Source of the DNA: Deltaproteobacteria bacterium RIFCSPHIGHO2_02_FULL_43_33
GTDB taxonomy: Bacteria > Desulfobacterota > GWC2-55-46 > UBA9637
Reading direction: 5' to 3'
Assembly (NCBI GenBank): GCA_001798165.1
Contig: MGRL01000069.1
Location: 1 to 55,658 of the forward strand
Length of the DNA: 55,658 bases
The notes under the pieces are model-generated. The model was not told where the DNA came from, made no database searches, and worked only from the letters and a program-made list of their open reading frames with translations. Shown here piece after piece: positions 1-55,658 of the stretch. Positions within the stretch are counted from its first letter, which is position 1. Each line of letters starts with the position of its first letter. Made by a program: the position numbers and the translations under genes.

Positions 1-774
1 CTTAAACGGCTCCCCAGTGAGCGGCAGACCCTCCTCTTCTCGGCCACCATGCCAGAAGAGATAAAACGTCTTGCCCACGAAACGCTTCGCAATCCGGTTA
101 CCGTGCAGGTGGGGAGCGGTTCTCCTGCGGTTACCGTGAGCCATGCAATCTACCCTGTTTCAGAGCATCTCAAAACCGGTCTGCTCCTTGAGTTGTTGCA
201 TCATACGGATACCGAATCGGTGCTGGTCTTTACCCGCACCAAACACCGTGCCAAGCGTCTCGGAGAACAGCTCGGCAAGGCTGGTTACAAAGCGGCCTCG
301 CTTCAAGGGAACCTTTCCCAATACCGGCGCCAGGCGGCTTTGGACGGGTTTCGCGACGGCACATTCCAGATATTGGTTGCGACAGATATTGCCGCGCGCG
401 GCATAGATGTCTCGCAGATTTCTCATGTCATAAACTTTGATATACCCAATACAGCCGAGGCATACATCCACCGCATAGGCAGGACAGGCCGCGCTGCCAG
501 AAGCGGCGACGCCTTCACCCTTGTGACATCAGAGGACACGGCAATGGTTCGCACCATAGAAAAAGTCCTTCGTTCCCAGCTTGAACGTCGGACTATCGAA
601 AACTTCAACTACAAAGCCCCTGCGCCCCATAAGGAACATTCGATGGCAAGGCCGGCTTTCCGGCCAGCCGCAAAAAAGACAGGCGCGCCTTCTCATGCAC
701 GGCATAAATCCCGCCCTGCAACCCAAGGTTCGGGCGCGCATAGGCGACGCTTCAAAGGTTCGCGTTCAGCGTGA
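1..774 (+). CDS. DEAD-box RNA helicase (RhlE-like), 5'-truncated by the window edge
   Basis: Frame is open from base 1 (LKRLPSERQTLLFSATMP, motif III SAT); also LVFTRTK, LVATDIAARGID, YIHRIGRTGRA and a basic disordered C-tail. Confidence 0.93.
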   Translation, partial: LKRLPSERQTLLFSATMPEEIKRLAHETLRNPVTVQVGSGSPAVTVSHAIYPVSEHLKTGLLLELLHHTDTESVLVFTRTKHRAKRLGEQLGKAGYKAASLQGNLSQYRRQAALDGFRDGTFQILVATDIAARGIDVSQISHVINFDIPNTAEAYIHRIGRTGRAARSGDAFTLVTSEDTAMVRTIEKVLRSQLERRTIENFNYKAPAPHKEHSMARPAFRPAAKKTGAPSHARHKSRPATQGSGAHRRRFKGSRSA

Positions 775-835
775 TGAGTAGCGCCTTCCGAATCGGATTG
801 CTTATTGCCTGATATTGACAAAATAGGAAAAGAGA

Positions 836-878
836 TGGGTGAAAGCCTGTGGGGGTTAGAGTTCCCCCTTCGGCACCA
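836..878 (+). pseudogene. Degenerate 3' half of a long-variable-arm tRNA (tRNA-Leu-like); possible att-site scar
   Basis: TGGGTGAAAGCCTGT-GGGGGTTAGAGTTCCCC-CTTCGGCACCA reads as variable arm, T-arm (GTTCGA mutated to GTTAGA), acceptor 3' strand and CCA; no D-arm or anticodon arm upstream. Confidence 0.7.
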
Positions 879-930
879 AGTTGTTTTGATAACCGTGAAC
901 GGTAAACTGTGAAAATCGGCTTTTAACAGT

Positions 931-1956
931 TTACAATCCTGTATTCTCCCTAACTTTTTTCATCAGCTCTTTAAATTTTTCATCCCCTCTGCCTTCCAAA
1001 AGCTTGATATTATTTTTGCCGCTGCCTATTCCACGGCTAACAGCAGTTGCAATCTGTTTTTGTTCCCATATATCCTTTTCTGCAACCATCTTCCATTTGC
1101 CAAATGACTTTATTATGCCGAGACCTACTGCGTCAGCAGCCACCCTATCGCCGCTTGCAATGATAAGGTTTGTATTTGCAGCCGTCCCTTCCCATGGCCC
1201 GCCTTCTATCATAGATACCGTGCCGTCAACGATATTAAGGTCTGGCGCATAAGCAACATTAAACTCTGCCACTATCTCTTCCCAGTGGCTTGAATCTATA
1301 AGGTAAGGCCTTTGCTTAAGATGGGTGCAACCGATAAAATTTTTGAGGGTTATGGAATAGGAGGCAGACCTGTGCGTCTTTATGACTGGAAGATTGATTA
1401 TAATATCGGTCTTATAGAGCCACTCGGTAACATAGGCTGTCTTGATATATTGATTGCGGGGAAGTTCAACCTCTATCCATGCATAATCCTCAAAGATGAT
1501 GACCTCTGCCCCATTCTCTTCAGCAGCCTTTTTTATTCCATTGTTTTTCATATTCCTTAGAGTAGATAGTGTTGCCAAGGCAGACATATCTCCCACATAA
1601 ATCTTGGCCGCACCATACTCATAGAGGAGTTTAACTACAGCGCCTACAACCTGCGGATTGGTTGTTGCAGGATGAGGCTCTCCTGAGACTACATTCGGTT
1701 TTACAAGCGCTATTTTACCCTTTATATTCAGTTTCTCAAAACCGCCTATGAGGGAAACGGCATCTTTAATCATGCCTTTTACATCACTGCCGCCGGCTAC
1801 GCCTATTAGGGTATAATTTCCTTCTGTAAAGAGATTTTCACAGAGCCTTGGCAGGGATTTCTTTTTGGGTTTGAAAAAGATTTGCGCCATTGCAGACTTA
1901 TTCCATAAAAAGAGGAAGAACAAAATCAGACTAATAAAATTTCGCCGGGAAAACAT
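931..1956 (-). CDS. DUF362 domain protein with possible Tat signal peptide
   Basis: LVKPN, TTNPQVV, INLPVIKTH, SITLKNFIG, GDRVAADA; N-terminal SRRNFISL followed by a hydrophobic stretch; start placed at MFSRR. Confidence 0.8.
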   Translation of the reverse strand: MFSRRNFISLILFFLFLWNKSAMAQIFFKPKKKSLPRLCENLFTEGNYTLIGVAGGSDVKGMIKDAVSLIGGFEKLNIKGKIALVKPNVVSGEPHPATTNPQVVGAVVKLLYEYGAAKIYVGDMSALATLSTLRNMKNNGIKKAAEENGAEVIIFEDYAWIEVELPRNQYIKTAYVTEWLYKTDIIINLPVIKTHRSASYSITLKNFIGCTHLKQRPYLIDSSHWEEIVAEFNVAYAPDLNIVDGTVSMIEGGPWEGTAANTNLIIASGDRVAADAVGLGIIKSFGKWKMVAEKDIWEQKQIATAVSRGIGSGKNNIKLLEGRGDEKFKELMKKVRENTGL

Positions 1957-1960
1957 ATAA

Positions 1961-2036
1961 TTACAGGATATAGGCAATGGGCGAGAGATGATAGGAAAAC
2001 CTATAGCCTATTGCCCATAACCCCTTGCCTGTCTTT
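1961..2036. repeat. Head-to-head heptamer array (GGCWATR type)
   Basis: ACAGGATATAGGCAATGGGCG...CCTATAGCCTATTGCCCATAACCCCTTGCCTGTCTTT. Confidence 0.7.
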
Positions 2037-2037
2037 T

Positions 2038-2236
2038 ACCCAAAAAATGCAGTTGCATTTTTTGGCAAACGCAATCTTTGGCCAAATACTGCGTCATCCG
2101 CCAAAGGCGAACCGGCTGTCCAAATACTCACATACTTAAAACAGTATGCTCCGTTTTGTCCAGCCAGTTTTTCCTTGTCTTCGGCTCAAATCTTGCGTTT
2201 GCCCCGAAAAATAAAAACCAAATGCATTTTTCGGGT
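2038..2236. mobile_element. MITE family A, copy 1
   Basis: Terminal IR ACCCAAAAAATGCA...TGCATTTTTCGGGT; second copy at 7079-7264. Confidence 0.8.
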
Positions 2237-2983
2237 TTATCTATTTATTAAACTTGCCGCATACCCAGCCCCAAACCCGTTATCTATATTAACAACGGTA
2301 ACTCCGGCTGCGCATGAATTTAACATGGCCAGAAGTGTGGTAAGGCCGCCGAGGTTTGCGCCATAGCCAATACTGGTCGGGACAGCAATAACAGGTCTTG
2401 AAACAAGGCCGCCCACTACAGAGGGCAGCGCACCTTCCATGCCGGCAACAACAACAAGGACATTTGCTGCAAAAAGCTTTTCCTTCTTGTGAAGCAGTCT
2501 GTGAATACCCGCAACGCCGACATCGTAGAGCCTTTCCACCTTGTTGCCCATTGCCTCGGCTGTTACAGCAGCTTCTTCTGCCACAGGTGTATCTGAAGTT
2601 CCGGCGCAGATAACCAGAATAGCGCCTTTGCCGATTATTTCTATTGGATGGGATTTAATAAATATAGTATTTGCAATTTCATTATATGCCGCCTTGGGGA
2701 AAGCCCTTTTTATGGCTTTAGCCTTCGCCTCATCTACACGCGTTACAAGGATATTCTCTTTTCTCTCCTTCATTTTTTTTACTATGCCTGCAATTTGCGT
2801 AGAACTTTTCCCCTGGCCGAGTATAACCTCTGGAAATCCTTGCCGCAAGGAACGATGGGTGTCCAAAGTGGCAAAACCCATCTCCTCAAAAGGGAGCGTT
2901 TTTAATGCCTCCAACGCACCATGAGTGTCTACCTTCCCCCTTTTTATGTCAGTTATGAGTTTTTTTAATATTTCAATATTCAT
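2237..2983 (-). CDS. larB: Nickel pincer cofactor biosynthesis protein LarB (PurE-like fold)
   Basis: DTHRSLRQGFPEVI, AGTSD, DVGVAGIHRL, AGMEGAL, PVIAVPTSIGYG, VVNIDNGFGA. Confidence 0.92.
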   Translation of the reverse strand: MNIEILKKLITDIKRGKVDTHGALEALKTLPFEEMGFATLDTHRSLRQGFPEVILGQGKSSTQIAGIVKKMKERKENILVTRVDEAKAKAIKRAFPKAAYNEIANTIFIKSHPIEIIGKGAILVICAGTSDTPVAEEAAVTAEAMGNKVERLYDVGVAGIHRLLHKKEKLFAANVLVVVAGMEGALPSVVGGLVSRPVIAVPTSIGYGANLGGLTTLLAMLNSCAAGVTVVNIDNGFGAGYAASLINR

Positions 2984-2996
2984 ATGTTGGAAATGT

Positions 2997-3099
2997 TATA
3001 GCGAAAGCAATAAATAACTTGTAGGGCAAGCCTTTAGGCTTGCTTATTTGCAGGGCTAAAGCCCTGCCCTACGTCAAGTTATTTATTGCCGTTAGTATA
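2997..3099. repeat. GTAG-family REP doublet (REPIN-like) with outer IR, family C copy 1
   Basis: GCAATAAATAACTT-GTAGGGCAAGCC...GCCCTGCCCTAC-GTCAAGTTATTTATTGC; near-identical copy at 34204-34308. Confidence 0.85.
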
Positions 3100-3226
3100 G
3101 AGGTATGAGGTTTGAGGCCGAAAGATAAAGTTAGAGGTTGGAGGATAGAGGTTGGAGGCAAATGTTTCTGCCTCAAACCTCAGACCTCCAACTTCTTTTG
3201 CCTTTGTCCTCCTCCCTCCAACCTCA
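3098..3226. repeat. Head-to-head heptamer array (GAGGTTN / NAACCTC type)
   Basis: GAGGTAT GAGGTTT GAGG...GAGGTTG GAGGATA GAGGTTG GAGG followed by CCTCAAA CCTCAGA CCTCCAA. Confidence 0.8.
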
Positions 3227-4810
3227 AGCAATAAGCGCCGCAGGGTCAATCAAAAATACGGGTCTCCCATCTCCAAGCACAGTAACACCTATAATGCCAT
3301 GCATTCGTGTCATGGGCTGGGACAGCGGCCTTATGTATGCATCTATCTCACCTTCAAAATCATCAACCATTATCCCTGATAATTTATCCTTTACATCAAT
3401 GATAATGGTGGGAATAATATCTCTCTCTGCGATAGCCGGTATCCTCAAGGCGCCCCTCAAATCTACAAGCGGCACTTCTGCATCGTTATATATAAAATAA
3501 GGTTTAGGCCTGCCATTTTTTATTTCATTCTTATTTAAATCCATCACCTTCATCACCTTTGATATGGGCAAGGCAAAAAGCTCTTCGCCAAGAGACACCA
3601 AGAGGACTTTTATTATAGATATCGTTACGGGCAGCTCAAGAATAATCTTTGTGCCTTTGCTTGGATAAGAATCTATCTCCACCCTTCCGCCTATTGATTC
3701 AATGTTTCCTTTTACAACATCCATACCCACCCCCCTGCCTGATGTCTCTGTAACCTCTTTTGCCAGGCTTAACCCAGGTATGCAAACAAGCATGAGAAGC
3801 TCTTTGTCTGACATACCGTTTAATCTATCTTCAGGAAACCCGAATTTTTTAGCCTTTTCTTTTACTGTATTAATATCTATCCCTTTCCCATCATCTATTA
3901 TTTCTATTAATATATTGTCTCTTTGCCTGGCGACAGCAATAGTTATGCGCCCCTTTGAAGATTTGCCCACCCGCTGTCTCTCTTCCGGTGTTTCTATGCC
4001 ATGGTCAACAGCATTTCTTATAATATGGACAAGCGGGTCAGTTATGTGCTCCAACACAGCCCTGTCAAGCCTTACATCGCTGCCTTGTATTATCAACTCT
4101 ACATCCTTTCCTCCCTTTCTGCACATATCTCTTACTATACGCGGCAAATTCTGGGTCAGGTCTTCAAAGGGTATCATTCTGGCTGTTATAACTGCATGAT
4201 TGAGGCTTTCTATGGTCCTGCCGAGCAGATGCACAGCCTCCTGAAATTCCGCAGGATAAGAATGTGATGCAAGCTCCTTGAGGTGAGAGCCGACTGTAAA
4301 AAGCTCTCCTACGGTACCCATAAGATTATCAAAGACCTTACCCTCCACCTTCATGACCGTGGGAAGGCTGAGCTTTGCGGCAGAGATTGGAACTGAGGCC
4401 TGTTGTGAATTGCTTGAAGAAGTTTCCTTTTCCTCAGTTAAAATGGCCTTAACCCTTGAGAGTATTTGACCGGTATCAACATTAAGCGGCTTATCCTCTT
4501 CAATCATTTTTACAAATACCCGCAGGGTGTCTGAACCGTTGATAAACATATCTATAATTTGCTGGCTTAGGGCTATTCTTTTTTTTCTTACGGCATCCAA
4601 GACATCTTCCAGTTTATGGCTAAAGGACGCCAGATTTTCATACCCCATTGATGCTGCCATTCCCTTGATTGAGTGAAAATGCCTGAAGAGGTTATCTACG
4701 ATAGCAGTGTCATCAGGTTTTTGCTCCAAATGGAGCAATTCTGTGCTGATTCCCTGCAGATGTTCTTCTGTTTCTTGAAGGAAGAGCGCTTTATATTGGG
4801 ATGTGTCCAT
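3224..4810 (-). CDS. cheA: Chemotaxis histidine kinase CheA (DifE-like, no obvious P2 domain)
   Basis: Hpt LFRHFHSIKGMA; HIIRNAVDHGIE, DDGKGID, SGRGVGMDVV; C-terminal CheW domain. Confidence 0.93.
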   Translation of the reverse strand: MDTSQYKALFLQETEEHLQGISTELLHLEQKPDDTAIVDNLFRHFHSIKGMAASMGYENLASFSHKLEDVLDAVRKKRIALSQQIIDMFINGSDTLRVFVKMIEEDKPLNVDTGQILSRVKAILTEEKETSSSNSQQASVPISAAKLSLPTVMKVEGKVFDNLMGTVGELFTVGSHLKELASHSYPAEFQEAVHLLGRTIESLNHAVITARMIPFEDLTQNLPRIVRDMCRKGGKDVELIIQGSDVRLDRAVLEHITDPLVHIIRNAVDHGIETPEERQRVGKSSKGRITIAVARQRDNILIEIIDDGKGIDINTVKEKAKKFGFPEDRLNGMSDKELLMLVCIPGLSLAKEVTETSGRGVGMDVVKGNIESIGGRVEIDSYPSKGTKIILELPVTISIIKVLLVSLGEELFALPISKVMKVMDLNKNEIKNGRPKPYFIYNDAEVPLVDLRGALRIPAIAERDIIPTIIIDVKDKLSGIMVDDFEGEIDAYIRPLSQPMTRMHGIIGVTVLGDGRPVFLIDPAALIA

Positions 4811-4867
4811 AAAAAAAGATGGTAGGAAGCAGGCGCTATGCAGCAGGCAGTTACTGCATACTCCTCA

Positions 4868-5347
4868 CTACCTACTGCTTATTGCCTTCTGTATTTCTTC
4901 CATTATAGTCTGCCAGTCAAGCAGCCGTATCTTTTTCCCAGAGAGATCAATAAAGCCGAGGGTGTAATTTTCATTTGACGGCTTAAATTCAAGATTAGCA
5001 AGCTCTTCCTTCCAAAGGAAAGACAGCTCTCGTTTGCCAACATATATGCCGAGGGTTGCAGCATCCTTTTTGATAATTGCGATTTTATACGGCCTTTCTT
5101 CCTGAGCCGGCGGCAGCCCAAGTAAATTTTCAAGGCCAATTACAATTATAACCTCACCGCGCTGCGTTATAACCCCTTTAATAAGCCTCCGCTTTTCTGA
5201 AGGCAAGGCAGCATGAATAGATGGCAGGAGATGTAATCGGTTCGCCTCTACAATTCCAACTACCATATTTGCCTCTACAGCAAATGTTTCTCTGCCTATA
5301 TCCATAAGCAGTTTGTCATTTTCTTTAATGGCAGTTGGAAGAGTCAT
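4868..5347 (-). CDS. cheW: CheW-like coupling protein
   Basis: Lies between the MCP and CheA; IKGVITQRGEVIIVIGLENLLG resembles the CheW core; start placed at MTLPT. Confidence 0.7.
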   Translation of the reverse strand: MTLPTAIKENDKLLMDIGRETFAVEANMVVGIVEANRLHLLPSIHAALPSEKRRLIKGVITQRGEVIIVIGLENLLGLPPAQEERPYKIAIIKKDAATLGIYVGKRELSFLWKEELANLEFKPSNENYTLGFIDLSGKKIRLLDWQTIMEEIQKAISSR

Positions 5348-5368
5348 ACAGTCTTTTCTGTTAACGTT

Positions 5369-5451
5369 ATGCAGAGCGCCATAACTTCGCATACCTGCGT
5401 TGCTCCTCGCTTTCGTCGCGCCTTGGTCTGCTGTGTTCTGACGCTCTGTAT
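5369..5451. repeat. Small degenerate inverted-repeat element
   Basis: ATGCAGAGCGCCATAAC...GTTCTGACGCTCTGTAT, a 17-bp IR with 3 mismatches; internal TGCGTTG...GCGCCTTG core. Confidence 0.55.
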
Positions 5452-5461
5452 GCTGCTCTAT

Positions 5462-6790
5462 TTATGTCGTTGTGTATAATTTCTCAGCTTCATCCTGAGG
5501 GAAAATGGCAACCTCACTTTTATCTACTTTAAAATGTGCAACTACTTTATCTAATTCCCCGGAAAGCTCTGACAGCCTTTTGGCAGAGGAAACTAATTCT
5601 TCCATTGATGCCCTGTGATCATCAACCACCTTATCTACCTCTTCGGTAACTGAGACGCTTTCTCTCGCTATGCCTGCAATCTGGTCTGTCAGTTTGGCTG
5701 ATGTTTCTGCCCCCTCTTTTTGCCTCTGGGTAAGAGCAAGAACAGTTCCTGCCTTATCTGCAACCTCTGATGTAAATGCGCCAATTTCATCTAACGTCCC
5801 CCGCACTCTATTGATATCCTCCCGCCCTTCATGAGTAAAGGTTGCGCTCTCTGACGCAGAGTTTACCAATCGCTCCACCTCTCCCTTTATTTCTTTGATT
5901 ATTAAAGCAACATCTGCTACAGAATGATTGGTATTGTCGGCAAATCTACGCACCTCCTCTGCAACTATCGCAAAACCTCTGCCATGCTCGCCTGCCTTAG
6001 ATGCCTCTATGGTTGCATTCAGGGCAAGCAGGTCTGTCTGCCTTGCTATATGGGTAATTACATCCAGTATCTTCGGGATATTATTTATCTTTTCTTCAAG
6101 GCTGACAACCATATCCTTTGTATAATCCACACCTTGAAGAAGGGATTCCATCTTTTTCAGCGCAGATGTAGATATAACAACGCTTTTTTGAACAACAGAC
6201 CTTGTTTGAGACGCCGCTGCTGCCATATCAGTTACCTTTTCAGACACCTCATCAGACATCTTTGCCATATCCCTTACTGTCTTTGAGGCATTTTCCAGAT
6301 GCCCAGCCTGCTCCAAAGCGCCTTCAAATATCTTTGCAGTGCCGTTGCTTATATCTTCCGTAGTCTTATGTCCTTTTGTTACCACGGTATTCAATGTTTC
6401 AGCAGCCTCATAGAGATTTGTTGAGGCATCTTTTATGTGACCTACAAGACCTTTAAGACTTTTGAGCATAGTGTTTAAGGCTAAGGCAAGTTCAGTAGAC
6501 TCATCTTCAACTAATTTGCCATTGGCGCCTATGCCATCCGGTCTTGTAAGGTCGCCGCCGCTTATATCGTTTGCTAATTCAGTAAGTTCGCTAAAACCCT
6601 TTGTAAGGCTTCTGCTAAAAATGGCGCCCAGTATCAGCCCGATAACGATGGCCATTAAGAAGCTCAGCGGCTCCCTTAACCACTCCACAATATCAAATTT
6701 TTGAACAATTCGGGGAGCAAATGCGGCTGTTCCAACAACAAACAAAAACCCGATAATAAACTTATAACCCATCTGGACTCTTATCTTCAC
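5462..6790 (-). CDS. Methyl-accepting chemotaxis protein (DifA-like topology)
   Basis: Two N-terminal TM helices with a very short loop, HAMP domain, IARQTDLLALNATIEASKAGEHGRGFAIVAEEVR; GTG start with AGGAGG upstream. Confidence 0.92.
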   Translation of the reverse strand: MKIRVQMGYKFIIGFLFVVGTAAFAPRIVQKFDIVEWLREPLSFLMAIVIGLILGAIFSRSLTKGFSELTELANDISGGDLTRPDGIGANGKLVEDESTELALALNTMLKSLKGLVGHIKDASTNLYEAAETLNTVVTKGHKTTEDISNGTAKIFEGALEQAGHLENASKTVRDMAKMSDEVSEKVTDMAAAASQTRSVVQKSVVISTSALKKMESLLQGVDYTKDMVVSLEEKINNIPKILDVITHIARQTDLLALNATIEASKAGEHGRGFAIVAEEVRRFADNTNHSVADVALIIKEIKGEVERLVNSASESATFTHEGREDINRVRGTLDEIGAFTSEVADKAGTVLALTQRQKEGAETSAKLTDQIAGIARESVSVTEEVDKVVDDHRASMEELVSSAKRLSELSGELDKVVAHFKVDKSEVAIFPQDEAEKLYTTT

Positions 6791-6934
6791 TCTGTTAGAC
6801 CTCCTTTCACCTCATTAGCATTAGAAGGTTCACCCGTGAGAAGCGCCATATTTCGGCAAGCAAATATTTTTGGACAATGGTGAGTTCTAACGGAGTTCAC
6901 GCCGCTTCTTTTGAGTTTTTTCCTTACCTATTAA

Positions 6935-7075
6935 CAGTTTGTTGAAAAACTCAACAAACTCCGATTACACGGATAAAAGATTAGATTTCACAGATTAAAA
7001 CCCATTGAAATATCTGTGTAATCGTTTTTCCTAATCTGTGTAATCAAGGCTGTTGATGCCTTTTTCAACAGCCTG
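6935..7075. mobile_element. MITE family B, copy 1 (141 bp, TTAA target duplication)
   Basis: CAGTTTGTTGAAAAA...TTTTTCAACAGCCTG ends with TTAA on both flanks; copies at 24846 and 30388. Confidence 0.9.
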
Positions 7076-7078
7076 TTA

Positions 7079-7264
7079 ACCCAAAAATGCAGTTGCATTT
7101 TTAGGCAACCGCAATATTTTGTCAAATACTGCGTCAAATCAGGCTGTCCAAATACTCACATACGTAAAGGAGTATGCTCCGTTTTGTCCAGCCTGCCTTT
7201 CCTTGTCTTTGAGCAAAATCTTGCGGTTGTCCCGAAAAATAAAAACCAAATGCATTTTTCGGGC
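7079..7264. mobile_element. MITE family A, copy 2
   Basis: Same ends and body as 2038-2236; abuts MITE B copy 1. Confidence 0.8.
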
Positions 7265-7425
7265 TAACCCAATTATAGGGATAAAAAGTTTACCTGTCAA
7301 CACTTGATATAAGTTACGCTTTGTATAAGCCCTATTATATCCTGCTGAAGATTTTTTATTGACTCTCTTATATTTTTTTGCTTGAATCTCTTGCAGTATT
7401 ATCACACAAAACGCAACTACTGCCA

Positions 7426-8211
7426 ATGAATACCTTTATAATAACCAAGGTCATCTTATTCCTCCTTTTGCCGCCTTCCAGCTTGATATTGATATTACTC
7501 ATTGGGTTTCTGTTTGCAATAACAAAAAGATATTCCCAAATGGGGAAGATATTCATCTTCGTAGCGCTGCTAACCTCATATCTCCTGAGTATAAGACCGG
7601 TGTCTGACGCACTCATAAAACCGTTAGAATCAAGCTTCCCTCCCTTATCCAAAGTCTCCCTAAACTTGCATAATAAAGAAAAAATAACAATAGTAGTACT
7701 GACAGGGGGGGCAGTAGACCTCGTCTGGCTTAATATACGGCCAGCGCCTTCCAGAGCCTCCCTTGCAAGGCTCATTCATGGAATAATCCTTTATCGTCAA
7801 ATTCCGGATGCTGCCCTTGTTATATCCGGCGGCAGCGGCGATCCTGAATCACCAGATATATCCGAGGCAAATGCCATGAAAGATGTGGCTATATCATTAG
7901 GCATATCAGAAAAAGATATTGTTGTTGAGGGCTGCTCAAAGAACACTGTAGAGAGTGTCAAGGCCTTAAAAGGCATTGTTGAAAACAGGAGTGTAATCCT
8001 TGTCACCTCTGCCTTTCATATGAAAAGGTCTGTAGCAATGTTTAAGAAAATTGGTATGAATGTTATCCCTGCACCAACAGACTATAAAAGCGGACAAAAA
8101 AAGATTACATTCTATTCATTTATCCCTCATGCTGAAAATCTGGAAAAATCATCCACAGCCCTTTATGAATATATGGGACTAACATGGTATAAAATAAGAG
8201 GAGCGATATAA
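7426..8211 (+). CDS. YdcF/ElyC family (DUF218) membrane protein
   Basis: N-terminal TM helices, IVVLTGG, VISGGSG, SKNTVES, ILVTSAFHMKRS, PAPTD. Confidence 0.88.
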   Translation: MNTFIITKVILFLLLPPSSLILILLIGFLFAITKRYSQMGKIFIFVALLTSYLLSIRPVSDALIKPLESSFPPLSKVSLNLHNKEKITIVVLTGGAVDLVWLNIRPAPSRASLARLIHGIILYRQIPDAALVISGGSGDPESPDISEANAMKDVAISLGISEKDIVVEGCSKNTVESVKALKGIVENRSVILVTSAFHMKRSVAMFKKIGMNVIPAPTDYKSGQKKITFYSFIPHAENLEKSSTALYEYMGLTWYKIRGAI

Positions 8212-8254
8212 ATATATCAAACAAAAAGCATACTTATTTAGCCTATAATCAGGC

Positions 8255-8321
8255 TGTTCATATTATGAACAAATCCCTTGACAGATTTTATGGCATTATG
8301 TTATTGTTCATAACATGAACA
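8255..8321 (+). promoter_or_regulatory. Sigma70 promoter bracketed by two palindromic operators TGTTCA-N5-TGAACA
   Basis: Operators at 8255-8271 and 8305-8321; TTGACA at 8278-8283; extended -10 TGtTATTGT at 8299-8307. Confidence 0.75.
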
Positions 8322-8929
8322 ATAAAAACCATCAGGCAGATGATTATCGTTCGTTTCTCCTTCTTGATGAAATATCCAAAAATGATGAAATAACACAACG
8401 CGATCTAAGCAAAAAACTCGGGATTGCCCTTGGCCTTATAAATTCTTACATAAAAAATCTCGCTTCAAAAGGCTATATCACCGTATCCGCCATTCCAAGA
8501 AAACGATACAAATACTATCTTACGCCGGAAGGTTTTATTGAAAAGACCCGTATGACCTATCATCACCTCCAGAACTTTACAAATCTTTATAGGAATGCAC
8601 GGCAAGATTTTCAAAAATTATTCTACAATCTACATAAAGAAAATATTAAAAAGGTTATTTTTTGCGGCACTGACGAGGTGGCTGAAATTGCCTATATTAC
8701 ATTATATGAATTTGATATAGAACTGGTTGCAGTAGTAGATATTGAAAGGCACGAGCAGAAATTCTTTGGTCATTCGCCAATGCTTATACAAGATTTAAAG
8801 GATATAAGCTGCGATAGGGTGATTGTTACCAGCTTTCTAAAAGAAGAAGTGTTGTATTCTGAGCTTTTAAAGGCCGGCGTACCATCTGAAAAAATACTAT
8901 TAAGAGGCAACACAAAGGGGGTTGGTTAA
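8315..8929 (+). CDS. Winged-helix (MarR-like, EPS-associated) transcriptional regulator
   Basis: ITQRDLSKKLGIALGLINSYIKNL...YYLTPEGF; Rossmann-like C-terminal half; heads the glycan cluster. Confidence 0.85.
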   Translation: MNNKNHQADDYRSFLLLDEISKNDEITQRDLSKKLGIALGLINSYIKNLASKGYITVSAIPRKRYKYYLTPEGFIEKTRMTYHHLQNFTNLYRNARQDFQKLFYNLHKENIKKVIFCGTDEVAEIAYITLYEFDIELVAVVDIERHEQKFFGHSPMLIQDLKDISCDRVIVTSFLKEEVLYSELLKAGVPSEKILLRGNTKGVG

Positions 8930-8931
8930 GC

Positions 8932-9234
8932 ATGTTCAATAAGATATTGTTTGCGCTGAGCCTGCTCATTATTACTGTTGTGCCTATTTCTGCCGATGAT
9001 ACTCGTAAGGTTCGCATTGGAAAACTCAATATCAATGAGGCATCCATGCAGGATTTTTCATTATTGCCGGGCATATCTGAAAAAGACGCCTATGCAATTA
9101 TTGAATATAGCAAGAAAAACAAAGGCTTTAAGAAAATAGAGGAGATTAAATTGGCCGGTATATCTAAAGAAAAATTTGAGGAGATAAATGGCCTTATAAC
9201 AATCATAGAACTCAAATCTACAAAAAAATCTTGA
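8932..9234 (+). CDS. ComEA-like helix-hairpin-helix protein with signal peptide
   Basis: KLNINEAS...LPGISEKDAYAIIEY...GF...AGISKEKFE. Confidence 0.75.
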   Translation: MFNKILFALSLLIITVVPISADDTRKVRIGKLNINEASMQDFSLLPGISEKDAYAIIEYSKKNKGFKKIEEIKLAGISKEKFEEINGLITIIELKSTKKS

Positions 9235-9258
9235 AAAATATGGCGCAAGGAGAAATGT

Positions 9259-10572
9259 ATGGCCTATAAAGAAATCATAGATAAAATTAACAAACGCTCT
9301 GCCAAAATAGGCATAATCGGCCTTGGTTATGTGGGCTTGCCTTTAGTAATCAGATTCTGCGAAGAGGGTTTTAATGTGTTGGGATTTGATATAGACCCTC
9401 AAAAGGTAAGTCATCTTAACCAAGGTAATTCTTATATAAAGCACATCCCTTCTGATACCATACAAAGGCTGGCAGCCAAAAAAGTTTTTTCAGCTACGGC
9501 AGATATGTCTAAATTAAGAGAGGCAAATGCCATCATTATCTGCGTTCCTACACCATTAACTGACAAAAGAGAGCCTGATATGCAGTATGTGGAGAATACT
9601 GCAAAAGAGATTGCCAAAAACTTAAGAAAAGGGCAACTTGTGTCGCTTGAGTCTACCACATATCCTGGCACAACTGAAGAACTTCTATTGCCGCTGTTTA
9701 CCGAAAAAGGCTTAAAGGCCGGCAAAGATTTCTTCCTTGTATTTTCTCCGGAAAGGGAAGACCCGGGACGCAAGGATTTTACAACAAAAACAACACCGAA
9801 GATTATTGGAGGAGTCACATCAAATTGTCTTCAAGCGGGTGAAGCCCTGTATTCAAAGATTGTGGATAAGGTTGTAAAGGTTTCGTCTCCAAAGGCTGCC
9901 GAGATGACTAAACTCCTTGAGAATATATACCGCAGCGTTAATATAGCGCTTGTTAATGAGCTGAAGATGCTCTGCGACAGGATGGGGATAGATATATGGG
10001 AGGTTATAGAGGCTGCAAAGACAAAACCCTTTGGCTTTCAGGCATTCTATCCGGGCCCCGGGCTTGGCGGCCATTGTATACCTGTTGACCCTTTCTACCT
10101 AACATGGAAGGCAAGGGAATATGATTTCTCCACAAGATTTATAGAGCTTGCCGGAGAGATAAACACCTCCATGCCTTATTACGTCGTAGGAAAGGCGGCG
10201 GATGCCTTGAACTCGAAGGGTGTTGCGATAAAGGGCTCAAAGGTTTTGGTCTTGGGTGCGGCGTATAAAAAAGACGTTGACGACATGAGGGAATCGCCTG
10301 CCGTACACGTGATAGAGCTTTTGCAAAGCAAGGGCGCGAAGGTTGATTACAACGACCCTTACGTGCCGAAATTGCCGAAGCTGAGAGGCCACACGTTAAA
10401 CATGAAGAGCGTCAAACTCGACGGTAAGACCATAAAGAAATACGACTGCGTTGTCATAGTGACAGACCATTCCTCTTATGATTATCGCTGGCTTGCCAAG
10501 GAATCGAGGCTTCTTGTTGATTCAAGGGGCGCGGTAAAGGGCATTAACGCTAAAAACATAGTGAGGGCTTAG
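9259..10572 (+). CDS. UDP-N-acetylhexosamine 6-dehydrogenase (WbpA/WecC family)
   Basis: GLGYVG, CVPTP, ESTTYPGTT, SPERED, KLLEN, GGHCIP, YKKDVDDMRESP. Confidence 0.92.
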   Translation: MAYKEIIDKINKRSAKIGIIGLGYVGLPLVIRFCEEGFNVLGFDIDPQKVSHLNQGNSYIKHIPSDTIQRLAAKKVFSATADMSKLREANAIIICVPTPLTDKREPDMQYVENTAKEIAKNLRKGQLVSLESTTYPGTTEELLLPLFTEKGLKAGKDFFLVFSPEREDPGRKDFTTKTTPKIIGGVTSNCLQAGEALYSKIVDKVVKVSSPKAAEMTKLLENIYRSVNIALVNELKMLCDRMGIDIWEVIEAAKTKPFGFQAFYPGPGLGGHCIPVDPFYLTWKAREYDFSTRFIELAGEINTSMPYYVVGKAADALNSKGVAIKGSKVLVLGAAYKKDVDDMRESPAVHVIELLQSKGAKVDYNDPYVPKLPKLRGHTLNMKSVKLDGKTIKKYDCVVIVTDHSSYDYRWLAKESRLLVDSRGAVKGINAKNIVRA

Positions 10573-12952
<2,380 letters not shown>

Positions 12953-12956
<4 letters not shown>

Positions 12957-14434
12957 GAGATACTTTTAAAAACGCGTCATACAACACCTTTGGATATATA
13001 TTTCCGATAGCGCTTTCCATTCTTGCCATGCCCTACATGGTGAGAAAGCTCACACCGGAGGTTTACGGCATTTACATCCTCTGTGTTTCCATTGCAGGCA
13101 TGCTCTCTTTCCTTGACATGGGTTTCGGACAGGGAATCGTCAGGTTTGTCTCCAAATATGAGGCGAAAAATGACCGTGAAAGGATAAATGAGATTATAAA
13201 GGTAACCTTCACGGTGCATGCCATAATGGGGGTTGTCGGCGGCGCCGTCATATACCTTTTATCAGGGTTCCTTGCCGGAAGGGTTTTCAAGATAGCGCCG
13301 GAATATGCGGGGACAGCCGTGTTCGCCTTCAACATAGCGGCCATAGGTTTTTTCATAAACTTCATTACCGCTACTTTTTTCAGCATACCCAAGGCGCTTC
13401 AGCGCTATGACATTTTCATAAAGATACAGAATTCTATTTTTTTCTTACAGATAACCTCCGCTGTTACGCTGCTTTACATGGGAATGGGCCTGATTGAAAT
13501 TTTAGTTACGCAGGTTTTTTTCCAGACCGCCGGGTTTTTGTTCTTCTACGTTTCTTCAAAGAGGATTTTGCCGACGCTTAGGGTCGGGTTCGGCTTCAAT
13601 ACAGAAGTATTTAAGGAGATATTCGGCTTCAGCATATACACTGCCTTGAACGAAGTCACCGCAAGCGCCATATACAAGGGCGATAAGATGATAATCGGGG
13701 CGCTGCTCGGCGTGGAGGCAGTTACGTTTTACAGCGTCCCTTCAATGCTTGTCCAAGCGGCAAACGGGTTGATACATTTTTCCTCTCAGTCCCTGATGCC
13801 GGGTGTAAGCTACGCGCAGTCTTTACTTGATAGGGAAATGCTTAATGGCCTTTATAAAAAATCCGTAAGATTCGCCCTTACGGCCGGGCTTTTAATCAAT
13901 GTTCCGCTGATTCTGCTCGGAAACGCAGTTCTTACCCTCTGGATGGGAAAGGAGTTTTCGGAGAAGTCTTCATTCCTTATTCCCGTCATGTCGATAATTT
14001 TCTTTTTAAAGTCTCCGGCCCTCGTAGCGCTCTGGTTCTGTAACGGCCTCGGAAGGGCTGATATGAACTTCATGGCATCCACCACTGGGGCAGTGTTATA
14101 CCTTGTGGGAGCGGCTTTAATGGTTCCCATCTTCGGGCTTATGGGAGCCGCCGTTTCCCTTGCATTGGTGCTTGTGCCGCATCCGGTGTATTTCTACATC
14201 CTCAACCGTATGCTGGGCGTAAATTCAGGATGGTTTGTCGCAATCTTTTCAAAGGCAATTATTATTGCGCTCTTCGCGCTCGCCTTAAGGCAGTTTATAA
14301 CGTTCCCTGGCGAGATTGGGTGGTTTATCTTTATTACACTTTCTATTGCCGCAGGGGTTTTGTTTGTTGCCTATGCCATAAAAATAATCCTTAAGGAGGA
14401 TTTCATCGAAATCCTTGAGAGACTCAGACCATGA
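12953..14434 (+). CDS. wzx: Oligosaccharide flippase (Wzx family)
   Basis: Polytopic membrane protein; FLDMGFGQGIVRF; DKMIIG; glycan-cluster context. Confidence 0.85.
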
Positions 14435-15267
14435 ACTTTATTATGAACCTTATAAAGAGAATCCTTTACAACATCAGTTGCATCCTTTTTGTCCTGAACG
14501 GCATGAAGCCATGGAGAATCGGGTATAACTTTTACAAGCATAAAAAAATCCGTGAGGCTCTTGAGCGCGGCGGTTTTGACGCAAAAAAACTTCCACCGGG
14601 CCATGGCTTCAGGATTGACGACAGGATTGTAGAATACCCGTGGCTTTTTTCAAGGCTGCCGGATGGGGAAGGAAATCTTCTTGACGCCGGTTCGGTATTG
14701 AACATTGATTATATACTTTCTCACAAGGCGCTGGGATCGAAAAAGATATTCATTTCCACTCTTGCCCCCGAGCGTCATTGTTTCTGTCAGAGAGGCGTCT
14801 CTTATGTTTATCAAGACTTGCGGGACACGTGTTACAAAGACTATTATTTTGATTGGATAGTATGCCTTTCCACCCTTGAACATGTGGGTATGGACAACAC
14901 AATGGTCTATACAAAGGACTTAACGAAGATGGAAAATGATCCTCTGGCGTATCTGCGGGTAATAAAAGAATTTCGAAGGATTTTAAAGCCTGGAGGGGTT
15001 CTTTATCTCAGCGTTCCGTTCGGGAAGCATAAAAATCATGGCTGGTTTCAGGTTTTTGATGGGGTAATGGTGGACAGGATTGTCAGCGCTTTTTCTCCAT
15101 CGTTTGCAATTGAGAATTATTTCAAATATGAACCTGATGGATGGATGACGGCTTTTAGAGAAGAGTGTAAAGAAGCTCTCTCTTATGACATGATAACAGA
15201 GAAAACACCGGGCAAGGATTACGCCGCGGCGTCCGGGGCAAACGTTTGTTTGGAATTGGTCAAATAG
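14431..15267 (+). CDS. Class I SAM-dependent methyltransferase-like protein (DUF268-like)
   Basis: RIVEYPW, LLDAGS, CLSTLEHVG, RILKPGG. Confidence 0.75.
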   Translation: MNFIMNLIKRILYNISCILFVLNGMKPWRIGYNFYKHKKIREALERGGFDAKKLPPGHGFRIDDRIVEYPWLFSRLPDGEGNLLDAGSVLNIDYILSHKALGSKKIFISTLAPERHCFCQRGVSYVYQDLRDTCYKDYYFDWIVCLSTLEHVGMDNTMVYTKDLTKMENDPLAYLRVIKEFRRILKPGGVLYLSVPFGKHKNHGWFQVFDGVMVDRIVSAFSPSFAIENYFKYEPDGWMTAFREECKEALSYDMITEKTPGKDYAAASGANVCLELVK

Positions 15268-15294
15268 CAAGATAATCTAATGGGGGAGATTTAA

Positions 15295-15996
15295 TTGAAG
15301 GAAATATTAGATTCGTACATAAAAGTTGCCTTTGGCTCGTATGAGCAGGCCAAGTTTAAGTTTAAACAGTTCGAAGTCAACTATAAGCGTTTCTTTCCCT
15401 CCGGCAGGGATGCGAGGGTTCTTGACGTTGGAATCGGCAGGGGCGAGATGCTTACCTGCATGAAAATCTGGGGTTACAAAAATTACCTCGGCATCGATAT
15501 TTCGCCGGATACCGTTGATTTTTGCAAATCCCTCGGTTTGAACTGCGCGCTGGTCGAGGACATACCGGCATGGCTTGAGGACAAAAATAAGGATACCTTT
15601 GAGATTATAACTCTCCTTGATGTGCTCGAACATGTAAGAAAGGAGGAAACCATCGGCTTTTTAAAGGCGCTGAGGGCCTCTCTTAAAGACGGCGGCCTCC
15701 TCATAATTCAGACCCCGAACCTGCAGTCCCCCGACGGGCAACTCCACAGATACAATGATTTCACCCATGAGGTTGGTTATATAGAGCACAGTCTTCAGCA
15801 GGTTTTAATGGCCGCCGGTTTTAAAGACATAAAGTTCGGCGGCTTTGAGGAATTTGCGATTGGCATATTGAAAGAGAAGATTCTTAAAGTATTGCGAAGA
15901 TTCTATTGGTTTTACGTAAGGAAGCTTAGATTGATTAATGGAAATTTGAATCCAGATATATTAACCCCGGTATTTTTCGCGGTGGTAAAAAAATAG
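15295..15996 (+). CDS. Class I SAM-dependent methyltransferase
   Basis: VLDVGIGRG, GIDIS, DVLEHV, LKDGG, QTPN, DFTHE. Confidence 0.85.
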   Translation: MKEILDSYIKVAFGSYEQAKFKFKQFEVNYKRFFPSGRDARVLDVGIGRGEMLTCMKIWGYKNYLGIDISPDTVDFCKSLGLNCALVEDIPAWLEDKNKDTFEIITLLDVLEHVRKEETIGFLKALRASLKDGGLLIIQTPNLQSPDGQLHRYNDFTHEVGYIEHSLQQVLMAAGFKDIKFGGFEEFAIGILKEKILKVLRRFYWFYVRKLRLINGNLNPDILTPVFFAVVKK

Positions 15997-15998
15997 CC

Positions 15999-17258
15999 AT
16001 GCGTATATGTTTGCCTATCGGATACCTTCCCCTCGGCACGGTCGGGGGAGTAGAAACCTATGCGCGGAACCTCGTGAAGGCTCTTCAAGCGGTCGACCGT
16101 TCAAACGAGTACCTTCTGTATTGTTCCATCGCCAACGAGGAGGCTTTTCCTGCCACAGCCGAAAACTTCAAAAAAATAATTTTCGGGAAATATAAGCCAA
16201 TAGAAATCGCTAAAATGAAAGCAATGGCTATGGTCGGAGGAATCATCTTTGAATCGGGCGGCAAATCGCTGTTTATGAAAACCGTCAGGCGTTCGGCCGA
16301 ACTGGCCGTCAAGGCCGCCAAGGTTCTCCACAGTCCCAGCGGGAATTCAACCGCCGCCTCGCAGCAGTGCGATGTCATACACTACATGTTCCAGACCTTT
16401 CCCCACGAAAAACATCATGATGCGCCTGTGGTACTGACCGTCGTAGACATTCAACAAGAGTATTTTCCCCAGTTTTTCAGCAAAGAAGAACTTGAACGGA
16501 GGAGGCTTACCTATAGAGCATCAGCGGAAAAGGCCAGCCATATAATTGCCATAAGCGGATTCACCAAAAAGAGCCTTGTTGAACTCTACAACATCCCCGA
16601 CGGGAAGGTCTCCGTTACGCACCTCGGTTATGACGACAAAGTGTTCAAAAAGTTTTACGGCACGGAAGTCGACGAATTCAGGACGCGGCGCCGCCTGCCT
16701 TCAAAATTTATGTTGTACCCGGCAGCAACATGGCCGCACAAAAATCACATAAATCTCGTGCGGGCCTATAAGATAATGAAGGAAAGGTTCAGGTTCGAAG
16801 ACAAACTTGTCTTTACCGGCATCAAGAAACAAAACCACTCCGTGGTGACAAAAGAGATAGAGCGGCTCGGATTAAAGGAAGACATAATCCACATAGGCTA
16901 CCTGCCTTATGAGGATCTGCCGCTTCTCTACGGTGCGGCCAACCTTATGGTCTTTCCCTCGTTTTTTGAGGGCTTTGGAATACCGGTAGTTGAAGCAATG
17001 GCAACAGGGCTTCCCGTTGCGTGCTCAAACGCGACGTGTCTTCCGGAAGTGGTCGGTGACGCCGCAATTCTGTTTGACCCCGAAGACCCCGATGACATAG
17101 CCGTGAAGGTTCATATGCTTTACGACGGAGATTTAAGAAATGTCCTTATAGAGAAGGGGCTTGAAAGGGCAAAGTCGTTTACATGGGAGAGCACGGCCGT
17201 GGAAACCCTGAAGGTTTATGAGGAAGTTTACAAGGAATTTTCAGGAAAGAGGACTTAA
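15999..17258 (+). CDS. GT4 family glycosyltransferase
   Basis: YPAATWPHKNH; FPSFFEGFGIPVVEAM. Confidence 0.9.
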   Translation: MRICLPIGYLPLGTVGGVETYARNLVKALQAVDRSNEYLLYCSIANEEAFPATAENFKKIIFGKYKPIEIAKMKAMAMVGGIIFESGGKSLFMKTVRRSAELAVKAAKVLHSPSGNSTAASQQCDVIHYMFQTFPHEKHHDAPVVLTVVDIQQEYFPQFFSKEELERRRLTYRASAEKASHIIAISGFTKKSLVELYNIPDGKVSVTHLGYDDKVFKKFYGTEVDEFRTRRRLPSKFMLYPAATWPHKNHINLVRAYKIMKERFRFEDKLVFTGIKKQNHSVVTKEIERLGLKEDIIHIGYLPYEDLPLLYGAANLMVFPSFFEGFGIPVVEAMATGLPVACSNATCLPEVVGDAAILFDPEDPDDIAVKVHMLYDGDLRNVLIEKGLERAKSFTWESTAVETLKVYEEVYKEFSGKRT

Positions 17259-17261
17259 AAA

Positions 17262-18176
17262 ATGAGCGGACCGCTCGTATCCATAATCACCCCCTCTTAT
17301 AACCAAGGGGTGTTTATCGAGGAAACGATAAAAAGCGTTCTTTCTCAGGACTATCCGAACATCGAGTATATAGTCGTTGACGGAGGCTCAATGGACAATA
17401 CCGTCGAGATACTTAAAAAATACGAGGGAAGGCTCCGATGGATTTCCGAAAAAGACAGAGGCCAGTCGGATGCGATAAATAAGGGGTTCAGGATGTCTAA
17501 AGGCGAAATACTCGCATGGCTCAATTCCGACGATACTTTTTTACCGGGGGCGGTAAGAAAGATGGCCGAGGCCTTCAATTTCAGTCCTGATGCAGGCATG
17601 ATTTATGCCGGAGGGTATTATACGGACGAAAAAGGCAATATCGTCGACAGTCACCCGCCCGAACCTTTTGACCGTGAGAAGCTCGCCTCTTCAGGCTTCA
17701 TATTTCAGCCTTCCACTTTTTTCAGGAGAGAGGCTTTCTTTGGAGCCGGTGGTCTGGATGAGAGCCTTCATTATACGATGGACCACGATCTTTGGCTGAA
17801 GATATGCAGCAAGCATAAGGTTGGGCATATCGAGGAGTTTTTGTCAACATACAGGATTCACGGGGAGTCAAAAACCATGGCGGAAAGAAACAGGCTTGAA
17901 TTCGCTGAGGAATCTTTAAAGACGATATTCAGACATTACCGCCGCGCCCCGATAAACCGCGTTTACGCATACTGTTACTATCTCGTGAAAAGCAAGGCGC
18001 CCTACGTTGCAAGGTTTACGCCCCTGCTCGTATTTCTTGCGATCGCCGTCTCAATCGTAAAATATTTGCGCCTGAACAGGGGGATAAACATTAAGGATGT
18101 GAAACTTCTTAACCTTTCGAACATAAGGAGACTCTTCAGCGCCCGGATGGACGCGATAAAGACGGATAGGAAATGA
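17262..18176 (+). CDS. GT2 family glycosyltransferase
   Basis: SIITPSYNQ, VVDGGS, AWLNSDD. Confidence 0.9.
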   Translation: MSGPLVSIITPSYNQGVFIEETIKSVLSQDYPNIEYIVVDGGSMDNTVEILKKYEGRLRWISEKDRGQSDAINKGFRMSKGEILAWLNSDDTFLPGAVRKMAEAFNFSPDAGMIYAGGYYTDEKGNIVDSHPPEPFDREKLASSGFIFQPSTFFRREAFFGAGGLDESLHYTMDHDLWLKICSKHKVGHIEEFLSTYRIHGESKTMAERNRLEFAEESLKTIFRHYRRAPINRVYAYCYYLVKSKAPYVARFTPLLVFLAIAVSIVKYLRLNRGINIKDVKLLNLSNIRRLFSARMDAIKTDRK

Positions 18177-18247
18177 GGTTATGTTTTTTGGTATACTAAA
18201 AAAGTTGTTTTCCACAGAAATTTTTATGGGAGAGGAAAGGCATTATC

Positions 18248-19396
18248 ATGTCGAAAATTTATTCGGATAAAAAAATTTTTATGCTTAGGGCGAAGCTCGG
18301 CTCAAGATACATTTGGAAGTATCTGGCGGACGAATTAATCCGTGCGCATAAATTCGACCGTTCGCCGCTAAAACCACTGGACGTAGTCTGTGATATTACG
18401 TATAATTGCAACTCTAAATGTCTGACATGTTTCAGGTGGGCTTCCGCGCCCGACCCCAATGAACTCGGCCTTGAGGACTGGAAGATAGTCATTGAGAGGT
18501 TGAAGTCGTGGCTCGGAACTTTTACCATCACGTTCAGCGGAGGGGAGCCTTTTTTAAAGAAGGACATGATGGATATATTGAGATTTGCGTCCGGAAAAGA
18601 CATCGTCGTAGGAGTTGTGTCGAACGGTTCGCTGATAGACGAAGCCCTCGCAAAGGCCATATCGTCTTCAGGCATAGATGCGGTATGCTTTTCCTTAAAC
18701 AGTTTGAATCCGGCGGTTCACAACAAAACGAGGGGCAGCGACAGAAGTTTCGCTCAGGTCATGTCGGCCATTGAAAACCTTAGAGGCAGGGGCAAAACAA
18801 GGCTTGCCATCTGCGCCACCGTTATAAGAGAAAATATAAACGACCTGGCCGGTCTTGCGGAGTTCGTGGCGTCAAATGGTCTCGACGGCATCAATTTCCA
18901 GCCTTTAATGGAGGCCTCCATCATACGTAATTTTGATAAAGACGGAAAATCCACGGTGCCGCCAAAGGGTAAACTCTACGAAGGGCTGGAAAAAACAAAC
19001 ACGGAGAATGTCGATAACGTCTTTGAGCAACTTATTGCCATGAAGGAGAAAGGTTACCCGATCAACAATCCAGTCAAACATCTAAGATACATCTCGATGT
19101 ATCTTAAAAACCCCGATGACCCGAGGCTTTCCGCCCTCCCCTGCAAGATAGGCCCGAAAAACTTCCTTCTTGACCCCTTCGGCAACGTGAGGATATGTCA
19201 GGTGATGGAGCCTATAGGCAATGTAATGGCGGAACTTCCACAAAAAATCTGGAACTCGGAGAAGGCGCGGAAACAGAGGGAAATGATAAGGAGCTGCAAT
19301 AGGGCATGCAGGCTGTTGAACTGCAATTTCAAGGAATTGGACATCGCCTCCAGGGTGAGAAGGATGATGAGGTTACTAAAGAGGCGGCAAAAATAA
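18248..19396 (+). CDS. Radical SAM protein with SPASM/twitch-like C-terminus
   Basis: CNSKCLTC, FSGGEP, SNG; C-terminal cysteines (PCKIG, RIC, CNRACRLLNC). Confidence 0.85.
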   Translation: MSKIYSDKKIFMLRAKLGSRYIWKYLADELIRAHKFDRSPLKPLDVVCDITYNCNSKCLTCFRWASAPDPNELGLEDWKIVIERLKSWLGTFTITFSGGEPFLKKDMMDILRFASGKDIVVGVVSNGSLIDEALAKAISSSGIDAVCFSLNSLNPAVHNKTRGSDRSFAQVMSAIENLRGRGKTRLAICATVIRENINDLAGLAEFVASNGLDGINFQPLMEASIIRNFDKDGKSTVPPKGKLYEGLEKTNTENVDNVFEQLIAMKEKGYPINNPVKHLRYISMYLKNPDDPRLSALPCKIGPKNFLLDPFGNVRICQVMEPIGNVMAELPQKIWNSEKARKQREMIRSCNRACRLLNCNFKELDIASRVRRMMRLLKRRQK

Positions 19397-20811
19397 TGAG
19401 AGCCATGAAGATACTCCTTGTAAACTGCATAAATCTGGAAGAGGGGCTTCGCGCGCAGGAGGATTCGGCGGAGCATCTGGGAATCCTTTACATAGCGTCC
19501 TCTTTGAGGAAGCATTTTACGGAGAATGAACTTGGAATGAGTGTTACCTATGGGCCGGTTTTCGGCTCGACCCTCAACGACATCAAGCCTGATGTGGTTG
19601 GTCTTTCGTCCGTTTCTCAAAACTACCACATCGCCCAGAGATACGCTAAACTCTGTAAAGAGAGAAACATCCCCGTCATAGTGGGAGGCGTTCATATATC
19701 TACGCTTCCCCACACCCTTACCGAAGACATGGACGTCGGGATTATCAACGAGGGTGAAGACGCTATAGTAGAACTCATGCGCATCTTCATGGAAGACAAT
19801 GCTCTTACGAGGCAAAAACTCGCCGGTGTAAAGGGCATCGTTTACCATGATGGCGGCGGGCTCGTTATGACGCCGTCTCGCGAGCGCATAAAAGACCTCG
19901 ATACTTTGCCGATTCCGGCGAGGGAACTTTATCACCATCCGCGCCGCGGGATATTTACTTCTCGTGGCTGCCCATACGATTGCGTCTTTTGTTTTTCAAA
20001 GCCCTTCTGGGGCGCGAAGGCGCGGTTCTTTTCCCCCGAGTACGTGGTGAAAGAAATGGCCCATATAGTCGAAAGGTTCAACGTGTCTCAGCTTTCCATC
20101 TATGACGACCTTTTTATAGCGCCGAGGGCGAGATTCAAAAAGATGGTCGAGCTTATAAGGGAGGCCGGACTTCATGAAAAGATAACCTTCAACTGCAACG
20201 TCCGGCCGAACGAGATAACGGACGAAGTCGCGGAACTCCTTAAGAGCATGAACATAACGCACGTGTTCCTCGGCATCGAATCAGGCAATCAGAGGGTCTT
20301 GAAATACCTTAAAAAACAGGCCTGCAGCGTCGAACAGAACCGTAACGCCATAAAGATACTCAAAAAACACGGCATCATCACTTACGGAGGTTTCATCATC
20401 GGTTCTCCGGACGAGACGAGGGAGGAGATAATGGACACCTACAGGTTCATCCGGAAATCCGGCATAGACTGCTTTTCCCCGCTCATGCTCACCCCGCTTC
20501 CGGGAACTCCGGTGTGGGATATCGCTAAAAAAAGAGGGCTTGTTTCGGACTTCATGGACTGGAACATCCTGAGGGAGGAATTTAACGAGGTGGAAAGCCG
20601 CCATATCGTAATGTCAGAGGTGCTTCCGAGGGAGGAACTGTCGAAACTCTACAGGAAGTTCAAAAGACTTCAGAAGAGGAAGTATTTCTACCTTGCCCTC
20701 AAACACCCATTTGTCGGAATAAGAGAAATGATACGACTTTTAAAAAGGCAGTTTCATTACATAAAACTCCTGTATTCAAGAAACGTCATAAAGGATAGCG
20801 CCAACGTCTGA
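19396..20811 (+). CDS. Cobalamin-binding radical SAM protein
   Basis: HLGILYIAS, VGGVH, EGE, TSRGCPYDCVFC, GIESG; start at MRAMK overlaps the upstream stop. Confidence 0.88.
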   Translation: MRAMKILLVNCINLEEGLRAQEDSAEHLGILYIASSLRKHFTENELGMSVTYGPVFGSTLNDIKPDVVGLSSVSQNYHIAQRYAKLCKERNIPVIVGGVHISTLPHTLTEDMDVGIINEGEDAIVELMRIFMEDNALTRQKLAGVKGIVYHDGGGLVMTPSRERIKDLDTLPIPARELYHHPRRGIFTSRGCPYDCVFCFSKPFWGAKARFFSPEYVVKEMAHIVERFNVSQLSIYDDLFIAPRARFKKMVELIREAGLHEKITFNCNVRPNEITDEVAELLKSMNITHVFLGIESGNQRVLKYLKKQACSVEQNRNAIKILKKHGIITYGGFIIGSPDETREEIMDTYRFIRKSGIDCFSPLMLTPLPGTPVWDIAKKRGLVSDFMDWNILREEFNEVESRHIVMSEVLPREELSKLYRKFKRLQKRKYFYLALKHPFVGIREMIRLLKRQFHYIKLLYSRNVIKDSANV

Positions 20812-20875
20812 CGAGGGTTAGAATCTCGCTGACCCGGTTTCTTATTTAAAGAATGGAGCTTGGACAATTCATCAA

Positions 20876-22306
20876 ATGCAACCCTTAAATAAAAATATTC
20901 ATGCAGTGATTCTGGCAGGAGGCACAGGCACACGATTCTGGCCATTGAGCAGAGAGAGGTCTCCAAAGCAGATGCTTAAGATTTTTGGCGAAGACACAAT
21001 GATAAGGCAGACCATAAAAAGGATTTGTGGTCTTGTGTCTGAGCAAAATATCTCTATTGTCACAAATGAAAGATTGGCATTTGATTTAAATCTTCATCTT
21101 GAGGGGATCAAAAGAAGAAAAGACGATTTTAAGATAATCGCTGAGTCAATTGGCAGAAACACGGCGCCGGCTATAGGCCTCGCAGCGGTTTATCTTAAGA
21201 AGAATAATCCTGATTCAATAATGGTTGTATTGTCTTCGGACCACAGCATCGGTAACGAAAAAGCATTTATTGATGTGCTGAAAAAAGCAATAAAGAGCGC
21301 TGAAAAGGGGAACCTTGTTACTCTTGGCGTAAAGCCAGTTCGACCGGAAACAGGATATGGGTATATAAAAGCAGGAGTCAGGAATCAGAAGTCAGGAATC
21401 AGGAAGGTTGAAAAGTTTACAGAAAAACCTGATATTAAAACTGCGCAGCGCTATTTAGAAAGCGGTAATTACTTCTGGAACAGCGGAATATTTGTATGGA
21501 AGGTCTCCGCAATCCTCGGAGAGATAAAAAAATATATGCCGCTGCTGTACAGCGGACTTTTAAAAATAGAAAAGGCGCTGGCCACAAAAAATGAAAGAAA
21601 GATTATAGAAGAAGTGTATTCGGAACTTGAAAGCCAATCCATTGACTACGGCGTCCTTGAAAAGAGCAACAAGGTAATGGTTGCGCCCGCTGACATCGGG
21701 TGGTGTGATGTAGGCAGTTGGACAGCCCTTGATGATGTGCTTCCGCATGATGATAACGGCAATATAATCAAGGGAAATGTTGTAGATATAGCAAGCAAAG
21801 ATTCTATAATATTTTCCAGTGATAGGCTTGTTGCGACTATAGGTTTGAAAAATATGGTCATAGTCGATACCCCGGACGCCACGCTTGTGTGTGAAAAGCA
21901 TAGGGCGCAGGATGTTAAAAAAATTGTCGACGAGTTGAAAAGACGCGGCAAGGAAGAACATCTTATCCACAAGACGGTGGAAAGGCCGTGGGGGGCATAT
22001 ACGGTGCTTGAATGCGGTGACCGATATAAAATAAAAAGACTGGCTATAAAACCGGGCGGAAGGCTGAGTATGCAACTGCATCGCCACAGGAGCGAACACT
22101 GGGTTGTTGTCTCAGGCACAGCCCGCGTTACAAAAGACACAGAGGTTTATGATGTGCATCCGAATGAGAGCACCTATATTCCCATGTCGACAAAACACAG
22201 GCTTGAGAATATCGGCAAAGTCCTTCTGCAGATTATAGAGGTTCAGAATGGCGAATATCTCGGCGAGGATGATATAGAGAGGATAGACGATGATTACAAC
22301 CGTTAA
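20876..22306 (+). CDS. manC: Mannose-1-phosphate guanylyltransferase / mannose-6-phosphate isomerase
   Basis: ILAGGTGTRFWPLSR, FTEKP, WNSGIF, SIDYGVLEK; cupin tail RPWG...HRHRSEHW. Confidence 0.95.
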   Translation: MQPLNKNIHAVILAGGTGTRFWPLSRERSPKQMLKIFGEDTMIRQTIKRICGLVSEQNISIVTNERLAFDLNLHLEGIKRRKDDFKIIAESIGRNTAPAIGLAAVYLKKNNPDSIMVVLSSDHSIGNEKAFIDVLKKAIKSAEKGNLVTLGVKPVRPETGYGYIKAGVRNQKSGIRKVEKFTEKPDIKTAQRYLESGNYFWNSGIFVWKVSAILGEIKKYMPLLYSGLLKIEKALATKNERKIIEEVYSELESQSIDYGVLEKSNKVMVAPADIGWCDVGSWTALDDVLPHDDNGNIIKGNVVDIASKDSIIFSSDRLVATIGLKNMVIVDTPDATLVCEKHRAQDVKKIVDELKRRGKEEHLIHKTVERPWGAYTVLECGDRYKIKRLAIKPGGRLSMQLHRHRSEHWVVVSGTARVTKDTEVYDVHPNESTYIPMSTKHRLENIGKVLLQIIEVQNGEYLGEDDIERIDDDYNR

Positions 22307-23759
22307 TCCAGGGATATTTCGCCAATACGACATCCGTGGCATTTTTAATAAAGACTTAACACCGCAAGCGGCTTATGCAATTGGCGCAGCATATGGAGCA
22401 TACCTTTTACGACTCAAAGGGTCAAAAGGGTTGAGGGTTAGTGTCGGCAGAGATGTAAGATTAAGCTCCCCTATCTTAAGAGATGCTTTAATAGAAGGAA
22501 TACTTTCAACAGGTATTGATGTTATAGATATTGGCGAATGTCCAACGCCCCTTCAGTATTTCTCTTTATTTCACTTGAATCTTGACGGTGGCATCATGAT
22601 AACCGGCAGCCATAATCCGCCGGAATTTAATGGATTTAAAATCAGCATCGGCCAGGAAACCATATACGGGCAGGCAATTCAGGAGTTGAGAAGGATAGTG
22701 GAAAGCAAGGGTCAGGAGTCAGGAGCCATAAGTCAGGAAAAAAAGGGGAAAATAGAATATTATAATATTGTTCCGGTGTATATTGATTACCTTAAGAAGC
22801 AGTTTTCAAAATACCCGCCGTCAAATAAACCTGCCGTTAAAGTTGTTGTTGATGCAGGAAACGGAACGGCAGGCCGTATGGCGCCGAAACTTTTGAGGGA
22901 GTTAGGTTGTGAAGTTGTTGAGCTTTTTTGCGACCCCAACGGCAACTTCCCCAATCATCACCCTGACCCCACTATCCCTGAAAATTTAAATGATTTAATA
23001 GCGGCAGTAAAAATACACAAAGCGGATTTCGGTATTGCTTATGACGGCGATGCAGACAGGATAGGTATTGTTGACGAAAAGGGGAAGATTGCCTGGGGAG
23101 ATCAGCTCCTGATAATATTTGCAAGAGATATACTTAAAAACTCAAAGCTCATCCCCTATAGCTTCAATCGGGGACAAAACTCAAAACCGACCTTTATCGG
23201 TGAGGTAAAATGCTCACAGGTTATGTATGATGAAATCAATAGGCTCGGCGGTAATGCCATTATGTGGAAAACAGGGCATTCTCTTATAAAATCAAAGATG
23301 AAAGAAACAGGCTCCGTCCTGGCGGGAGAGATGAGCGGACATATATTTTTTGCAGACAGATATTTCGGCTATGACGACGCAATTTACGCATCATGCCGAT
23401 TGGTGGAGATCCTTTCCGCGGAGCGGTTGCGCATTCCAAATGCCCCATTTTCCAGCCTCCTTTCCGGTTTGCCGGAAACCTATACAACTCCCGAAATAAG
23501 GGTTGATTGTCCTGATGAAGAGAAGTTTAAAGTGATTGACAGGCTATCTGAGGTTGTCAGTCAGGAAGATATGGGGATCAGGGGCATAATCAGGATTGAC
23601 GGCCTTAGATTAGTATTTGATAATGGGTGGGCGCTCATTCGGGCCAGCAACACACAACCTATTCTTGTTCTCAGGTTTGAAGCGACAACTGAAGAGGGGC
23701 TTGGGCAGATAAAAGAATCTGTGGAGAAAAAATTAAAGCAAGCGCTTTATCAAAAATAG
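22290..23759 (+). CDS. algC: Phosphomannomutase/phosphoglucomutase (AlgC/ManB type)
   Basis: FRQYDIRG, TGSHNP, DGDADR, GEMSGH, RASNTQP. Confidence 0.92.
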   Translation: MITTVNPGIFRQYDIRGIFNKDLTPQAAYAIGAAYGAYLLRLKGSKGLRVSVGRDVRLSSPILRDALIEGILSTGIDVIDIGECPTPLQYFSLFHLNLDGGIMITGSHNPPEFNGFKISIGQETIYGQAIQELRRIVESKGQESGAISQEKKGKIEYYNIVPVYIDYLKKQFSKYPPSNKPAVKVVVDAGNGTAGRMAPKLLRELGCEVVELFCDPNGNFPNHHPDPTIPENLNDLIAAVKIHKADFGIAYDGDADRIGIVDEKGKIAWGDQLLIIFARDILKNSKLIPYSFNRGQNSKPTFIGEVKCSQVMYDEINRLGGNAIMWKTGHSLIKSKMKETGSVLAGEMSGHIFFADRYFGYDDAIYASCRLVEILSAERLRIPNAPFSSLLSGLPETYTTPEIRVDCPDEEKFKVIDRLSEVVSQEDMGIRGIIRIDGLRLVFDNGWALIRASNTQPILVLRFEATTEEGLGQIKESVEKKLKQALYQK

Positions 23760-23802
23760 CGATTGATTTTTGGGGAAATAAATTAAATCGGAGGCTGATA
23801 GA

Positions 23803-24834
23803 ATGACTAAAAAAGCATTTATTACCGGCATAACCGGGCAGGATGGGGCGTATCTCACTAAACTATTGATAGAAAAAGACTACGAGGTTTATGGTGCCTT
23901 CAGAAGAACATCGGATTTGCATCTGAGCAGGCTAAAATTTTTAGGAGTGGATGACAAGATAAAGTTTATTCCTCTGGAGCTGCTGGAGTTTACCAATATT
24001 TACAGGGCAATGGAGAAGATACAGCCGGATGAAATATATAATCTTGGAGCGCAGAGTTTTGTTGCGCTGTCATTTGAGGAGCCGATATTTACTGCTGATG
24101 TGACGGGTGTAGGCCCTTTGAGAATTCTCGAGGCCATACGGGCGCTCAATCCAAAGATTAAGTTCTATCAGGCCTCTTCGAGTGAGATGTTCGGAAAGGT
24201 TCAGGCAATACCACAGAATGAAAAGACCCCGTTTTATCCAAGAAGCCCTTATGCAATAGCAAAACTTTTTGCCCATTGGACTACGGTAAATTATAGAGAG
24301 TCTTATAACCTTTTTGCATGTTCTGGCATTCTCTTTAATCACGAATCGCCGTTGAGAGGTTTAGAATTTGTTACAAGGAAGATAACAACCGGCGCGGCGC
24401 GTATCAAGTATGGGCTTCAGGATAAGATAGTCTTGGGAAATTTAGATACAAAAAGGGATTGGGGTTATGCCCCTGAATATGTAGAGGCTATGTGGCGTCT
24501 GCTCCAGCAACCTGAACCAGATGATTATGTCATAGCAACCGGAGAAACCCATTCTGTAAGAGAGTTTGTGGAGTTGGCCTTTGAGAAGACCGGTGTTAGG
24601 ATAGGATGGGAGGGTAAAGGTGTCGATGAAAAAGGAATAGATAAAAAAACAGGCAAAGTTGTTGTGGAAGTTTCTCCTGAATTTTTTAGGCCGGCTGAAG
24701 TGGATATTCTTATAGGAGATTATTCTAAGGCCAAAGAGAAATTGAAATGGCAGCCTAAAACCACATTTGAGGATTTGGTGAGTATAATGGTTGAGGCGGA
24801 TATCAAAATGGTTGAGAGAGATTTGAGAAAATGA
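23803..24834 (+). CDS. gmd: GDP-mannose 4,6-dehydratase
   Basis: ITGITGQDG, QASSSEMFG, YPRSPY, NHESPLRG, RDWG. Confidence 0.96.
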   Translation: MTKKAFITGITGQDGAYLTKLLIEKDYEVYGAFRRTSDLHLSRLKFLGVDDKIKFIPLELLEFTNIYRAMEKIQPDEIYNLGAQSFVALSFEEPIFTADVTGVGPLRILEAIRALNPKIKFYQASSSEMFGKVQAIPQNEKTPFYPRSPYAIAKLFAHWTTVNYRESYNLFACSGILFNHESPLRGLEFVTRKITTGAARIKYGLQDKIVLGNLDTKRDWGYAPEYVEAMWRLLQQPEPDDYVIATGETHSVREFVELAFEKTGVRIGWEGKGVDEKGIDKKTGKVVVEVSPEFFRPAEVDILIGDYSKAKEKLKWQPKTTFEDLVSIMVEADIKMVERDLRK

Positions 24835-24845
24835 GCCTTATCTAA

Positions 24846-24986
24846 CAGATTGTTGAAAAACTCAACAATCTCTGATTACACAGAGAAAAGATTAGATTAC
24901 ACAGATTGAAACTCCTTGAAATATCCGTGTAATCATCTTTTATAATCTGTGTAATCAAGGCTGTTGATGACTTTTTCAACAGCCTG
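24846..24986. mobile_element. MITE family B, copy 2 (diverged, CTAA target duplication)
   Basis: 141 bp with the same ends; CTAA at 24842-24845 and 24987-24990. Confidence 0.88.
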
Positions 24987-25009
24987 CTAAACTTGGTTGG
25001 GGGAAAATT

Positions 25010-26158
25010 TTGAGGATTGGCATAAATTCGCTTTTTCTCGTATCGGGTAAAGGCGGGGGCATAGAGAGGTATTTAAGAGGGCTCGTTGGCGGCCTGAAAA
25101 AGATTGATAAAAAAAATGAATATTTTATCTTTACCAATAGAAATTGCAGGGGTGCATTTGGATTTGGCGAAAACTTTCATGAGATATATTGCGATGTCTC
25201 TGCGGTTTTCAGGCCGGCCAAGATACTCTGGGAGCAGTTTGTCCTTCCATGGCAGCTGAAGAGGCATAAGATCGACATCCTTCTTTCTGCCGGCAACACC
25301 GCTCCTGTTGCGCATCGGTGTCCATCGGTGGCGATAATTTACGATATGATTCCGTTTATAAGGCCGGAGGGATTCAACACCATAGAGTTACTTGCATTAA
25401 AAACCTTGTTTTCGCTGACAGCAAAAACAAGTTCAAAGATTATAACGATTTCAAAATCCTCACAGGAGGAAATAGTCAAGAGATTGAAGGTGTCTCCTGA
25501 TAAGGTAGAAATTGTTTATGGGTCTTGCGATGAATATTTCAAGCCGGTTGGAGATAAAGGAAGGAGTGAACTCCAGAAGTACGGAATAAGCGGCGAATAT
25601 ATTCTTTATGTGGCTTCAAGCAGACCGTATAAAAATATAGATGGTTTGATTAAGGCATATAGAATTATGAAAGAAAGGCATCACATGGGGCACAAGCTGG
25701 TAGTCGTTGGCCTTGCAGGCAGGGCATATCCTGAACTTATGAAACTGGTGAAGGAATCGAAATTGGAGGGCGATGTCATATTCTGCGGCTTTGTCAATGA
25801 CGAAGACCTTCCCCTGTTGTATTCTCTATCATATGTCTTTGTGTACCCCTCCTTCTATGAAGGGTTCGGATTGCCGATACTGGAGGCAATGTCATGTGGG
25901 GTCCCGGTAGCGGCATCTCATGTTACCTCTATCCCAGAGGCTGTCGGTAACGCCGGTCTTCTCTTTGACCCGTATAATGTCGAAGAAATGGCAGAGGTTA
26001 TCTACCGTCTGATGATTGACAGTGGCCTGAGGGAATCATTGATACAGAAAGGGTATGAGTGGGTCAAAGAATTTTCATGGGAAAAAAGCGCAATGCGGGT
26101 TCTTGCAGTATTATCTGATACCTATACGGAAAATAGAATGTTTGGCAGGGGAATATAA
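25010..26158 (+). CDS. GT4 family glycosyltransferase
   Basis: RPYKN; YPSFYEGFGLPILEAM. Confidence 0.9.
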   Translation: MRIGINSLFLVSGKGGGIERYLRGLVGGLKKIDKKNEYFIFTNRNCRGAFGFGENFHEIYCDVSAVFRPAKILWEQFVLPWQLKRHKIDILLSAGNTAPVAHRCPSVAIIYDMIPFIRPEGFNTIELLALKTLFSLTAKTSSKIITISKSSQEEIVKRLKVSPDKVEIVYGSCDEYFKPVGDKGRSELQKYGISGEYILYVASSRPYKNIDGLIKAYRIMKERHHMGHKLVVVGLAGRAYPELMKLVKESKLEGDVIFCGFVNDEDLPLLYSLSYVFVYPSFYEGFGLPILEAMSCGVPVAASHVTSIPEAVGNAGLLFDPYNVEEMAEVIYRLMIDSGLRESLIQKGYEWVKEFSWEKSAMRVLAVLSDTYTENRMFGRGI

Positions 26159-26164
26159 AAGATT

Positions 26165-27292
26165 GTGAAGATCTGTTTTATTCTCGAATATTACCACCCC
26201 CATATCGGAGGAGTAGAATATCTCTTTAAAACGCTTACCGAAGGGTTAAGGAAAAGGGGATATGAAGTAACAGTCCTTACCAGAAGACTCAAAGGGACCA
26301 AGGGGCGAGAGTTTGTAGATGGGGTCAGGGTAATAAGGATTAGAACATTGAACAGGTATGTCTTTACTTTTTTTTCAATACCGTGGGCCATTTTTCTGGC
26401 AAGGGGTTGTGATATAATTCATACAACAACATTTAACGGCGCCTTTCCTGCGTGGGTTGCATCAAAGGTCTGGGGGATTCCGGCGGTAATCACCATCCTT
26501 GAGGTATGGCTCAAGAAATGGAGAATGCTTACGGATATGAACTGGCTTTCAGCCTTGGTGCATAATCTCCTTGAAAGGATGATATATTTGTTGAGTTTTG
26601 ATTTTTATGTAGCCATATCGCACTCCACAGAAAGGCAGCTCTCGAAAGTCGGCGTTCAGAAAGAACGAATGAAGGTGATTTACAATGGATTTGAGCATGA
26701 TTTTTTCAACCCTGAAAGGTACGATGGGGATATTGTAAGAGAACGATATGGCCTTAAGGATGCATTTATCTGTTTTTCCTGGGGAAGACCAGGGGTTTCA
26801 AAGGGCCATGAATATCTCATAATGGCTGTTCCTCGCATTGTTGAGAAAATCCCTCACGCCGTGCTTTTATTAATGCTCAGCGACAAAGAGACCTATCGGA
26901 GGAGATACCGGTACCTTATAGACCTTATTCGGAAACTTGAGGTCAGTAGCAAGGTGATACTGGTAGAACCGGTTCCCCGAGGGGAGCTTGGTTTTTATCT
27001 CAAGGCAGCTGATTGTATCGTTATACCATCTATTGCCGAAGGGTTTGGCTACGCAGCGCTTGAGGCATGTAGTATTGGGACGCCGGTTGTAGCATCGGAT
27101 ACCACATCTATTCCAGAGGTTATAGGTGGCAGATACGTCCTCGTTGAGCCGAAAAACCCTGAGGCTATTGCTAAAGGAGTTGAGAGTGTATATAAAGGCG
27201 AATACAGGACATCTGAATTAAAGGTTTTTCCCTGGGACAGAGCTGTAGCTGAATATATGGGTGTATATGATGCACTATCATCACAGGCTTGA
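26165..27292 (+). CDS. GT4 family glycosyltransferase
   Basis: PHIGGVE; GRPGVSKG; PSIAEGFGYAALEA. Confidence 0.9.
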   Translation: MKICFILEYYHPHIGGVEYLFKTLTEGLRKRGYEVTVLTRRLKGTKGREFVDGVRVIRIRTLNRYVFTFFSIPWAIFLARGCDIIHTTTFNGAFPAWVASKVWGIPAVITILEVWLKKWRMLTDMNWLSALVHNLLERMIYLLSFDFYVAISHSTERQLSKVGVQKERMKVIYNGFEHDFFNPERYDGDIVRERYGLKDAFICFSWGRPGVSKGHEYLIMAVPRIVEKIPHAVLLLMLSDKETYRRRYRYLIDLIRKLEVSSKVILVEPVPRGELGFYLKAADCIVIPSIAEGFGYAALEACSIGTPVVASDTTSIPEVIGGRYVLVEPKNPEAIAKGVESVYKGEYRTSELKVFPWDRAVAEYMGVYDALSSQA

Positions 27293-27294
27293 AG

Positions 27295-27996
27295 ATGCAT
27301 AAACTACTCGTCATAATGCCGGCCTATAATGAGGCTGAGAGCATTGGAAATATTATTCCAGCGGTCAAAAAAAACTTACCGTCTGCCGATATCCTTGTTG
27401 TCAACGACGGCTCGAAAGATGCTACGGCTGCTATTGCCAGAAGACTCGGAGCGCTGGTTACCGACCTTCCTTACAATATGGGCATAGGCGCTGCTATGCA
27501 GACAGGTTACAGCTATGCTGCATTAAATAACTATGATATAGCAGTACAGGTGGACGCAGACGGCCAGCATCCTCCTGACCAGATACCTTTCCTGATACAA
27601 CCGATTATGGAACAAAAGGCAGATATGGCTATTGGTTCAAGATTCCTTGGAAATGGCAATTATCGTCCTTCTTTGGCAAGAAATATCGGTATAAGGATTT
27701 TTTCCATGTTGTTATCTGCAATAACGAGTCAGAGGCTGACTGACACTACCTCTGGCTTCAGGGCTGTTAATAAAGGAGTAATAAAATTCTTTGCCAAAAA
27801 TTATCCTGAAGATTACCCGGAGGTAGAAGCTATTGTATTGCTTCGCAAGGCAAGGTTCAATATAATAGAAGTTTCTGTAAAGATGGAGGCAAGAATCGGT
27901 GGAAAGTCTTCCATTACACCTTTACATGCGGTTTATTATATGATAAAGGTGTTGCTGGCTGTATTGATAGATATTTTGAAAAAGGTGGAAAGGTAA
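27295..27996 (+). CDS. GT2 glycosyltransferase, DPM1-like (polyprenol-phosphate glycosyltransferase)
   Basis: MPAYNE, VNDGSKD, VDADGQH, GSRF, DTTSGFRA; paired with DUF2304. Confidence 0.85.
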   Translation: MHKLLVIMPAYNEAESIGNIIPAVKKNLPSADILVVNDGSKDATAAIARRLGALVTDLPYNMGIGAAMQTGYSYAALNNYDIAVQVDADGQHPPDQIPFLIQPIMEQKADMAIGSRFLGNGNYRPSLARNIGIRIFSMLLSAITSQRLTDTTSGFRAVNKGVIKFFAKNYPEDYPEVEAIVLLRKARFNIIEVSVKMEARIGGKSSITPLHAVYYMIKVLLAVLIDILKKVER

Positions 27997-28007
27997 AGGA
28001 AGGAAGG

Positions 28008-28070
28008 AAACAGGTTAAGGTCAAGATTGAGGCTGAGGATTTCTAAACCTTAACCTTAGCCTCAACCTTA
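28008..28070. repeat. Head-to-head hexamer array (GGTTRA / TYAACC type)
   Basis: ACAGGTTAA GGTCAA GATTGA GGCTGA GG...AACCTT AACCTT AGCCTC AACCTT. Confidence 0.75.
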
Positions 28071-28079
28071 TAAAGCGCT

Positions 28080-28457
28080 ATGCACTCTATCCAGATTGTC
28101 GCCATTATTATTAGCCTTGGTATTTTGATAAGCGTTGTAGACCTTATAAGACGGGGCATGCTGAAGGAACAGTATGCTATCCTATGGCTTGCATCAGCAG
28201 TTGTTTTATTGGTGCTCTCCATGTGGAGGGGGCTGTTAGATAATATTGCCCGCGCAACAGGTATCGCATATCCGCCGTCTCTTCTCTTTTTGGTGGCATT
28301 CCTGTTTCTTCTTTTAATCGTGCTGCACTTTTCCGTAATTATATCCAGCTTGAGCGAAAAAAACAAAAAACTCAGCCAGGAGATTGCAATATTCAAAACA
28401 TTTTTTGAAGAACATAAAAAAGAAGGAGGAAAAAATGAGCATAGAAAAGGTTTTTGA
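28080..28457 (+). CDS. DUF2304 family membrane protein
   Basis: Three TM helices, LKEQYAILW, GIAYPPS, LSQEIA; follows the DPM1-like GT2. Confidence 0.82.
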   Translation: MHSIQIVAIIISLGILISVVDLIRRGMLKEQYAILWLASAVVLLVLSMWRGLLDNIARATGIAYPPSLLFLVAFLFLLLIVLHFSVIISSLSEKNKKLSQEIAIFKTFFEEHKKEGGKNEHRKGF

Positions 28458-29673
28458 AAGTAAAAGGTTTCACCTGTGGGCAGGTCTGCTGATTGCAATA
28501 TCATCGCTTATAGTATATTCCAACACATTTCATGCCAGCTTTCACTTTGATGACACGCCGCAGATTGTGGAGAACTACAGCATAAGAAATTTAAGCAATT
28601 GGTTTGATATAGTGAGAGGGCAGCGCGGCATAGCAATGTTAACCTTTGCCATAAACTACGCCATAGGAGGGCTTAATGTTGCCGGCTATCACATCGTAAA
28701 TCTTGCTATTCATATCACAAACGGCATATTGGTATATTTTCTCATTTTTCTTACCCTTGGAACTATTGACCTGGGGACAGATTTCAAATCTGATAAAGCC
28801 AAAAAGATAGCTGTCTTTACTGCGCTGCTCTTCGCTGTTCACCCTATCCAGACCCAGGCTGTAACATACATTGTCCAGAGGATGGAAGCCCTTGCATCAA
28901 TGTTCATGCTCATCGGCATTTTATTTTTCGTAAAAGGGATAAAGGCATCAAACACATCTGCAAGGATACTCCTCTATGGGGCTGTAGCTGTTTCCTATCT
29001 TCTCGGTTTCTATTCCAAGGAGATGGCCATAACCCTGCCTGCCCTTATATTTCTCTATGACTACTGCTTTATCGCAGGCAATGATATAAAGAAACTCGCG
29101 CCCCGGCTGCCGTTATATGTTGTCTTGCTCATAATGCTGGCCTTTTTGGCTGCGCCAACCTTTACCGGCCTCAAAGAGACGCCTGGTGAATCAGTAGGTT
29201 TTGGCGTTCAGAGCATAACACCAAAGGAATATTTATTTACCCAGTTCAATGTGCTTATATATTACATCACCCTGCTCTTTGTGCCGATAAACCAGAACCT
29301 TGATTATGACTTTCCTATATCAAAAGGGCTTTTTGAGATTCCTGCTGTAAAGGACGGCACCATATTAAACTTCCCTATTCCGCCGGCCTTTATATCCCTC
29401 ATGATTATTCTATCTATTGTTGGGGTTGCCATTTACCTTTTTACACGTCACGCACAACGTATCACACAACATGGCCGTTTAATCGCCTTTTTCATATTGT
29501 GGTTTTTCATCATTCTTTCCCCTACATCAAGTTTTATACCGATAATAGATGTAATATTTGAGCACAGGCTCTATCTTGCCTCTGTCGGCTTTTTTGCGCT
29601 GTTCAGCCTTGCATTGGACAGATTTTTTGAATATCTGGAGCAAAGAAAGGATAAGGTTGGGGTTAAGGTGTAG
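28435..29673 (+). CDS. TMTC-like GT-C membrane glycosyltransferase, membrane half only (no TPR tail)
   Basis: FHFDD, YHIVNLAIH, LLFAVHPIQTQAVTYIVQR, SKE, EHRLYL; ends one helix after EHRLYL; GGAGG RBS. Confidence 0.8.
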   Translation: MSIEKVFESKRFHLWAGLLIAISSLIVYSNTFHASFHFDDTPQIVENYSIRNLSNWFDIVRGQRGIAMLTFAINYAIGGLNVAGYHIVNLAIHITNGILVYFLIFLTLGTIDLGTDFKSDKAKKIAVFTALLFAVHPIQTQAVTYIVQRMEALASMFMLIGILFFVKGIKASNTSARILLYGAVAVSYLLGFYSKEMAITLPALIFLYDYCFIAGNDIKKLAPRLPLYVVLLIMLAFLAAPTFTGLKETPGESVGFGVQSITPKEYLFTQFNVLIYYITLLFVPINQNLDYDFPISKGLFEIPAVKDGTILNFPIPPAFISLMIILSIVGVAIYLFTRHAQRITQHGRLIAFFILWFFIILSPTSSFIPIIDVIFEHRLYLASVGFFALFSLALDRFFEYLEQRKDKVGVKV

Positions 29674-29711
29674 GCTGAAAATTTCTTTACGCTTAACCTT
29701 ATAACCTTATT

Positions 29712-30353
29712 ATGTCAGCCTTAAGACTTACAATTTCTACAACCCTGCTGCTTCTTCTTTCCATTGCAACTTTTGAGCGAAATTACGTCTGGAATGACCG
29801 TATTGTCTTCTGGTCGGATGTGGCGCTAAAATCTCCCCACAGGACCCGCTCCCACAATAATCTGGGGTCTGCCCTCATAGCGGCAGGCCGCTGTGGTGAT
29901 GCCATGCCTTCACTCATGCAATCTGTTAAGATTGACCAATGGTATATAGAGCCGCATTACAATCTTGCTATCTGCTATGTTAAAAAGAATCGTTTTGACG
30001 CTGCAATACCTGAACTTGAAAAGGTGATTAGTATAAATGTTGTCTTGAAAAAAGGGCATTATGGGGTTTCAACAGCGCCCAGATTTGAGATGCAGGCGCA
30101 CTCAACTCTGGGCAACATATACAATATGAAGGGTATGTTTGATAAGGCTGTTTTCCATTTCCAAGAGGCGTTAAAATTATCGCCAAAAGACGCTGTTACC
30201 CGTTTCAACCTTGCATTGACATACGAGACGATGGGGATGTTAAAAGAGGCTAAGGCAGAGCTTGAAGAGGTTTTAAAAATAAACCCCATGGACGAAGGGG
30301 CAAAGAGGGGCATAAAAAGGCTTGGGGCGGCTGCTGATATGGGCAAACAGTGA
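29712..30353 (+). CDS. TM + TPR protein (TMTC C-terminal-half type) 1
   Basis: TM helix, then RNYVWNDRIVFWSDVALKSPHRTRSHNNLG, then TPRs. Confidence 0.82.
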   Translation: MSALRLTISTTLLLLLSIATFERNYVWNDRIVFWSDVALKSPHRTRSHNNLGSALIAAGRCGDAMPSLMQSVKIDQWYIEPHYNLAICYVKKNRFDAAIPELEKVISINVVLKKGHYGVSTAPRFEMQAHSTLGNIYNMKGMFDKAVFHFQEALKLSPKDAVTRFNLALTYETMGMLKEAKAELEEVLKINPMDEGAKRGIKRLGAAADMGKQ

Positions 30354-30366
30354 ATTCCGGCGGGTT

Positions 30367-30615
30367 TAATACAAACGCAATAATTAACAGTTTGTTGAAA
30401 AACTCAACAAACTCCGATTACACGGATAAAAGATTAGATTTCACAGATTAAAACCCATTGAAATATCTGTGTAATCGTTTTTCCTAATCTGTGTAATCAA
30501 GGCTGTTGATGCCTTTTTCAACAGCCTGTTAATTTGTAGGGCAAGCCTTCATGCTTGCTTATTTTGCAGGGCTAAAGCCCTGCCCTACGTCAATTTATTT
30601 AATTCGTCTGTATTA
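30367..30615. repeat. REPIN-like family C copy interrupted by MITE B
   Basis: Outer IR TAATACAAACG...CGTCTGTATTA; GTAGGGCAAGCC...GCCCTGCCCTAC core. Confidence 0.75.
30388..30528. mobile_element. MITE family B, copy 3 (TTAA target duplication)
   Basis: Appears identical to 6935-7075 by eye. Confidence 0.9.
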
Positions 30616-30738
30616 GTAACCGGCAGACGGCAGACAAGAAAAGATTCAAATGCAGCAGCATTGGTGTTTCGATATATTTTTATTGCATATTCCCGATTTT
30701 TTATGATAGGATAAGCAACGAATTAAATAATGTTACAT

Positions 30739-30788
30739 GTAGGGCGAGGCTTTAGCCTTGCTTAAGCAACCCTAAAGGGTTGCCCTAC
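30739..30788. repeat. GTAG-family REP doublet (core only)
   Basis: GTAGGGCGAGGCTTTAGCCTTGC-TTAA-GCAACCCTAAAGGGTTGCCCTAC. Confidence 0.8.
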
Positions 30789-30797
30789 TTGATTTTT

Positions 30798-31418
30798 ATG
30801 ACATCAAAAACAACAAAAAAAAAGCCAATCTCTGAAGATGCTATAAAGGTCCTTATTGCAGAGGATAATGCTGTTTCCAGAAAGTCTCTCTCCTCTCAGC
30901 TTGAATCACTCGGTTTTAATGTGGTTGCTGCGGCAGCCACAGGCGAAGAGGTATGCAGCCTCTTTCCTGAGCTTAAGCCAGACCTCATCATAATGGACAT
31001 TAAAATGCCGAAGATGGACGGCATAGAGGCTGCAAAGGTTATCACCAAACATGCCTCTATCCCCATAATCCTTGTAACAGGCCATTCCTCTGAGACTGTG
31101 ATTAGCAGGGCAATGGAGAGCGGCGTCGGCGTATTTGCCTATCTTTTAAAACCGATAACCAAAAAAGACCTGCTTCCTGCCATAAAGGTCGCCTTTGCCA
31201 GGCATAATGAATTTCAGACCCTAAAAAGCGAGTTCAGCGATTTAAAGGATGCCCTTGAGACAAGAAAGCTGGTTGAACGGGCAAAGGGCATTCTCATGAA
31301 ACGTCTGACCATCCCTGAGGATGAGGCATTTAAACTCCTCCAGACCCAGTCCCAAAAAGAAAACAAAAAACTTAAAGAAATAGCAGAGACCGTAATAACC
31401 GCAAGCAGGATGCTATAA
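30798..31418 (+). CDS. ANTAR-domain response regulator (REC-ANTAR; NasT/EutV/PdtaR type)
   Basis: IAED, IIMDIKMPKMDG, LLKP receiver motifs; LETRKLVERAKGILM...EDEAFKLLQTQSQ ANTAR domain. Confidence 0.93.
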   Translation: MTSKTTKKKPISEDAIKVLIAEDNAVSRKSLSSQLESLGFNVVAAAATGEEVCSLFPELKPDLIIMDIKMPKMDGIEAAKVITKHASIPIILVTGHSSETVISRAMESGVGVFAYLLKPITKKDLLPAIKVAFARHNEFQTLKSEFSDLKDALETRKLVERAKGILMKRLTIPEDEAFKLLQTQSQKENKKLKEIAETVITASRML

Positions 31419-31499
31419 ATAAATACAGACTATGGGCGATAGGCAATAGGCTATGGGTAAAGAGGACGATATATAAATACAGGCAATGGGCTATGGGCA

Positions 31500-31898
31500 A
31501 TGGGTAGAAAAGGCTTTAAAGATTTGATTGTCTGGCAAAAGGCTAAAGACCTCGCAGTTGCTATTTATAAACTGAGTGGAGGAGGAGATTTGGGGCGTGA
31601 TTTTGGCTTACGAGATCAAATTAGACGCAGCGCTGTAAGCATTGCCGGTAATCTGGCTGAAGGAGATGAACGAGATACCGACAAAGAGGCAGTTCATTCT
31701 TTCTATATTGCGAAAGGTTCCCTTGCTGAATTACAGAGCCAGATTCTAATTGCTTATGAGATTGGATATCTTAAAAAAGAGGTTTATGAGAATATTAGCG
31801 CAGATTACAGTGAATTGGGCAAAGTGATTGGTAAACTCATAAAATACAGGCGAGGGGCTATGAAGGCAGGCAATAGGCAAGAGGCGATAGGGCTATGA
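31500..31898 (+). CDS. Four helix bundle protein (23S rRNA IVP / bAvd-like family)
   Basis: FKDLIVWQKA, FGLRDQIRRSAVSIAGNLAEG, IAKGSLAEL; flanked by GGCWATR heptamer arrays. Confidence 0.9.
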   Translation: MGRKGFKDLIVWQKAKDLAVAIYKLSGGGDLGRDFGLRDQIRRSAVSIAGNLAEGDERDTDKEAVHSFYIAKGSLAELQSQILIAYEIGYLKKEVYENISADYSELGKVIGKLIKYRRGAMKAGNRQEAIGL

Positions 31899-31956
31899 GT
31901 TTTCCTATCGCCTATCGCCTGTATTTTTATATTCTTAATCTTTTTTAATTTTTTTC

Positions 31957-31984
31957 TTGACATATTTTAATTTTTAGGTAGAAT
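31957..31984 (+). promoter_or_regulatory. Sigma70 promoter of the cytochrome gene
   Basis: TTGACA (31957-31962), 16 bp spacer, TAGAAT (31979-31984); AT-rich upstream tract. Confidence 0.72.
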
Positions 31985-31994
31985 AGACCTTAAG

Positions 31995-32074
31995 TAAGCG
32001 CTGATGGCGGTGCTTATATTTAAAGTGCAGAGGTGATGGCGCCTCAGTGGCCGTAAGGCTTTTTGAGGTTTTTT
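31995..32074 (+). promoter_or_regulatory. ANTAR target RNA: twin hexaloop hairpins overlapping an intrinsic terminator
   Basis: TAAGCGCT-GATGGC-GGTGCTTA and GAGGT-GATGGC-GCCTC; terminator CCTCA...GGCC-GTAA-GGCT...TGAGG-TTTTTT shares the 3' arm of hairpin 2. Confidence 0.85.
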
Positions 32075-32121
32075 ATCTTTTAACCCAAGGCTTCGGTCTA
32101 AAAAATAAAAAGGAGGAAGGT

Positions 32122-33411
32122 ATGAAAAGACTTATTTTAATAGCCTTATTAGCACTTGGCTTAGGGTTTGGATTGACCCTGATGGCATCAACACCATCAA
32201 TGGCAGTTCACAAAGGTTCAGGCGATTTGACTTGCGGCAGCTGCCATACAATGCACAGCAGCCAGGGCGGCACATCTAGTCCTTCAATGGGCGGCGCAAC
32301 CGGCGCCCTCATCCTGCTGAGAAACTCGCTGGTCACAGGCAGAGAAACCATCCATCAGCTTTGCCTTCAGTGCCATGCAGCAGCTGGAACGCAGGGTGGT
32401 GTTCAGTTTAACGCCTGTCCCGGGACAGCTTGCACAACCCCGCCAAAGGTGTTGCTTACCTCAACCGATGCGTGGAATACGACTAAGGACTTTTCTACAA
32501 TCGGAGCAGGCGGCGACTTCCAATTTGTTGGAAGTTATGTTTCCGGTAGCTATAATAGCACTCAGGATGGCGGAACCGCACTCGGAAGAGGCCACAGCAT
32601 AGGAGGGACAGTCATCGCACCTCCAGGCAACGGTTCTACAGTGGGTACGATTGCAACGTTTAGCTGCACAACCTGCCATGACCCGCATGGAACATCAGCT
32701 ACGACCTCAACTATTAACATATACAGAAACCTTAAGGGAGGTATAGTGGCAGGGGCAACTGATAAAAATTGGTCAAATATGCTGACTAACGGTAATATAG
32801 GCACTTCTTATGTAGGCGGTCCAACTGGCGCTTCAGATGATAACAGCCTGGGAACAACCCCTACAGGTGGTTCTGGTATTGCCGCTTCAAACAATATTTG
32901 GCCGACGTATAGGTCATCTGGCACCCAGAATTCATATAGCACCAGTACTACTCCGCCAACCCTTGGTGGAACTGCTTTAACTGGTCTAGACGGCACCGGC
33001 TATACCCTTATGTCTGCATTCTGCGCCCAGTGCCATAGCTTATGGCATGAAAATGTAACAACAGGAAACAAGACCGGCTCTGATTGGAATAGGCACCCTG
33101 TGGACAACAGGATTTCAGATACCTCTTCTGCTTCAGGCGCTGGCGTAACCATTACAGACTTTACCCACTACAATACCAATATCGCAGCAGGTTTTAAACT
33201 CCCAGCTGCTAATGATGCTGGTAGTGCATTCTACTACGCAGATAACTCAGGCGACAAGGTTTTCTGTCTGTCTTGTCACTTTGCGCATGGCAGCCCATAC
33301 TATGACATCCTGAGATGGGATTACATAGCTCAGATAGATGCTGCTGGTGGCAGCCAGACCGGCAACGGCGTGGCATCAGTCAAAGGTTGTCAGCAGTGCC
33401 ATAACAGGTAA
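32122..33411 (+). CDS. Secreted hexaheme c-type cytochrome, OmcS-like
   Basis: Signal peptide; six CxxCH (CGSCH, CLQCH, CTTCH, CAQCH, CLSCH, CQQCH); OmcS-like motifs CxxCHTMH, GGDF, CxxCHDPHG, RHP, CLSCHxAH; AGGAGG RBS. Confidence 0.87.
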   Translation: MKRLILIALLALGLGFGLTLMASTPSMAVHKGSGDLTCGSCHTMHSSQGGTSSPSMGGATGALILLRNSLVTGRETIHQLCLQCHAAAGTQGGVQFNACPGTACTTPPKVLLTSTDAWNTTKDFSTIGAGGDFQFVGSYVSGSYNSTQDGGTALGRGHSIGGTVIAPPGNGSTVGTIATFSCTTCHDPHGTSATTSTINIYRNLKGGIVAGATDKNWSNMLTNGNIGTSYVGGPTGASDDNSLGTTPTGGSGIAASNNIWPTYRSSGTQNSYSTSTTPPTLGGTALTGLDGTGYTLMSAFCAQCHSLWHENVTTGNKTGSDWNRHPVDNRISDTSSASGAGVTITDFTHYNTNIAAGFKLPAANDAGSAFYYADNSGDKVFCLSCHFAHGSPYYDILRWDYIAQIDAAGGSQTGNGVASVKGCQQCHNR

Positions 33412-33420
33412 TACGCTGTA

Positions 33421-34182
33421 ATGTCATTGCAAGGAACTTTAGTTCCGAAGCAATCTGAAAAAGGGGGAAGGGAAACCTTCCCCCTTTTTTTCTTTATAGC
33501 CATCCTCGTTTCCTTTGTTTCCTTTCAAAGAAATATCGCATGGGATGAGGAATTGAGCATATGGCAGGATGCGGTTCGTAAGTCCTCTCATAAGGCAAGA
33601 CCACATAGCAACCTTGGCGCGGCCTTTGGAGGTAAAAGGCTTTTTCATGAGGGGGCAAGAGAATCCCGCATCGCCATATACCTGAACCCGTATCTTGCAG
33701 AGGCGCATAACAATCTTGGGAATATATATCTGGAGATGGGGTTGGCGCAGGATGCCTTGAAGGAGTTTCAAGATGCCGTTGAATTAGAGCCGTCGTTTGC
33801 AGTTGCCCATTACAATGCAGGGCTTGCATATAAGGCCATTGGCCTCATGGAAGAGGCTCAAAAGGAGTTTAAGAAGGCAGTTGAAATAAGGCCGTTCTAT
33901 GCAAAGGCCCATAATGAACTTGGCATGCAATATATGACAAATGGCATGTATGAGGCTGCTGTAACGGAATATAACAAGGCGCTGGAAGGCGATAATAGGT
34001 TTGCCCCAACGTATAATAACCGCGGGGTAGTTTATGCGCGGTTAGGCATGTGGGACAATGCCATCAAAGAGTTTCAAAAGGCCATGAGCATAGACCCTGC
34101 ATTAACCGAAGTAGAGAAAAACCTGAAAAAGGCGTATGCCAATAGAGAGGCGGCTGTCAGGAAGGCCGTAAAAAACCCTTGA
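33421..34182 (+). CDS. TM + TPR protein (TMTC C-terminal-half type) 2; start uncertain
   Basis: RNIAWDEELSIWQDAVRKSSHKARPHSNLG followed by TPRs. Confidence 0.78.
   Translation: MSLQGTLVPKQSEKGGRETFPLFFFIAILVSFVSFQRNIAWDEELSIWQDAVRKSSHKARPHSNLGAAFGGKRLFHEGARESRIAIYLNPYLAEAHNNLGNIYLEMGLAQDALKEFQDAVELEPSFAVAHYNAGLAYKAIGLMEEAQKEFKKAVEIRPFYAKAHNELGMQYMTNGMYEAAVTEYNKALEGDNRFAPTYNNRGVVYARLGMWDNAIKEFQKAMSIDPALTEVEKNLKKAYANREAAVRKAVKNP
33458..33491 (+). terminator. Intrinsic terminator after the cytochrome gene
   Basis: AAAAAGGGGGAAGG-GAAA-CCTTCCCCCTTTTTTT. Confidence 0.8.
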
Positions 34183-34203
34183 ACATATAAAGATTCTGCT
34201 GTA

Positions 34204-34308
34204 TATACTGAAAGCAATAAATAACTTGTAGGGCAACCCTTTAGGGTTGCTTATTTATGCAGGGCTAAAGCCCTGCCCTACGGCAAGTTATTTATTGCCG
34301 TTACTATA
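34204..34308. repeat. REPIN-like family C copy
   Basis: Near-identical to 2997-3099. Confidence 0.85.
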
Positions 34309-34367
34309 AAAAGAAATTTCACCCCTACCATCTCCTTTTACCAGAAAATGCTTCATATTCACATTAC

Positions 34368-34425
34368 CGTAACGTTGCCCTTTATAGGCAACGGTTTTTC
34401 GTTGGGGATAAACCCCAACACTACG
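34368..34425. repeat. REP doublet family D
   Basis: CGTAACGTTGCCCTTTATAGGCAACG...CGTTGGGGATAAACCCCAACACTACG; related copy in the opposite orientation at 49673-49727. Confidence 0.7.
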
Positions 34426-34494
34426 AAAATCCAATTTTCATGCCCTCCGCCAAAGGCGGATGAGCTACCAACTCATGTGGGTTTAGCGGCAAAT

Positions 34495-34524
34495 TTGACA
34501 TTGCGCACGTCTTTAATATATAAT
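34495..34524 (+). promoter_or_regulatory. Sigma70 promoter, probably giving a leaderless transcript
   Basis: TTGACA at 34495-34500, 18 bp spacer, TATAAT at 34519-34524; ATG 6 nt later with no SD. Confidence 0.7.
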
Positions 34525-34530
34525 TAAAAA

Positions 34531-35862
34531 ATGAAGCAAATCTATATAAGGTATATCGGCATTTTTTTGCCTTTCCTGTGCATCCTGCTTTGGTCTCCTC
34601 TTCCTGCTATGGGGGCCACCATACAATATCTTTTCAGTATAGACGTTATGGCAAGCGGACAGCCCTTTGTCGGCGTAAGCGCCCTCCTTATAGATAATAA
34701 AAACAGTGAATTGTATGCCCTGGATGATGGGAACAGGCGGCTGGTTATAATGAATCTGGAGGGGGTATTCTTGTATCAATTCACCTATACGGATGCGGGA
34801 ATTAAGAATATGCCTATAGGTATAGCAGTGGCTGATGACGGGAAGATATATATTGCTGAAGGAAAGAGGGTGGTAGTTGTCGATTACAGGGGTATGTATG
34901 ACCACGATATGTCCCTCTCTACTATTCCGGATGCAAATGAGATAAACATACAGTCCGTAGCCATAGATGGCAATACCGTCTACCTCGGCACTGTTGGCAG
35001 GGTAGTGATGATGGATAAAAAAGAAGAGAAATTTATTGCTGAATTTAAAGAGGGTCTGGGACAAAACAACTATATTGCCATGGATTACAACGGGATGTAT
35101 ATAAGAGATCCGGGCGCCCTTATTATCTTTCACCTGGCTAAGGACGGCAAAGTCCTTGGCCACTTTGGCAAGATATCAGGCCTTGCAGGTGGTTTTAGCA
35201 TGACCGTGGATATGGCAGTGGAAAGGAAGAAGGGGTGGGTTATTGTATTAGATATTAACAGGGCTGCAACTATATTTTTTGATAGAGAAGGCAATTTCCT
35301 CTTTGAGTTTGGCGGCCCCGAGCTCTTTAAATGGCCGAGGGCTGTTGCAGCAGACGATGAAGGCAGGATATATGTTACGGATGGAACAGGCAAGATAAGG
35401 GTTTTTCAGATAATAGAAGACGCCCCTGTAATTAAAGAAGCCAAACCCGAGTCAAAACCGGAAATACCATCTGCTGCCCCTCCTCCTGTATCTGAACCCA
35501 AAAAGGATGAGGTGCAGAAGATAGTTGAAGAAGAGGGAAGGCTGCTGCCTCTATTTTTTGCCATAGACAGCGCAAAACTTAAAAAGGCCGACCTTTTAAT
35601 CCTTGATAAAAATGCGGTATGGCTTAAGAAAAACCCTGACGCAAAGATAAATGTGAGAGGTTATGCAGACGAACGCGGCACAGATGAATACAATCTTACA
35701 CTCTCTAAAAAAAGGGCAAAGGCAGTAATGGACTACTTTGTAAAACAAGGCATAGACTCAAAGAGGCAGAAATTTATAGGCTATGGCAAGGAGCTTACAA
35801 CAGACAAGAGTGAAACGGGATTTGCAAGGTCAAGAAGGGTAGATTTTCTTGTAGTAAAGTGA
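34531..35862 (+). CDS. Exported NHL-repeat beta-propeller fused to an OmpA/Pal-like peptidoglycan-binding domain
   Basis: Signal peptide; PIGIAVADDGKIYI, WPRAVAADDEGRIYVTD; Pro-rich linker; GYADERGTDEYNLTLSKKRAKAV...SRRVDF. Confidence 0.85.
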   Translation: MKQIYIRYIGIFLPFLCILLWSPLPAMGATIQYLFSIDVMASGQPFVGVSALLIDNKNSELYALDDGNRRLVIMNLEGVFLYQFTYTDAGIKNMPIGIAVADDGKIYIAEGKRVVVVDYRGMYDHDMSLSTIPDANEINIQSVAIDGNTVYLGTVGRVVMMDKKEEKFIAEFKEGLGQNNYIAMDYNGMYIRDPGALIIFHLAKDGKVLGHFGKISGLAGGFSMTVDMAVERKKGWVIVLDINRAATIFFDREGNFLFEFGGPELFKWPRAVAADDEGRIYVTDGTGKIRVFQIIEDAPVIKEAKPESKPEIPSAAPPPVSEPKKDEVQKIVEEEGRLLPLFFAIDSAKLKKADLLILDKNAVWLKKNPDAKINVRGYADERGTDEYNLTLSKKRAKAVMDYFVKQGIDSKRQKFIGYGKELTTDKSETGFARSRRVDFLVVK

Positions 35863-35880
35863 TAACCGCATGGACAGGGT

Positions 35881-36357
35881 ATGAAGATTTTACAGTTGTT
35901 TGGCAATATTGCAATGATTGTATTGATAGGATGTTACTCCATGGCAGCTGTAAAAAGAAACGTCGCATGGGGAAACGAGCATATCCTGACTACCGATAAT
36001 ATTTATAAGTCTCCCGGCAAGGCCAGACCCTATCTCAATCGCGGACTCTTCTACTTTAACAAAAACAGGATAGACGATGCCATCAGGGAATACCTGATAG
36101 CGCTTCAGCTTGACCCTGATTATGCCTATGCGCGCAACAATATCGGGGTTGCCTACTACAACAAAGGGTATCTGGATGCCGCAATAAAAGAGCTTACAGA
36201 GGCCATACGGCTGTCCCCTGGTTATGCCGAAGCGCATTATAACCTTGGGATAGCATATGGAGAAAAGGGTCTTGCCCAAGAGGCGTATATAGAGATAAAA
36301 AAGGCCATGGAACTTAATAAGAATCTTGCCGAAGAATTAAAATATTCAAAACCATAG
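35881..36357 (+). CDS. TM + TPR protein (TMTC C-terminal-half type) 3
   Basis: RNVAWGNEHILTTDNIYKSPGKARPYLNRG followed by TPRs. Confidence 0.82.
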   Translation: MKILQLFGNIAMIVLIGCYSMAAVKRNVAWGNEHILTTDNIYKSPGKARPYLNRGLFYFNKNRIDDAIREYLIALQLDPDYAYARNNIGVAYYNKGYLDAAIKELTEAIRLSPGYAEAHYNLGIAYGEKGLAQEAYIEIKKAMELNKNLAEELKYSKP

Positions 36358-36375
36358 GCATATCAGGATAATTAC

Positions 36376-37104
36376 ATGGAAGGCTCTGTGACAATAAAAA
36401 CACTATTTGCGTTTACCTGCATAATCCCCTTCCTTGCCTTTGTATCTTTCCAGAGAATAGCCGTTTATAAAAATGAGTTCACCCTCTGGGCAGATGTAGT
36501 CAAAAAATCATCTTTAAAGGCCAGGCCGCATAATAATCTTGCAGCCGTATATAAAGACAAAAAGATGTTTAATCTTGCGCTCAACGAATACATGGAAGCA
36601 ATAAGAGTTAACCCCGGGTATGCAGCCGGCCATGGTAATCTTGGAAGTATGTATTATGAACTGGGTAGACTTGATGAGGCTGAGACGGAAGTTAAATTAG
36701 CCCTGACTGCTAATACCCACTTTAAGGATCTGCTCCATAGACTACTGGGTCTTATATATATAAAAAAAGGGGCGCTTGATGAGGCGGCGAAGGAATTTAA
36801 AGAGGCTATAGCCATGATACCAAATTATCCAGATGCCAAGCGAAATATTGCAGTAATTTTCACTAACGAAGGATTTTTATACGCTGATAAGGGAGATTTT
36901 GAACGCGCCCTCGTGCTCCATAGAATGGCAGTTTTTGCAGATTCAGGATATCCTGATGCCCGCTATGGGCTTGCCCAGGCATACGAAGCTTTTGGCCAAA
37001 GGGAAGAAGCGATAAAACAGTGGCAGGAATACCTCAGATTAGCGCCATCAGATGAGCCGTTTAGGAAGGATGCAATGAAACATCTGGAGAGGTTGTGGGA
37101 ATAA
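36376..37104 (+). CDS. TM + TPR protein (TMTC C-terminal-half type) 4
   Basis: RIAVYKNEFTLWADVVKKSSLKARPHNNLA followed by TPRs. Confidence 0.82.
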   Translation: MEGSVTIKTLFAFTCIIPFLAFVSFQRIAVYKNEFTLWADVVKKSSLKARPHNNLAAVYKDKKMFNLALNEYMEAIRVNPGYAAGHGNLGSMYYELGRLDEAETEVKLALTANTHFKDLLHRLLGLIYIKKGALDEAAKEFKEAIAMIPNYPDAKRNIAVIFTNEGFLYADKGDFERALVLHRMAVFADSGYPDARYGLAQAYEAFGQREEAIKQWQEYLRLAPSDEPFRKDAMKHLERLWE

Positions 37105-37109
37105 TAGCG

Positions 37110-37700
37110 ATGCCTTTAAAATCCGAGCTGTTCTTTTTTGCCGCAGTAGGTATTATTTTTTCTATTGTCACATTTCAGAAAAATGTTTTATGGGGAAGCG
37201 AAAAAGGCCTATGGCTGGATATTCTGCAAAAATCACCATCCAAGGCGCGGCCGCACACTAATCTTGGCATGGCCTATGACCTTGATGGCAATATAGCCAA
37301 GGCAGAAGATGAGTATAACAAGGCTATACAATTAGAGCCTGATTATCTTGCCGCATATGCTCCTTTGGCAGTTATGTATGGAAAAAGAGGAGATGTGGAT
37401 AGAGCTATTGAGATGTTTTTGTGGCTTATACCAAGATTGCCTAATCGGGACCCCAAGGCACATACAGGTTTGGGGGTTGCTTACATGATAAAGGGGCTTT
37501 TGAAAGATGCAGAAAGGGAATTTCAGGAGGCATTAAAGATAGATCCAAATTATGAGATAGCACACTACAATCTCGCTGAGATTTATGGGCAGATGGGTTT
37601 AAAGGATGAGGCATTAAAGCATTATAAAATATTTATTGAAAATGCGCCGCCTGCGCAAAAGGAACTGGTTATAAAAATAAAAACAAACTATGGGTTATAG
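37110..37700 (+). CDS. TM + TPR protein (TMTC C-terminal-half type) 5
   Basis: KNVLWGSEKGLWLDILQKSPSKARPHTNLG followed by TPRs. Confidence 0.82.
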   Translation: MPLKSELFFFAAVGIIFSIVTFQKNVLWGSEKGLWLDILQKSPSKARPHTNLGMAYDLDGNIAKAEDEYNKAIQLEPDYLAAYAPLAVMYGKRGDVDRAIEMFLWLIPRLPNRDPKAHTGLGVAYMIKGLLKDAEREFQEALKIDPNYEIAHYNLAEIYGQMGLKDEALKHYKIFIENAPPAQKELVIKIKTNYGL

Positions 37701-37729
37701 GCAATGGCGCCTATTGCCTGTCTTTTTAT

Positions 37730-38101
37730 TTACCCCCTGCCCCAAAAATCTTCATCAAGCAAAGCTACATGATAAAATGTATGGCCGCATTTCGGGCATC
37801 TGAGATTATACCTTTTTCCATTTACAGGATTGCTTATCTTGAGCTTTACCTGGCATTTTTCACAAGGCGCCAGATAATCCCCTGCAGTTTTGCCTTTAAA
37901 CTCTATCTCCTGTGAGCCGCAGTTATAACAGCTTTCTATTGCAAAATGTGATTGCACCTTTTTAGGCTCTTTTTCTTTTATAATGGCAATATCCGCCATC
38001 TCTCCGTCCCTATTAAAGGCGCACACATATTTTAACGGGCTTTCCCCCTTAAAATGCCCTTTAAATCTTTCGCTATTTCCGCATGTCTTGCAGATTGGCA
38101 T
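37730..38101 (-). CDS. Hypothetical double zinc-ribbon protein
   Basis: Four CxxC pairs (CKTC, CYNC, CEKC, CPKC) in 123 aa. Confidence 0.7.
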   Translation of the reverse strand: MPICKTCGNSERFKGHFKGESPLKYVCAFNRDGEMADIAIIKEKEPKKVQSHFAIESCYNCGSQEIEFKGKTAGDYLAPCEKCQVKLKISNPVNGKRYNLRCPKCGHTFYHVALLDEDFWGRG

Positions 38102-38199
38102 AATTATAAATATAGGTTGAGGTTAAGGGTGATACAGGTTAAGGAAGACCTCAACCTGTATTTTCTTTCCCCTCAACCTTAACATGCTTTTACTTAACC

Positions 38200-38568
38200 T
38201 TAACCTGTCTTTTTATGCATGAAAGTTATTAGCATATTAATTTCTTTCCAGATGCAAGATATCAGCCCTTCCACATCCTCATACTCAACTTGATTAAAGT
38301 AACCCACTCTTTGTCCGTAAATCAAGTGGCTCTTAGCCTCGGCTAATGAGGCTCGCGAATCGTAGTAAAAATTCAATTTGTCTTTTGTATGTTTTCTGCC
38401 AAAACCTTCGGCAATATTACCGGGGATTGAAAGGGCTGCGCGTCTTATCTGAGAGGTGAGGCCATAATCTTCCTTTCTCGGTAATGTCTCTGTAAGCTTG
38501 AAAATTTTAACAGCCAGTTCCATGGCCATTTGCCAAACAGGCATATCTTCAAAAGAATTGTAGCTCAT
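38200..38568 (-). CDS. Four helix bundle protein (23S rRNA IVP / bAvd-like family)
   Basis: FEDMPVWQ, LPRKEDYGLTSQIRRAALSIPGNIAEGFGR, SRASLAE; flanked by GGTTRA hexamer arrays. Confidence 0.9.
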   Translation of the reverse strand: MSYNSFEDMPVWQMAMELAVKIFKLTETLPRKEDYGLTSQIRRAALSIPGNIAEGFGRKHTKDKLNFYYDSRASLAEAKSHLIYGQRVGYFNQVEYEDVEGLISCIWKEINMLITFMHKKTG

Positions 38569-38610
38569 TAACCTGCCTTTTCCCTCAACCTCAACCTTAA
38601 CCTCTATTTA

Positions 38611-39705
38611 TTATACTGCAAATCTAAAATGTATAATGTCCCCGTCTTTTACAATATAATCCTTGCCTTCTAACCGCATTAGCCCTTTTTCCTTTGCAGC
38701 TAATTCCGAACCAGAAGCAATGAAATCATTATATGCTATTACCTCTGCCCTGATAAAACCCTTTTCAAAATCCGAATGGATTACGCCGGCAGCCTGCGGC
38801 GCCCTTGTATTCTTTGGTATCGTCCATGCCCTTACCTCTTTTTTACCGGCAGTAAAATATGTAAATAACCCTAATAATTCATACCCCTCTTTTGCAAGCC
38901 TGTCAAGGCCTGATTCTTTTAAACCGATTCCTTTTAAAAATTCCGACCTCTCAGCCTCTGGAAGCTCCGCTATCTCTGCCTCTATCTTGCCGCACATAAC
39001 AACAACCCGAGCCCCTTCTTTTGTTGCTGTTTCCCTGACCTGAGCCACAAAATGAGATTCTTCTTTTAACCCCTTCTCATCTACATTGGCGACAAATAAG
39101 ACCGGCTTTGCAGTCAAAAGGTTTAACTCTTTGAGCAGTTCTTTCATGTCATCAGTTAATGAAAGCGACCTTATCGGCCTGCCATTTTCCAGTGTCTCTT
39201 TAAATATGGTACAGCAGTCCATTACAACAACAGCCTTTTTATCGCCCGATTTTGCAAGCCTTTCTGTTCTATCCATCCTCTTTTCAACTCCCTCAAGATC
39301 GGCAAGCATAAGCTCTGTATTGATTATATTAATATCCCTTTTGGGGTCAACATGACCTGCCACATGAACGACGTCCGGGTCTTCAAAACATCTGACGATA
39401 TGCACGATTGCATCTACACTCCTTATATGGCCGAGGAATTGATTGCCAAGCCCTTCTCCTTTGCTGGCGCCCTCTACAAGGCCGGCAATATCAAGGAATT
39501 CCACAGTTGTCGGCATTATCTTTTCCGGTTTAATCATATCAGCCAATGTATATAATCTCTCATCCCTTACGGTTACTATGCCGATATTCGGGTCAATGGT
39601 GCAGAAAGGATAATTTGCCGCCTGCGCCCCCGCCGATGTGAGCGCATTGAATATGGTTGACTTACCCACATTGGGAAGCCCTACTATGCCGCATGTGAAG
39701 CCCAT
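38611..39705 (-). CDS. ychF: Redox-regulated ATPase YchF
   Basis: GIVGLPNVGKST, ANYPFCTIDPN, DIAGLV, TGS domain EGKDYIVKDGD. Confidence 0.97.
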   Translation of the reverse strand: MGFTCGIVGLPNVGKSTIFNALTSAGAQAANYPFCTIDPNIGIVTVRDERLYTLADMIKPEKIMPTTVEFLDIAGLVEGASKGEGLGNQFLGHIRSVDAIVHIVRCFEDPDVVHVAGHVDPKRDINIINTELMLADLEGVEKRMDRTERLAKSGDKKAVVVMDCCTIFKETLENGRPIRSLSLTDDMKELLKELNLLTAKPVLFVANVDEKGLKEESHFVAQVRETATKEGARVVVMCGKIEAEIAELPEAERSEFLKGIGLKESGLDRLAKEGYELLGLFTYFTAGKKEVRAWTIPKNTRAPQAAGVIHSDFEKGFIRAEVIAYNDFIASGSELAAKEKGLMRLEGKDYIVKDGDIIHFRFAV

Positions 39706-39728
39706 GATTGATTATTGTCTCCTTATTT

Positions 39729-39786
39729 TTGTAGTCTGCCCATTTATGGGCGCATTTTAAAACGCCGATGAATCGGCAGGCTACAA
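39729..39786. repeat. GTAG-type REP doublet
   Basis: TTGTAGTCTGCCCATTTATGGGCG...CGCCGATGAATCGGCAGGCTACAA. Confidence 0.65.
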
Positions 39787-39788
39787 CC

Positions 39789-39818
39789 AAAAAAACAAAG
39801 GCGGGCTTTGCGCCCGCC
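39789..39818 (-). terminator. Intrinsic terminator downstream of hppA
   Basis: Minus strand reads GGCGGGC-GCAAA-GCCCGCC followed by TTTGTTTTTTT. Confidence 0.65.
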
Positions 39819-39836
39819 AAGCATTATCAAACCTTC

Positions 39837-39875
39837 GCATACTGGGGACAGATTTAAAATCTGTCCCCAGTATGC
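39837..39875. repeat. Perfect 39-bp palindrome (GGGGACAG...CTGTCCCC REP type)
   Basis: GCATACTGGGGACAGATTT-A-AAATCTGTCCCCAGTATGC. Confidence 0.85.
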
Positions 39876-39913
39876 TACAAAAACCGTAACTCAAGGCTTC
39901 AGCCTTGAGAATT

Positions 39914-41935
39914 TTAAACCAAAAGCGGCGCAATAATCAATGCAACTATACTCATAAGTTTTATAAGTATATTCATTGCCGGGCCCGATGTGTCCTTAAA
40001 CGGGTCGCCGACTGTGTCGCCGACAACTGCTGCCTTGTGGGCATCCGAACCCTTTCCGCCGAGGTTGCCTTGTTCAATATATTTCTTTGCATTATCCCAT
40101 GCGCCGCCTGCATTTGCCATGAGTATGGCCAAAAGAACCCCTGCAACTGTTGCGCCTGCAAGCATTCCTCCGAGCGCGGCAGGGCCAAGTATAAACCCGA
40201 CACCAACAGGCGCCGCAACGGCAATAACGCCGGGAAGTATCATCTCGGTCAGCGCGGCCTTTGTGCTTATGTCAATGCACTTTGCGACATCAGGCTTGAC
40301 GCCTTCTTTGCCCTGAAGCAGTCCTGGAATTTCTCTGAATTGTCTTCGTATCTCATTTACCATCTTGAATGCCGCCTTGCCCACAGATGTCATGGTGAGC
40401 GCTCCGATAAAGAACGGAAGTATGCCGCCCATAAGAAGCCCTATAACGACATTAGGGTCTGTTATCAGTATCTCAAGCGCCTTGCCTGTCTTTGCGCTTA
40501 TTGCCTGGCTGTATGCGGAAAAAAGCGCAAGCGCGGTAAGCGCGGCAGAGCCGATGGCAAAACCTTTGCCGATTGCGGCGGTTGTGTTGCCGAGCGCGTC
40601 AAGCGAGTCTGTTATAGCCCGGACATCCTTGCCCAGATGGCTCATCTCGGATATGCCGCCTGCATTGTCCGCGATAGGGCCGTATGCGTCAACGCTCATG
40701 ATTATGCCTACTGTTGCAAGCATGCCGACCGCAGATATGCCTATGCCGTATAACCCGCCGGTATAGTTTGCAATAAATATCGCTCCACAAATCGCAAGCA
40801 CAGGCAGGGCGCAGCTCTCAAGCCCGACTGCCATACCTGTTATAATGTTTGTTGCAGCGCCTGTCTGGCTTGACTCTGCAATCCTTTTAACAGGTCCTGC
40901 AGATGTATAATACTCTGTCAGAAGCCCTATGGCAATGCCGCCGACGCAGCCTGAAAACACTGCCCAGTAAACGCCGTTATTCACATCAAGATAATAAACC
41001 ACTGCATAGCCTAAAATAAGGAAAAGACCTGCTGCTATGAATGTGGCGTAACGAAGCGCAGCGGCAGGGTTGTATTTCTCCAATATCCTCATTGACAAGA
41101 TGCCTATTATGGATGCCGCAAGCCCTGCCATTACAAGAACAATAGGCAATGACATAAGCGCCGTTGCAGAACCTAATTCAGCAACCCTGCTCCCTGCTAT
41201 GGCAGTTGCTCCGATTGCAATGCTTGCAACAACAGAGCCTACATACGATTCAAATATATCCGCGCCCAGGCCAGCCACATCGCCGACATTATCGCCCACA
41301 TTGTCTGCAATAACGCCGGGATTTCTCGGGTCGTCTTCAGGTATGCCTGCCTCAATCTTGCCGACAAGGTCAGAACCCACATCCGCGGTCTTTGTAAATA
41401 TGCCTCCGCCGACCCTTGCAAAGAGCGCTATGGATGATGCGCCCATTGCATAGCCGTTTATTATTGCCGCCTGTTCCGGCGTGCCGTAAAGGAGAAAAAA
41501 TATGCCAAGGCCTACAAGCCCGATGCTTGCAACCGAAAGCCCCATAACAGAGCCGCCGAGAAATGCAATGGAGAGTGATTTTGCCGTATCAGGCTTGTAA
41601 AGATTTGCTGCCTGCGCTGTCCGGACATTTGCCTTGGTGGCTGCCTTCATGCCGAAAAATCCTGCCAGCATGGAGGATATGCCGCCTCCCACATACGCAA
41701 TGCCTGTCTGCCAATTTATAAATACCGACAGAAGAATAAAGACAAGGGCTATAAATGCAAAAATGATTGTGTATTGCCTCTTGAGATAGACCATAGCGCC
41801 GTGGTGGATCATCTCGGCTATCTCTCTCATCCTTTCATTGCCGTCCGGCTGTTTCCTGATATAGCCGTATATAAGAAAGGCCATCACAAGACCTGCCAGT
41901 CCGAATATCGGCGCAAAACTTACGAGTTGCTGCAT
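39914..41935 (-). CDS. hppA: Membrane pyrophosphatase, K+-dependent, probably Na+-translocating
   Basis: [30 protein letters not shown] (Ala = K+-dependent class), [19 protein letters not shown]; AAGGAGG RBS. Confidence 0.93.
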
Positions 41936-41949
41936 GAATCCTCCTTGAT

Positions 41950-42105
41950 AATACCGTTGTCCGTGTCCGTGAACCGTGTCCGTTTTATAAGACCGTTTCC
42001 CGTGCTCGTTGTCCGTGTCCGTTTTAAGACTTTTTTTACGGTCACGGTTTACGGTCACGAATCACGGTTTTTCTACGGTCACGGAAAACGGTCACGAATC
42101 ACGGC
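41950..42105. repeat. Head-to-head CCGTG-type 6-7 bp array
   Basis: CCGTTGT CCGTGT CCGTGAA CCGTGT...ACGGTC ACGGTTT ACGGTC ACGAATC ACGG. Confidence 0.82.
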
Positions 42106-42689
42106 TTTTTATTAAACTTATTCATCGCCTTTTCAATGCCATTTTTCACAATAACTTCCACAGCCTCTTTTACCGTCTTCAATGTCTGCCGCAACAAATC
42201 TTTCTCATCGGCCTGAAACGGGCTCAACACATAATCCGCAACATCTTCTTGACCCTTGACCCTTGACCCTTGACCCTGTTTTCCAGGTCTTCCTATCCCC
42301 AATCTTATCCTCGGAAAATCATTCGTGCCAAGCTGTTCAATAATTGATTCCATGCCTCTGTGGCCGCCGCTGCTGCCGCTTAACCTTATTCTTAGAGAGC
42401 CAAATTCAAGGTCAATATCATCATAGATAACCAGAATATCTTTCGGCTCTATATGGAAATAATCGGAAATGCCTTGAACAGCCTCGCCGCTTAGGTTCAT
42501 AAATGTCTGCGGCTTTAACAAAACTACTTCTTTACCGGCAATGTGCCCCTTTGCCCAAACGCTTTGAAAACCTCTCTTGTTCAGCTTTACGACATTGGCC
42601 TCTGCCAAAGAGTCAACTGCCATAAAGCCTATATTATGCCGCGTGTCTTTGTATTTTGTCCCGGGATTGCCGAGTCCGACGATTAACAT
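42099..42689 (-). CDS. pth: Peptidyl-tRNA hydrolase
   Basis: IVGLGNPG..Y..TRHNIGF, KPQTFMNLSG, GGHRG, RIRLGIGRP. Confidence 0.96.
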   Translation of the reverse strand: MLIVGLGNPGTKYKDTRHNIGFMAVDSLAEANVVKLNKRGFQSVWAKGHIAGKEVVLLKPQTFMNLSGEAVQGISDYFHIEPKDILVIYDDIDLEFGSLRIRLSGSSGGHRGMESIIEQLGTNDFPRIRLGIGRPGKQGQGSRVKGQEDVADYVLSPFQADEKDLLRQTLKTVKEAVEVIVKNGIEKAMNKFNKKP

Positions 42690-42691
42690 TT

Positions 42692-42771
42692 AAATACCGT
42701 GTTCCGTGTCCGTGAATCGTGTCCGTGTAAAAAGTCTTTAACGGTCACGGGCAACGGACACGATTCACGGC
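42692..42771. repeat. Head-to-head CCGTG-type array
   Basis: AAATAC-CGTGTT CCGTGT CCGTGAA TCGTGT CCGTG...ACGGTC ACGGGCA ACGGAC ACGATTC ACGG. Confidence 0.8.
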
Positions 42772-42773
42772 TA

Positions 42774-43478
42774 TTATTTCTTCTTCTCTTCTTTTTCAGT
42801 TGGCGCTGCCTTTTTCTCTTCCTTTTCACCGGGCTTCTTCTCTTCTTCTTTTACCTCAAAGCTCTTGGCTATCTCTGCCTTTGCCTCTTCAGCGGTCTTT
42901 ACCTCAACCTCAGCTGTTGGGGCTGTGACGAGGGCAACAGTTATATTCGGATCGCCTACTACCTTTAAACCTTGCGGCAAAGTAATATCCTTGACATGTA
43001 GAGAATGCCCTATGGCAAGAGGAGTAACATCAACATCAATCTTATCCGGTATCTGATTTGGCAGGCACTCTACTTTTAATGTCCTTGCCTCGTGCTGCAA
43101 TATGCCGCCGAGCGCAACGCCTTGAGCCTTGCCGGTAAAATGAACGGGCACGTCCACGATTATTTTGTGGTCCATCATCAGCTCATAGAGGTCAATATGA
43201 ATGATATCTCTTTTCAACGGGTCCCTTTGGAAGCCTCTGAACATCACTGTCCGGGCCTTCTTTTTGTCGCCTTCTATCTTTAAAGTGACCAGGACATTGC
43301 TCTTTGCCTCTGTAGCAAGGGCTTTACTCAAATCTACTGTCTTAACAACCAAAGGTGTTGTCTCTTTAGATGCTGGACCGTAAAGAATGCAGGGTATAAG
43401 TCCTTCTCTTCTTAATTTTTTGGCTGCCCCTTTTCCAAGACCCGTCCTCTGTTGGGCTGTTAATTCTATCTGTTCCAT
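42774..43478 (-). CDS. rplY: 50S ribosomal protein L25 / general stress protein Ctc
   Basis: GKGAAKKLRREGLIPCILYG, QRDP..HID, Ctc-type C-domain; prs-rplY-pth synteny. Confidence 0.95.
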   Translation of the reverse strand: MEQIELTAQQRTGLGKGAAKKLRREGLIPCILYGPASKETTPLVVKTVDLSKALATEAKSNVLVTLKIEGDKKKARTVMFRGFQRDPLKRDIIHIDLYELMMDHKIIVDVPVHFTGKAQGVALGGILQHEARTLKVECLPNQIPDKIDVDVTPLAIGHSLHVKDITLPQGLKVVGDPNITVALVTAPTAEVEVKTAEEAKAEIAKSFEVKEEEKKPGEKEEKKAAPTEKEEKKK

Positions 43479-43491
43479 GTTACCTCCATTA

Positions 43492-43545
43492 AAATACAGG
43501 CTATGGGCTATAGGCTATGGGGTTTACCCATTGCCTCTTGCCTGT
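43492..43545. repeat. Head-to-head GGCWATR heptamer array
   Basis: AAATACA GGCTATG GGCTATA GGCTATG GGG...CCCATTG CCTCTTG CCTGT. Confidence 0.8.
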
Positions 43546-43550
43546 TATAA

Positions 43551-44492
43551 TTATACAAACAGCGAGCTCACCGACTCACCGTAGTGTATCCTCCGTATTG
43601 CCTCGCCTAATAGAGGCGCTATTGTAAGGGATTTTACCTTATTTAATTTCTTTGCCTCATCATTCAAAGGAATAGTATTTGTTACAATAATTTCTTTGAT
43701 AGCCGATTTTCTCAGCCTGTCTATGGCAGGCCCTGAGAGCACGGGATGTGTGCAGCATGCATAAATCTCCTTTGCGCCCTGTTTTAGAAGTGCGTCAGCC
43801 GCTTGTGTAATCGTCCCTGCAGTATCTATCATATCATCAAGAAGTATGCAGATTTTTCCATTCACATCGCCTATGATATTCATAATCTCGGCTACATTGG
43901 GCGCCGGCCGCCTTTTGTCTATCATGGCAAAATTTGTCTCAAGCCTTTTTGCAAACGCCCTTGCCCTCTCAACCCCGCCGGCATCAGGCGATACTATCAC
44001 AGTATTATCTTTATAATTTTTTTGTATGTAATCCAATAGTATCGGCGTAGCATACAAATTATCAACCGGAATATTGAAAAACCCCTGTATCTGGCCTGCA
44101 TGGAGGTCTGTGCACAAAACCCTTGTAGCGCCGGCAACAGCAATCAGGTCTGCTATTAATTTTGCAGTTATAGGCGTCCTCGGGGCAACTTTTCTATCCT
44201 GTCTTGCATAACCATAATATGGAATAACCGCTGTTATAGCATGGGCAGATGCCCTTTTGAGCGCATCAAGCATAACCAGCAGTTCCATAAGATTTCTATT
44301 AACTGGGTTGCAGGTTGATTGAATTACATAAACCTCCATGCCCCGGACGCTCTCTTGAATCTCTACACGCACCTCTCCGTCGCTAAAACTTTTTACATCA
44401 GCCTTGCCCAGAGATATGCCAAGGTGCGCGCTTATCTCCATAGCAAGCGCAAGATTAGAATTTCCCGCAAATATTTTAAGTTTATCAAGCAT
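43551..44492 (-). CDS. prs: Ribose-phosphate pyrophosphokinase
   Basis: [42 protein letters not shown]. Confidence 0.97.
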
Positions 44493-44496
44493 AAGT

Positions 44497-44576
44497 AAAA
44501 CCGTAAGTCGTAAGTCGTGAATCGTAAGTTGCAAAGATTTTCATTAACTACTTACGACTCACCATTTACGGTCTTT
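44497..44576. repeat. Head-to-head CGTAAGT heptamer array
   Basis: CGTAAGT CGTAAGT CGTGAAT CGTAAGT...ACTTACG ACTCACC ATTTACG-GTCTTT. Confidence 0.8.
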
Positions 44577-44577
44577 C

Positions 44578-44652
44578 TGGCTGGGGCGGGAGGATTCGAA
44601 CCTCCGAATGCAGGAATCAAAATCCTGTGTCTTACCGCTTGACGACGCCCCA
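44578..44652 (-). tRNA. tRNA-Gln (UUG)
   Basis: TGGGGCGTCGTCAAGCGGTAAGACACAGGATT-TTG-ATTCCTGCATTCGGAGGTTCGAATCCTCCCGCCCCAGCCA; usual ispE-tRNAGln-prs position. Confidence 0.97.
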
Positions 44653-44656
44653 AAAA

Positions 44657-44750
44657 ACCGTGATTCGTGACCGGGATCCGTGACCGTAAGAACAAAAAAT
44701 CCAGAAATATTTTTCACGGTCACGGACAACGGACACGGTTGACGGTATTT
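44657..44750. repeat. Head-to-head CCGTG-type array
   Basis: CCGTGAT TCGTGA CCGGGAT CCGTGA CCGT...ACGGTC ACGGACA ACGGAC ACGGTTG ACG-GTATTT. Confidence 0.8.
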
Positions 44751-45624
44751 ACAGTCCTTGTGCCGCAAAAACAGCCATCCCTTTAAACGTGTGGTCTTTT
44801 TTTATCTGTTCAAATGCCTTTCTTGCCCTATCTTCATCAAAGAAGATACCAAATACCGTTGGCCCGCTTCCTGACATTAATGCCCCTGTTGCCCCAAAAT
44901 TAAGTAATACTTTCTTTATCTCTTTAATCTCAGGATATTTTCTGACCGTTACTGTTTCAAGGTCATTTACAAGAAGACCCTGAATCTCAATAGGGTCTTT
45001 GGGAAAAACTTTTGAAATAGCTATGTTAATATCCCCTCGGCTTTTTGTCAAGTTTAAATTTTGATATACCCACTGGGTAGAGACAGGAAAGTTAGGATTA
45101 ACCAACACATACCAGAATCTTGGAAGTTCTACCGGCTCAAGAACCTCACCTCTTCCCTTTGCAATGCAGGATTTGTCTATAATAAAGAATGGAATATCTG
45201 AGCCGAGGCTGACGCCAATTTTAATTAAATCCTCTTTTGAAATGTTGGCCGATGTTATCTCATTAAGCGCCTTTAAAACTGTTGCTGCATTGCTGCTTCC
45301 GCCGCCAAGCCCGGCGGCAACAGGGATATTTTTTTTTATTCTTATAGTCAGCCTTTTATTTATGCCGGCAGCTTTAAAAAATGCCGTCGCTGCCTTATAT
45401 GCAAGATTTGTTTTATCTATGGGTATTGAGCTGTTATCGCATTCAACAGAAATGCCCGTCCCTTTCTCTATCTCTAAAATAATCTCATCATAGAGAGAAA
45501 TAGGCTGCATAAGAGATACGATATCGTGATAGCCGTCATCCCTCTTCCTTAAAACTCGTAAGAAAAGATTTACCTTTGCAGGGGATAAAAAGAGGTGGGA
45601 TTGTATATTTCTTTCACTGCTCAC
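44749..45624 (-). CDS. ispE: 4-diphosphocytidyl-2-C-methyl-D-erythritol kinase; start codon uncertain
   Basis: SPAKVNLFL, KNIPVAAGLGGGSSNAA, GSDIPFF, NDLE, MSGSGPTVFG. Confidence 0.94.
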   Translation of the reverse strand: MSSERNIQSHLFLSPAKVNLFLRVLRKRDDGYHDIVSLMQPISLYDEIILEIEKGTGISVECDNSSIPIDKTNLAYKAATAFFKAAGINKRLTIRIKKNIPVAAGLGGGSSNAATVLKALNEITSANISKEDLIKIGVSLGSDIPFFIIDKSCIAKGRGEVLEPVELPRFWYVLVNPNFPVSTQWVYQNLNLTKSRGDINIAISKVFPKDPIEIQGLLVNDLETVTVRKYPEIKEIKKVLLNFGATGALMSGSGPTVFGIFFDEDRARKAFEQIKKDHTFKGMAVFAAQGL

Positions 45625-45634
45625 TGCCTGCTGC

Positions 45635-47074
45635 TCATCTAAATACCGCCCTTTGGACAAAGTCAATAGCCCACGCAGGCAAAATACCTATAATAATGGT
45701 GCCAAAGGCAGCAATGGCAAGGGCAAGACGTGTGGCACTGGTCTGGGCCACATCAAATTCTCGCGCAGGCTCTTTCATATACATCAGCATAACAATGCGG
45801 ATATAGAAATACGCAGCTATGGCGCTCGCTATTACAGCGATAACAGCAAGGGATATAAACCCTTTATGAATCAGGGCCATGAAGATATAAAACTTGCCGA
45901 CAAAGCCGGCAGTTGGCGGTATGCCTGCAAGGGAAAAGAGAAAAATGAGCATGAGCAAGGCCATGCCTCTATGCACCTTGGCAAGCCCTGTGTAGTCCTC
46001 AATATTTTCGCCGGAGAACCCTCCCTTTCTCATTACGATGATTGCGCCGAATATACCCATATTCATAAAGGTATATATAAATAAATAAAGCATGACGCTG
46101 GCAATTCCATCAGCGCCGCCGGCCACAAAACCCAATAATGCATAACCTGCATGACCGATGCTTGAATATGCCAGCATCCTTTTTATATTCGTCTGAACTA
46201 AGGCCACAACACTGCCGAAAATCATGGTCACAACTGAAATAACCGCCACAATGGCTATCCAGTTGAATGATATTGGCGCCAATGCATGCAGCATAACCCG
46301 TAAAAACACGGCAAATGCCGCTGCCTTTGGACCAACAGACATGAATGCTGTTATAGATGTCGGCGCCCCCTCGTATGTGTCTGGCGCCCACATGTGAAAC
46401 GGAACGGCAGCTACCTTAAACCCAAAACCTGCTATTAAAAAGATGGTTGCAAGAATAAGCGCTGAATCAACCTTCGCGCCGCCCTTTAGGGATGCAGCAA
46501 TATAAGACAACTGAGTCGTTCCTGTAAGGCCATAGATAAGAGATATTCCGTAAAGAAGTATGCCTGATGAAAGGGCGCCGAGGACTATGTATTTCATGGC
46601 CGCCTCATTAGACCGAATATCCTTTCTCATAAAGCCTGTGAGCAGATATACAGGAAGCGCCATAAGCTCAAGCCCCAAATATATGGTAATAAGGTCTGCG
46701 CCAGACGCCATAATCATCATGCCGCTCAAGGCAAAGAGCATTAAAATATAATACTCGCTATGCTCTATATCCTCAATTTTTATATAATTCATAGAAAGAA
46801 GTATGGCTAAAAATGTTGATAGATAAAATATTGTCTTAAAAAATGTAGCAAAGCTGTCTACAACAAACAGCCTGTCAAAGATATAGAGCGGCCTGACTCC
46901 TTCAATCCGCCAGGTCTGTATCGCTGCTATGATTACAACTGCTATGGCCAGATATGCCATAAGGTGCTTTTGCCTTTTTGACAAAAAAAGGTCAACCATC
47001 AGGAGAAGACATGCGGCTGCAATTACGATTATCTCCGGCATGCTGGCTATGATATTTATAATATTAAATTGCAT
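45635..47074 (-). CDS. nuoN: NADH-quinone oxidoreductase subunit N
   Basis: SNEAAMKY, FKVAAVPFHMWAPDTYEGAP, KRMLAYSSIGHAG, SLAGIPP. Confidence 0.95.
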   Translation of the reverse strand: MQFNIINIIASMPEIIVIAAACLLLMVDLFLSKRQKHLMAYLAIAVVIIAAIQTWRIEGVRPLYIFDRLFVVDSFATFFKTIFYLSTFLAILLSMNYIKIEDIEHSEYYILMLFALSGMMIMASGADLITIYLGLELMALPVYLLTGFMRKDIRSNEAAMKYIVLGALSSGILLYGISLIYGLTGTTQLSYIAASLKGGAKVDSALILATIFLIAGFGFKVAAVPFHMWAPDTYEGAPTSITAFMSVGPKAAAFAVFLRVMLHALAPISFNWIAIVAVISVVTMIFGSVVALVQTNIKRMLAYSSIGHAGYALLGFVAGGADGIASVMLYLFIYTFMNMGIFGAIIVMRKGGFSGENIEDYTGLAKVHRGMALLMLIFLFSLAGIPPTAGFVGKFYIFMALIHKGFISLAVIAVIASAIAAYFYIRIVMLMYMKEPAREFDVAQTSATRLALAIAAFGTIIIGILPAWAIDFVQRAVFR

Positions 47075-47141
47075 AATCCCTCATCTTTTTTAGTCACCTT
47101 AATCCTCTCCTCAAAAGGGGGAGGTAGGATGCCGGGGACGC

Positions 47142-48629
47142 TTATTGCGGCGGTGTAACTGTAATTTGTTTTAACAAATGTTCTGTTGAGGCATGCATCA
47201 CATTCAGAAACGGCTTTGGATAAAGGCCTATCCAGACAACAAAGACAACTAACGCAACCATTGCTATTATCTCCCTCGCATCAAGGTCCCAGACCTCCTT
47301 AAGATGTTCATTGGTAATCTCACCGAGGGCGACCCTTTTATACATGCCGAGGAGATATGCGGCGCCCAATCCGGCGCCCAGAACAGCAACCCCTGCAATT
47401 ACCTTGTTGTAGCCAAATGCCCCTACAATGATAAGCAGTTCGCCTATGAACGAGTTGGTTCCCGGAATCGCCAGAGAAGAGAGCATAAATATGGCAAAAA
47501 ATGTAGTATATACAGGCGCTACCTTGGCAAGCCCGCCATATGCAGAAATCTTTCTGGTGTGTGTCCTTTCATAGATAACGCCAACACACAGGAATAATGC
47601 GCTTGTAGAGATGCCGTGGTTCAGCATCTGCAGAATGCCGCCTTCTATTCCCGTGGTATTATAAACGAATAAGCCCAGGGTTACAAAACCCATGTGGCTG
47701 ACGCTGGAATACGCAACCAGTTTTTTCAGGTCTTCCTGAGCAAGGGCCAGATATCCTCCATAGATAATAGCCACAAGAGAAAGCAGTAGTATCGGCATGG
47801 TAAAGTAATGGGTTGCCTCTGGAAGCATTGGCATGGCAAATCTCAAGAAACCGTATGTCCCCATCTTTAAGAGTATCCCTGCCAGTATTATACTGCCGGC
47901 TGTCGGCGCCTCCACATGCGCATCAGGCAGCCATGTGTGGAACGGAAACATAGGCACCTTAATGGCAAATGCAACAAAGAATGCAAGAAATACCCAGAAC
48001 TGAACTGTGAATGAATAGTTCTGATTCATAAGGCTTAAGATGTCAAAGGTGTTGCCGCCTGCAAAATAAAGAACGATAATACCGACAAGGAGCAGCACGC
48101 TTCCTGCCAATGTATACAGGAAAAATTTAACTGCTGAATATATCCTTCTCTCACCGCCCCAAACACCGATAATAAGATACATGGGGATAAGCATCGCCTC
48201 CCAGAACAGATAAAACAGGAAAAAGTCCAGTGCGCAGAACACCCCTATCATGGCCGTCTGCATCACAAGGATGACAATCATGAACTCCTTCACCTTCTTT
48301 TCTATTGCCTTCCATGAAGCCAGTATGCATATCCAGCCTAAAAGGGCTGTAAGGAATACAAACAGGACGCTTATGCCGTCAATACCCATGTAATAGCTGA
48401 TATTCCATGAAGGTATCCATGAATATCTCTCCACAAACTGCATCTTGTGGGTGGCTGTATTAAAGTAACAGACCAGCGGAAGGGAGACAATAAAATCAAC
48501 CACCGTGAATAAAAGCGCTGTCCATCGGATGTTTACCTCATTCTTCATGAAGAGAATAACAAACGCCCCGACCAGCGGCAGAAAGGTTACAAGGGTTAGT
48601 ATCGGATAATTGTTAAGAAACTCTGTCAA
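47142..48629 (-). CDS. nuoM: NADH-quinone oxidoreductase subunit M
   Basis: GIDGIS, FWEAMLIP, KVPMFPFHTWLPDAHVEAP, LLKMGTYG; TTG start with AGGAGG. Confidence 0.95.
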   Translation of the reverse strand: MTEFLNNYPILTLVTFLPLVGAFVILFMKNEVNIRWTALLFTVVDFIVSLPLVCYFNTATHKMQFVERYSWIPSWNISYYMGIDGISVLFVFLTALLGWICILASWKAIEKKVKEFMIVILVMQTAMIGVFCALDFFLFYLFWEAMLIPMYLIIGVWGGERRIYSAVKFFLYTLAGSVLLLVGIIVLYFAGGNTFDILSLMNQNYSFTVQFWVFLAFFVAFAIKVPMFPFHTWLPDAHVEAPTAGSIILAGILLKMGTYGFLRFAMPMLPEATHYFTMPILLLSLVAIIYGGYLALAQEDLKKLVAYSSVSHMGFVTLGLFVYNTTGIEGGILQMLNHGISTSALFLCVGVIYERTHTRKISAYGGLAKVAPVYTTFFAIFMLSSLAIPGTNSFIGELLIIVGAFGYNKVIAGVAVLGAGLGAAYLLGMYKRVALGEITNEHLKEVWDLDAREIIAMVALVVFVVWIGLYPKPFLNVMHASTEHLLKQITVTPPQ

Positions 48630-48766
48630 ACTTCCTCCTTTTTAATGCAAACTGTAAACTGTTTACAGTGCAGCTATTTATTAGACGTTGTCATCTTGGC
48701 TTTGTTGCCTATTGAGTCAAAGCCAAAAAGGGCGGTTCATTTAATCCCTCTTTTTGTGTCCCTTCA

Positions 48767-49119
48767 TCAAATAATTCTGCTTCTTATCTTTTTTGGAGTG
48801 ATAACAACAAATTTGCCGTATAGAGAAACACCTTGCTCATTGAGAACCTTTATTAAAGAATCTGAAATATTCTTTAGCTCTAACGGTCTGTATCTCAAGA
48901 AAATTACACTTACATTTCTTTATGCGTAAAAACCCACTCTCCAAAATCACTATCCTCTGTCAATAGTAAGGCATCGTGCCGTTTTGCCAACTCTAAAACC
49001 TCTTTATCCTGAATCCCCTGATAATCCTTCAATACGGAGATAACTTCAAAACCCTTACTTATCAAGTCTCTGACCATTCTTAAGTCAACGCTCTCGTCAG
49101 CAAGGATTTTAAGAGGCAA
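48767..49119 (-). pseudogene. DUF5615 PIN-like toxin, frameshifted
   Basis: ILADESV...LLTEDSDFGEWVF; frameshift near 48915; continuation VSVIFLR...FVVITPKKIRSRII* in another frame. Confidence 0.78.
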
Positions 49120-49342
49120 TCAATTCCTCCTGAGAAATTACATCCGCAGAGTAAGAAAGGGCTGCTAATATATCTTCCTTTGTCAGATGAGGATAAGCTT
49201 CAATTATATCTTCTACCGTCAGCCCCTCTGATAGTTTCTTCAGAATAAGCTCTACCGTTATCCTTGTGTCTTTAATGATAGGCTTGCCGAGCATTATATT
49301 AGGGTCTGCTATTATTCTACCTTTATATTATTGTGGATGCAT
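49109..49342 (-). pseudogene. DUF433 antitoxin with an early nonsense codon
   Basis: AAGGAGG RBS, then MHPQ*YKGRIIADPNIMLGKPIIKDTRITV...YPHLTKEDILAAL in one frame. Confidence 0.75.
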
Positions 49343-49491
49343 CTTGCTACCTCCTTAATGTTATTTTATCACTTTCTATCATAGCTCAATAGGTAGAGGC
49401 AGAGGCTTTCACGGGGGCTAAACAAAAAAGCCCGAACAGGAAAATCAGAATGTCCTAATGTTTAAGGTTTTTGTCCCGAAAATCCATATTC

Positions 49492-49770
49492 AAATCTCCC
49501 CCCTGCTTAATACATGCAGGGGCAGGCTCTAACCCCTCTTTAATAGAGCGGGGGAAGTCATTTATCTCCCCCTTTGTAAAAGGGGGATTAAGGGAGATTT
49601 TTATTCCCCTTTGTGAGTCCGCCTAAGGCGGACTCGTGTGGGTTTCACCTGAAAATACCTCCGAAAATACCCCGTAGCGCTGGGGTTTATCCTCGGCGAT
49701 TCGTTGCCCATAAAGGGCAACGCTACGATTTTCATCCTTCTTTATGAACGAAGGTCATGTGAGTTTCATA
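49492..49770. repeat. Cluster of nested REP-like palindromes
   Basis: AAATCTCCC...GGGAGATTT outer IR; CCCCTGC..GCAGGGG, CCCCCTTT..AAAGGGGG and GAGTCCGCC-TAA-GGCGGACTC hairpins; family D doublet at 49673-49727. Confidence 0.7.
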
Positions 49771-49819
49771 TATGGTTCGCCGCACTCAGAACAGATTTCT
49801 GCACGGACACAACATTCTG

Positions 49820-51577
49820 CTACCGTATAATAGTGTAAGCAGTAATAATAGCGAGAATACCCAGCACAATGCCGACCGCATAATGCGGGAGCAGTCCTGT
49901 CTGCACCCAACGGACTTTGCCTCCAATAAACATTACAAGGCTGGCTATGCCGTTTACAGCGCCGTCTACAATATATTTATCTATCTTATTGGAGATATCA
50001 GCAACACTATAAAGCGGCCTCAATATCGCTGTATTGGAAAGATTGCTGACAAAGTTTTCATATGCAGCTATGGGCTTGTTTGCAACCCACATAAAGACCT
50101 TCGCGCCTTTTCTGTAAAACCAATCTGTATCTATGGTTATCGCAAGTTCCGGTTTAAGCTTTTTTAAGAGCAAGAAAAAACCGAGCGCAGTGAACATAAG
50201 TATTCCAAGGGAACCTGTTATATGGTCAGGGGTATATGGCTCGAAATGCATAGAATAGGGAAGAAGGTCATATAAGAGACCAGGAAATATACCGATTGCA
50301 ATGCACAAGAATGCAGCTATAGCCATGCCTATAAGCATATTGAGCGGCGGCTCTTTGGCCCGTATCCCCGAATCTTTGCCAAAGAAGGCGTAATAAGGAA
50401 TTTTGAGGGTTGTAGAAAGAAATGTACCTACTGATGCTAAGGTTAAAAGAAGTGTTATAATTGCTCTGTGATCATGATTTGCTGCAGCAATTATCATAGA
50501 CTTGCTTACAAAACCAGCAAAAAGAGGAAAAGCAGAGATGGAAAACCCACCAATTAAATAGAGTATCGTGGTAATAGGCATGGTCTTATGCAGTCCCCCA
50601 AGTTCGGAGAGCTTGTGCTTACCAGTCACATAAATTACAGCGCCGGTTCCCATAAAGAGAAGACCCTTATAGATTATATTTGTAAACGCATGGGCTACAG
50701 ACCCATTCAGGGCCAACGCTGTTCCCATACCCACTCCAGCCACCATGTAGCCAACCTGGCTTAGGATGTGATAAGAGAGAAGCCTTCTCATATTATTTTG
50801 GAGTGTGGCATAGAAAACACCGTAGAAGGCCATTATAGCCCCCAACCAGGTTAGGATTTCTGCCCCTGGAAATACCCTTACCAAGGCATATACCGCAACC
50901 TTAGTTGTAAAAGCAGCCATAAATACTGTACCGGTTATTGTGGCCTCTGGATAGGCGTCAGGCAACCACGCATGGAGCGGCGGCACAGCAGCATTCAGGA
51001 TAAAACCTATGAGGAGGAGATAAAATGCCAGACTGCCGTTCTGCTCAATAGGCCCAAAGAGGATTGAACCTGTATCCATGTAATGAAGGATAATTCCGCC
51101 TAAGAGAAAAAGGCCTCCGGCAATATGAACCATGAGATATCTAAAGCCTGCATCAACTGCCTGCGGATTGCGCTGGATAAAGACCAGATAGACTGAGGCA
51201 AATGCCATTATTTCCCAGAAGATAAAGAGGGAAAAGTAATCGCCCGCAAAGACAACGCCGAGGGAACTGCCCATATACAGGAATGCAGCCACATGTTCGC
51301 CAGGCTTTTCCACATGCAGGGCATAGATCATATTTATAAGAGCAACTATGGTAAAAATATACGCAAATACAACACTGAGCTTATCTACCTTACCCAGGAT
51401 TACATCCCTGCCGATTAGCGTGAATGCCAAGTAGGTGCCGTGAGACATGAACATTACCGCTAAAATAGCAAGGCTGGGTATAAGCACGAGATACACCTGC
51501 CTCACCCTGCCTTTAAGGAAAGGGATTAAGATTGCGCCGAAGATAAGTATTAGCCCTGGATGAATCCAGTCAATCAT
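49820..51577 (-). CDS. Antiporter-like complex I membrane subunit (MrpA/MrpD type, in the NuoL position)
   Basis: FWEIMA, PLHAWLPDAYPEA, TTKVAVY, RRLLSYH; long amphipathic C-terminus IVDGAVNG...QTG. Confidence 0.85.
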   Translation of the reverse strand: MIDWIHPGLILIFGAILIPFLKGRVRQVYLVLIPSLAILAVMFMSHGTYLAFTLIGRDVILGKVDKLSVVFAYIFTIVALINMIYALHVEKPGEHVAAFLYMGSSLGVVFAGDYFSLFIFWEIMAFASVYLVFIQRNPQAVDAGFRYLMVHIAGGLFLLGGIILHYMDTGSILFGPIEQNGSLAFYLLLIGFILNAAVPPLHAWLPDAYPEATITGTVFMAAFTTKVAVYALVRVFPGAEILTWLGAIMAFYGVFYATLQNNMRRLLSYHILSQVGYMVAGVGMGTALALNGSVAHAFTNIIYKGLLFMGTGAVIYVTGKHKLSELGGLHKTMPITTILYLIGGFSISAFPLFAGFVSKSMIIAAANHDHRAIITLLLTLASVGTFLSTTLKIPYYAFFGKDSGIRAKEPPLNMLIGMAIAAFLCIAIGIFPGLLYDLLPYSMHFEPYTPDHITGSLGILMFTALGFFLLLKKLKPELAITIDTDWFYRKGAKVFMWVANKPIAAYENFVSNLSNTAILRPLYSVADISNKIDKYIVDGAVNGIASLVMFIGGKVRWVQTGLLPHYAVGIVLGILAIITAYTIIR

Positions 51578-51821
51578 AATAGTCCTCATCTTTCATGAGC
51601 CAGATATGGCCAATGAATTTAGAGACAAAAATAAGCAATACGCATGATATAAACCCATAAAGGGCGCTCCAGCCCGGTATCTTATCCCAAAAAAACTCAA
51701 CGTGCTCGCGATGAACAAGAAAATCTGCGATGACAATAATTGCAAGCGTAATGTAAAGGAGCCTCCAGCGTGTTTTAGCGTTTTGAGAGTCGCCGAAAAA
51801 AAGTACAATTCGTTTTATCAT
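51570..51821 (-). CDS. Small two-TM protein between the Mrp-like subunits
   Basis: Two TM helices; WDKIPGWSALYGFISC...EDYYD; overlaps the next start codon. Confidence 0.75.
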   Translation of the reverse strand: MIKRIVLFFGDSQNAKTRWRLLYITLAIIVIADFLVHREHVEFFWDKIPGWSALYGFISCVLLIFVSKFIGHIWLMKDEDYYD

Positions 51822-51856
51822 CCGCTACCCCCTTTGTTACTTGATTAAGCTGCCAC

Positions 51857-53344
51857 TCACTTAATGCCTACTGCAATTTTTGCCAGCTGCACAAAATAAT
51901 CAGGATATAAACCCACCGCTATAGAGATAATTGCTGTCAGGAATAACGGAATTGCAACCATAGGTATCTCTTTTACATCCTCATTTTCTACGTGATGACC
52001 ATGCCCGCAGCTTCCCTCCTTTTCAAAAAACGCCTTATACGTAATGGGCAAAAAATACCCGGCATTCAAGAGAGAGCTTACAAGAATAATGATAAGAATC
52101 GGTATCTCTTTCGCTTCAATAGAGCCCAATGCGATATACCATTTGCTGATAAAGCCTGCTGCCGGAGGCACGCCAATCATGCTGAGAGAGCCGAGGAAGA
52201 ATGCGGTCATAGTCCACGGCAGCTTCTTCCCTATGCCGGAAAGCTCGCTGATGAGCGTCTTATGCGCTGAGCAATAGATAGCGCCGGCGCAGAAGAATAG
52301 TGTGATTTTTGAAAATGCGTGGCTTGCAATATGCACAATGCCGCCTACGGTGCTAATCGGCGTGAGCAGAACTGCGCCGAGTATTACATAGGAAAGCTGG
52401 CTCACGGTTGAATATGCCAGCCGTGTCTTGAGGTTGTCTGTAGTTAACGCATAGATTGAAGCCATGATAATGGTAAACGAAACTATATATGCAGTGACAA
52501 TACCGAGGTCCAGAGTATGCAAGAGTCCCTGGCCAAACACATTGAGTATAATACGCAATGCGCAGAAAACCCCCATCTTAACAACTGCAACAGCGTGCAA
52601 GAGGGCGCTTACCGGCGTAGGCGCTACCATCGCTGCGGGAAGCCATGCATGAAACGGCATTATGCCTGCCTTGGCAAAACCAAAGAGGTAGCAAAAATAG
52701 ACAATGGTTAAAAGAAGCGGCGAGGCAGATACATTTGCAAGCAATCCTTGCGGCATAAAATCAAGGCTGCCAACGAGATAATATGTTGCTGCAATTGCTA
52801 TGAGCAGGAGTATTTTTGACGTGCCTACCAGGTAAACAATATATTTTTTGCTCCCCTCCCACGACTCCTCAGTCTCCTTGTGATAGACCAGAGGGTAGGT
52901 AATAAGACTCAGGACTTCGTAAAATATAATCAGGGTAAAGAGGTTTGCAGAGAATGCGCCGCCTACTGCTGCTGAGAGGCTTGTTGCAAAACAGGCAAAG
53001 AATCTTGTCTGGCTCTTTTCATGGGCGCTCCGCATGTATCCGACAGAATAGACAGATGCAAATATCCAGAGCAGTGACGAGATGGTAGCGAATACCATTC
53101 CAAGGGCATCTACCTTGAATTTAAAGTCTATGCCTGGAAGAATGGTAAATAAATTTAATTCAATGCTGCCGCCGGACAGAATAATCGGGGCCATAGAGGC
53201 TACTATCAGAAATTTGATAATGGCAGCTATAAACGAGGCCGTGTCGCGCACATTTGGCTTTTTATCAAGGGCCAATATTAAAAATGCGGTCAAGAGCGAA
53301 ACGAGAACAGCCAGAAGCGGTCTTATTGAATAAATTGTCTCCAT
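51857..53344 (-). CDS. Monovalent cation/H+ antiporter subunit D family protein (extra complex I subunit)
   Basis: FYEVLSL, KAGIMPFHAWLPAAMVAPTPVSALLHAVAVVK, LAYSTVSQLSY. Confidence 0.87.
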   Translation of the reverse strand: METIYSIRPLLAVLVSLLTAFLILALDKKPNVRDTASFIAAIIKFLIVASMAPIILSGGSIELNLFTILPGIDFKFKVDALGMVFATISSLLWIFASVYSVGYMRSAHEKSQTRFFACFATSLSAAVGGAFSANLFTLIIFYEVLSLITYPLVYHKETEESWEGSKKYIVYLVGTSKILLLIAIAATYYLVGSLDFMPQGLLANVSASPLLLTIVYFCYLFGFAKAGIMPFHAWLPAAMVAPTPVSALLHAVAVVKMGVFCALRIILNVFGQGLLHTLDLGIVTAYIVSFTIIMASIYALTTDNLKTRLAYSTVSQLSYVILGAVLLTPISTVGGIVHIASHAFSKITLFFCAGAIYCSAHKTLISELSGIGKKLPWTMTAFFLGSLSMIGVPPAAGFISKWYIALGSIEAKEIPILIIILVSSLLNAGYFLPITYKAFFEKEGSCGHGHHVENEDVKEIPMVAIPLFLTAIISIAVGLYPDYFVQLAKIAVGIK

Positions 53345-53348
53345 ATAT

Positions 53349-53414
53349 CCGTTGTCCGTGTCCGTTGTCCGTGTCCGTGTTTTTCACGGTTCACGGTCAC
53401 GGAACACGGTCTTT
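53349..53414. repeat. Head-to-head CCGTG-type array
   Basis: CCGTTGT CCGTGT CCGTTGT CCGTGT CCGTG...CACGGTT CACGGT CACGGAA CACG-GTCTTT. Confidence 0.82.
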
Positions 53415-53416
53415 CG

Positions 53417-53719
53417 CTATCCTCTCATCGTTGTAATTTCATCTACATTCACCGTAGCCCTGTTCCTTACAAGGGCGACTAATATGCTTAAGGCAACAGC
53501 CGCCTCAGCAGCAGCAACAGTAATGACGAATACAGAAAACATCTGGCCGCGGATATCCTGTAAATAATAAGAAAAGGCCACAAGGTTGATATTCACAGAA
53601 TTTAATATAAGCTCTATGGACATTAAAATAATAAGAAAGTTTCTGCGCAAAAGCACACCGGCAACGCCTATGATAAAAAGCGTAGAGCTTAGGATAATAT
53701 ACCATGACAAAGGAATCAT
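53417..53719 (-). CDS. nuoK: NADH-quinone oxidoreductase subunit K
   Basis: [31 protein letters not shown]. Confidence 0.95.
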
Positions 53720-53740
53720 AAGTCGCTTCGCTCCATTTTG

Positions 53741-53810
53741 GATTTACGGTTTGCGATTTTCGGTTGTCTAATTTAAAAATCGTAAATCGTAATTCGTAAT
53801 TCGTAAATCA
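53741..53810. repeat. Head-to-head ATCGTAA heptamer array
   Basis: GATTTAC GGTTTGC GATTTTC GG...AATCGTA AATCGTA ATTCGTA ATTCGTA AATC. Confidence 0.75.
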
Positions 53811-53813
53811 TTT

Positions 53814-54311
53814 TTACTTTATATCCTTTCTTCCCATCACGATAGCGCCCACCAAAGCCACAAGGAGTATTACTGAGACAATCTCGAATGGCAGGAGATA
53901 GGTTGTAAACATGGCCTTGCCTATCTCTGCAACGCTCCCGTTCAAATTGGTTGGCGCTAAAGACATACCCGTTAGTCTGCTGCCGGTAAGCGCAAATAGT
54001 ATCTCCAGTATAAGCGCTATGAGAAACACTATTACCCAGAATTGCCCAGCCGGCATAAAACTTTTAATAGCCGCATGTCGTATATCCAGCATCATGATGA
54101 CAAAGAGGAAGAGAACCATCACAGCGCCTACATAGATAAATATCTGGACAACAGCAAGAAACGGAGACCTGAGAAGAATAAATATTGCCGCCACCTGAAA
54201 AAAACATACTATCAGGGAGATGGCGCTGTGCACAGGATTTCGCAGCGAGACAACCCCTATTGCTGATATGATCGCTATTATTGCGAACATTAAGAAGAAT
54301 AGTTTTTCCAT
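53814..54311 (-). CDS. nuoJ: NADH-quinone oxidoreductase subunit J
   Basis: RNPVHSA, QIFIYVGAVMVLFLFVIMML, YLLPFE. Confidence 0.95.
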   Translation of the reverse strand: MEKLFFLMFAIIAIISAIGVVSLRNPVHSAISLIVCFFQVAAIFILLRSPFLAVVQIFIYVGAVMVLFLFVIMMLDIRHAAIKSFMPAGQFWVIVFLIALILEILFALTGSRLTGMSLAPTNLNGSVAEIGKAMFTTYLLPFEIVSVILLVALVGAIVMGRKDIK

Positions 54312-54315
54312 AAAT

Positions 54316-54381
54316 TAGCTCGTGGCTCATAGCTCATGGCTCATAGTTTTTGCTATCAGCTATGAGCTATCAGCTGTCTTT
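54316..54381. repeat. Head-to-head GCTCATA / TATGAGC heptamer array
   Basis: AGCTCGT GGCTCAT AGCTCAT GGCTCAT AG...GCTATCA GCTATGA GCTATCA GCT-GTCTTT. Confidence 0.8.
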
Positions 54382-54382
54382 T

Positions 54383-54928
54383 CTACCACCATCTCTTTCT
54401 TTTGCTCAAATCCGGTTTAATCTTGATGCCTTCCTTATTTCTTTCAAGCCTTGCCTTTACCACATAACCGCCTTCAAACTCAACAGGTATCTCTTGCGGC
54501 GCAAGAAGTTTTTGCTTGTCAGCAACGCCGCATTCCAAAGTAAAGCACGCAAGCTCATAATCCCTTCCCATCCTTACTGCGGTTGTTGGGCATGCATCTT
54601 CACAAAGGCCGCAGAACATGCACCGCACAAGATCTATCTTATATACCTTTGCAATCCTGTCAGCAATGCCTATGCCTCTGTCATCTTCCATAGGTATAAC
54701 TGTGATACATTGTGTCGGGCATGCCTTTGCGCAGAGCTCGCACGCAACGCAGAGTTCTCTTCCCTGAGCGTCTCTATTTAATGTATGAAGCCCTCTGAAT
54801 CTCTGATAGGGAATCCATTTTTCCTCATCAGGATAACGTAGAGTAAAAGACTTTGACACATTATACTTAAATGTCAGGGAAAGACCTTTGATAAAATCTA
54901 CAAAAAATATTTTTTTAAAAATATTCAT
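54383..54928 (-). CDS. nuoI: NADH-quinone oxidoreductase subunit I
   Basis: YPDE, RFRGLH; CVACELCAKACP and CMFCGLCEDACP ferredoxin motifs. Confidence 0.95.
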   Translation of the reverse strand: MNIFKKIFFVDFIKGLSLTFKYNVSKSFTLRYPDEEKWIPYQRFRGLHTLNRDAQGRELCVACELCAKACPTQCITVIPMEDDRGIGIADRIAKVYKIDLVRCMFCGLCEDACPTTAVRMGRDYELACFTLECGVADKQKLLAPQEIPVEFEGGYVVKARLERNKEGIKIKPDLSKRKRWW

Positions 54929-54958
54929 ATTGGAAGCAAAAAGGGGACATGCTGCTTT

Positions 54959-55625
54959 TCACGCCCTTTTCTCCTTTCTCGGCCTACCCTTTGGATTTAA
55001 AGTTGATTCCAATCAAAGTTCCTTACACACCTTCATCTGCCACTCAGAGTTGCCATAAGGAGACTGTCTTATCACACTTTGTCTGACCTTTTCAAGCTCT
55101 TTTGAGGTTAAAGGCTCATCCACATATCTTTCCCAATCTCCAGGCAATTCTATTGGAATTTCATCCAGCAGAATACTTATCTTCTCACCTATCATCTCTC
55201 CATGTGATGACCATGTCCATTCTTTAGCAGAGCCGACTAAACCGGCCATTTTGGGATTTCCCTCAACATATCTCAAGACCATTAGCAGATGTTCATCTCT
55301 CTGTATGATGAAACTCTTGAATTGCCCCTGTCATATATGACCACTGCTTCCGTAGTGTCTGTGATAACGTCGGACATGACTCGTCATCAACCACTGCATC
55401 CACCTGCTCAGCTCATCTCCTCGCTCTGGCATTAGAACCATATGAAAATGATTCGGCATTAAACAGTATGCGAATATCTTTACAGGATGTCTTGCCTTTG
55501 CCTCTTTCATTATCTCTATGAATGCCTCATAATCCTTGTCCTTGTGAAAAACTTCCTGTCTTCCGTTACCCCTGTTGGTAATGTGATATAAATTTATCAG
55601 CTAATCCTCTAACAACTCTCGGCAT
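54959..55625 (-). pseudogene. REP-associated tyrosine transposase (RAYT / Y1 HUH family), inactivated
   Basis: MPRVVR...HITNRGN, YCLMPNHFHM, QGQFKS, RYVEGNP, WTWSSH, GRPRK; frameshift near 55587 and TGA stops at 55331-55333 and 55013-55015. Confidence 0.85.
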
Positions 55626-55658
55626 TGCTTATGTCCATTTTTTACATTAAAGTAGCCT

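What the first reader, a model, noticed from the sequence alone, without database searches (positions are those of the whole stretch)
1961..54381. Dispersed head-to-head 6-7 bp arrays of different units share one boundary motif
Seen: over a dozen short arrays, each a run of a unit followed by a run of its reverse complement (so hairpin-forming), at gene junctions. Units differ: GGCWATR, GAGGTTN, GGTTRA, CCGTG(T), CGTAAGT, ATCGTAA, GCTCATA. Yet many begin with AAATAC (31421, 31475, 31842, 42692, 43492) and/or end with GT(A/C)TTT (2031, 31921, 37720, 38158, 38207, 44571, 44745, 53409, 54376). Replication slippage would not explain a shared end on unrelated units. Inference: one mechanism (templated repeat addition or a non-classical mobile element) creates or moves them at a defined sequence.
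Basis: partly seen in the sequence, partly recalled or inferred. Interest (0 to 1): 0.8.

Follow-up and report, generated by a model that had tools for sequence, protein, structure and literature searches.

The report
Shared end-cap on heptamer-repeat hairpins
The short repeat hairpins that fill the gaps between genes in this uncultured groundwater bacterium really do share one 7-base end motif whatever their repeat word, which argues against simple copying slippage but gives no sign of a reverse transcriptase or a classical jumping element.

Summary
Observation confirmed. All 14 cited coordinates hold AAATAC or GT(A/C)TTT directly against an array. Genome-wide, AAANAC abuts the outer end of 65 of 266 paired arrays, against 0.32% per intergenic position and 7 of 108 solo arrays. 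The motif is a 7-nt cap, (T)AAANAC, shared by at least four word families. It is as frequent next to stops as next to starts. It recurs in 12 of 13 genomes of the order and, thinly, across the phylum.

Interpretation partly supported. Slippage fits badly: arms hold 3-5 words and neighbouring words are no more alike than distant ones. But no reverse transcriptase was found. There are no target-site duplications and few near-identical copies. The two ends carry the cap independently, and the two arms of a hairpin match no better than arms from different loci.

The objects are the heptamer-array, IVS-like hairpins that this scan has already noted on other DNA (550 notes, at least 484 genomes) and in this genome. 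The cap, and the independence of the arms, are the new parts. How the arms arise remains inferred.

The parts
1961..2036 (.). GGCWATR-family hairpin ending in GTCTTT (2031-2036); read on the minus strand it starts AAAGAC-AGGCAAG
   Evidence: (z -3.4)
3095..3225 (.). Compound GAGGTTN-family hairpins
28023..28070 (.). GGYTRA-family hairpin
31421..31463 (+). Cap AAATAC plus a lone arm of GGCWATR words
31475..31504 (+). Cap AAATAC plus an arm of GGCWATR words that runs into the start codon of the PF05635 gene
31500..31898 (+). PF05635 (23S rRNA intervening-sequence protein, four-helix bundle) gene enclosed by GGCWATR arms; its C-terminal tail is encoded by the repeat words
   Evidence: (E 2.8e-33)
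31842..31926 (.). Complete hairpin: AAATAC, GGCWATR words, T-run loop, complementary words, GTATTT
   Evidence: (z -5.1)
37697..37725 (.). Short GGCAAT hairpin followed by GTCTTT; the only hairpin of this class that the terminator scan flagged
38105..38215 (.). Nested GGTTRA hairpins, with GTATTT at 38158 and GTCTTT at 38207, downstream of the second PF05635 gene
38200..38568 (-). Second PF05635 gene, enclosed by GGTTRA arms (the upstream arm is 38583-38604)
   Evidence: (E 3.5e-34)
41954..42104 (.). Double CCGTG-family hairpin between pth and the H+-pyrophosphatase gene
42692..42770 (.). AAATAC plus a CCGTG-family hairpin between the L25 gene and pth
   Evidence: (z -5.2)
43492..43549 (.). 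AAATAC plus a GGCTATG hairpin between prs and the L25 gene; on the minus strand it ends GTATTTTA just before GGAGGT and the ATG
   Evidence: (z -3.3)
44498..44576 (.). CGTAAGT-family hairpin ending in GTCTTT (44571-44576), between tRNA-Gln and prs; the minus-strand flank AGAAAGAC is shared with relative G001
   Evidence: (z -5.5)
44653..44750 (.). CCGTG-family hairpin ending in GTATTT (44745-44750), between ispE and tRNA-Gln; on the minus strand the TAA of TAAATAC is the ispE stop codon
53348..53414 (.). CCGTG-family hairpin ending in GTCTTT, between nuoK and nuoL
   Evidence: (z -5.4)
53737..53809 (.). GATTTAC/AATTACG hairpin between nuoJ and nuoK; this junction is empty in relatives G005 and G011
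   Evidence: z -2.0
54316..54381 (.). GCTCATA-family hairpin ending in GTCTTT, between nuoI and nuoJ; this junction is empty in G011
   Evidence: (z -5.4)

Best explanation
What it is. The arrays are the arms of a lineage-wide class of intergenic hairpins. Each arm holds 3-5 degenerate 6-7-nt words. These are the 'heptamer-array' or IVS-like hairpins. They fill the space between a stop codon and the next ribosome-binding site, even inside operons. The same arms enclose the genome's PF05635 genes.

The module. The unit of construction is the single arm, not the hairpin. An arm is a 7-nt cap (T)AAANAC in register, then words of one family with fixed and free positions, then an A/T run. Two arms of one family face each other.

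How I think it works. I read the cap as a DNA-level end signal: the fixed point at which arms are set down or exchanged. The process would treat both strands alike and leave no target duplication. Its logic would be that of REP/RAYT or IS200/IS605 elements, where a nuclease acts at a short motif beside a hairpin. The transcribed hairpin would serve as an intercistronic RNA stem of the RNase III type, as in 23S rRNA intervening sequences.

Shown: the cap, its fixed position, its strand symmetry, its spread over word families and genomes, the independence of arms and ends, and the exchange of word families at orthologous junctions.

Inferred: that an enzyme uses the cap, and the RNA role.
For: - Position and enrichment. 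AAANAC abuts 65 of 266 paired arrays, against 0.0032 per intergenic position. There is a sharp offset peak: 47 outer edges against 1 inner edge.
- Shared by word families. RGGYNRK 51 of 202 arrays, CGTK 14 of 76, AATTANG 7 of 96; GGYTRA shows the same logo shifted by one base. The logo is T47 A76 A94 A N A C, with nothing conserved further out.
- Strand symmetry. 37 of 163 ends next to stops, 24 of 111 next to starts, 12 of 45 with no gene close by. An RNA signal on one side of the hairpin would not predict this.
- No target duplication, as expected for HUH-type single-strand nucleases.
- Exchange at fixed junctions. The same orthologous gap holds different word families in G000, G001, G002, G005 and G011, or is empty. 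The flank is kept in three cases: AGAAAGAC after tRNA-Gln in G000 and G001; TAG-AAAAGAC / TAAAGAC / AAGAC at nuoI-J; TAG(CG)AAAGAC at nuoK-L in G000 and G011.
- Conservation. Cap plus three RGGYNRK words occurs in 12 of 13 genomes of the order, 2-77 hits each and 0 for the reversed pattern. Cap plus four RGG heptads of other word families gives 56 hits in 24 of 150 other genomes of the phylum, against 11 for the reversed control.
- Not slippage.
- RNA stems are plausible. In the Coxiella IVS, RNase III cuts at the start of the first heptamer repeat (passages read in PMC4990558).
Against: - No enzyme is tied to the hairpins. The four Y1 transposase genes are flanked by GTAG-type REPs or by 30-36-nt direct repeats.
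- Copies are not near-identical, as recent mobile copies would be: best hits are about 80-85%.
- Only about a quarter of ends carry the exact cap and about 40% carry AC. The two ends of a hairpin carry it independently: 47 left, 46 right, 19 both of 113, odds ratio 0.98. One-sided insertion would predict a negative link.
- There is no bias between the stop side and the start side, a proxy for strand of replication or transcription. IS200/IS605-type insertion would predict a bias.
- The genome shows no excess of abutting AAANAC-GTNTTT 'empty sites': 82 against 90 for the reversed order.
- In small samples of relatives' loci the cap was no more frequent at outer than at inner edges: 5 of 23 against 6 of 23, and 1 of 17 against 3 of 17.
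- The kept flanks at orthologous junctions are only three cases and could be convergent.
Confidence: 0.35

Rival explanations
1. The cap is an RNA-level flank. The hairpins would be intercistronic processing, stability or weak termination stems. Selection would keep A-rich and U-rich single strands, plus two closing pairs (AC/GU), at their base. That would leave the stop codon and the ribosome-binding site unpaired, or supply a U-tract.
For: - The hairpins sit a median 6 nt after stops and 15 nt before starts.
- GTATTTTA is followed by GGAGGT and the ATG at the L25 gene.
- The RNA folds are strong.
- IVS stems are RNase III substrates, cut at the first heptamer repeat in Coxiella (passages read in PMC4990558).
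- In some cases the TAA of TAAANAC is the real stop codon, as for ispE.
Against: - The motif is equally frequent, as a reverse complement, on the stop side and the start side (22.7% and 21.6%), though the two sides have different RNA roles.
- The two ends are independent and N does not covary.
- The flanks do not extend the stem beyond chance: 0.69 pairs against 0.79 +- 0.11.
- Only 1 hairpin of this class in 18.7 kb fits a terminator pattern, and terminator-like sites are not enriched: 21 against 18.0 +- 4.4.
- The genome's ordinary terminators have GC-rich stems set directly in A/T runs, without AC.
Confidence: 0.25
2. The arms are arrays of protein-binding sites on DNA or RNA, with one word family per binding protein and two arrays facing each other. 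Aklujkar et al. guessed this for the paired tandem-repeat sites of Geobacter metallireducens. The cap would be a common nucleation or end site. The binding proteins could be the PF05635 (Avd-like) paralogues whose genes sit inside such hairpins.
For: - Words have fixed and free positions. For RGGYNRK, positions 2 and 3 are invariant by construction of the search pattern; among the degenerate positions, 6 matches between arms in 94.5% of cells and 5 in 38.5%.
- Arms are held to 3-5 words.
- The two arms are independent draws from one family.
- The nine PF05635 genes are flanked by eight different word families.
- PF05635 genes across the phylum keep inverted arrays at their flanks.
- Geobacter 'paired sites' are described in print (passages read in PMC2700814).
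Against: - No binding was tested.
- Abundant families (CCGTG, GATTTAC, AATTACG) have no PF05635 gene in this assembly.
- It is hard to see why nearly every gene junction, including those inside the nuo operon, would need a regulator site.
- It does not explain why junctions swap families between relatives.
Confidence: 0.15
3. One reading: a reverse transcriptase or telomerase-like enzyme adds repeats from a template, starting at the motif.
For: - Each arm has a polarity: cap, then words, then decay into an A-run. The last words are often AGGTAAA or AGGCAAA.
- Words are degenerate at fixed positions.
- PF05635 proteins belong to the same family as the Avd partner of DGR reverse transcriptases (recalled, not tested here).
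Against: - No PF00078 match in the genome, which is 93.9% complete.
- Arms stop at 3-5 words.
- The same cap precedes many unrelated words, which one template cannot give.
Confidence: 0.05
4. The motif is a by-product of AT-rich spacers around the arrays and of how array edges were called.
For: - Flanks and loops are A/T-rich in general.
- AAANAC is common in the genome, at 4827 copies.
- Three quarters of the ends lack the exact motif.
Against: - About 77-fold excess at one fixed position: 24.4% against 0.32%.
- C at -1 in 49-59% of ends, against about 17% expected.
- Inner edges and solo arrays serve as internal controls.
- The reversed-pattern controls give 0 hits in the order and 11 against 56 in the phylum.
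Confidence: 0.03

Closest known systems
23S rRNA intervening sequences carrying an S23p/PF05635 ORF (Coxiella, Leptospira; PMC4990558, passages read)
   Same: A PF05635 gene lies between complementary ends that form a long stem. The Coxiella IVS has tandem heptamer repeats before the ORF, and RNase III cuts at the first repeat. Here 8 of 9 PF05635 genes have repeat arms on both sides; the ninth is cut by a contig end.
   Different: These cassettes lie between protein genes, not in rRNA. Most hairpins hold no gene. Arms are degenerate word arrays of many families. The shared (T)AAANAC cap is not mentioned in the passages I read.
Paired tandem-repeat 'global regulator sites' and four-heptanucleotide elements of Geobacter metallireducens (PMC2700814, passages read; its supplementary PDFs were not seen)
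   Same: Three to five tandem 7-9-nt repeats, mostly in pairs on opposite strands, at many intergenic places.
   Different: Those were read as regulator sites. No common end motif across classes appears in the passages I read. Here the hairpins occupy most junctions, including those inside operons.
GGGAATC heptamer repeats of Xanthomonas, with 70-75 convergent pairs (Rehm et al. 2015, PMC4692102, passages read)
   Same: Intergenic heptamer arrays lying close to ORF ends, often as convergent pairs able to form stem-loops.
   Different: One G-quadruplex-prone word and arrays of up to 14 units, kept at the same junctions between species. Here there are many words, 3-5 units per arm, families swapped between relatives, and a shared cap.
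REP/REPIN elements with RAYT transposases, including GTAG- and CGTC-tagged palindromes (PMC3116915 passages read; PMC3733652 seen as a search listing and abstract only)
   Same: Short intergenic hairpins with a short conserved tag at the foot of the stem and no target duplication. This is the working analogy for the cap.
   Different: The tag here is AAANAC, not GTAG or CGTC. Copies are only about 80% alike. This genome's RAYT-like gene on contig C82 is flanked by separate GTAG REPs.
Cyanobacterial STRR and Beggiatoaceae TAACTGA heptamer direct repeats (PMC4679880, passages read)
   Same: 7-nt words in short tandem sets, mostly intergenic and ending a few bases from start codons, in phylogenetically scattered lineages.
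   Different: Those are mainly direct repeats of one word (one inverted set of 170 in the BOGUAY genome). Here inverted pairs of many words dominate.

Membership tests
Heptanucleotide simple-sequence repeats made by slippage (STRR-like) | Tandem units of 7 nt in excess over other periods | tested here: met
   Period 7 gives 727 of 2029 TRF rows; period 14 gives 175.
Heptanucleotide simple-sequence repeats made by slippage (STRR-like) | Slippage signature: neighbouring units most alike, and an open-ended length distribution | tested here: not met
   Adjacent words are identical in 18.5% of pairs, non-adjacent words of the same arm in 20.9%. Arms hold 3 words (87), 4 (93), 5 (21) or 6 (1).
IVS-type cassette (PF05635 ORF inside a long stem) | PF05635 ORF flanked by complementary ends | tested here: met
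   There are 9 PF05635 matches. Eight have repeat arms upstream and reverse-complement arms downstream; one is cut by a contig end. The same layout appears in most of the 29 loci from other genomes of the phylum, judged by eye.
IVS-type cassette (PF05635 ORF inside a long stem) | Inserted in helix 25 or 45 of 23S rRNA | tested here: not met
   The two cassettes in the window lie between protein-coding genes.
IVS-type cassette (PF05635 ORF inside a long stem) | Excision of the stem by RNase III | not testable with these tools
   No RNA run holds the stretch.
REP/REPIN with RAYT | Conserved GTAG or CGTC tag at the foot of the hairpin | tested here: not met
   The tag is (T)AAANAC. GTAG REPs exist in this genome as a separate family.
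REP/REPIN with RAYT | Y1 (RAYT) gene flanked by the repeats it moves | tested here: not met
   There are 4 PF01797 matches. The copy on C82 is flanked by GTAGGGCAGGGC-type REPs and the others by longer direct repeats; none is flanked by heptamer hairpins.
MITE or classical transposon | Target-site duplication | tested here: not met
   Shared direct 5-mers in 13 of 113 hairpins against 12.9 +- 3.3 in shuffled pairs; 6-mers in 4 against 3.8 +- 1.8.
MITE or classical transposon | Families of near-identical copies | tested here: not met
   9 of 105 hairpins have a best hit of >=90% identity over >=80% of their length; typical best hits are 80-85%.
Intrinsic terminator | GC-rich stem followed by at least 5 T in 8 | tested here: not met
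   One hairpin of this class (37697-37721) is flagged. The region gives 21 sites against 18.0 +- 4.4 in shuffles.
Retroelement-templated repeats (DGR, telomerase-like) | A reverse transcriptase gene in the genome | tested here: not met
   No PF00078 match; the genome is 93.9% complete.
Integron attC sites | RYYYAAC / GTTRRRY boxes at the ends of an imperfect hairpin, next to an integron integrase | not tested
   Considered only as an architectural analogy. The flanked genes are housekeeping genes in conserved order.
Geobacter-type paired tandem-repeat sites | 3-5 tandem 7-9-nt repeats in pairs on opposite strands | tested here: met
   213 left and 219 right arms have a reverse-complement partner within 110 nt. 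Arms hold 3-5 words.

The most novel reading that the evidence does not exclude
Each arm is written or installed by a dedicated DNA-level machinery that starts at (T)AAANAC and lays down 3-5 degenerate words. The word family would be set by a cognate PF05635 (Avd-like) protein whose gene sits in the loop of a hairpin of its own family. That would be a repeat-writing or repeat-exchanging system without a reverse transcriptase, active across a whole bacterial phylum.
Probability: 0.12. Interest if true: 0.85.

Novelty: new variant of a known kind. Interest (0 to 1): 0.5.

Why it matters
Heptamer repeats and paired heptamer arrays have been reported from Geobacter, Xanthomonas, cyanobacteria and Beggiatoaceae without an explanation. 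This scan has met them in hundreds of genomes.

A common cap in register with the words narrows the possible origins, together with three further results:
- the two arms of a hairpin are independent draws from one word family;
- there is no slippage signature;
- there is no target duplication.

Plain microsatellite slippage, fold-back copying followed by maintenance of the stem, and classical transposition all fit badly.

The cap also gives a concrete handle. It can be mutated in reporter constructs, used as bait for binding proteins, and used to map breakpoints once closer strains are available.

I did not find the cap described in print. I read passages of PMC4679880, PMC2700814, PMC4692102 and PMC4990558. 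Elhai et al. 2008 was not held, and the supplementary PDFs of PMC2700814 could not be seen.

Tried and rejected
- **Empty sites.** I looked for abutting AAANAC-GTNTTT pairs. There are 82 at 0-9 nt spacing, against 90 for the reversed order, and only a slight excess at 40-80 nt. No support.
- **Small samples from relatives.** In 27 loci of the class, AAANAC was at 5 of 23 outer and 6 of 23 inner edges. In 29 PF05635 loci of the phylum it was at 1 of 17 and 3 of 17. These samples are too small; the pattern counts replace them.
- **First target-duplication script.** It was faulty: its string comparison was not incremental. I redid it. Only the stem-extension figure is used.
- **PF05635 alignment as a query.** I used the genome search with the Pfam family instead.
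- **Public runs.** No RNA holder is listed. Contigs of 4 DNA runs were laid.
  - Contigs join 42694 to 42775 in 4 of 4 runs and 41955 to 42107 in 2 of 4 runs. These joints skip exactly two hairpins.
  - The shorter side is only 20-25 letters and the letters between are unknown. They may come from other organisms that carry the same repeats, so I count them as a hint, not as evidence.
  - No 7-nt step indels were among the rows shown.
- **Promoter reading of TAAANAC.** Nothing is conserved upstream of -8. Dropped.
- **Cap as a decayed terminal word.** For RGGYNRK it shares only the free position 5 and the A at position 6, and the same cap precedes unrelated words. Not adopted.
- **Elhai et al. 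2008.** The paper could not be read.

Full report
**1.
The five AAATAC sites are followed at once by an array. The nine GT(A/C)TTT sites follow an array at once (sequence).
- The arrays pair head-to-head and fold. Seven of eight junction hairpins folded as RNA have z-scores from -3.3 to -5.5 against dinucleotide shuffles. The eighth (53730-53815) has z -2.0.
- The window is contig C69 of a 2.19-Mb, 126-contig genome. Across the genome, period 7 dominates the tandem repeats, with 727 of 2029 TRF rows and 220 canonical words.
- I merged the TRF rows into 1118 arms. Of these, 213 left and 219 right arms have a reverse-complement partner within 110 nt, and 667 have none.

**2. The end motif is far above chance and fixed in position.**
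- Within 17 nt of TRF-defined edges, AAAKAC is found at 12.0% of 432 outer edges. It is found at 2.1% of inner edges, 2.8% of solo edges and 1.5% of 20000 random intergenic windows. For AAANAC the figures are 19.2, 8.8, 6.9 and 4.2%.
- AAANAC ends exactly at the TRF edge in 47 outer edges, against 1 inner edge.
- With arrays defined by word patterns, AAANAC abuts 65 of 266 paired arrays and 7 of 108 solo arrays. The rate per intergenic position is 0.0032. 'AC' alone abuts 105 of 266, against 0.047.
- By family the counts are: RGGYNRK 51 of 202, CGTK 14 of 76, AATTANG 7 of 96. GGYTRA shows the same logo one base further out. GATTTNC, GAGGTNN, CAGRANT and AGAGTCA do not show it at the phase I used.
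- Among 119 ends that carry A.AC, the logo is T 47%, A 76%, A 94%, A, N (T 37%), A, C. Nothing is conserved beyond -8. The cap is therefore seven bases, the length of a word.

**3. Gene signals do not explain it.**
- The cap is as frequent at ends next to a stop codon (37 of 163) as at ends next to a start (24 of 111) or with no gene nearby (12 of 45). It is rarer inside ORFs (11 of 107). Gene calls are my own crude ORF picks.
- The hairpins lie a median 6 nt after stops and 15 nt before starts.
- Sometimes the TAA of the cap is the real stop codon, as for ispE. That cannot account for the start-side ends.
- Terminator-like sites are not enriched, and only one hairpin of this class is flagged. 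The genome's ordinary terminators look different.

**4. The arm, not the hairpin, is the module.**
- In 113 pattern-defined hairpins, AC is on the left in 47, GT on the right in 46, and both in 19, where 19.1 are expected. The odds ratio is 0.98. The N of the two caps does not covary. TRF-defined pairs give the same picture: 26 left, 21 right and 6 both, of 115.
- The flanks do not prolong the stem: 0.69 pairs against 0.79 +- 0.11.
- In 46 RGGYNRK hairpins, the two arms of one hairpin match at 80.3% of positions. Arms taken from different loci match at 80.8%. At the free position 5 the values are 38.5% and 45.9%. Pairing rests only on the fixed positions of the word family. I see no compensatory change and no trace of recent fold-back copying.
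- Arms hold 3, 4, 5 or 6 words (87, 93, 21 and 1 arrays). Neighbouring words are not more alike than distant words of the same arm (18.5% against 20.9% identical; 6.3% after shuffling across arrays, a figure inflated by sub-families). This is not what slippage gives.

**5. There are no marks of a classical mobile element and no reverse transcriptase.**
- Direct repeats between the two flanks are at chance. For k=5 the count is 13 against 12.9 +- 3.3. For k=4 it is 50 against 41.5 +- 4.8.
- Best hits between hairpins at different loci are mostly 80-85% identical. Nine of 105 reach 90% over 80% of their length, and some of these are contig-end duplicates.
- PF00078 has no match in this 93.9%-complete genome.
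- PF01797 has four matches, one of them at 55259-55588 with an in-frame TGA. Their flanks are GTAG-type REPs or longer direct repeats.

**6. Junctions turn over between relatives.**
- I compared thirteen consecutive junctions, nuoI to the second PF05635 gene, with G001 (same genus), G002 and G005 (same family) and G011 (same order). Coding DNA is 70-87% identical over the long matches.
- The same gap holds hairpins of different word families, another kind of inverted repeat, or nothing. For example, nuoJ-K is 97 nt in G000 and 107 nt in G002 with other words, but 2 nt in G005 and G011.
- At three junctions the outer flank is kept while the words differ:
  - AGAAAGAC after tRNA-Gln in G000 (CGTAAGT words) and G001 (AGTGAAC words);
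  - TAG-AAAAGAC, TAAAGAC and AAGAC at nuoI-J in G000, G005 and G002;
  - TAG-CGAAAGAC and TAG-AAAGAC at nuoK-L in G000 and G011.
- Three cases are suggestive, not proof.

**7. The cap is older than this genome.**
- Cap plus three RGGYNRK words occurs in G000 and in 11 of the 12 other genomes of its order. The ratio to all three-word windows runs from 4% to 21%: G000 50 of 269, G005 77 of 461, G011 31 of 226, G010 0 of 26.
- The reversed control pattern has no hit. The 18 other genomes of the class have no cap hit and 0-5 such arrays each. Among the rows listed, N was A, G or T.
- A looser pattern, cap plus four RGG heptads, hits 24 of 150 other genomes of the phylum. That is 56 hits against 11 for the reversed control. 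The words include AGGTATA, AGGGGTC, AGGGACC and AGGTCAT.

**8. What the objects are.**
- All nine PF05635 genes of the genome lie next to such arrays. Eight have arms on both sides and one is cut by a contig end. They carry eight different word families.
- PF05635 is present in 90 of 151 sampled genomes of the phylum. In most of the 29 loci fetched from other genomes it again sits between inverted arrays, judged by eye.
- This is the IVS-like heptamer-hairpin class already noted by this scan on other DNA (550 notes in at least 484 genomes) and in two other pieces of this genome.
- In print, the nearest things are:
  - the Coxiella IVS, with heptamer repeats and an RNase III cut at the first repeat;
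  - the paired tandem-repeat sites of Geobacter metallireducens;
  - the convergent GGGAATC pairs of Xanthomonas;
  - TAACTGA and STRR repeats.

**9. Reading.**
- The evidence does not support a reverse transcriptase or a classical transposon.
- I favour (0.35) a DNA-level end signal at which arms are set or exchanged, by a process that treats both strands alike and leaves no duplication. The transcribed hairpin would act as an intercistronic stem.
- The main rivals are an RNA-flank function (0.25) and protein-binding arrays (0.15).
- Against my reading: no enzyme is identified, copies are degenerate, and the two ends show neither exclusivity nor strand bias.

**10. Limits.**
- No relative is closer than about 87% in coding DNA.
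- Only G000 could be analysed as a whole genome.
- Word families were defined by my own patterns.
- The contig-level read layout was too noisy to use.

Noticed in passing
window 3007-3089, 30536-30588, 30736-30791, 34214-34298: A separate repeat family: pairs of GTAG-tagged palindromes (GTAGGGCAAGCC...GGCTTGC / GCAGGGC...GCCCTGCCCTAC), some nested inside a 15-nt inverted repeat (GCAATAAATAACTTG). The same REPs flank a Y1 (RAYT-like) gene on contig C82.
   Followed up: partly
window 6931-7079, 24851-24981, 30382-30534; also L002 (G002), nuoK-nuoL junction: A roughly 150-nt composite inverted-repeat element with GATTACACAGATT cores and TTGTTGAAAAAC ends. There are three copies in the window. A relative carries it at a junction where G000 has a heptamer hairpin.
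   Followed up: no
window 55259-55588 (-): A PF01797 (Y1 transposase) match with one in-frame TGA. An N-run lies just beyond the end of the window on the same contig.
   Followed up: partly
window 53722-53736 (-): A 15-nt motif, ATGGAGCGARGCGAC, lies between the nuoJ-K hairpin and the nuoK start. It is also present at the same junction in G002. The genome holds 9 copies allowing one mismatch, against 0 for the reversed control. It contains GCGAAGC.
   Followed up: partly
window 21372-21405, 22711-22738, 42248-42277: Heptamer arrays inside ORFs: a mannose-1-phosphate guanylyltransferase-type gene, a phosphomannomutase-type gene, and four perfect CTTGACC units inside pth.
   Followed up: no
window 31500-31898 and 38200-38568; G000 contigs C78, C103, C75, C11, C118, C4: The nine PF05635 genes are flanked by eight different word families (GGCWATR, GGTTRA twice, CGTAAGT, GTRAGGC, CAGTGRT, AGAAATG, GAGGTNG, AATTTCT). 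Several of these families are rare in the genome. The abundant CCGTG, GATTTAC and AATTACG families have no such gene in this assembly.
   Followed up: partly
window 42694-42775 and 41955-42107: Metagenome contigs join across exactly these two hairpins, in 4 of 4 and 2 of 4 runs. The shorter side is only 20-25 letters. They could be hairpin-free variants or chimeric joins through shared repeats.
   Followed up: no
window 33458-33489: An ordinary two-way terminator (AAAAAGGGGGAAGG gaaa CCTTCCCCCTTTTT). It shows that this genome also uses short GC-rich terminators, distinct from the repeat hairpins.
   Followed up: no

Follow-up and report, generated by a model that had tools for sequence, protein, structure and literature searches.

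The window analyzed here, the whole stretch of 55,658 nucleotides, contains between positions 20876 and 37700 a run of sugar-related genes together with a gene for an exported cytochrome, which raises the question of whether the sugar machinery serves to glycosylate that cytochrome. The earlier note had read this 17-kb run as a possible complete pathway for a glycosylated nanowire. In our analysis, an OmcS-family cytochrome, a split TMTC-like enzyme, and a gene pair of the donor-producing type were recovered, whereas a single, dedicated, and complete pathway was not. The explanation that we favor, with a probability of roughly 0.45, is that TPR adaptors encoded in the cytochrome cluster bring in a putative general GT-C system for O-glycosylation; the anchored helpers of the cluster resemble detachable parts of the adjoining sugar-adding enzyme and, therefore, the cytochrome is plausibly sugar-coated. 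All the genes that had been named were found on the plus strand; the fcl-like gene and the flippase both lie upstream of position 20876. The features are as follows.

9259..20811, +, upstream half of the Wzx-type glycan cluster, lying before the 17-kb run (Pfam, NCBIfam): NDP-sugar dehydrogenase, fcl-like epimerase/reductase, two B12-radical-SAM proteins, one radical-SAM/SPASM protein, Wzx flippase, two methyltransferases, GT4, GT2
10576-11511, +, fcl-like gene (GDP-L-fucose synthase model, 297 bits, under the cut-off of 500)
12953-14434, +, Wzx-type flippase (Polysacc_synt)
20876..24834, +, precursor genes for GDP-mannose and GDP-6-deoxyhexose, namely the next three
20876-22306, +, manC (TIGR01479, 558.8 bits, cut-off 373)
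22290-23759, +, phosphomannomutase/phosphoglucomutase (top model PgmG, 501 bits, under the cut-off of 600)
23803-24834, +, gmd (TIGR01472, 486.8 bits, cut-off 415)
25010-26158 and 26165-27292, +, two GT4 glycosyltransferases (Pfam, NCBIfam)
27289-27996, +, GT2 of the DPM1/PpgS/GtrB type, first gene of the GT-C cassette
28080-28457, +, DUF2304 small membrane protein of the GacJ/Rv3632 family (90.3 bits, cut-off 25.5)
28435..29673 (alternative start 28384), +, polytopic GT-C-fold catalytic core, 429 aa
29712..30353, +, TM-anchored TPR module adjoining the GT-C core
30500..30527, +, terminator-like hairpin 3' of that module
30780..31418, +, ANTAR response regulator, part of the GT-C cassette (Pfam)
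31415..31932, +, "IVP" element, a small four-helix gene (31500-31898) with 32-nt inverted repeats on either side
31957..31984, +, sigma-70-type promoter-like site, near-consensus (11/12), 5' of the cytochrome gene
32122..33411, +, hexahaem cytochrome of the OmcS family, signal peptide present
33421..34182, +, TM-anchored TPR module with junction motif (Pfam)
33457..33490, +, hairpin (15-bp stem and T run) just past the cytochrome stop, within the first part of the ORF that follows
34495..34524, +, promoter-like site, perfect consensus (12/12), 5' of the NHL-OmpA gene
34531..35862, +, NHL beta-propeller fused to an OmpA/Pal-type peptidoglycan-binding domain (Pfam, NCBIfam)
35881-36357, 36376-37104, and 37095-37700, +, three TM-anchored TPR modules with junction motif
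37697..37721, +, terminator-like hairpin at the cluster end

These genes would form three separate units lying side by side: a Wzx-dependent glycan cluster (9259-27292) that probably makes GDP-mannose and GDP-6-deoxyhexose; a likely housekeeping cassette of the bacterial class (27289-31418); and an OmcS-family cytochrome cluster (31957-37721) with its own promoter-like sites, comprising the exported hexahaem cytochrome, the NHL-OmpA protein, and four TPR proteins predicted to be periplasmic and anchored in the inner membrane. The IVP gene looks like a cassette inserted between the latter two. In the housekeeping cassette, the GT2 and its DUF2304 partner would generate a polyprenyl-phosphate monosaccharide, which the GT-C core would transfer on the periplasmic side, accompanied by a TPR module and the ANTAR regulator. 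The two are indeed, as had been claimed, of the pair type that supplies GT-C enzymes with polyprenyl-phosphate sugar donors. The GT2 is presumed to be a polyprenyl-phosphate-sugar synthase; its top models were PpgS, AglJ, and dolichyl-phosphate hexose transferase (E 7e-29 to 1.5e-21, all far under their cut-offs), and DUF2304 was detected as a single copy in the genome.

The 429-aa GT-C protein had no Pfam match at thresholds up to E 10. Its structural model (pLDDT 89.5) was searched against 48,161 chains, and the top 20 matches were all of the GT-C fold (Z 15.6-8.7), including AglB (Z 15.6), ArnT (15.1), and Pmt1/2 (14.8), confirming the fold that the earlier note had assigned. D39 and D40, numbered from the ATG at 28435, were invariant. 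Among the best 150 relatives, 131 were at least 500 aa long, and C-terminal TPRs were present in all eight of the long relatives scanned. Judged by these alignments and the model, the protein is a TMTC-like GT-C-TPR enzyme in split form, with the small TPR proteins, described previously as adaptors, as its detachable modules. The one in the cassette and the four in the cytochrome cluster are all homologues of the C-terminal part of the fused enzymes, that is, the last membrane helix, the junction motif, and the TPR array. The 29712 module aligned collinearly with the TPR part at the C-terminus of the fused protein P0126 (39% identity over 179 residues; P0126 431-607), and each of the five has a single membrane helix and the junction motif found in fused forms.

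To these likenesses, a model of the complex between the GT-C core and the 36376 module, for which alignments built in this analysis were used as input, adds a predicted docking site. The ipSAE was 0.88 in three of three runs and 0.00 for the top of three controls, where the mark applied is passed by 116/157 solved complexes and by 2/215 mismatched pairs; the pLDDT of the partners was at least 87, and run-to-run contact agreement was at least 81%. The modelled interface involves the junction residues R27, N28, W31, D40, K44, S45, and R50 on the TPR side and residues 26-38, 131-145, and 284-292, which contain conserved motifs, on the core side. This model is evidence of likeness, not of binding, and may merely echo the intramolecular packing of the fused homologues.

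GT-C-type TPR modules are recurrent members of OmcS-like clusters. Five of the 23 junction-type unfused modules in the 2.19-Mb genome fall within 8 kb, more than chance would give (Poisson P ~4e-8, computed with 24 copies), and eight other loci have such modules no more than 6 kb from an OmcS-like gene (L002, L004, L008, L010, L011, L025, L026, and L033), in addition to L064, where a fused form is near an OmcS-like gene. The tree places the 29712 module in a clade (SH-aLRT 99) of which three members adjoin a GT-C core and seven lie within cytochrome clusters, the member from L008 doing both, and it pairs the 36376 module with a module from the cytochrome cluster of L011 (SH-aLRT 98). One genome with three TPR modules in its cytochrome cluster yielded no GT-C at E 1e-3 with this query; its DUF2304 gene is at a contig edge and, therefore, the missing GT-C may be an assembly gap. 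TPR arrays are also found in scaffolds for polysaccharide export and assembly, such as BcsC, PgaA, and AlgK; thus, TPRs alone do not imply a protein acceptor.

The cytochrome, which probably starts at the ATG at 32122 (preceded by AGGAGG), carries six CXXCH motifs. A 40-homologue profile matched OmcS 6ef8 (E 1.3e-22, chain residues 8-362 of 407), whereas a search with the single sequence missed OmcS. Seven further His residues are invariant in the family, and one of them, H70, aligns with OmcS His16, the second His of the CHTMH motif, so that the assignment to the OmcS family was upheld. There are several OmcS-like paralogues per genome, and NHL-OmpA is a conserved partner directly downstream of OmcS-like genes in relatives. 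The description of the protein as Ser/Thr-rich and exported also held, given its signal peptide and a Ser+Thr content of 23.9% in the mature form, at the 98.8th percentile of 1,169 genomic stop-to-stop frames of at least 250 aa. That it might form wires, or be glycosylated, we only infer; a passage of 10.1101/2025.11.06.686851 states that wire formation is known solely for OmcS itself and that HMMs cannot pick nanowires in other genera.

The sugar machinery is a general-purpose unit that is present in many relatives without the cytochrome. The order GT2-DUF2304-GT-C-(TPR)-ANTAR is a class-wide cassette, with GT-C in 39/41 genomes. The linkage between cassette and cytochrome, which the earlier note had suggested checking, is not conserved in relatives, as a cross-genome comparison of co-occurrence showed: DUF2304 was present in 12/16 genomes with an OmcS-like gene versus 21/25 without, and none of 12 cassette loci from other genomes contained an OmcS-like gene. 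The ANTAR gene comes after the GT-C cassette in nine of these loci, five of them in genomes lacking the cytochrome. Contact between the cassette and the cytochrome cluster is confined to this locus, one family member, and, in part, one other genome. As an independent juxtaposition in favor of the preferred reading, an OmcS-like paralogue adjoins a GT-C gene interrupted by an insertion sequence on contig C59 of the genome that carries the window.

The independence of the cassette suits an alternative that we consider rather unlikely on the whole, namely, that the neighborhood is functionally meaningless. The cassette would then be a general three-component system acting on many unrelated proteins or on a glycan, either the LPS/O-antigen of the adjoining Wzx cluster or another envelope polymer, and the TM-TPR proteins of the cytochrome cluster would be GT-C-independent periplasmic chaperones or scaffolds for cytochrome folding, secretion, or anchoring, descended from GT-C-TPR enzymes with loss of the enzyme part. 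Besides the presence of the cassette irrespective of the cytochrome, this is favored by the overlap of four bases between the GT2 start and the end of the second GT4 of the glycan cluster, and by the Nitrospirota locus L064, in which a GT2-DUF2304 pair near a distant OmcS-like gene and a fused GT-C-TPR gene stands in a run with GT2, GT4, and heptosyltransferase genes. GT-C genes are no denser around OmcS-like genes than expected by chance (4/76 loci, 907 kb, versus 2.1-2.3 expected; P 0.15-0.20, not significant). On the side of the preferred reading, DUF2304 genes were enriched (3/76 loci versus 0.3-0.45 expected; P 0.004-0.011), with P becoming 0.04-0.08 when the two Nitrospirota loci are counted as one. 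Again in line with the alternative, Ser+Thr content did not track TPR neighbors (means of 0.181, n=9, and 0.170, n=16; one-sided P 0.17), and it was among the lowest, 12.4%, in the cytochrome of L008, whose cluster includes a GT-C gene. Glycan-modifying systems of a GT2, a small membrane protein, and a GT-C are well documented in the parts of 10.1101/180810 and PMC11127046 considered here, and a passage of PMC13194489 cites a role of the Geobacter osc cluster in the folding, secretion, and morphology of OmcS. Against this alternative, the junction motif that contacts the modelled core is nearly invariant among free TPR modules, which would be unexpected if they no longer met a GT-C; orthologues of the core-adjacent module occur inside cytochrome clusters at the seven loci noted above; and a rearrangement in L008, with consecutive cytochrome, NHL-OmpA, TPR, and GT-C core genes, has put the only detected GT-C copy of that genome into the cytochrome cluster.

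A second alternative, which we regard as improbable, is that 20876-37700 and the upstream flippase and fcl-like genes constitute one dedicated pathway placing a mannose/fucose-type glycan on a nanowire cytochrome. The genes share a strand with short gaps, and epimerase, GT4, cassette, and cytochrome genes occur together in L002, the closest relative, as do GT4, GT2, GT2, GT2-DUF2304, and cytochromes in one run in the Nitrospirota locus L071, near a distant OmcS-like gene; clusters for omcE with 15-70 glycosylation genes are described in a part of PMC13712944. As stated earlier, the window lacks Wzy, Wzz, and WaaL (no Wzy_C or Wzz match among 51 ORFs scanned with Pfam). Genome-wide, a candidate ligase was found: the single Wzy_C match, on contig C118, lies among four GT9 heptosyltransferase genes, with heptosyltransferase and GT4 genes on its two sides in an LPS-core cluster, and this predicted WaaL-type ligase can account for the Wzx/manC/gmd product, whose simplest fate would be ligation to lipid A-core. 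The GT-C donor in PMT, ArnT, and Gtr systems is a polyprenyl-phosphate monosaccharide made by a GT2, not a Wzx-flipped oligosaccharide, which also argues against a common pathway. No initiating phosphoglycosyl transferase was found in the window, the only Bac_transf match of the genome being on contig C116; manC-gmd-GT4 genes do not precede the cassette in other genomes; and terminator-like hairpins, the IVP insertion, and a separate promoter-like site divide the GT-C cassette from the cytochrome unit. The manC query found no second copy in the genome, and the gmd query found elsewhere only distant epimerase-family matches (23-25%). En-bloc transfer of the Wzx-flipped oligosaccharide to the cytochrome by the C118 protein as a PglL-type oligosaccharyltransferase is very improbable, since, even though PglL/PilO-type enzymes share the Wzy_C domain and Wzy_C has a single match in the genome, Wzz none, the gene sits in an LPS-core cluster, the usual place of WaaL, and has no link to cytochrome clusters.

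In the preferred reading, recruitment of a general GT-C system by cluster-encoded adaptors, each TPR module may dock on the GT-C core by means of its helix and its junction motif, beside the catalytic Asp-Asp loop, and its TPR array may offer a client protein for Ser/Thr O-glycosylation ahead of export. The candidate client is the Ser/Thr-rich cytochrome, perhaps along with its partners. If the TPR modules are such plug-in client presenters, the cytochrome cluster would therefore bring adaptors for a shared enzyme and no whole private pathway.

Among known systems, OmcS of Geobacter sulfurreducens (6ef8) resembles the present cytochrome in having six haems and ~400 residues, in the profile match over nearly the whole chain, in the shared His16 position, and in the several paralogues per genome, and the osc cluster resembles the present one in having a beta-propeller (here NHL) partner directly downstream; the differences are that OmcS was beyond the reach of the single sequence and that the present cluster has NHL-OmpA and four TM-TPR modules. 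The filament surfaces of OmcS and OmcE are described as glycosylated in a passage of PMC9473688. The portion of PMC13712944 on freshwater Geobacter describes omcE clusters followed by GT2, GT4, GT39, TPR, and regulator genes, with a link to surface glycosylation inferred from cryo-EM densities. Those clusters are similar in that a filament cytochrome adjoins GT2, GT4, GT-C (GT39), methyltransferase, sugar exporter, TPR, and regulator genes, whereas OmcE is a tetrahaem protein of another family, and here the GT-C is split, the TPR modules are within the cytochrome cluster, and the cassette is class-wide and cytochrome-independent. The GtrB/GacI, GacJ/Rv3632, and GT-C systems, as partly described, share the GT2 polyprenyl-phosphate-sugar synthase, the DUF2304 partner, and the GT-C transferase; their GT-C enzymes are without a TPR part, and in the present cassette no flippase was identified. 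In the GacI-GacJ-GacL system, the DUF2304 partner is reported to bind and stimulate the GT2 (10.1101/180810, in part), and a section of PMC12041528 reports that the streptococcal GtrB-PgtC2 pair O-glycosylates Ser/Thr-rich extracytoplasmic protein regions. The eukaryotic O-mannosyltransferases TMTC1-4, in a passage of PMC7801869, likewise have a GT-C membrane part followed by a non-cytoplasmic TPR array; human TMTC3 is printed there with LLFAVHPIHT, compared with ALLFAVHPIQT in the window, and an Atlas feature neighbor of the GT-C core was a TMTC_DUF1736 cluster (score 0.96), whereas DUF1736 (PF08409) was not matched here even at E 10 and the TPR part is on separate polypeptides. Finally, TfpW of Pseudomonas aeruginosa, which glycosylates a filament subunit, the type IV pilin encoded by pilA (10.1101/2020.04.19.049825, in part), differs in being a single fused chain with a type IV pilin as its target; by that description, it is similarly a bacterial GT-C that carries a DDX motif, ends in a periplasmic TPR domain, and uses a polyprenyl-phosphate-linked sugar, and its gene adjoins that of its filament subunit target.

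All of the sizeable genes between 9259 and 37700 lie on the + strand, and the order obtained with Pfam and NCBIfam in the window was as follows.

Upstream of 12953, + strand: NDP-sugar dehydrogenase, then fcl-like epimerase/reductase, then B12-radical-SAM enzyme (Pfam/NCBIfam)
12953-14434, + strand: Wzx-type flippase (Pfam)
Between flippase and manC, + strand: two methyltransferases, GT4, GT2, radical-SAM/SPASM enzyme, second B12-radical-SAM enzyme (Pfam/NCBIfam)
20876, + strand: manC (Pfam/NCBIfam)
22290, + strand: phosphomannomutase (Pfam/NCBIfam)
23803, + strand: gmd (Pfam/NCBIfam)
Between gmd and the next GT2, + strand: two GT4 genes (Pfam/NCBIfam)
27289, + strand: DPM1/PpgS-like GT2 (Pfam/NCBIfam)
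28080, + strand: DUF2304 (PF10066)
28384/28435-29673, + strand: 429-aa polytopic protein, no Pfam match
29712, + strand: TPR protein
30780-31418, + strand: ANTAR response regulator (Pfam)
31500, + strand: small four-helix 'IVP' protein
32047/32122-33411, + strand: cytochrome
33421, + strand: TPR protein
34531, + strand: NHL-OmpA protein
35881, 36376 and 37095, + strand: three TPR proteins

Therefore, the gene list of the earlier note, which had proposed a possible complete pathway for a glycosylated nanowire at 20876..37700, was correct as an observation; the listed genes lie inside this interval, except for the flippase and the fcl-like gene, both upstream of it. Neither Wzy_C nor Wzz was matched by any of the 51 scanned window ORFs. 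Three radical-SAM enzymes are encoded in the glycan cluster (11490-12956, 18248-19396 and 19306-20811), two of them B12-binding and one of the SPASM type. Together with the two SAM methyltransferases, they are suggestive of unusual sugars with C-methyl or other modifications; the latter two ORFs overlap by 91 bases, so that one of the starts is probably further downstream.

We compared a model of the polytopic protein (412 residues; pLDDT 89.5, pTM 0.91) with 48,161 chains by VIA-align, and ranks 1-20 were all of the GT-C fold (Z 15.6-8.7, 273-325 residues aligned, rmsd 4.5-6.1), including AglB, ArnT, Pmt1/2, STT3, Pmt4, ALG12 and PglB, with short helical matches (Z ≤ 8.1) from rank 21 down. 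VIA-align was used here instead of Foldseek, which gave no row at E ≤ 1e-3 with this model, its best rows nonetheless being GT-C enzymes. A single-sequence phmmer search of the GT-C protein against PDB gave no matches, and in the PDB search with the A2 alignment profile, TPR matches dominated, so that it was uninformative for the GT-C part. D39 and D40 (FHFDD, first extracytoplasmic loop) are invariant across 38 sequences and represent the DD/DE acidic motif of GT-C. On this model, the polytopic protein is predicted to have the GT-C membrane fold.

The family of this protein is very large, with 55,063 representatives at E ≤ 1e-3. A length of at least 500 aa was found in 131 of the 150 best relatives of the core, and C-terminal TPR repeats in all eight long relatives scanned; this fusion of GT-C with C-terminal TPR is a TMTC-like architecture. 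The window core stops at 429 aa, and the TPR array is a separate gene 39 bases downstream, whose product is collinear with residues 431-607 of a fused relative (P0126) at 39% identity. The enzyme in the window is a split form, consisting of the core and a separate TPR gene. DUF1736 (PF08409) is reported in all TMTCs in PMC7801869, and the human TMTC3 segment LLFAVHPIHT, as printed there, resembles ALLFAVHPIQT of the window core. The core matched no Pfam family even at E ≤ 10, including DUF1736, and was accordingly not filed as a TMTC; the TMTC family has DUF1736 and TPR fused to GT-C, whereas the window core has neither. Only a feature neighbour in the Atlas was a TMTC_DUF1736 cluster (score 0.96).

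The GT2 at 27289 gave a Pfam Glycos_transf_2 match of 80.1 bits, and its best NCBIfam models (PpgS, AglJ and dolichyl-phosphate hexose transferase) all scored far below their cut-offs; the adjoining DUF2304 scored 90.3 bits against a cut-off of 25.5. In a three-component (Gtr/Gac-type) glycosylation system, a GT2 that synthesises polyprenyl-phosphate sugar has a DUF2304 (GacJ/Rv3632) partner beside it; the window has this partner, and its GT2 is a candidate for such a synthase. We determined the phyletic pattern of these genes in 41 genomes of the class, calling an OmcS-like gene at E ≤ 1e-40. OmcS-like genes were present in 16 genomes, GT-C in 39 and DUF2304 in 33, the last being found in 12 of the 16 genomes with the cytochrome and in 21 of the 25 without it. 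Neither the cytochrome nor DUF2304 was seen in a genome of the same genus (G001, 90% complete). Among 12 cassette loci fetched from other genomes, GT2 and DUF2304 were adjacent in 10, GT2, DUF2304 and GT-C were consecutive in 10, an ANTAR regulator lay just downstream in nine (five of these nine genomes having no cytochrome), and an OmcS-like gene was found in none. Therefore, GT2-DUF2304-GT-C-(TPR)-ANTAR (27289-31418) is a housekeeping cassette, and it is this cassette, rather than the cytochrome, that the ANTAR gene goes with. Control of the cytochrome by the ANTAR regulator was dropped as a candidate because the regulator accompanies the GT-C cassette even where a genome has no cytochrome. 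When the whole window was scanned with Rfam, the only match was a tRNA, with no ANTAR RNA target, and no histidine kinase was identified. The ANTAR gene is preceded by a gap of 427 bases containing several imperfect palindromes (GTAGGGC...GCCCTAC; 30536-30791), with arms of 23-31 nt that are 81-87% complementary.

The reverse sample, 76 OmcS-like loci (907 kb) from public genomes, contained a GT-C gene in four loci (L002, L008, L016 and L064) versus 2.1-2.3 expected (P 0.15-0.20), and DUF2304 in three (L002, L064 and L071) versus 0.3-0.45 expected (P 0.004-0.011, or 0.04-0.08 when two Nitrospirota loci are counted as one event). Adjacency of the whole cassette to the cytochrome was confined to the window and L002, which is from the same family.

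With respect to the upstream glycan cluster, the search for wzy and waaL across the genome gave a single Wzy_C match, on another contig (C118), where its neighbours are four heptosyltransferase genes (GT9), several GT4 genes and one for a PfkB kinase. Since this gene lies in an LPS-core cluster, its product is most likely WaaL. The initiating transferase Bac_transf gave one match (C116), as did Glycos_transf_4 (C71), and no Wzz was found in this 94%-complete genome; Wzy polymerases are too diverse for exclusion by one Pfam model. With the queries used, manC and the Wzx gene were each single copy in the genome, and gmd had only distant epimerase-family matches (23-25%) elsewhere. Most simply, 9259-27292 is read as making a short O-unit or a similar envelope glycan, ligated by WaaL. 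As in the PMT, ArnT and Gtr systems, the donor of such a GT-C is a single sugar on a GT2-made polyprenyl phosphate, not a Wzx product. The locus as a complete dedicated pathway was therefore not upheld, given the independence of the cassette from the cytochrome and the probable WaaL on C118.

The cytochrome (P0001), of a length within the range of about 400-430 residues expected in the OmcS family, carries a signal peptide as well as six CXXCH motifs, and its start is likely the ATG at 32122, which is preceded by AGGAGG; the 5' leader folds slightly better than shuffles (z -2.12). The description of an exported Ser/Thr-rich protein held, Ser+Thr making up 23.9% of the mature part where the family averages 18.5%. 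A database search in which 8,000 candidates were scored gave 338 relatives at E ≤ 1e-3, those with names being called 'hypothetical' or 'cytochrome c553', and the six Cys pairs and motif His residues are invariant among 40 homologues. A profile of 40 relatives matched OmcS in PDB (6ef8_A, E 1.3e-22, chain residues 8-362 of 407), which a single-sequence phmmer search, with no PDB matches, did not recover. The same profile also touches PDB 7tfs_A (232 aa, 'Cytochrome c'; E 0.037) via the CH..H motif region. The haem-free cytochrome model was poor (pLDDT 65.3), and Foldseek with this low-confidence model gave 6ef8_A as the sole, non-significant match (E 0.49, TM 0.13). By its sequence profile, P0001 is assigned to the OmcS family. 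H70 is the second His of CHTMH and corresponds in the alignment to His16 of OmcS, the second His in its CEGCHTMH segment, which is reported to ligate a haem of the next subunit. It is invariant in the 40 homologues, as are six more non-motif His residues in the family; a conserved H70 alone would be no proof of polymerisation, and P0001 may form filaments. A Geobacter cytochrome preprint (10.1101/2025.11.06.686851) cautions that filament formation is known for OmcS itself only.

The element that recurs around OmcS-like genes is the TPR module. The five small TPR proteins of the window each have one N-terminal membrane helix followed by the motif RN..W......W.D...KS..K.R...N, which is also the junction in fused GT-C-TPR enzymes. 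As a regular expression, this motif was too strict for other genomes (found in 4 of the 76 loci) and was replaced by a junction HMM built from 16 own-genome instances, so that the own-genome counts, including 23 unfused modules in the 2.2-Mb genome, five of them within 8 kb in the window, lean towards that model. Junction-type modules lay within 6 kb of OmcS-like genes in eight other loci (L002, L004, L008, L010, L011, L025, L026 and L033), and L064 contained a fused GT-C-TPR gene. Typically, the cytochrome is followed by an NHL-OmpA or NHL protein, by between one and three TPR modules, by an NHL protein and then by a distant second cytochrome; in L008, the order is cytochrome, NHL-OmpA, TPR and GT-C core, with the DUF2304 of that genome on another contig. 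The conserved link to the cytochrome is thus the TPR modules, not the enzyme, which seems to be new.

Two further OmcS-like paralogues are present in the same genome. The second (contig C59, 398-4218; L090) lies beside a 147-aa 5' GT-C fragment on the same strand, the GT-C gene being cut by an insertion sequence, with a DUF772/DDE transposase between paralogue and fragment. The third (contig C65, 430-9364; L091) is followed by an NHL propeller and multihaem cytochromes of 490 and 1448 aa. About 5.6 kb beyond the last of these cytochromes, and 13 kb from the OmcS-like paralogue, comes a junction-type TPR module.

We also modelled the GT-C core in complex with the 36376 protein, a partner other than its natural split one. 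The ipSAE was 0.88 in three of three runs, compared with 0.00 for the best of three controls. Of 157 solved complexes, 116 attained the mark, as did 2 of 215 mismatched pairs. The pLDDT of the partners was 87 or more, and contact agreement between runs at least 81%. In the modelled interface, the helix and the residues of the junction lie against conserved segments of the core, next to the Asp-Asp loop. The model, built on custom alignments, supports but does not show binding of the 36376 protein to the core, and may merely echo the packing in fused homologues.

In a quick tree of 53 modules with SH-aLRT support, from which the duplicate L139 (the L008 DNA) was left out, the clade of the 29712 module (SH-aLRT 99) had three members adjoining a GT-C core and seven within cytochrome clusters, the L008 member of these seven also adjoining a GT-C core. 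The 36376 module paired with a cytochrome-cluster module of L011 (SH-aLRT 98). Fifteen of the 18 unfused modules elsewhere in the genome formed one separate clade (SH-aLRT 97). This own-genome clade, spread over 15 contigs, adjoins a clade of three fused GT-C-TPR genes and may be a lineage-specific expansion, other genomes being covered within the fetched loci only. A local array was also observed in another genome (L129; contig C58 of G012), where two further fused GT-C-TPR genes and a pair of free TPR modules are lined up after the cassette.

Transcription signals were called by consensus scans only. A terminator-like hairpin lies 3' of the 29712 gene, a near-consensus promoter-like site at 31957-31984, a hairpin with a 15-bp stem and T run at 33457-33490, a perfect consensus promoter-like site before the NHL-OmpA gene and a terminator-like hairpin at 37697. 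From these sites and hairpins, the cytochrome cluster (31957-37721) looks like two transcription units of its own. The 33457-33490 hairpin, which begins 46 bases after the cytochrome stop codon and lies within codons 1-25 of the following ORF, could favour high expression of the cytochrome over that of the genes downstream, the usual pattern for major filament subunits. The IVP gene region (31415-31932) is flanked by 32-nt inverted repeats (81% complementary) resembling those of an inserted cassette, and tblastn found eight copies of the gene in the genome, a second one being at 38200-38568 on the - strand.

Ser/Thr content and genome content speak against glycosylation of the cytochrome. Ser+Thr in family members was 0.181 for loci with TPR modules (n=9) and 0.170 for those without (n=16), so that cytochromes with TPR neighbours were not richer in Ser/Thr (P 0.17), and the L008 cytochrome, at 12.4%, is among the lowest. 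In G035, a genome rated 100% complete (L009, L011 and L029), three junction-type TPR modules lie in an OmcS-like cluster, and no GT-C match was found with the query used; its DUF2304 sits at the first bases of a contig, so that the missing GT-C may be an assembly gap. Taken together, what stands of the original interpretation is that the cytochrome cluster carries what look like adaptors for a neighbouring general GT-C enzyme, whereas the complete dedicated pathway does not. The sugar-nucleotide genes and GT2-DUF2304-GT-C had been over-read as a private nanowire pathway and represent general envelope functions. We estimate a probability of roughly 0.45 that the cytochrome or its cluster partners are a client of the GT-C enzyme. 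A wider and more doubtful possibility is a modular system of protein O-glycosylation across the class, in which a shared TMTC-like core would be served by interchangeable single-pass TM-TPR adaptors encoded beside their clients. OmcS-type clusters have two to four TM-TPR modules each; in such a modular system these would be the cluster's own adaptors, and glycosylation of the filament subunit would be programmed by the cluster. This would be a trans-acting targeting mechanism, which has not been described for any GT-C enzyme, and would mean that TMTC-like enzymes can work as a core with exchangeable substrate adaptors. By title and abstract, we found no description in the literature of split GT-C cores with trans-acting free TPR subunits.

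Among known systems, the GT-C enzyme TfpW has a TPR domain, and its gene lies beside that of the pilin that it glycosylates (10.1101/2020.04.19.049825). GacJ/Rv3632 (DUF2304) bind and stimulate a GT2 synthase (10.1101/180810), and in streptococci GtrB together with a GT-C adds glucose to Ser/Thr-rich regions of proteins (PMC12041528). Glycosylated filament surfaces are described for OmcS and OmcE in PMC9473688, and cryo-EM densities have been read as sugars in OmcS, OmcE and archaeal cytochrome filaments, the enzyme that adds them not being named in the available text. If the TM-TPR modules recruit the GT-C core, candidate enzymes, donors and specificity factors for these filament sugars can be named. 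In freshwater Geobacter, omcE clusters are followed by 15-70 genes including GT2, GT4, GT39, TPR and regulators, and the same paper (PMC13712944) ties the omcE-adjacent glycosylation genes to densities on OmcE; to that extent, a cytochrome cluster tied to glycosylation genes is already in print for OmcE. Three points seem to be new here: an example from the OmcS family in an uncultured class, a core that is split and has free TPR modules, and the modules, not the enzyme, as the conserved link.

Follow-up and report, generated by a model that had tools for sequence, protein, structure and literature searches.

The leader that precedes an OmcS-like cytochrome gene in the window (the whole stretch of DNA analyzed, 55,658 nucleotides) is, judging from its sequence features, probably an ANTAR-type switch that acts by transcription attenuation and is read by the product of a nearby REC-ANTAR response regulator gene, which we term type A. 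We propose that a strong, probably constitutive promoter yields an RNA that begins with a first hairpin (P1). By default, a terminator at 32041-32074 would form, and transcription would end upstream of the cytochrome gene. Upon phosphorylation of the type A protein by some kinase, its dimer would bind the similar loops of P1 and of a second hairpin (P2); bound P2 would stay closed and withhold the 5′ arm of the terminator, allowing RNA polymerase to read into the OmcS-like gene. Across the lineage, one type of leader would control OmcS-type and OmcE-type cytochromes, together with a few other exported or signaling proteins.

A twin-hairpin leader overlapping a predicted terminator

The source lineage is uncultured and from groundwater. 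The part of the window concerned contains the following features, all on the plus strand.

30798-31418, plus strand: REC-ANTAR response regulator gene, type A paralog (Response_reg 1.5e-27, ANTAR 5.8e-22), proposed trans-acting antiterminator
31500-31898, plus strand: four-helix-bundle (23S rRNA IVS-type) gene between regulator and leader (PF05635 23S_rRNA_IVP 2.8e-33, TIGR02436 5e-33)
31957-31984, plus strand: sigma-70-type promoter, TTGACA-16-TAGAAT, with 11/12 consensus positions
31994-32017, plus strand: hairpin P1, hexaloop GAUGGC (32003-32008), closed by U.G and C-G, from sequence and folding, with a covarying stem
32030-32045, plus strand: hairpin P2 (putative antiterminator), GAGGU/GCCUC with hexaloop GAUGGC (32035-32040), from sequence and folding
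32041-32074, plus strand: predicted intrinsic terminator, for which the P2 3′ arm serves as 5′ arm, with a U6 tract behind it (folding, -15.3 kcal/mol)
32112-32116, plus strand: ribosome-binding site GGAGG, 5 nt upstream of the ATG, from sequence
32122-33411, plus strand: hexaheme c-type cytochrome gene, 429-aa OmcS homolog, signal-like at its N terminus (six CXXCH motifs, profile against 6EF8)
33457-33490, plus strand: strong terminator ending the monocistronic cytochrome unit (15-bp stem, then a T run)

The promoter, the two hairpins with GATGGC hexaloops, and the use of the P2 3′ arm as the 5′ arm of a T6 terminator had been claimed in the original prediction, and we recovered all of them. 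The promoter was the top of 8 promoter-like sites in a scan of 30500-33700; the hairpins lie at 31994/5-32016/7 and 32030-32045; and the shared arm was seen both in the sequence and in folding, with a terminator stem made of CCUCA..UGAGG plus an inner GCC/GGC (32041-32069) and a T6 at 32069-32074. A simple terminator scan missed this element because its inner stem violates the scan rule. Matches of the Pfam/TIGRFAM type likewise supported the presence of a REC-ANTAR regulator upstream, separated from the leader only by the four-helix-bundle insert. The insert gene is outside the switch; in the equivalent spacer of one relative (G002), we found different small ORFs, including DUF5618, and another relative (G029) lacks the insert.

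Folding of 31990-32080, which had been suggested as a check, gave a minimum free energy structure composed of P1 and the terminator (-33.7 kcal/mol, z of -3.41), with 2/200 shuffles equally good. In the window leader, P1 plus terminator (-24.3 kcal/mol) lies below P1 plus P2 (-15.4 kcal/mol), and therefore termination is the expected default and P2 would require a stabilizer. We regard the terminator as probably functional. The fold of the free RNA pairs loop G1 with C6, leaving an AUGG tetraloop.

As to the claimed ANTAR-target architecture, the twin short hairpins, the G at loop position 4, the 12-nt linker (32018-32029), and the overlap between P2 and the terminator all agreed with it; the departure is at loop position 1, a G where the canonical nucleotide is A. 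An A1/G4 register of the loops is excluded, since it would leave G and G as closing bases. CsrA-type GGA loops were rejected, since many loops are without GG, and a hammerhead-like CUGAUGA resemblance was dropped because the remaining core was absent by eye. A scan for any two hexaloop hairpins followed by a T run was uninformative, with 343 A..G.. and 323.A.G.. pairs genome-wide; a loose regular expression for P2 gave 85 matches versus 19 to 34 in shuffles. The twin TGATGGCG pattern occurred once in the 2.19-Mb genome and 0 times in the reversed control. A search of Rfam 15 matched no family to the cytochrome leader, to the paralogous and orthologous leaders, or to the nitrogen-type leaders described below, returning only sub-threshold chance matches, none of them on leaders; for the GEMM-I riboswitch, there was no Rfam match at E ≤ 10 within 30000-34000.

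Conservation of the leader in related genomes

By sequence comparison, the leader (31990-32080) is conserved beyond chance, with covariation in relatives. The source genome has three full-length OmcS-like paralogs (contigs C69, C65, and C59), and a covariance model of the cytochrome-type leader, termed R1, matched the leader of each; R1 also had matches in 20/61 relatives and in 24/96 genomes of the class (E ≤ 1e-3). In a sample of the phylum, R1 matched 5/151 genomes, with only one convincing match outside the class; three genomes (G027, G037, and G013) gave no convincing R1 match.

The proposed comparison of leaders from orthologous cytochromes came out as expected: loops and stems were conserved, with compensatory changes, and the same was true of paralogous cytochromes. 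In the seed alignment (A2), 96.5% of cells were paired and 25 cells had changed on both sides, 0/500 shuffles being as high, and slid controls gave 37 to 63% paired. Within P1, the four pairs from columns 7-24 to columns 10-21 of this alignment had changed on both sides in 4 to 7 of the 12 rows. An alignment of 39 R1 matches (A5) gave 93.8% of cells paired and 74 both-side-changed cells, again with 0/500 shuffles as high. The P2 sequence was conserved in 39/39 model matches, and a TTGACA box stands at an equivalent distance ahead of many orthologous leaders. The linker measures 5 to 12 nt in 31/39 matches, which is the range given for eut leaders (PMC3369931). The P2 3′ arm pairs downstream, right ahead of a U tract, in 23/27 leaders by script, about 19 of which are convincing; a recognizable terminator was absent from 4/27 leaders tested and from G192.

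The type A regulator as candidate reader of the leader

We then examined the regulator. Its two domains score above the Pfam cutoffs (96.4 and 77.7 bits), and its best relatives in the PDB are Rv1626 (9.4e-41) and EutV (6WSH, 5.8e-31). In the alignment to these two proteins, type A keeps the acceptor Asp of the REC domain (DxxxMD region), and, given this intact REC domain, binding may depend on phosphorylation. No sensor kinase was found beside the type A regulator.

Type A orthologs lie upstream of a leader-bearing cytochrome gene, on the same strand, in 4 genomes covering three families and two cytochrome families. The distance from regulator to leader is 0.57 kb in G000; the regulator gene ends at 49001 in G002, with leaders at 50618 and 50758, and at 14967 in G012, with a leader at 16672 and an OmcE-type gene behind it; in G029 it ends at 37371 and the cytochrome is at 37721. 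Of the leader-bearing genomes, about 25 in number, only these 4 show the adjacency, and one family accounts for two of them. Adjacency in the four genomes, together with the analogy to known ANTAR systems, points to type A as the protein that reads the cytochrome leader. The regulator gene is single copy, with orthologs of 49 to 81% identity in 87/96 genomes of the class, and is present in 23/24 leader-bearing genomes, the exception being 88% complete. With the leader itself detected in only 24/96 genomes, co-occurrence is poorly discriminating, and type A must act on further targets, of another kind or missed by the search. In several families, type A is followed, in place of the cytochrome leader, by an element that we take to be thiamine-riboswitch-like and a gene of roughly 450 aa.

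The leader could instead be a genuine attenuator read by another factor, such as an RNA-binding protein, a small RNA, or a small ligand, its ANTAR neighbor reflecting synteny only. Indeed, type A is far commoner than the leader (87 versus 24 of the 96 genomes), and the genes upstream of it (GT2, DUF2304, a membrane protein, and TPR) are conserved regardless of what lies downstream. The departure of the loops from the ANTAR consensus in position 1 and length would also fit another reader. We nevertheless consider this explanation unlikely, as the leader, with about 45 nt, would be short for an aptamer that binds a ligand, type A adjoins the leader repeatedly, in three families and ahead of cytochromes of two unrelated families, and a paralogous ANTAR gene adjoins analogous leaders. 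Moreover, twin hairpins with like loops, a linker of 5 to 12 nt, and a P2 lying within a terminator make up the defining ANTAR layout in the account of PMC3369931.

Invariant loop positions

Recognition of the leader by an ANTAR protein such as type A would involve its loops, and we analyzed these across the R1 matches. A2 and G4 are present in 39/39 P2 loops, and P1 hexaloops have G4 in 29/29 and A2 in 28/29 cases. Position 1 is G in 28/29 P1 hexaloops and, among the 39 P2 loops, G in 28, A in 9, and U in 2. P1 has a hexaloop in 29/39 matches, and the P2 loops divide into 13 of 6 nt and 26 of 7 nt. Since loop positions A2 and G4 are invariant while the stems vary, the pattern points to loop recognition and not to stability alone. 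It thus speaks against a leader that works free of protein, be it a constitutive partial terminator, a 5′ stabilizing hairpin, or an RNA responsive to temperature or transcription speed, as does the conservation of the alternative P2 pairing (99% of cells paired in A5). We judge such a leader quite improbable, even though the free RNA simply folds into P1 plus terminator and the terminator is missing in some relatives.

A nitrogen-type paralog with its own leader class

The source genome encodes a second ANTAR paralog, type N, on contig C112, where it adjoins glnB/amtB-like genes and has as neighbors twin-hairpin terminator leaders of the canonical A1/G4 kind. Exact AAGGCAAAGRCGCCTT sites numbered 27, in 19/61 genomes; 22/27 followed the type N gene on its own contig and strand, no more than about 5 kb away, and 0/27 were on contigs carrying a type A gene. 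The two ANTAR paralogs thus each adjoin their own leader class.

A canonical-type model built from 18 nitrogen-type leaders (R2) found no cytochrome leader at E ≤ 10, but it is over-specific because its seeds were chosen by an exact 16-mer; R1 scored merely 6 to 18 bits on nitrogen leaders. These poor cross-scores mark the two leader classes as distinct, whichever of them belong to the ANTAR targets, a matter on which the scores do not decide. The nitrogen leaders have a C-G closing pair and A1, whereas the cytochrome leaders have a U.G closing pair and G1; the shape RAGGY-loop-GCCUY, with A2, G4, and R5, is common to both. On the protein side, type A retains the EutV RNA-contact residues Arg142, Lys143, Lys149, and Glu160, with Phe as aromatic residue 164 (residue roles as in PMC8934654). 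Gln replaces EutV Met172 and Asn replaces Arg175 in 17/17 type A proteins, and Met and Arg occupy these positions in type N, EutV, and Rv1626.

That type N, or both paralogs, reads the cytochrome leader, with expression tracking nitrogen status and no dedicated signal, would suit the shape common to both classes and the mostly nitrogen-linked ANTAR regulons covered in PMC3369931, but it is very improbable given the clean separation of the leader classes in closing pair and position 1, the poor cross-model scores, the location of the nitrogen-type sites, and the two RNA-contact positions at which the paralogs differ. With type A as the proposed reader of the cytochrome leader, two paralogous regulators and their own leader classes in one genome constitute a natural experiment on ANTAR-RNA specificity, for which the candidates are the closing pair and loop position 1 in the RNA and the Met172 and Arg175 positions in the protein.

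Cytochromes and other genes behind the leader

The cytochrome of the window had been described as OmcS-like, and a profile of 24 relatives (A3) matched PDB 6EF8 with an E value of 1.7e-20 over profile positions 35 to 407 of 418. Its six CXXCH motifs follow the OmcS order; five were aligned in this match, and the pairing of the sixth, C-terminal motif with 6EF8 was below threshold, in a separate second stretch. A single-sequence phmmer search of the PDB with the window cytochrome did not retrieve OmcS. The histidine of the CHTMH motif, presumably the intersubunit heme ligand of OmcS, is invariant in 24/24 relatives and aligned with OmcS. Four runs of one study, labeled metatranscriptomic but probably DNA, yielded short contigs, two of them identical to 32574-32802 and 33142-33391; they leave the leader uncovered and are silent on termination.

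The genes behind the leaders code mostly for extracellular multiheme cytochromes. Five of them form one family of OmcE homologs (E value of 2.5e-26 against 7TFS for the G012 protein and 8.8e-13 for that of G192), and further leader-linked genes code for a triheme cytochrome (3 CXXCH motifs), a DUF4382/YncE-like lipoprotein, and a PocR-GAF-GGDEF protein. The sharing of one leader by OmcS- and OmcE-type cytochromes suggests antitermination control of these proteins and marks the two structurally unrelated nanowire families as coregulated. If true, such a regulon of extracellular multiheme cytochromes widens the known reach of ANTAR control, and R1 provides a sequence tag for further electron transfer components in uncultured bacteria.

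A broader scheme, which we offer as possible yet tentative, would have two orthogonal ANTAR systems: a classical nitrogen system (A1/G4 loops; Met and Arg in the regulator) and a rewired Gln/Asn regulator reading U.G-closed GAYGRN(N) loops. The latter would be the master switch of an OmcS-type and OmcE-type nanowire regulon, and the gate on extracellular electron transfer would be a two-component signal that acts on RNA, in place of the cyclic dinucleotides of Geobacter.

Comparison with known systems

ANTAR regulons have so far mostly concerned nitrogen and ethanolamine, with lipid-related targets in mycobacteria, and the regulation of nanowire cytochromes is known mainly from Geobacter, where it involves riboswitches for cyclic dinucleotides as well as transcription factors. 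The link between ANTAR and OmcS had been thought undescribed, and our literature search agreed, finding nothing that joins the two and no prior description of such a leader. These results suggest that ANTAR antitermination of nanowire-type cytochromes, in a variant form with G1 loops, is new. The main text of PMC3369931 contains 0 occurrences of "cytochrome" and "Geobacter"; the genome-wide ANTAR matches in its Tables S1 and S2 are outside this count and could include cytochrome-linked ones.

The closest likeness is with EutV/EutW and the eut leaders of Enterococcus faecalis, as presented in PMC3369931 and PMC8934654: a REC-ANTAR regulator, two small hairpins with loop A2 and G4 (eut consensus AGCAANGRRGCUY), a linker of 5 to 12 nt, and an intrinsic terminator whose 5′ base is formed by P2. 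In contrast to eut, loop position 1 is here G instead of A, next to a U.G closing pair, and the P2 loops of relatives of the window leader often have 7 nt; mutations of A1 impaired EutV control, according to PMC3369931. Type A also differs from EutV at positions 172 (Gln, not Met) and 175 (Asn, not Arg), the genes behind the leaders encode extracellular cytochromes and are not ethanolamine genes, and there is no adjoining cognate kinase.

The nitrogen regulons of NasR/NasT and AmiR share the attenuation logic, and a canonical system of this sort is the one on C112 of the source genome, but the cytochrome targets are without an evident nitrogen tie. The nearest respiratory precedent is NasT control of nap/nos in Bradyrhizobium (reported in PMC6759348), which however concerns nitrogen oxides. 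The GEMM-I riboswitch before Geobacter sulfurreducens omcST is also an RNA leader controlling OmcS expression after initiation (as outlined in PMC6456294); it is a ligand-binding aptamer, whereas the window leader is a twin hairpin, proposed to be read by a protein, with no GEMM match. Finally, mycobacterial (actinobacterial) ANTAR-target RNAs have twin hairpins outside nitrogen metabolism and, in the descriptions of PMC8164766 and bioRxiv 660928, act mainly on translation, overlapping start sites, while the leaders studied here are mostly terminator based. The relatives without a terminator (G008 and G192) might, by analogy, work by translation as in mycobacteria.

Arrangement of the leader and its neighbors

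The original prediction had placed a promoter, twin hairpins with GATGGC loops, and an overlapping terminator ahead of an OmcS-like cytochrome gene, and all of these are present in the sequence read from 30600 to 33600. The REC-ANTAR gene and the four-helix-bundle insert that it had proposed upstream were likewise recovered, by Pfam and TIGR02436 matches. The hairpins P1 and P2 and the terminator overlapping P2 are here termed the leader.

30798-31418, +, REC-ANTAR gene (Pfam Response_reg, 1.5e-27; ANTAR, 5.8e-22)
31500-31898, +, four-helix-bundle gene of the 23S rRNA IVS type (PF05635, 2.8e-33; TIGR02436, 5e-33)
31957-31984, +, near-consensus promoter, TTGACA-16-TAGAAT
31994-32017, +, hairpin P1, GAUGGC loop, U.G closing pair
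32030-32045, +, hairpin P2, GAUGGC loop, U.G closing pair
32041-32069, +, terminator, its 5' arm being the 3' arm of P2, followed by U6 ending at 32074
32112-32116, +, ribosome site GGAGG
32122-33411, +, cytochrome ORF, 429 aa, six CXXCH motifs
33457-33490, +, strong terminator at the end of the cytochrome unit

The ORF listed from 33421 probably starts later, because this last terminator falls within its listed start. Past the cytochrome, in the stretch from 33421 to 37700, TPR proteins that resemble one another in their N-terminal segments follow in a row, along with an NHL-repeat/OmpA protein (34531-35862).

Conservation and covariation of the leader

Of 61 related genomes, 20 encode homologs of the cytochrome, often more than one, and the window's own genome encodes three full-length members (contigs C69, C65, and C59). 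A common plan recurs upstream of these homologs: a TTGACA promoter, P1, a short linker, P2, and the terminator. In the relatives, P1 is variable in sequence, with C-G and U.G closing pairs around a GAYGRN loop, while P2 is conserved (GAGGU-RAYGRN(N)-GCCUC) and the 3' arm of the terminator, UGAGG(C), is followed by a U run. We seeded a covariance model, R1, with 12 such leaders. R1 matched the leaders on C69, C65, and C59 and one further site on C48 in the own genome (E ≤ 1), 20/61 related genomes (E ≤ 0.01), 24/96 genomes of the class (E ≤ 1e-3), and 5/151 genomes of a phylum-wide sample (E ≤ 1e-3), where only one match outside the class was convincing. Among the cytochrome loci of named public records, R1 matched the coding strand ahead of the gene in 20 of 77 (E < 0.01), a set not independent of our genomes because many of the loci come from the same ones. 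None of the distant public-record homologs with a best-segment identity of ≤30% had a match at E < 0.01; one of them (L141) had a single minus-strand match inside the gene (E 0.39).

The covariation of P1 is strong. In the seed alignment, whose hairpins were chosen by a hairpin finder, 96.5% of the cells are paired, against 37 to 63% in slid controls, and 25 cells are changed on both sides, a number reached in 0/500 shuffles. The alignment of the 39 R1 matches, which is fitted to the model and, like the seed, contains nonindependent relatives, gave 93.8% paired cells and 74 two-side-changed cells (0/500 shuffles as high). P2 is paired in 99% of cells and barely varies, so its support is conservation and not covariation. 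The check proposed originally on leaders of orthologous cytochromes thus yielded a covarying P1 and a near-invariant P2. The 3' arm of P2 pairs downstream, directly before the U tract, in 23/27 leaders by script, about 19 of which we judged convincing. These data make it very probable that a conserved attenuator precedes nanowire-type cytochromes.

Folding of the leader

The free leader RNA folds into P1 plus the terminator (-33.7 kcal/mol; z, -3.41), and the G1-C6 pair is able to close the window's loop in this fold. Evaluated separately, P1 plus terminator (-24.3 kcal/mol) is more stable than P1 plus P2 (-15.4 kcal/mol); the default state would therefore be "off," and P2 would need stabilization from outside. 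In the proposed mechanism, the RNA would by default adopt the terminator, and an outside factor would stabilize P2 and cause antitermination. A default-off leader whose P2 needs a stabilizer is the logic of protein-mediated antitermination, and the putative switch would work like the EutV, NasR, and AmiR systems.

Genes behind the leader

A single-sequence search of the PDB with the window cytochrome returned nothing relevant. A profile of 24 full-length relatives aligned with 6EF8 (E 1.7e-20; profile positions 35 to 407 of 418) over five heme motifs, the sixth pair, a C-terminal CxxCH in both, lying only in a second, below-threshold stretch. The homology bears out the proposed designation, and the label "OmcS-like" is supported at the sequence level. 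The structures 6EF8 and 7TFS are those of the OmcS and OmcE nanowires, respectively (PMC12954529). Tetraheme OmcE homologs are also found behind the leader: the proteins of G012 (2.5e-26 against 7TFS, nearly full length) and G192 (8.8e-13) form one family with those of G004, G008, and G025 (n = 5). One leader is thus common to two structurally unrelated nanowire families. Other leader-borne genes encode a cytochrome with three CXXCH motifs (G015), a DUF4382/YncE-like beta-propeller lipoprotein (own genome, C48, and G005), and a DUF7948/SBBP protein (G023). The theme of the leader-borne genes is extracellular or periplasmic electron-transfer proteins. The leader, with a clean terminator, also precedes a PocR-GAF-GGDEF protein, assigned by Pfam, in G032 (L052, contig C1) and a 54% identical protein in G014 (L159, contig C14), which hints at a regulon linked to cyclic-di-GMP signaling.

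Some leaders depart from the common plan. On contig C45 of G002, two leaders (L039 and L063; 50618-50663 and 50758-50808) lie in tandem, 140 nt apart, ahead of one OmcS-like gene, each with a promoter-like box; in the upstream leader, P1 is mismatched and a terminator cannot be clearly made out. Two leaders ahead of OmcE-like genes (L054, G008:C24; L170, G192:C222) have no terminator and continue as an A/G-rich tract up to the ribosome site; these may exert translational or Rho-dependent control.

Short contigs match the cytochrome gene body at 32574-32802 and 33142-33391 with zero differences; they come from one study's runs, labeled metatranscriptomic but probably DNA, and public reads leave the leader uncovered.

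ANTAR paralogs and their genomic context

Each of the 61 genomes has one to four ANTAR genes, which form two clear groups by identity to the window protein: type A, its orthologs (49 to 81% identical), and type N, a nitrogen-locus paralog (36 to 47%). The own-genome type N gene, on C112, lies beside glnB- and amtB-like genes, named by eye from size and sequence. Downstream of it are two canonical A1/G4 leaders (C112:7380-7480 and 10330-10410; L173 and L174), which combine P1 loops like AUCGCA with a P2 of AAGGC-AAAGRC-GCCUU and a terminator. An exact 16-mer of the nitrogen-leader P2 occurs at 27 sites in 19/61 genomes (reversed control, 0), and 22 of the 27 sites are downstream of a type N gene, on the same contig and strand and within ~5 kb, so in this lineage the targets of an ANTAR gene are typically found a short way downstream of it.

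Type A is found upstream of a cytochrome leader in four genomes from three families: the own genome; G002; G012, where an NHL-propeller gene intervenes and the target is of the OmcE type; and G029, where type A directly adjoins the leader, which was found by eye and script and not by R1. It is present in 23 of the 24 leader-bearing genomes, the exception being 88% complete, a co-occurrence that says little because 87/96 genomes of the class have type A, in single copy. No kinase gene is adjacent to the type A regulator.

The type A regulator as candidate reader of the leader

As described in sections of PMC3369931 and PMC8934654, an ANTAR target consists of two small hexaloop hairpins with A1 and G4 (eut consensus, AGCAANGRRGCUY), a linker of 5 to 12 nt, and a second hairpin within the terminator. 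The cytochrome leader has the twin hairpins, G4, and P2 within the terminator, and the linker is 5 to 12 nt in 31/39 matches. Position 4 is G in 39/39 P2 loops and 29/29 P1 hexaloops, and A2 is found in 39/39 and 28/29, respectively. The canonical loop was thus kept at G4 but not at position 1, which is G in 28/29 P1 loops and G, A, or U in 28, 9, and 2 P2 loops; A1 is the sole canonical feature without a match. Against an ANTAR reading stand this absence of A1, the P2 loop, often a heptaloop (7 nt in 26 matches, 6 nt in 13), and the ability of G1 and C6 to pair in free RNA.

Type A keeps the receiver acceptor region in our alignment and the EutV contact residues Arg142, Lys143, Lys149, and Glu160, with Phe as aromatic 164. 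Gln replaces Met172 and Asn replaces Arg175 in 17/17 orthologs, whereas both Met and Arg are found at these positions in type N, EutV, and Rv1626; Met172 of EutV is described in part of PMC8934654 as a "plug" inside the hexaloop. These altered contacts occur in the paralog whose presumed RNA differs in its closing pair, in position 1, and in the length of its loop, which gives a tidy but unproven account of specificity. R2, a covariance model of 18 nitrogen-type leaders, did not find the cytochrome leaders, and R1 scores nitrogen leaders weakly, which shows that the two leader classes are distinct; as R2 was seeded via the exact 16-mer, its result does not decide ANTAR membership. R1 detected no leader in most type A genomes; either the regulator acts on further targets as well, or R1 misses leaders by being overly narrow. 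On balance, the leader is probably read by the neighboring type A regulator, and the most fitting place for it is among ANTAR targets, as a variant class whose regulon is new.

The leader has no match among the Rfam 15 families. A full-text literature search found no paper on ANTAR together with OmcS, and none in substance on ANTAR with multiheme cytochromes, extracellular electron transfer, or c-type cytochromes, the supplementary tables of the 2012 ANTAR survey lying outside its scope. Geobacter omcST is preceded by a GEMM-I riboswitch, according to a portion of PMC6456294; here, the putative ANTAR-type leader would functionally replace it.

Gene order around the type A regulator

Before the regulator, a sugar-nucleotide and glycosyltransferase cluster (22290-30353) encodes PGM/PMM, GDP-mannose dehydratase, two GT4 proteins, GT2, DUF2304, a 429-aa membrane protein without a Pfam match, and TPR. 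Elsewhere, type A retains the upstream order GT2-DUF2304-membrane protein-TPR, and the downstream genes differ. In several families (L071, L072, and L074 to L077), type A is followed by what we take, by eye, to be a thiamine pyrophosphate riboswitch-like element and then a gene of ~450 to 470 aa. In the window, short repeats (GGCTATGGGC, ATAGGC, and CTATCGCC) lie on both sides of the four-helix-bundle gene (31419-31499 and 31860-31935), and in G002 the regulator-to-cytochrome spacer holds other small ORFs, among them a DUF5618 gene, between type A and the leader, together with REP-like inverted repeats; small inserts appear to use this spacer as a landing site.

Follow-up and report, generated by a model that had tools for sequence, protein, structure and literature searches.

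An OmcS-superfamily hexaheme cytochrome and an osc-like gene block in an uncultivated groundwater bacterium

The hexaheme cytochrome locus

The window analysed here, a 55,658-nt stretch of DNA corresponding to contig C69 of a 2.2-Mb assembly in 126 contigs, comes from Deltaproteobacteria bacterium RIFCSPHIGHO2_02_FULL_43_33 and encodes a multihaem c-type cytochrome among regulator, TPR and β-propeller genes (Table 1). The cytochrome open reading frame specifies 429 amino acids and a stop codon. A Shine–Dalgarno sequence, AAGGAGG, precedes the ATG at 32122, and translation from this start yields a typical Sec signal peptide; the alternative GTG start at 32047 (454 amino acids; database representative P0002) is probably too long. 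The predicted cleavage site aligns with AFA-FH of OmcS, the solved chain of which starts at that F, placing the mature N-terminus V29-H30 in register with that of the solved protein. Across the 2.19-Mb genome, 28 open reading frames of at least 60 amino acids contain at least two CxxCH motifs and 11 of those contain at least six, a rarity that puts the six-CxxCH pattern of the window protein beyond chance. Pfam and NCBIfam scans recover the doubled CXXCH domain (PF09699, 45.1 bits against a cut-off of 20.6; TIGR01905, 40.7 bits against 25.2) and nothing else above cut-offs; this domain is generic and tells little about function. The mature part of 401 residues comprises 14.7% Gly, 13.2% Thr and 10.7% Ser (38.6% together), a composition that differs from that of OmcS and bears out the Thr/Ser/Gly-rich product described in the initial annotation. 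The extra Cys pair reported there is likewise present, as C99PGTAC104, and is not a family feature: the 40-row alignment A1 has it in two sequences, and its frequency over 109 family rows is 1%.

Table 1 Features of the cytochrome locus; positions are those of the window
Feature	Position	Strand	Evidence
Multi-pass membrane protein like membrane domain of PMT_2/TMTC-type glycosyltransferases	28384-29673	+	Lead only
Separate TPR protein after membrane protein gene	29712-30353	+	Pfam
Response regulator with ANTAR RNA-binding output domain	30780..31418	+	Pfam Response_reg E 1.5e-27, ANTAR E 6.3e-22
Promoter-like site TTGACA-16-TAGAAT	31957..31984	+	11/12 matches; consensus match only; conserved at orthologous locus L005
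Leader: two hairpins sharing loop UGAUGGCG, terminator-like hairpin, then Shine–Dalgarno AAGGAGG	31990..32121	+	Sequence and fold
OmcS-superfamily hexaheme c-type cytochrome gene (P0001)	32122..33411	+	Translation; family profile against PDB 6ef8; hhalign against OmcS clade
Sec signal peptide, residues 1-28, predicted cleavage SMA-VH	32122..32205	+	Read from sequence; register with solved OmcS chain
Haem-1 motif C38GSCH42 and T43-M44-H45	32233..32256	+	C38, C41, H42, H45 in 100% of 109 rows
Haem-2 motif C81LQCH85	32362..32376	+	100% conserved
His158 of GH motif, candidate distal haem ligand	32593..32595	+	99% of 109 rows; aligned with KGH of OmcS
Haem-3 motif C182TTCHDPHG190; His189 candidate distal ligand	32665..32691	+	His189 100% conserved
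Haem-4 motif C301AQCH305 and His309	33022..33048	+	His305 100%, His309 93% conserved
R324-H325-P326 motif; His325 candidate distal ligand	33091..33099	+	100% conserved; aligned with OmcS RHP
Haem-5 motif C382LSCH386 and His389	33265..33288	+	99% conserved; aligned with OmcS CLSCHRAH
Haem-6 motif C423QQCH427, near C-terminus	33388..33402	+	98-99% conserved
TPR protein, one N-terminal membrane helix	33421..34182	+	Pfam TPR families
Terminator-like hairpin, 15 pairs and U-run	33457..33490	+	46 nt past stop codon
NHL β-propeller with C-terminal OmpA-like peptidoglycan-binding domain	34531..35862	+	Pfam OmpA E 1.1e-18, NHL E 4.3e-8
Three more TPR protein genes	35881-36357, 36376-37104, 37095-37700	+	Pfam

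The gene is bracketed by its own promoter-like and terminator-like signals, as expected of an abundantly made structural subunit, these being consensus matches only. The downstream hairpin is strong, with a fold energy of −41.8 kcal/mol (z = −5.9), matched by 0 of 200 shuffles. In the leader, the 5′ arm of the terminator-like hairpin overlaps the second of the two UGAUGGCG-loop hairpins, and the whole leader is near-invariant in L005. TGATGGCG, in two copies, makes up the precise leader motif, which stands upstream of 2 of 113 family genes, those of the window and of L005, and is lineage-specific, not a family feature. An Rfam scan of 30300-34600 returned no family at gathering score, and none of the listed matches lies in the leader. 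Among the neighbours, an 81% identical copy of the ANTAR regulator lies upstream of the orthologue in L005/L104, and 13 of 29 assessable clade-A genes have an NHL gene no more than 3 kb downstream (clade A being that of the window protein, as described below). The multi-pass membrane protein has no Pfam match; leads to its identity are PMT_2 and TMTC_DUF1736 clusters (0.96-0.97) and structural matches (TM 0.8) to longer, TPR-bearing proteins. A DGR reading for a 23S-rRNA-IVS (Avd-like) gene was dropped, as it has only short flanking repeats and no reverse-transcriptase open reading frame was seen nearby.

Homology to OmcS and candidate haem ligands

Among cytochrome nanowires the reference is OmcS of Geobacter sulfurreducens (GSU2504; PDB 6EF8/6NEF), filaments of which have reportedly also been expressed in Shewanella oneidensis (10.1101/2023.10.26.564108). 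With the window protein as a single-sequence query, phmmer did not find OmcS in the PDB at E values up to 10. By contrast, a 40-member family profile matched 6ef8/6nef with E 5.5e-21 (profile positions 36-399 of 411; chain residues 8-362 of 407), the one distinct OmcS-family sequence that it matched in a 2026 copy of the PDB. Pairwise BLASTP aligns the two proteins with 110 of 450 positions identical (24%, E 3e-11), and hhalign comparison of A1 with an eight-row OmcS-clade alignment gives a probability of 100% and E 4.1e-41 over 341 columns. The hhalign alignment leaves the last ~30 residues unaligned; in this part, between haems 5 and 6, the clade lacks ~30 residues relative to OmcS. Each CxxCH aligns with its OmcS counterpart, the sixth only as a separate low-scoring stretch. 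By these alignments, the window protein is a distant but genuine relative of OmcS.

The two proteins are alike in length (429 versus about 432 amino acids), in their Sec signal peptide, in a mature N-terminus at x-His, in six CxxCH motifs in the same order and in a conserved set of non-motif His. They share the motifs CHTMH, GGDF, GH, CHDPHG, MSxxCxxCH, RHP, CLSCHxAH and a C-terminal CxxCH; in the window protein, with CxxCH sites at residues 38, 81, 182, 301, 382 and 423, the order runs H30, C38GSCHTMH45, C81LQCH, G130GDF, G157H158, C182TTCHDPHG190, Y201RNL, M296S..C301AQCH...H309, R324HP, V380FCLSCHFAHGS and C423QQCH. They differ in their low identity and in the shorter tail of the window protein between haems 5 and 6, and filament formation, known for OmcS, is a prediction for the window protein. 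The initial annotation had described an exported hexaheme protein, 429 amino acids long with six CxxCH in this motif order, and had matched the pattern to that of OmcS. Translation and motif positions confirm the arrangement, the alignments uphold homology to OmcS, and the pattern given for OmcS proves correct, since OmcS as aligned by HMMER, BLASTP and hhalign shows its motifs in this order.

Eleven His residues, five in haem motifs and six outside them, are 93-100% conserved over 109 family rows. Within the haem motifs, conservation of the His is 98-100% for five haems and 47% for haem 3, where a distant clade has a variant or shifted motif. The non-motif His at 45, 158, 189, 309, 325 and 389 (93-100%) equal in number what bis-His ligation of six haems needs, and the sequence is therefore consistent with all six haems of the window protein being bis-His ligated. 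His30 is conserved in 44% of the rows, OmcS, OmcT and OscC among them. Enzymes and enzyme subunits are common among multihaem cytochromes that have doubled CXXCH domains, and NCBIfam also gives weak matches, far under cut-offs, to NrfB and DmsE-type proteins. Both points speak for a multihaem redox enzyme, such as a reductase in which a haem coordination site is open, over a wire or a carrier. Such an enzyme is nevertheless highly improbable: six conserved non-motif His for six haems leave no obvious five-coordinate catalytic haem, a motif scan of the window protein met no CxxCK or other variant haem site, and the closest relative of known structure is a wire and not an enzyme.

Accounts of OmcS describe 12 His ligands, with the neighbouring subunit contributing one of them, that on haem 5. 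His45, in the CHTMH motif, is present in 100% of the 109 rows; its counterpart in the solved OmcS chain is residue 16, which we take to be this inter-subunit ligand; a search of the accessible full-text literature found no printed residue number for it. The initial annotation had assigned the inter-subunit role to the CHTMH His, a proposal of which the alignment and the conservation stand, the ligand role of residue 16 itself being presumed. The same His occurs in all paralogues of the window genome and of the comparison genome G038, an ORF of which matches the PDB OmcS sequence at E 1e-281, and so it does not separate polymerising from non-polymerising members: His45 would be necessary for polymerisation, not discriminating.

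Structure prediction gave an AlphaFold2 model of middling confidence (pLDDT 67.8, pTM 0.71), with pLDDT below 50 in the two regions containing His45 and haem 5 (residues 23-66 and most of residues 383-414, respectively). Foldseek searched with this model returned no PDB match. A two-copy complex prediction (residues 29-429, A1, four haems), run without controls, scored 0.00 against a mark of 0.42 and speaks neither for nor against binding.

In a FastTree phylogeny of the family, the window protein falls in clade A (42 rows), apart from a nine-row clade of OmcS, OmcT and OscC (GSU2501). The latter two belong to the same superfamily and have the same conserved Cys and His set, but group with OmcS and not with the window protein. 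Clade A occurs in uncultivated groundwater and sediment bacteria, with metagenome-assembled genomes (MAGs) labelled 'Deltaproteobacteria' or 'Nitrospinae', which are not Geobacter. The host itself, unlike that of OmcS, is an uncultivated groundwater bacterium with a 2.2-Mb genome; its YchF is about 69-70% identical to that of Geobacter. None of the papers listed by a literature search on UBA10199 and OmcS names UBA10199. OmcE of G. sulfurreducens (PDB 7TFS), described as another insulated haem wire, shares with the family a weak profile match (E 0.021) over the N-terminal CxxCH-T-x-H-N region. However, OmcE is a tetraheme protein of 232 amino acids with no significant similarity past the first haem motif, and is not of the same family.

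An osc-like block in the genome and its relatives

In G. sulfurreducens, the osc (omcS companion) cluster spans GSU2493-GSU2502 (Shen et al. 2025, as described in citing papers) and has been put forward as the machinery by which OmcS nanowires are folded, secreted and shaped; within the literature searched, the cluster appears by name only in PMC13194489, a citing paper. Contig C48 of the window genome encodes OscD-, E-, F-, G-, H-, I-, J- and K-like genes on one strand, colinear with the block of G038, to the ORFs of which we presume the Osc letters to apply on the basis of published locus tags. The matches include OscD-like (E 4e-34), OscE-like (720 amino acids, E 6e-26) and an OscI-like 26-haem cytochrome (E 3e-135), together with OscF-like, OscG-like and OscJ-like proteins, an OscH-like PPIase and an OscK-like NHL protein. 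Domain content is the same in both blocks: a YNCE propeller, a large Pfam-less protein, small lipoproteins, a PPIase, the 26-haem and a second multihaem cytochrome, and an NHL propeller. The C48 block differs from the osc cluster in an added five-haem cytochrome, a 198-amino-acid open reading frame and a second OscF/G-like lipoprotein, in System II cytochrome c biogenesis genes (ResB/CcsA-like) upstream, in a three-haem cytochrome and response regulator downstream, and in an OscJ-like protein with 15 CxxCH motifs versus 10; the OscB-like genes lie on a separate contig, C61. The window genome thus encodes both the OscD-K-like block and an OmcS-like hexaheme cytochrome.

Within this assembly, the hexaheme gene of the window (C69) is not physically linked to the osc-like block, which on C48 is followed by the regulator and then by housekeeping genes. 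In all four relatives whose clusters were examined (G147, G158, G163 and G145), the block runs straight into genes for a response regulator, an OmcS-like cytochrome and then an NHL protein, the order of the window module, so that cytochrome and osc-like machinery form one cluster of roughly 19 kb. The relatives' hexaheme gene lies downstream of the block, past the regulator, whereas the hexaheme genes of G038 lie on the other side, next to oscD; NHL genes in G038 flank omcS and end the osc block. The gene context had initially been described as unlike that of Geobacter, which is true only locally: a colinear osc-like block is present elsewhere in the genome, in four relatives this block directly adjoins the cytochrome module, and an NHL β-propeller gene lies beside both the window gene and omcS.

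Across 41 related genomes, the window genome (G000) included, the cytochrome is found in 16 and an OscE-like protein in 18; 15 have both, 22 have neither, one (G141) has the cytochrome without OscE-like, and three have OscE-like alone, two of these being 62-84% complete. The surveyed genomes are kin, and these counts consequently overstate independence. The presence of the cytochrome in 15 of the 18 OscE-like genomes parallels the situation in Geobacter genomes, where the available accounts describe GSU2501-like genes as always accompanying the eight-gene block GSU2500-GSU2493.

A putative filament subunit and its alternatives

The window genome contains three full-length cytochrome paralogues and one fragment, and several relatives carry two to four copies. 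Each full-length paralogue has its own orthologue in the sister MAG GWF2_42_12, suggesting that each is kept for some role. According to the sources consulted, OmcS forms a wire in G. sulfurreducens, and OmcT, GSU2501 (OscC) and OmcJ are not known to do so, their function being unknown and no filament having been reported for OmcT or GSU2501. The window protein might, like these, be a non-polymerising paralogue, a monomeric hexaheme carrier in the periplasm or at the cell surface, with C65, C59 or none of the paralogues as the filament subunit. Three conserved paralogues, a CHTMH His common to all of them and the separation of the osc-like block from the window gene are in keeping with this possibility, which we regard as serious but rather unlikely. 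The order regulator, cytochrome, NHL/OmpA, TPR, found beside the relatives' osc-like block, is retained by just one of the three paralogues, the window copy; the C65 gene is followed by an NHL/Flg_new_2 protein and five- and 13-haem cytochromes, and C59 lies at a contig end. The promoter-like and terminator-like signals of the window gene also argue against such a carrier. Sequence identity does not assign the relatives' osc-linked copy to the window copy, as it is 36-43% identical to all three paralogues.

We favour, as probable on balance, a Sec-exported hexaheme cytochrome of the OmcS superfamily that serves as an osc-assembled subunit of a haem-stacked filament for extracellular electron transfer; the initial annotation had likewise proposed a polymerising conductive filament. 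The osc-type machinery encoded elsewhere in the genome would export the window protein and assemble its subunits head-to-tail, and His45, by analogy with OmcS, would extend into the neighbouring subunit and supply the last ligand of its haem 5. Cell-surface export, polymerisation of this paralogue, conduction and the direction of electron flow are what we infer; the window protein would be extracellular, the sequence itself giving a Sec signal peptide only. A minor or specialised subunit, forming a tip, a base or an alternating partner in a filament built mainly of another OmcS-like paralogue, would fit the co-existence of three conserved lineages in the window genome and GWF2_42_12 and the multiple copies in relatives. 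It is, however, very unlikely, as the solved OmcS filament is described as a homopolymer and no data point to hetero-polymers in the family.

The filament reading can be extended to a distinct nanowire variety in clade A, a non-Geobacter groundwater lineage, with an O-glycosylated subunit, a base tied to the NHL-OmpA protein and production switched by ANTAR; taken jointly, these proposals are unlikely. The Thr/Ser/Gly-rich subunit would be O-glycosylated by the adjacent split PMT_2/TMTC-like membrane protein and its TPR partners, the conserved NHL-OmpA neighbour would tie the filament base to peptidoglycan, and the upstream ANTAR regulator would act on a two-hairpin antiterminator in the 130-nt leader of the window organism and the sister MAG.

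OmcS homologues and osc machinery have already been stated to be widespread in the literature consulted, and the window gene accordingly opens no new category: its product is a member of a distinct clade within a family whose wide distribution is on record. The gene is of value as a well-defined test case: the clade has diverged to 24% identity with OmcS and retains all of the Cys and His ligands, and the host, an uncultivated groundwater bacterium with a small genome, also has the complete companion cluster. The Geobacter literature, as far as consulted, leaves open whether the eight-gene block makes wires from any OmcS-like hexaheme protein. The relatives' cluster could be moved to a tractable host, which bears on whether the block assembles any such protein and would also show which sequence features decide polymerisation.

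Assignment of the window cytochrome to the OmcS family

The product of the hexaheme cytochrome gene carries CxxCH motifs at residues 38, 81, 182, 301, 382 and 423. Because only 28 ORFs in the entire 2.19-Mb genome hold two or more such motifs, six in order are not a chance occurrence. Residues 1–28 have the features of a Sec signal peptide, with cleavage predicted between SMA and VH, and the mature part of 401 residues contains 14.7% Gly, 13.2% Thr and 10.7% Ser, confirming the exported, Thr/Ser/Gly-rich six-haem protein of 429 amino acids described in the initial annotation. The extra Cys pair reported there, CPGTAC, is real, although just two of the 40 close homologues and 1% of 109 aligned family rows have it; by these counts it is a local oddity of the window protein and no family trait. 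An upstream GTG (32047) would yield a 454-aa form, as in the database representative P0002. This longer form (32047–32121 added) would be read through the leader hairpins, and the ATG at 32122, preceded by the Shine–Dalgarno sequence AAGGAGG, appears the better start.

Curated libraries of the Pfam and NCBIfam type recognize only a generic doubled-CXXCH domain in the window protein, and a single-sequence search of the PDB did not return OmcS at E up to 10. Among 8000 candidates scored, 346 homologues were found at E up to 1e-3, all unnamed or 'hypothetical'. A profile built from 40 homologues matches the OmcS chain (PDB 6ef8/6nef) with E 5.5e-21, spanning profile positions 36–399 of 411 and chain residues 8–362 of 407; the second-best PDB match, OmcE (7tfs), has E 0.021 and covers the first haem motif only. 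In the PDB copy searched, no member of the family other than OmcS has a solved structure. We also compared the window protein with the OmcS ORF of another genome (G038), itself matching all 407 residues of the PDB chain with E 1.2e-281: pairwise BLASTP gives 110/450 identical residues (E 3e-11). In a third comparison, hhalign of the 40-homologue alignment against an eight-row OmcS-clade alignment gives a probability of 100%, E 4.1e-41 over 341 columns.

The motif order recognized in the initial annotation is in register with OmcS in the profile, BLASTP and hhalign alignments: AxH at the mature N terminus, CxxCHTMH, CLxCH, GGDF, GH, CxxCHDPHG, MSxxCxxCH..H, RHP and CLSCHxAH. The hhalign alignment ends about 30 residues short of the C terminus. 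The clade of the window protein has about 30 residues fewer than OmcS between haems 5 and 6, whereas CxxCH is terminal in both. On these alignments, membership of the window protein in the OmcS family is near certain.

Haem ligands, paralogues and host

From all fetched loci we gathered 113 ORFs of 300–559 aa with 5–7 CxxCH and the motif CxxCH[TS][MIL]H, and aligned 109 rows after removal of four duplicates (L097_430, L094_16748 and two L084 copies of G038). The motif histidines of haems 1, 2, 4, 5 and 6 (residues 42, 85, 305, 386 and 427) are conserved in 98–100% of rows and that of haem 3 (residue 186) in 47%, the last figure being low because the third motif is variant or shifted in a distant clade. 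Non-motif histidines at residues 45, 158, 189, 309, 325 and 389 are conserved in 93–100% of rows, and a further one at residue 30 in 44%, including OmcS, OmcT, OscC and the paralogues in this genome. Variation in the alignment falls on the third motif (His186 column 47%, Cys185 61%), with the next histidine, His189, at 100%. Only five canonical CxxCH are present in 40 of the 113 ORFs, and a variant third haem-binding motif is suggested for the distant clade (loci L042–L093).

According to published accounts, all 12 axial ligands of OmcS are histidines, 11 from the own subunit and one, at haem 5, from the neighbour. Six conserved extra histidines for six haems fit this ligation pattern. The counterpart of His45 in the solved OmcS chain is residue 16, reportedly the bridging (inter-subunit) ligand (Wang et al. 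2019). OmcT and OscC also carry the equivalent of His45, so this residue alone is no predictor of polymerisation. As a fold control, OmcS modelled from the eight OmcS-clade sequences gave an unusable model (pLDDT 30.4), so the modelling may fail to recognise this fold even for OmcS.

A tree built from the 109 rows with FastTree (local support values only, midpoint root for drawing) separates clade A (42 rows: the window protein and MAGs labelled Deltaproteobacteria, Nitrospinae, Thermodesulfobacteriota and Elusimicrobia), an OmcS clade (9 rows: OmcS, OmcT and OscC of G038 and a few others) and a third clade (58 rows: Desulfobulbaceae, Nitrospirota, Thermodesulfobacteria and others). The window's genome (93.9% complete, 126 contigs) holds three full-length family copies, on contigs C69 (the window), C65 and C59, each pairing in the tree with a different orthologue from the MAG 'Deltaproteobacteria bacterium GWF2_42_12', and a probably truncated fourth. 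ORFs upstream of that fragment resemble, by eye, a nucleotidyltransferase/HEPN-type pair. Downstream of the C65 paralogue come genes for an NHL propeller that also has a Flg_new_2 domain, a 5-haem cytochrome of 490 aa and a 13-haem cytochrome of 1448 aa; the C65 locus may be a second extracellular electron-transfer module.

The YchF encoded in the window shares 85% identity with a protein from a 'Deltaproteobacteria bacterium' MAG, 83% with that of 'Nitrospinae bacterium RIFCSPLOWO2_01_FULL_39_10' and only about 69–70% with those of Geobacter species, placing the host, by one of the markers the initial annotation proposed, in an uncultivated lineage well outside Geobacter. The GTDB home of such MAGs is presumably the candidate phylum UBA10199. 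A near-identical stretch was found in sequencing runs labelled groundwater or soil metagenome; apart from possible source runs, there are seven further holders from six studies, which may represent one campaign.

Gene neighbourhood and leader

Features of the window and of related loci in the same genome
Feature	Coordinates	Strand	Remarks
Polysaccharide cluster	9259-28000		UDP-glucose dehydrogenase, epimerase, flippase, two methyltransferases, GT2/GT4 glycosyltransferases
Three radical-SAM enzymes in this cluster	11490-12956, 18248-19396, 19306-20811		B12-binding domain in first and third
Multi-pass membrane protein	28384-29673		No Pfam match; Atlas: near PMT_2/TMTC-type proteins, lead only
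TPR protein	29712-30353		After the membrane protein
REP-like palindromic intergenic repeats	30530-30601, 30733-30801, 34222-34294, 34398-34437		GTAGGGC..GCCCTAC-type units, families D1, D3
ANTAR response regulator	30780-31418		Upstream of cytochrome gene
Inverted repeats	31469-31500, 31901-31932		81% complementary
23S-rRNA-IVS-family protein	31500-31898		Between regulator and cytochrome gene
Promoter-like site			137 nt upstream of cytochrome start; 11/12 matches; consensus match only
Leader	31990-32121		Two hairpins, identical loop UGAUGGCG
Hexaheme cytochrome	32122-33411	+	Open frame, 429 codons
TPR protein	33421-34182		Then NHL propeller-OmpA-like fusion, three more TPR proteins
Terminator-like hairpin	33457-33490		15 pairs, 46 nt past stop, z = -5.9; consensus match only
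Genes beyond TPR genes		minus	YchF, sodium-translocating pyrophosphatase, Pth, L25, Prs, IspE, NuoN, NuoM, Mrp-type subunits
Family copy, probably truncated	C27:2283-2903 (L004 1456-2076)		206-aa ORF; C-terminal half only, haems 4-6, three CxxCH
C65 paralogue locus (L097)	C65:430-9364		

In the cytochrome leader, the two hairpins are followed by a terminator-like hairpin with a U-run, whose 5′ arm overlaps the second hairpin. These elements are nearly invariant in the orthologous locus L005, where the proteins are 58% identical, and they suggest ANTAR-type antitermination control. The exact leader motif lies upstream of just 2 of the 113 family genes, and an Rfam scan of the leader region matched no family. 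The terminator-like hairpin after the cytochrome gene falls within the predicted start of the following TPR ORF, its U-run coding part of that protein's membrane helix, which implies either partial read-through or a TPR gene start elsewhere.

The IVS-type gene is bracketed by inverted repeats, and direct repeats of a AAATACAGGC..GGGC unit also flank it (region 31415–31932). It looks like a small inserted cassette; a homologue of its product was found in 0 of 82 other loci. The REP-like repeats are oppositely oriented around the regulator-to-TPR block, with arms at 30763–30799 and 34217–34253 that are 89% complementary. Upstream, the membrane protein and adjoining TPR protein (28384–30353) may be a split form of a PMT_2/TMTC-type glycosyltransferase-like protein, because structural look-alikes of the former are mostly single longer proteins with C-terminal TPRs; in 3 of 82 loci a homologue of the membrane protein is found close to the cytochrome. 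The window encodes four further short TPR proteins, of which at least two share an N-terminal membrane helix and RNxxW motif with the 29712 protein.

An osc-type gene block and possible filament assembly

In the OmcS locus of G038 all genes share a strand: those for an NHL protein, OmcS and OmcT come first, then those for a spermidine-synthase-domain membrane protein of 1035 aa and OscC, and then eight genes that we label oscD–oscK from the locus tags given in PMC13194489 (GSU2501, oscC; GSU2495, oscI; GSU2494, oscJ). Searched against the window's genome, all eight proteins find counterparts on contig C48, colinear and in a single orientation, as confirmed by reciprocal blastp: OscD (YNCE-type propeller; E 4e-34), OscE (729 aa, no Pfam match; 6e-26), the lipoproteins OscF (2e-23) and OscG (6e-16), OscH (PPIase; 7e-18), OscI (26-haem cytochrome; 3e-135), OscJ (10-haem cytochrome; 1e-53) and OscK (NHL propeller; 1e-23). 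Pfam content agrees between the two blocks. On C48 the block is preceded by ResB- and CcsA-like cytochrome c biogenesis genes and followed by a 3-haem cytochrome, a response regulator and then dnaX, recR and other housekeeping genes. Two adjoining genes on contig C61 (L098) resemble the 1035-aa protein, with 32% identity over 809 aa for one and 28% over 663 aa for the other.

Among 41 related genomes, including the window's own, the cytochrome (profile match at E up to 1e-30) is present in 16 and an OscE-like protein (E up to 1e-10) in 18, with both in 15 and neither in 22. The cytochrome occurs alone in G141 (88% complete) and the OscE-like protein alone in G129 (84% complete), G132 (62% complete) and G133 (weak match); in the same-genus genome G124 (90% complete) neither query matched. 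As the genomes are kin, this co-occurrence is suggestive and does not amount to a statistical test. In all four relatives whose clusters were compared (G147, G158, G163 and G145), a contiguous cluster runs OscD-E-F-G-(5-haem cytochrome)-...-H-I-J-K and 3-haem cytochrome, continuing with a response regulator, an OmcS-like cytochrome and a protein of NHL or NHL/OmpA type, to which G158 adds a TPR protein. The window module has its genes in the order of this tail. Of 29 assessable clade-A genes, 13 are followed by an NHL gene within 3 kb (10 of 39 have too little flank).

These contiguous clusters indicate that the window locus is the cytochrome end of an osc-type system whose machinery lies apart from it, either in this genome or in this assembly. 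The main rival reading is that the window copy is one of the non-polymerising paralogues. Identity to the relatives' osc-linked copies (36–43%) does not distinguish the three paralogues of this genome, while synteny makes the window copy the best candidate for the osc-linked subunit. On the preferred reading, the protein would be exported by Sec and acquire its haems in the periplasm, as its signal peptide and CxxCH sites suggest. OscD–K-like proteins would serve folding, outer-membrane passage and assembly, a role to which homology, synteny, co-occurrence and the functions proposed for Osc proteins in the literature point. Subunits would polymerise head to tail, His45 bridging to the neighbour's haem 5, and the cluster's periplasmic multihaem cytochromes would hand electrons over. 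Filament formation by the window paralogue is fairly likely, if unproven. The initial annotation, which had proposed a polymerising conductive filament in a gene context unlike that of Geobacter, is supported in part: the claim about context finds no support, given the osc-like block on C48 and the relatives' clusters contiguous with the cytochrome module.

The osc machinery is reportedly 'widespread and ancient', in the words of a title by Shen et al. 2025. OmcS homologues are described from diverse bacteria, and the osc operon has been proposed to fold, secrete and shape OmcS nanowires (PMC13194489), so the window cytochrome opens no new category. Specific to its clade are low identity to OmcS and a Gly/Thr/Ser-rich composition, a hexaheme gene that, unlike in the G038 OmcS locus, comes after the osc block and a regulator, and an NHL–OmpA fusion as neighbour.
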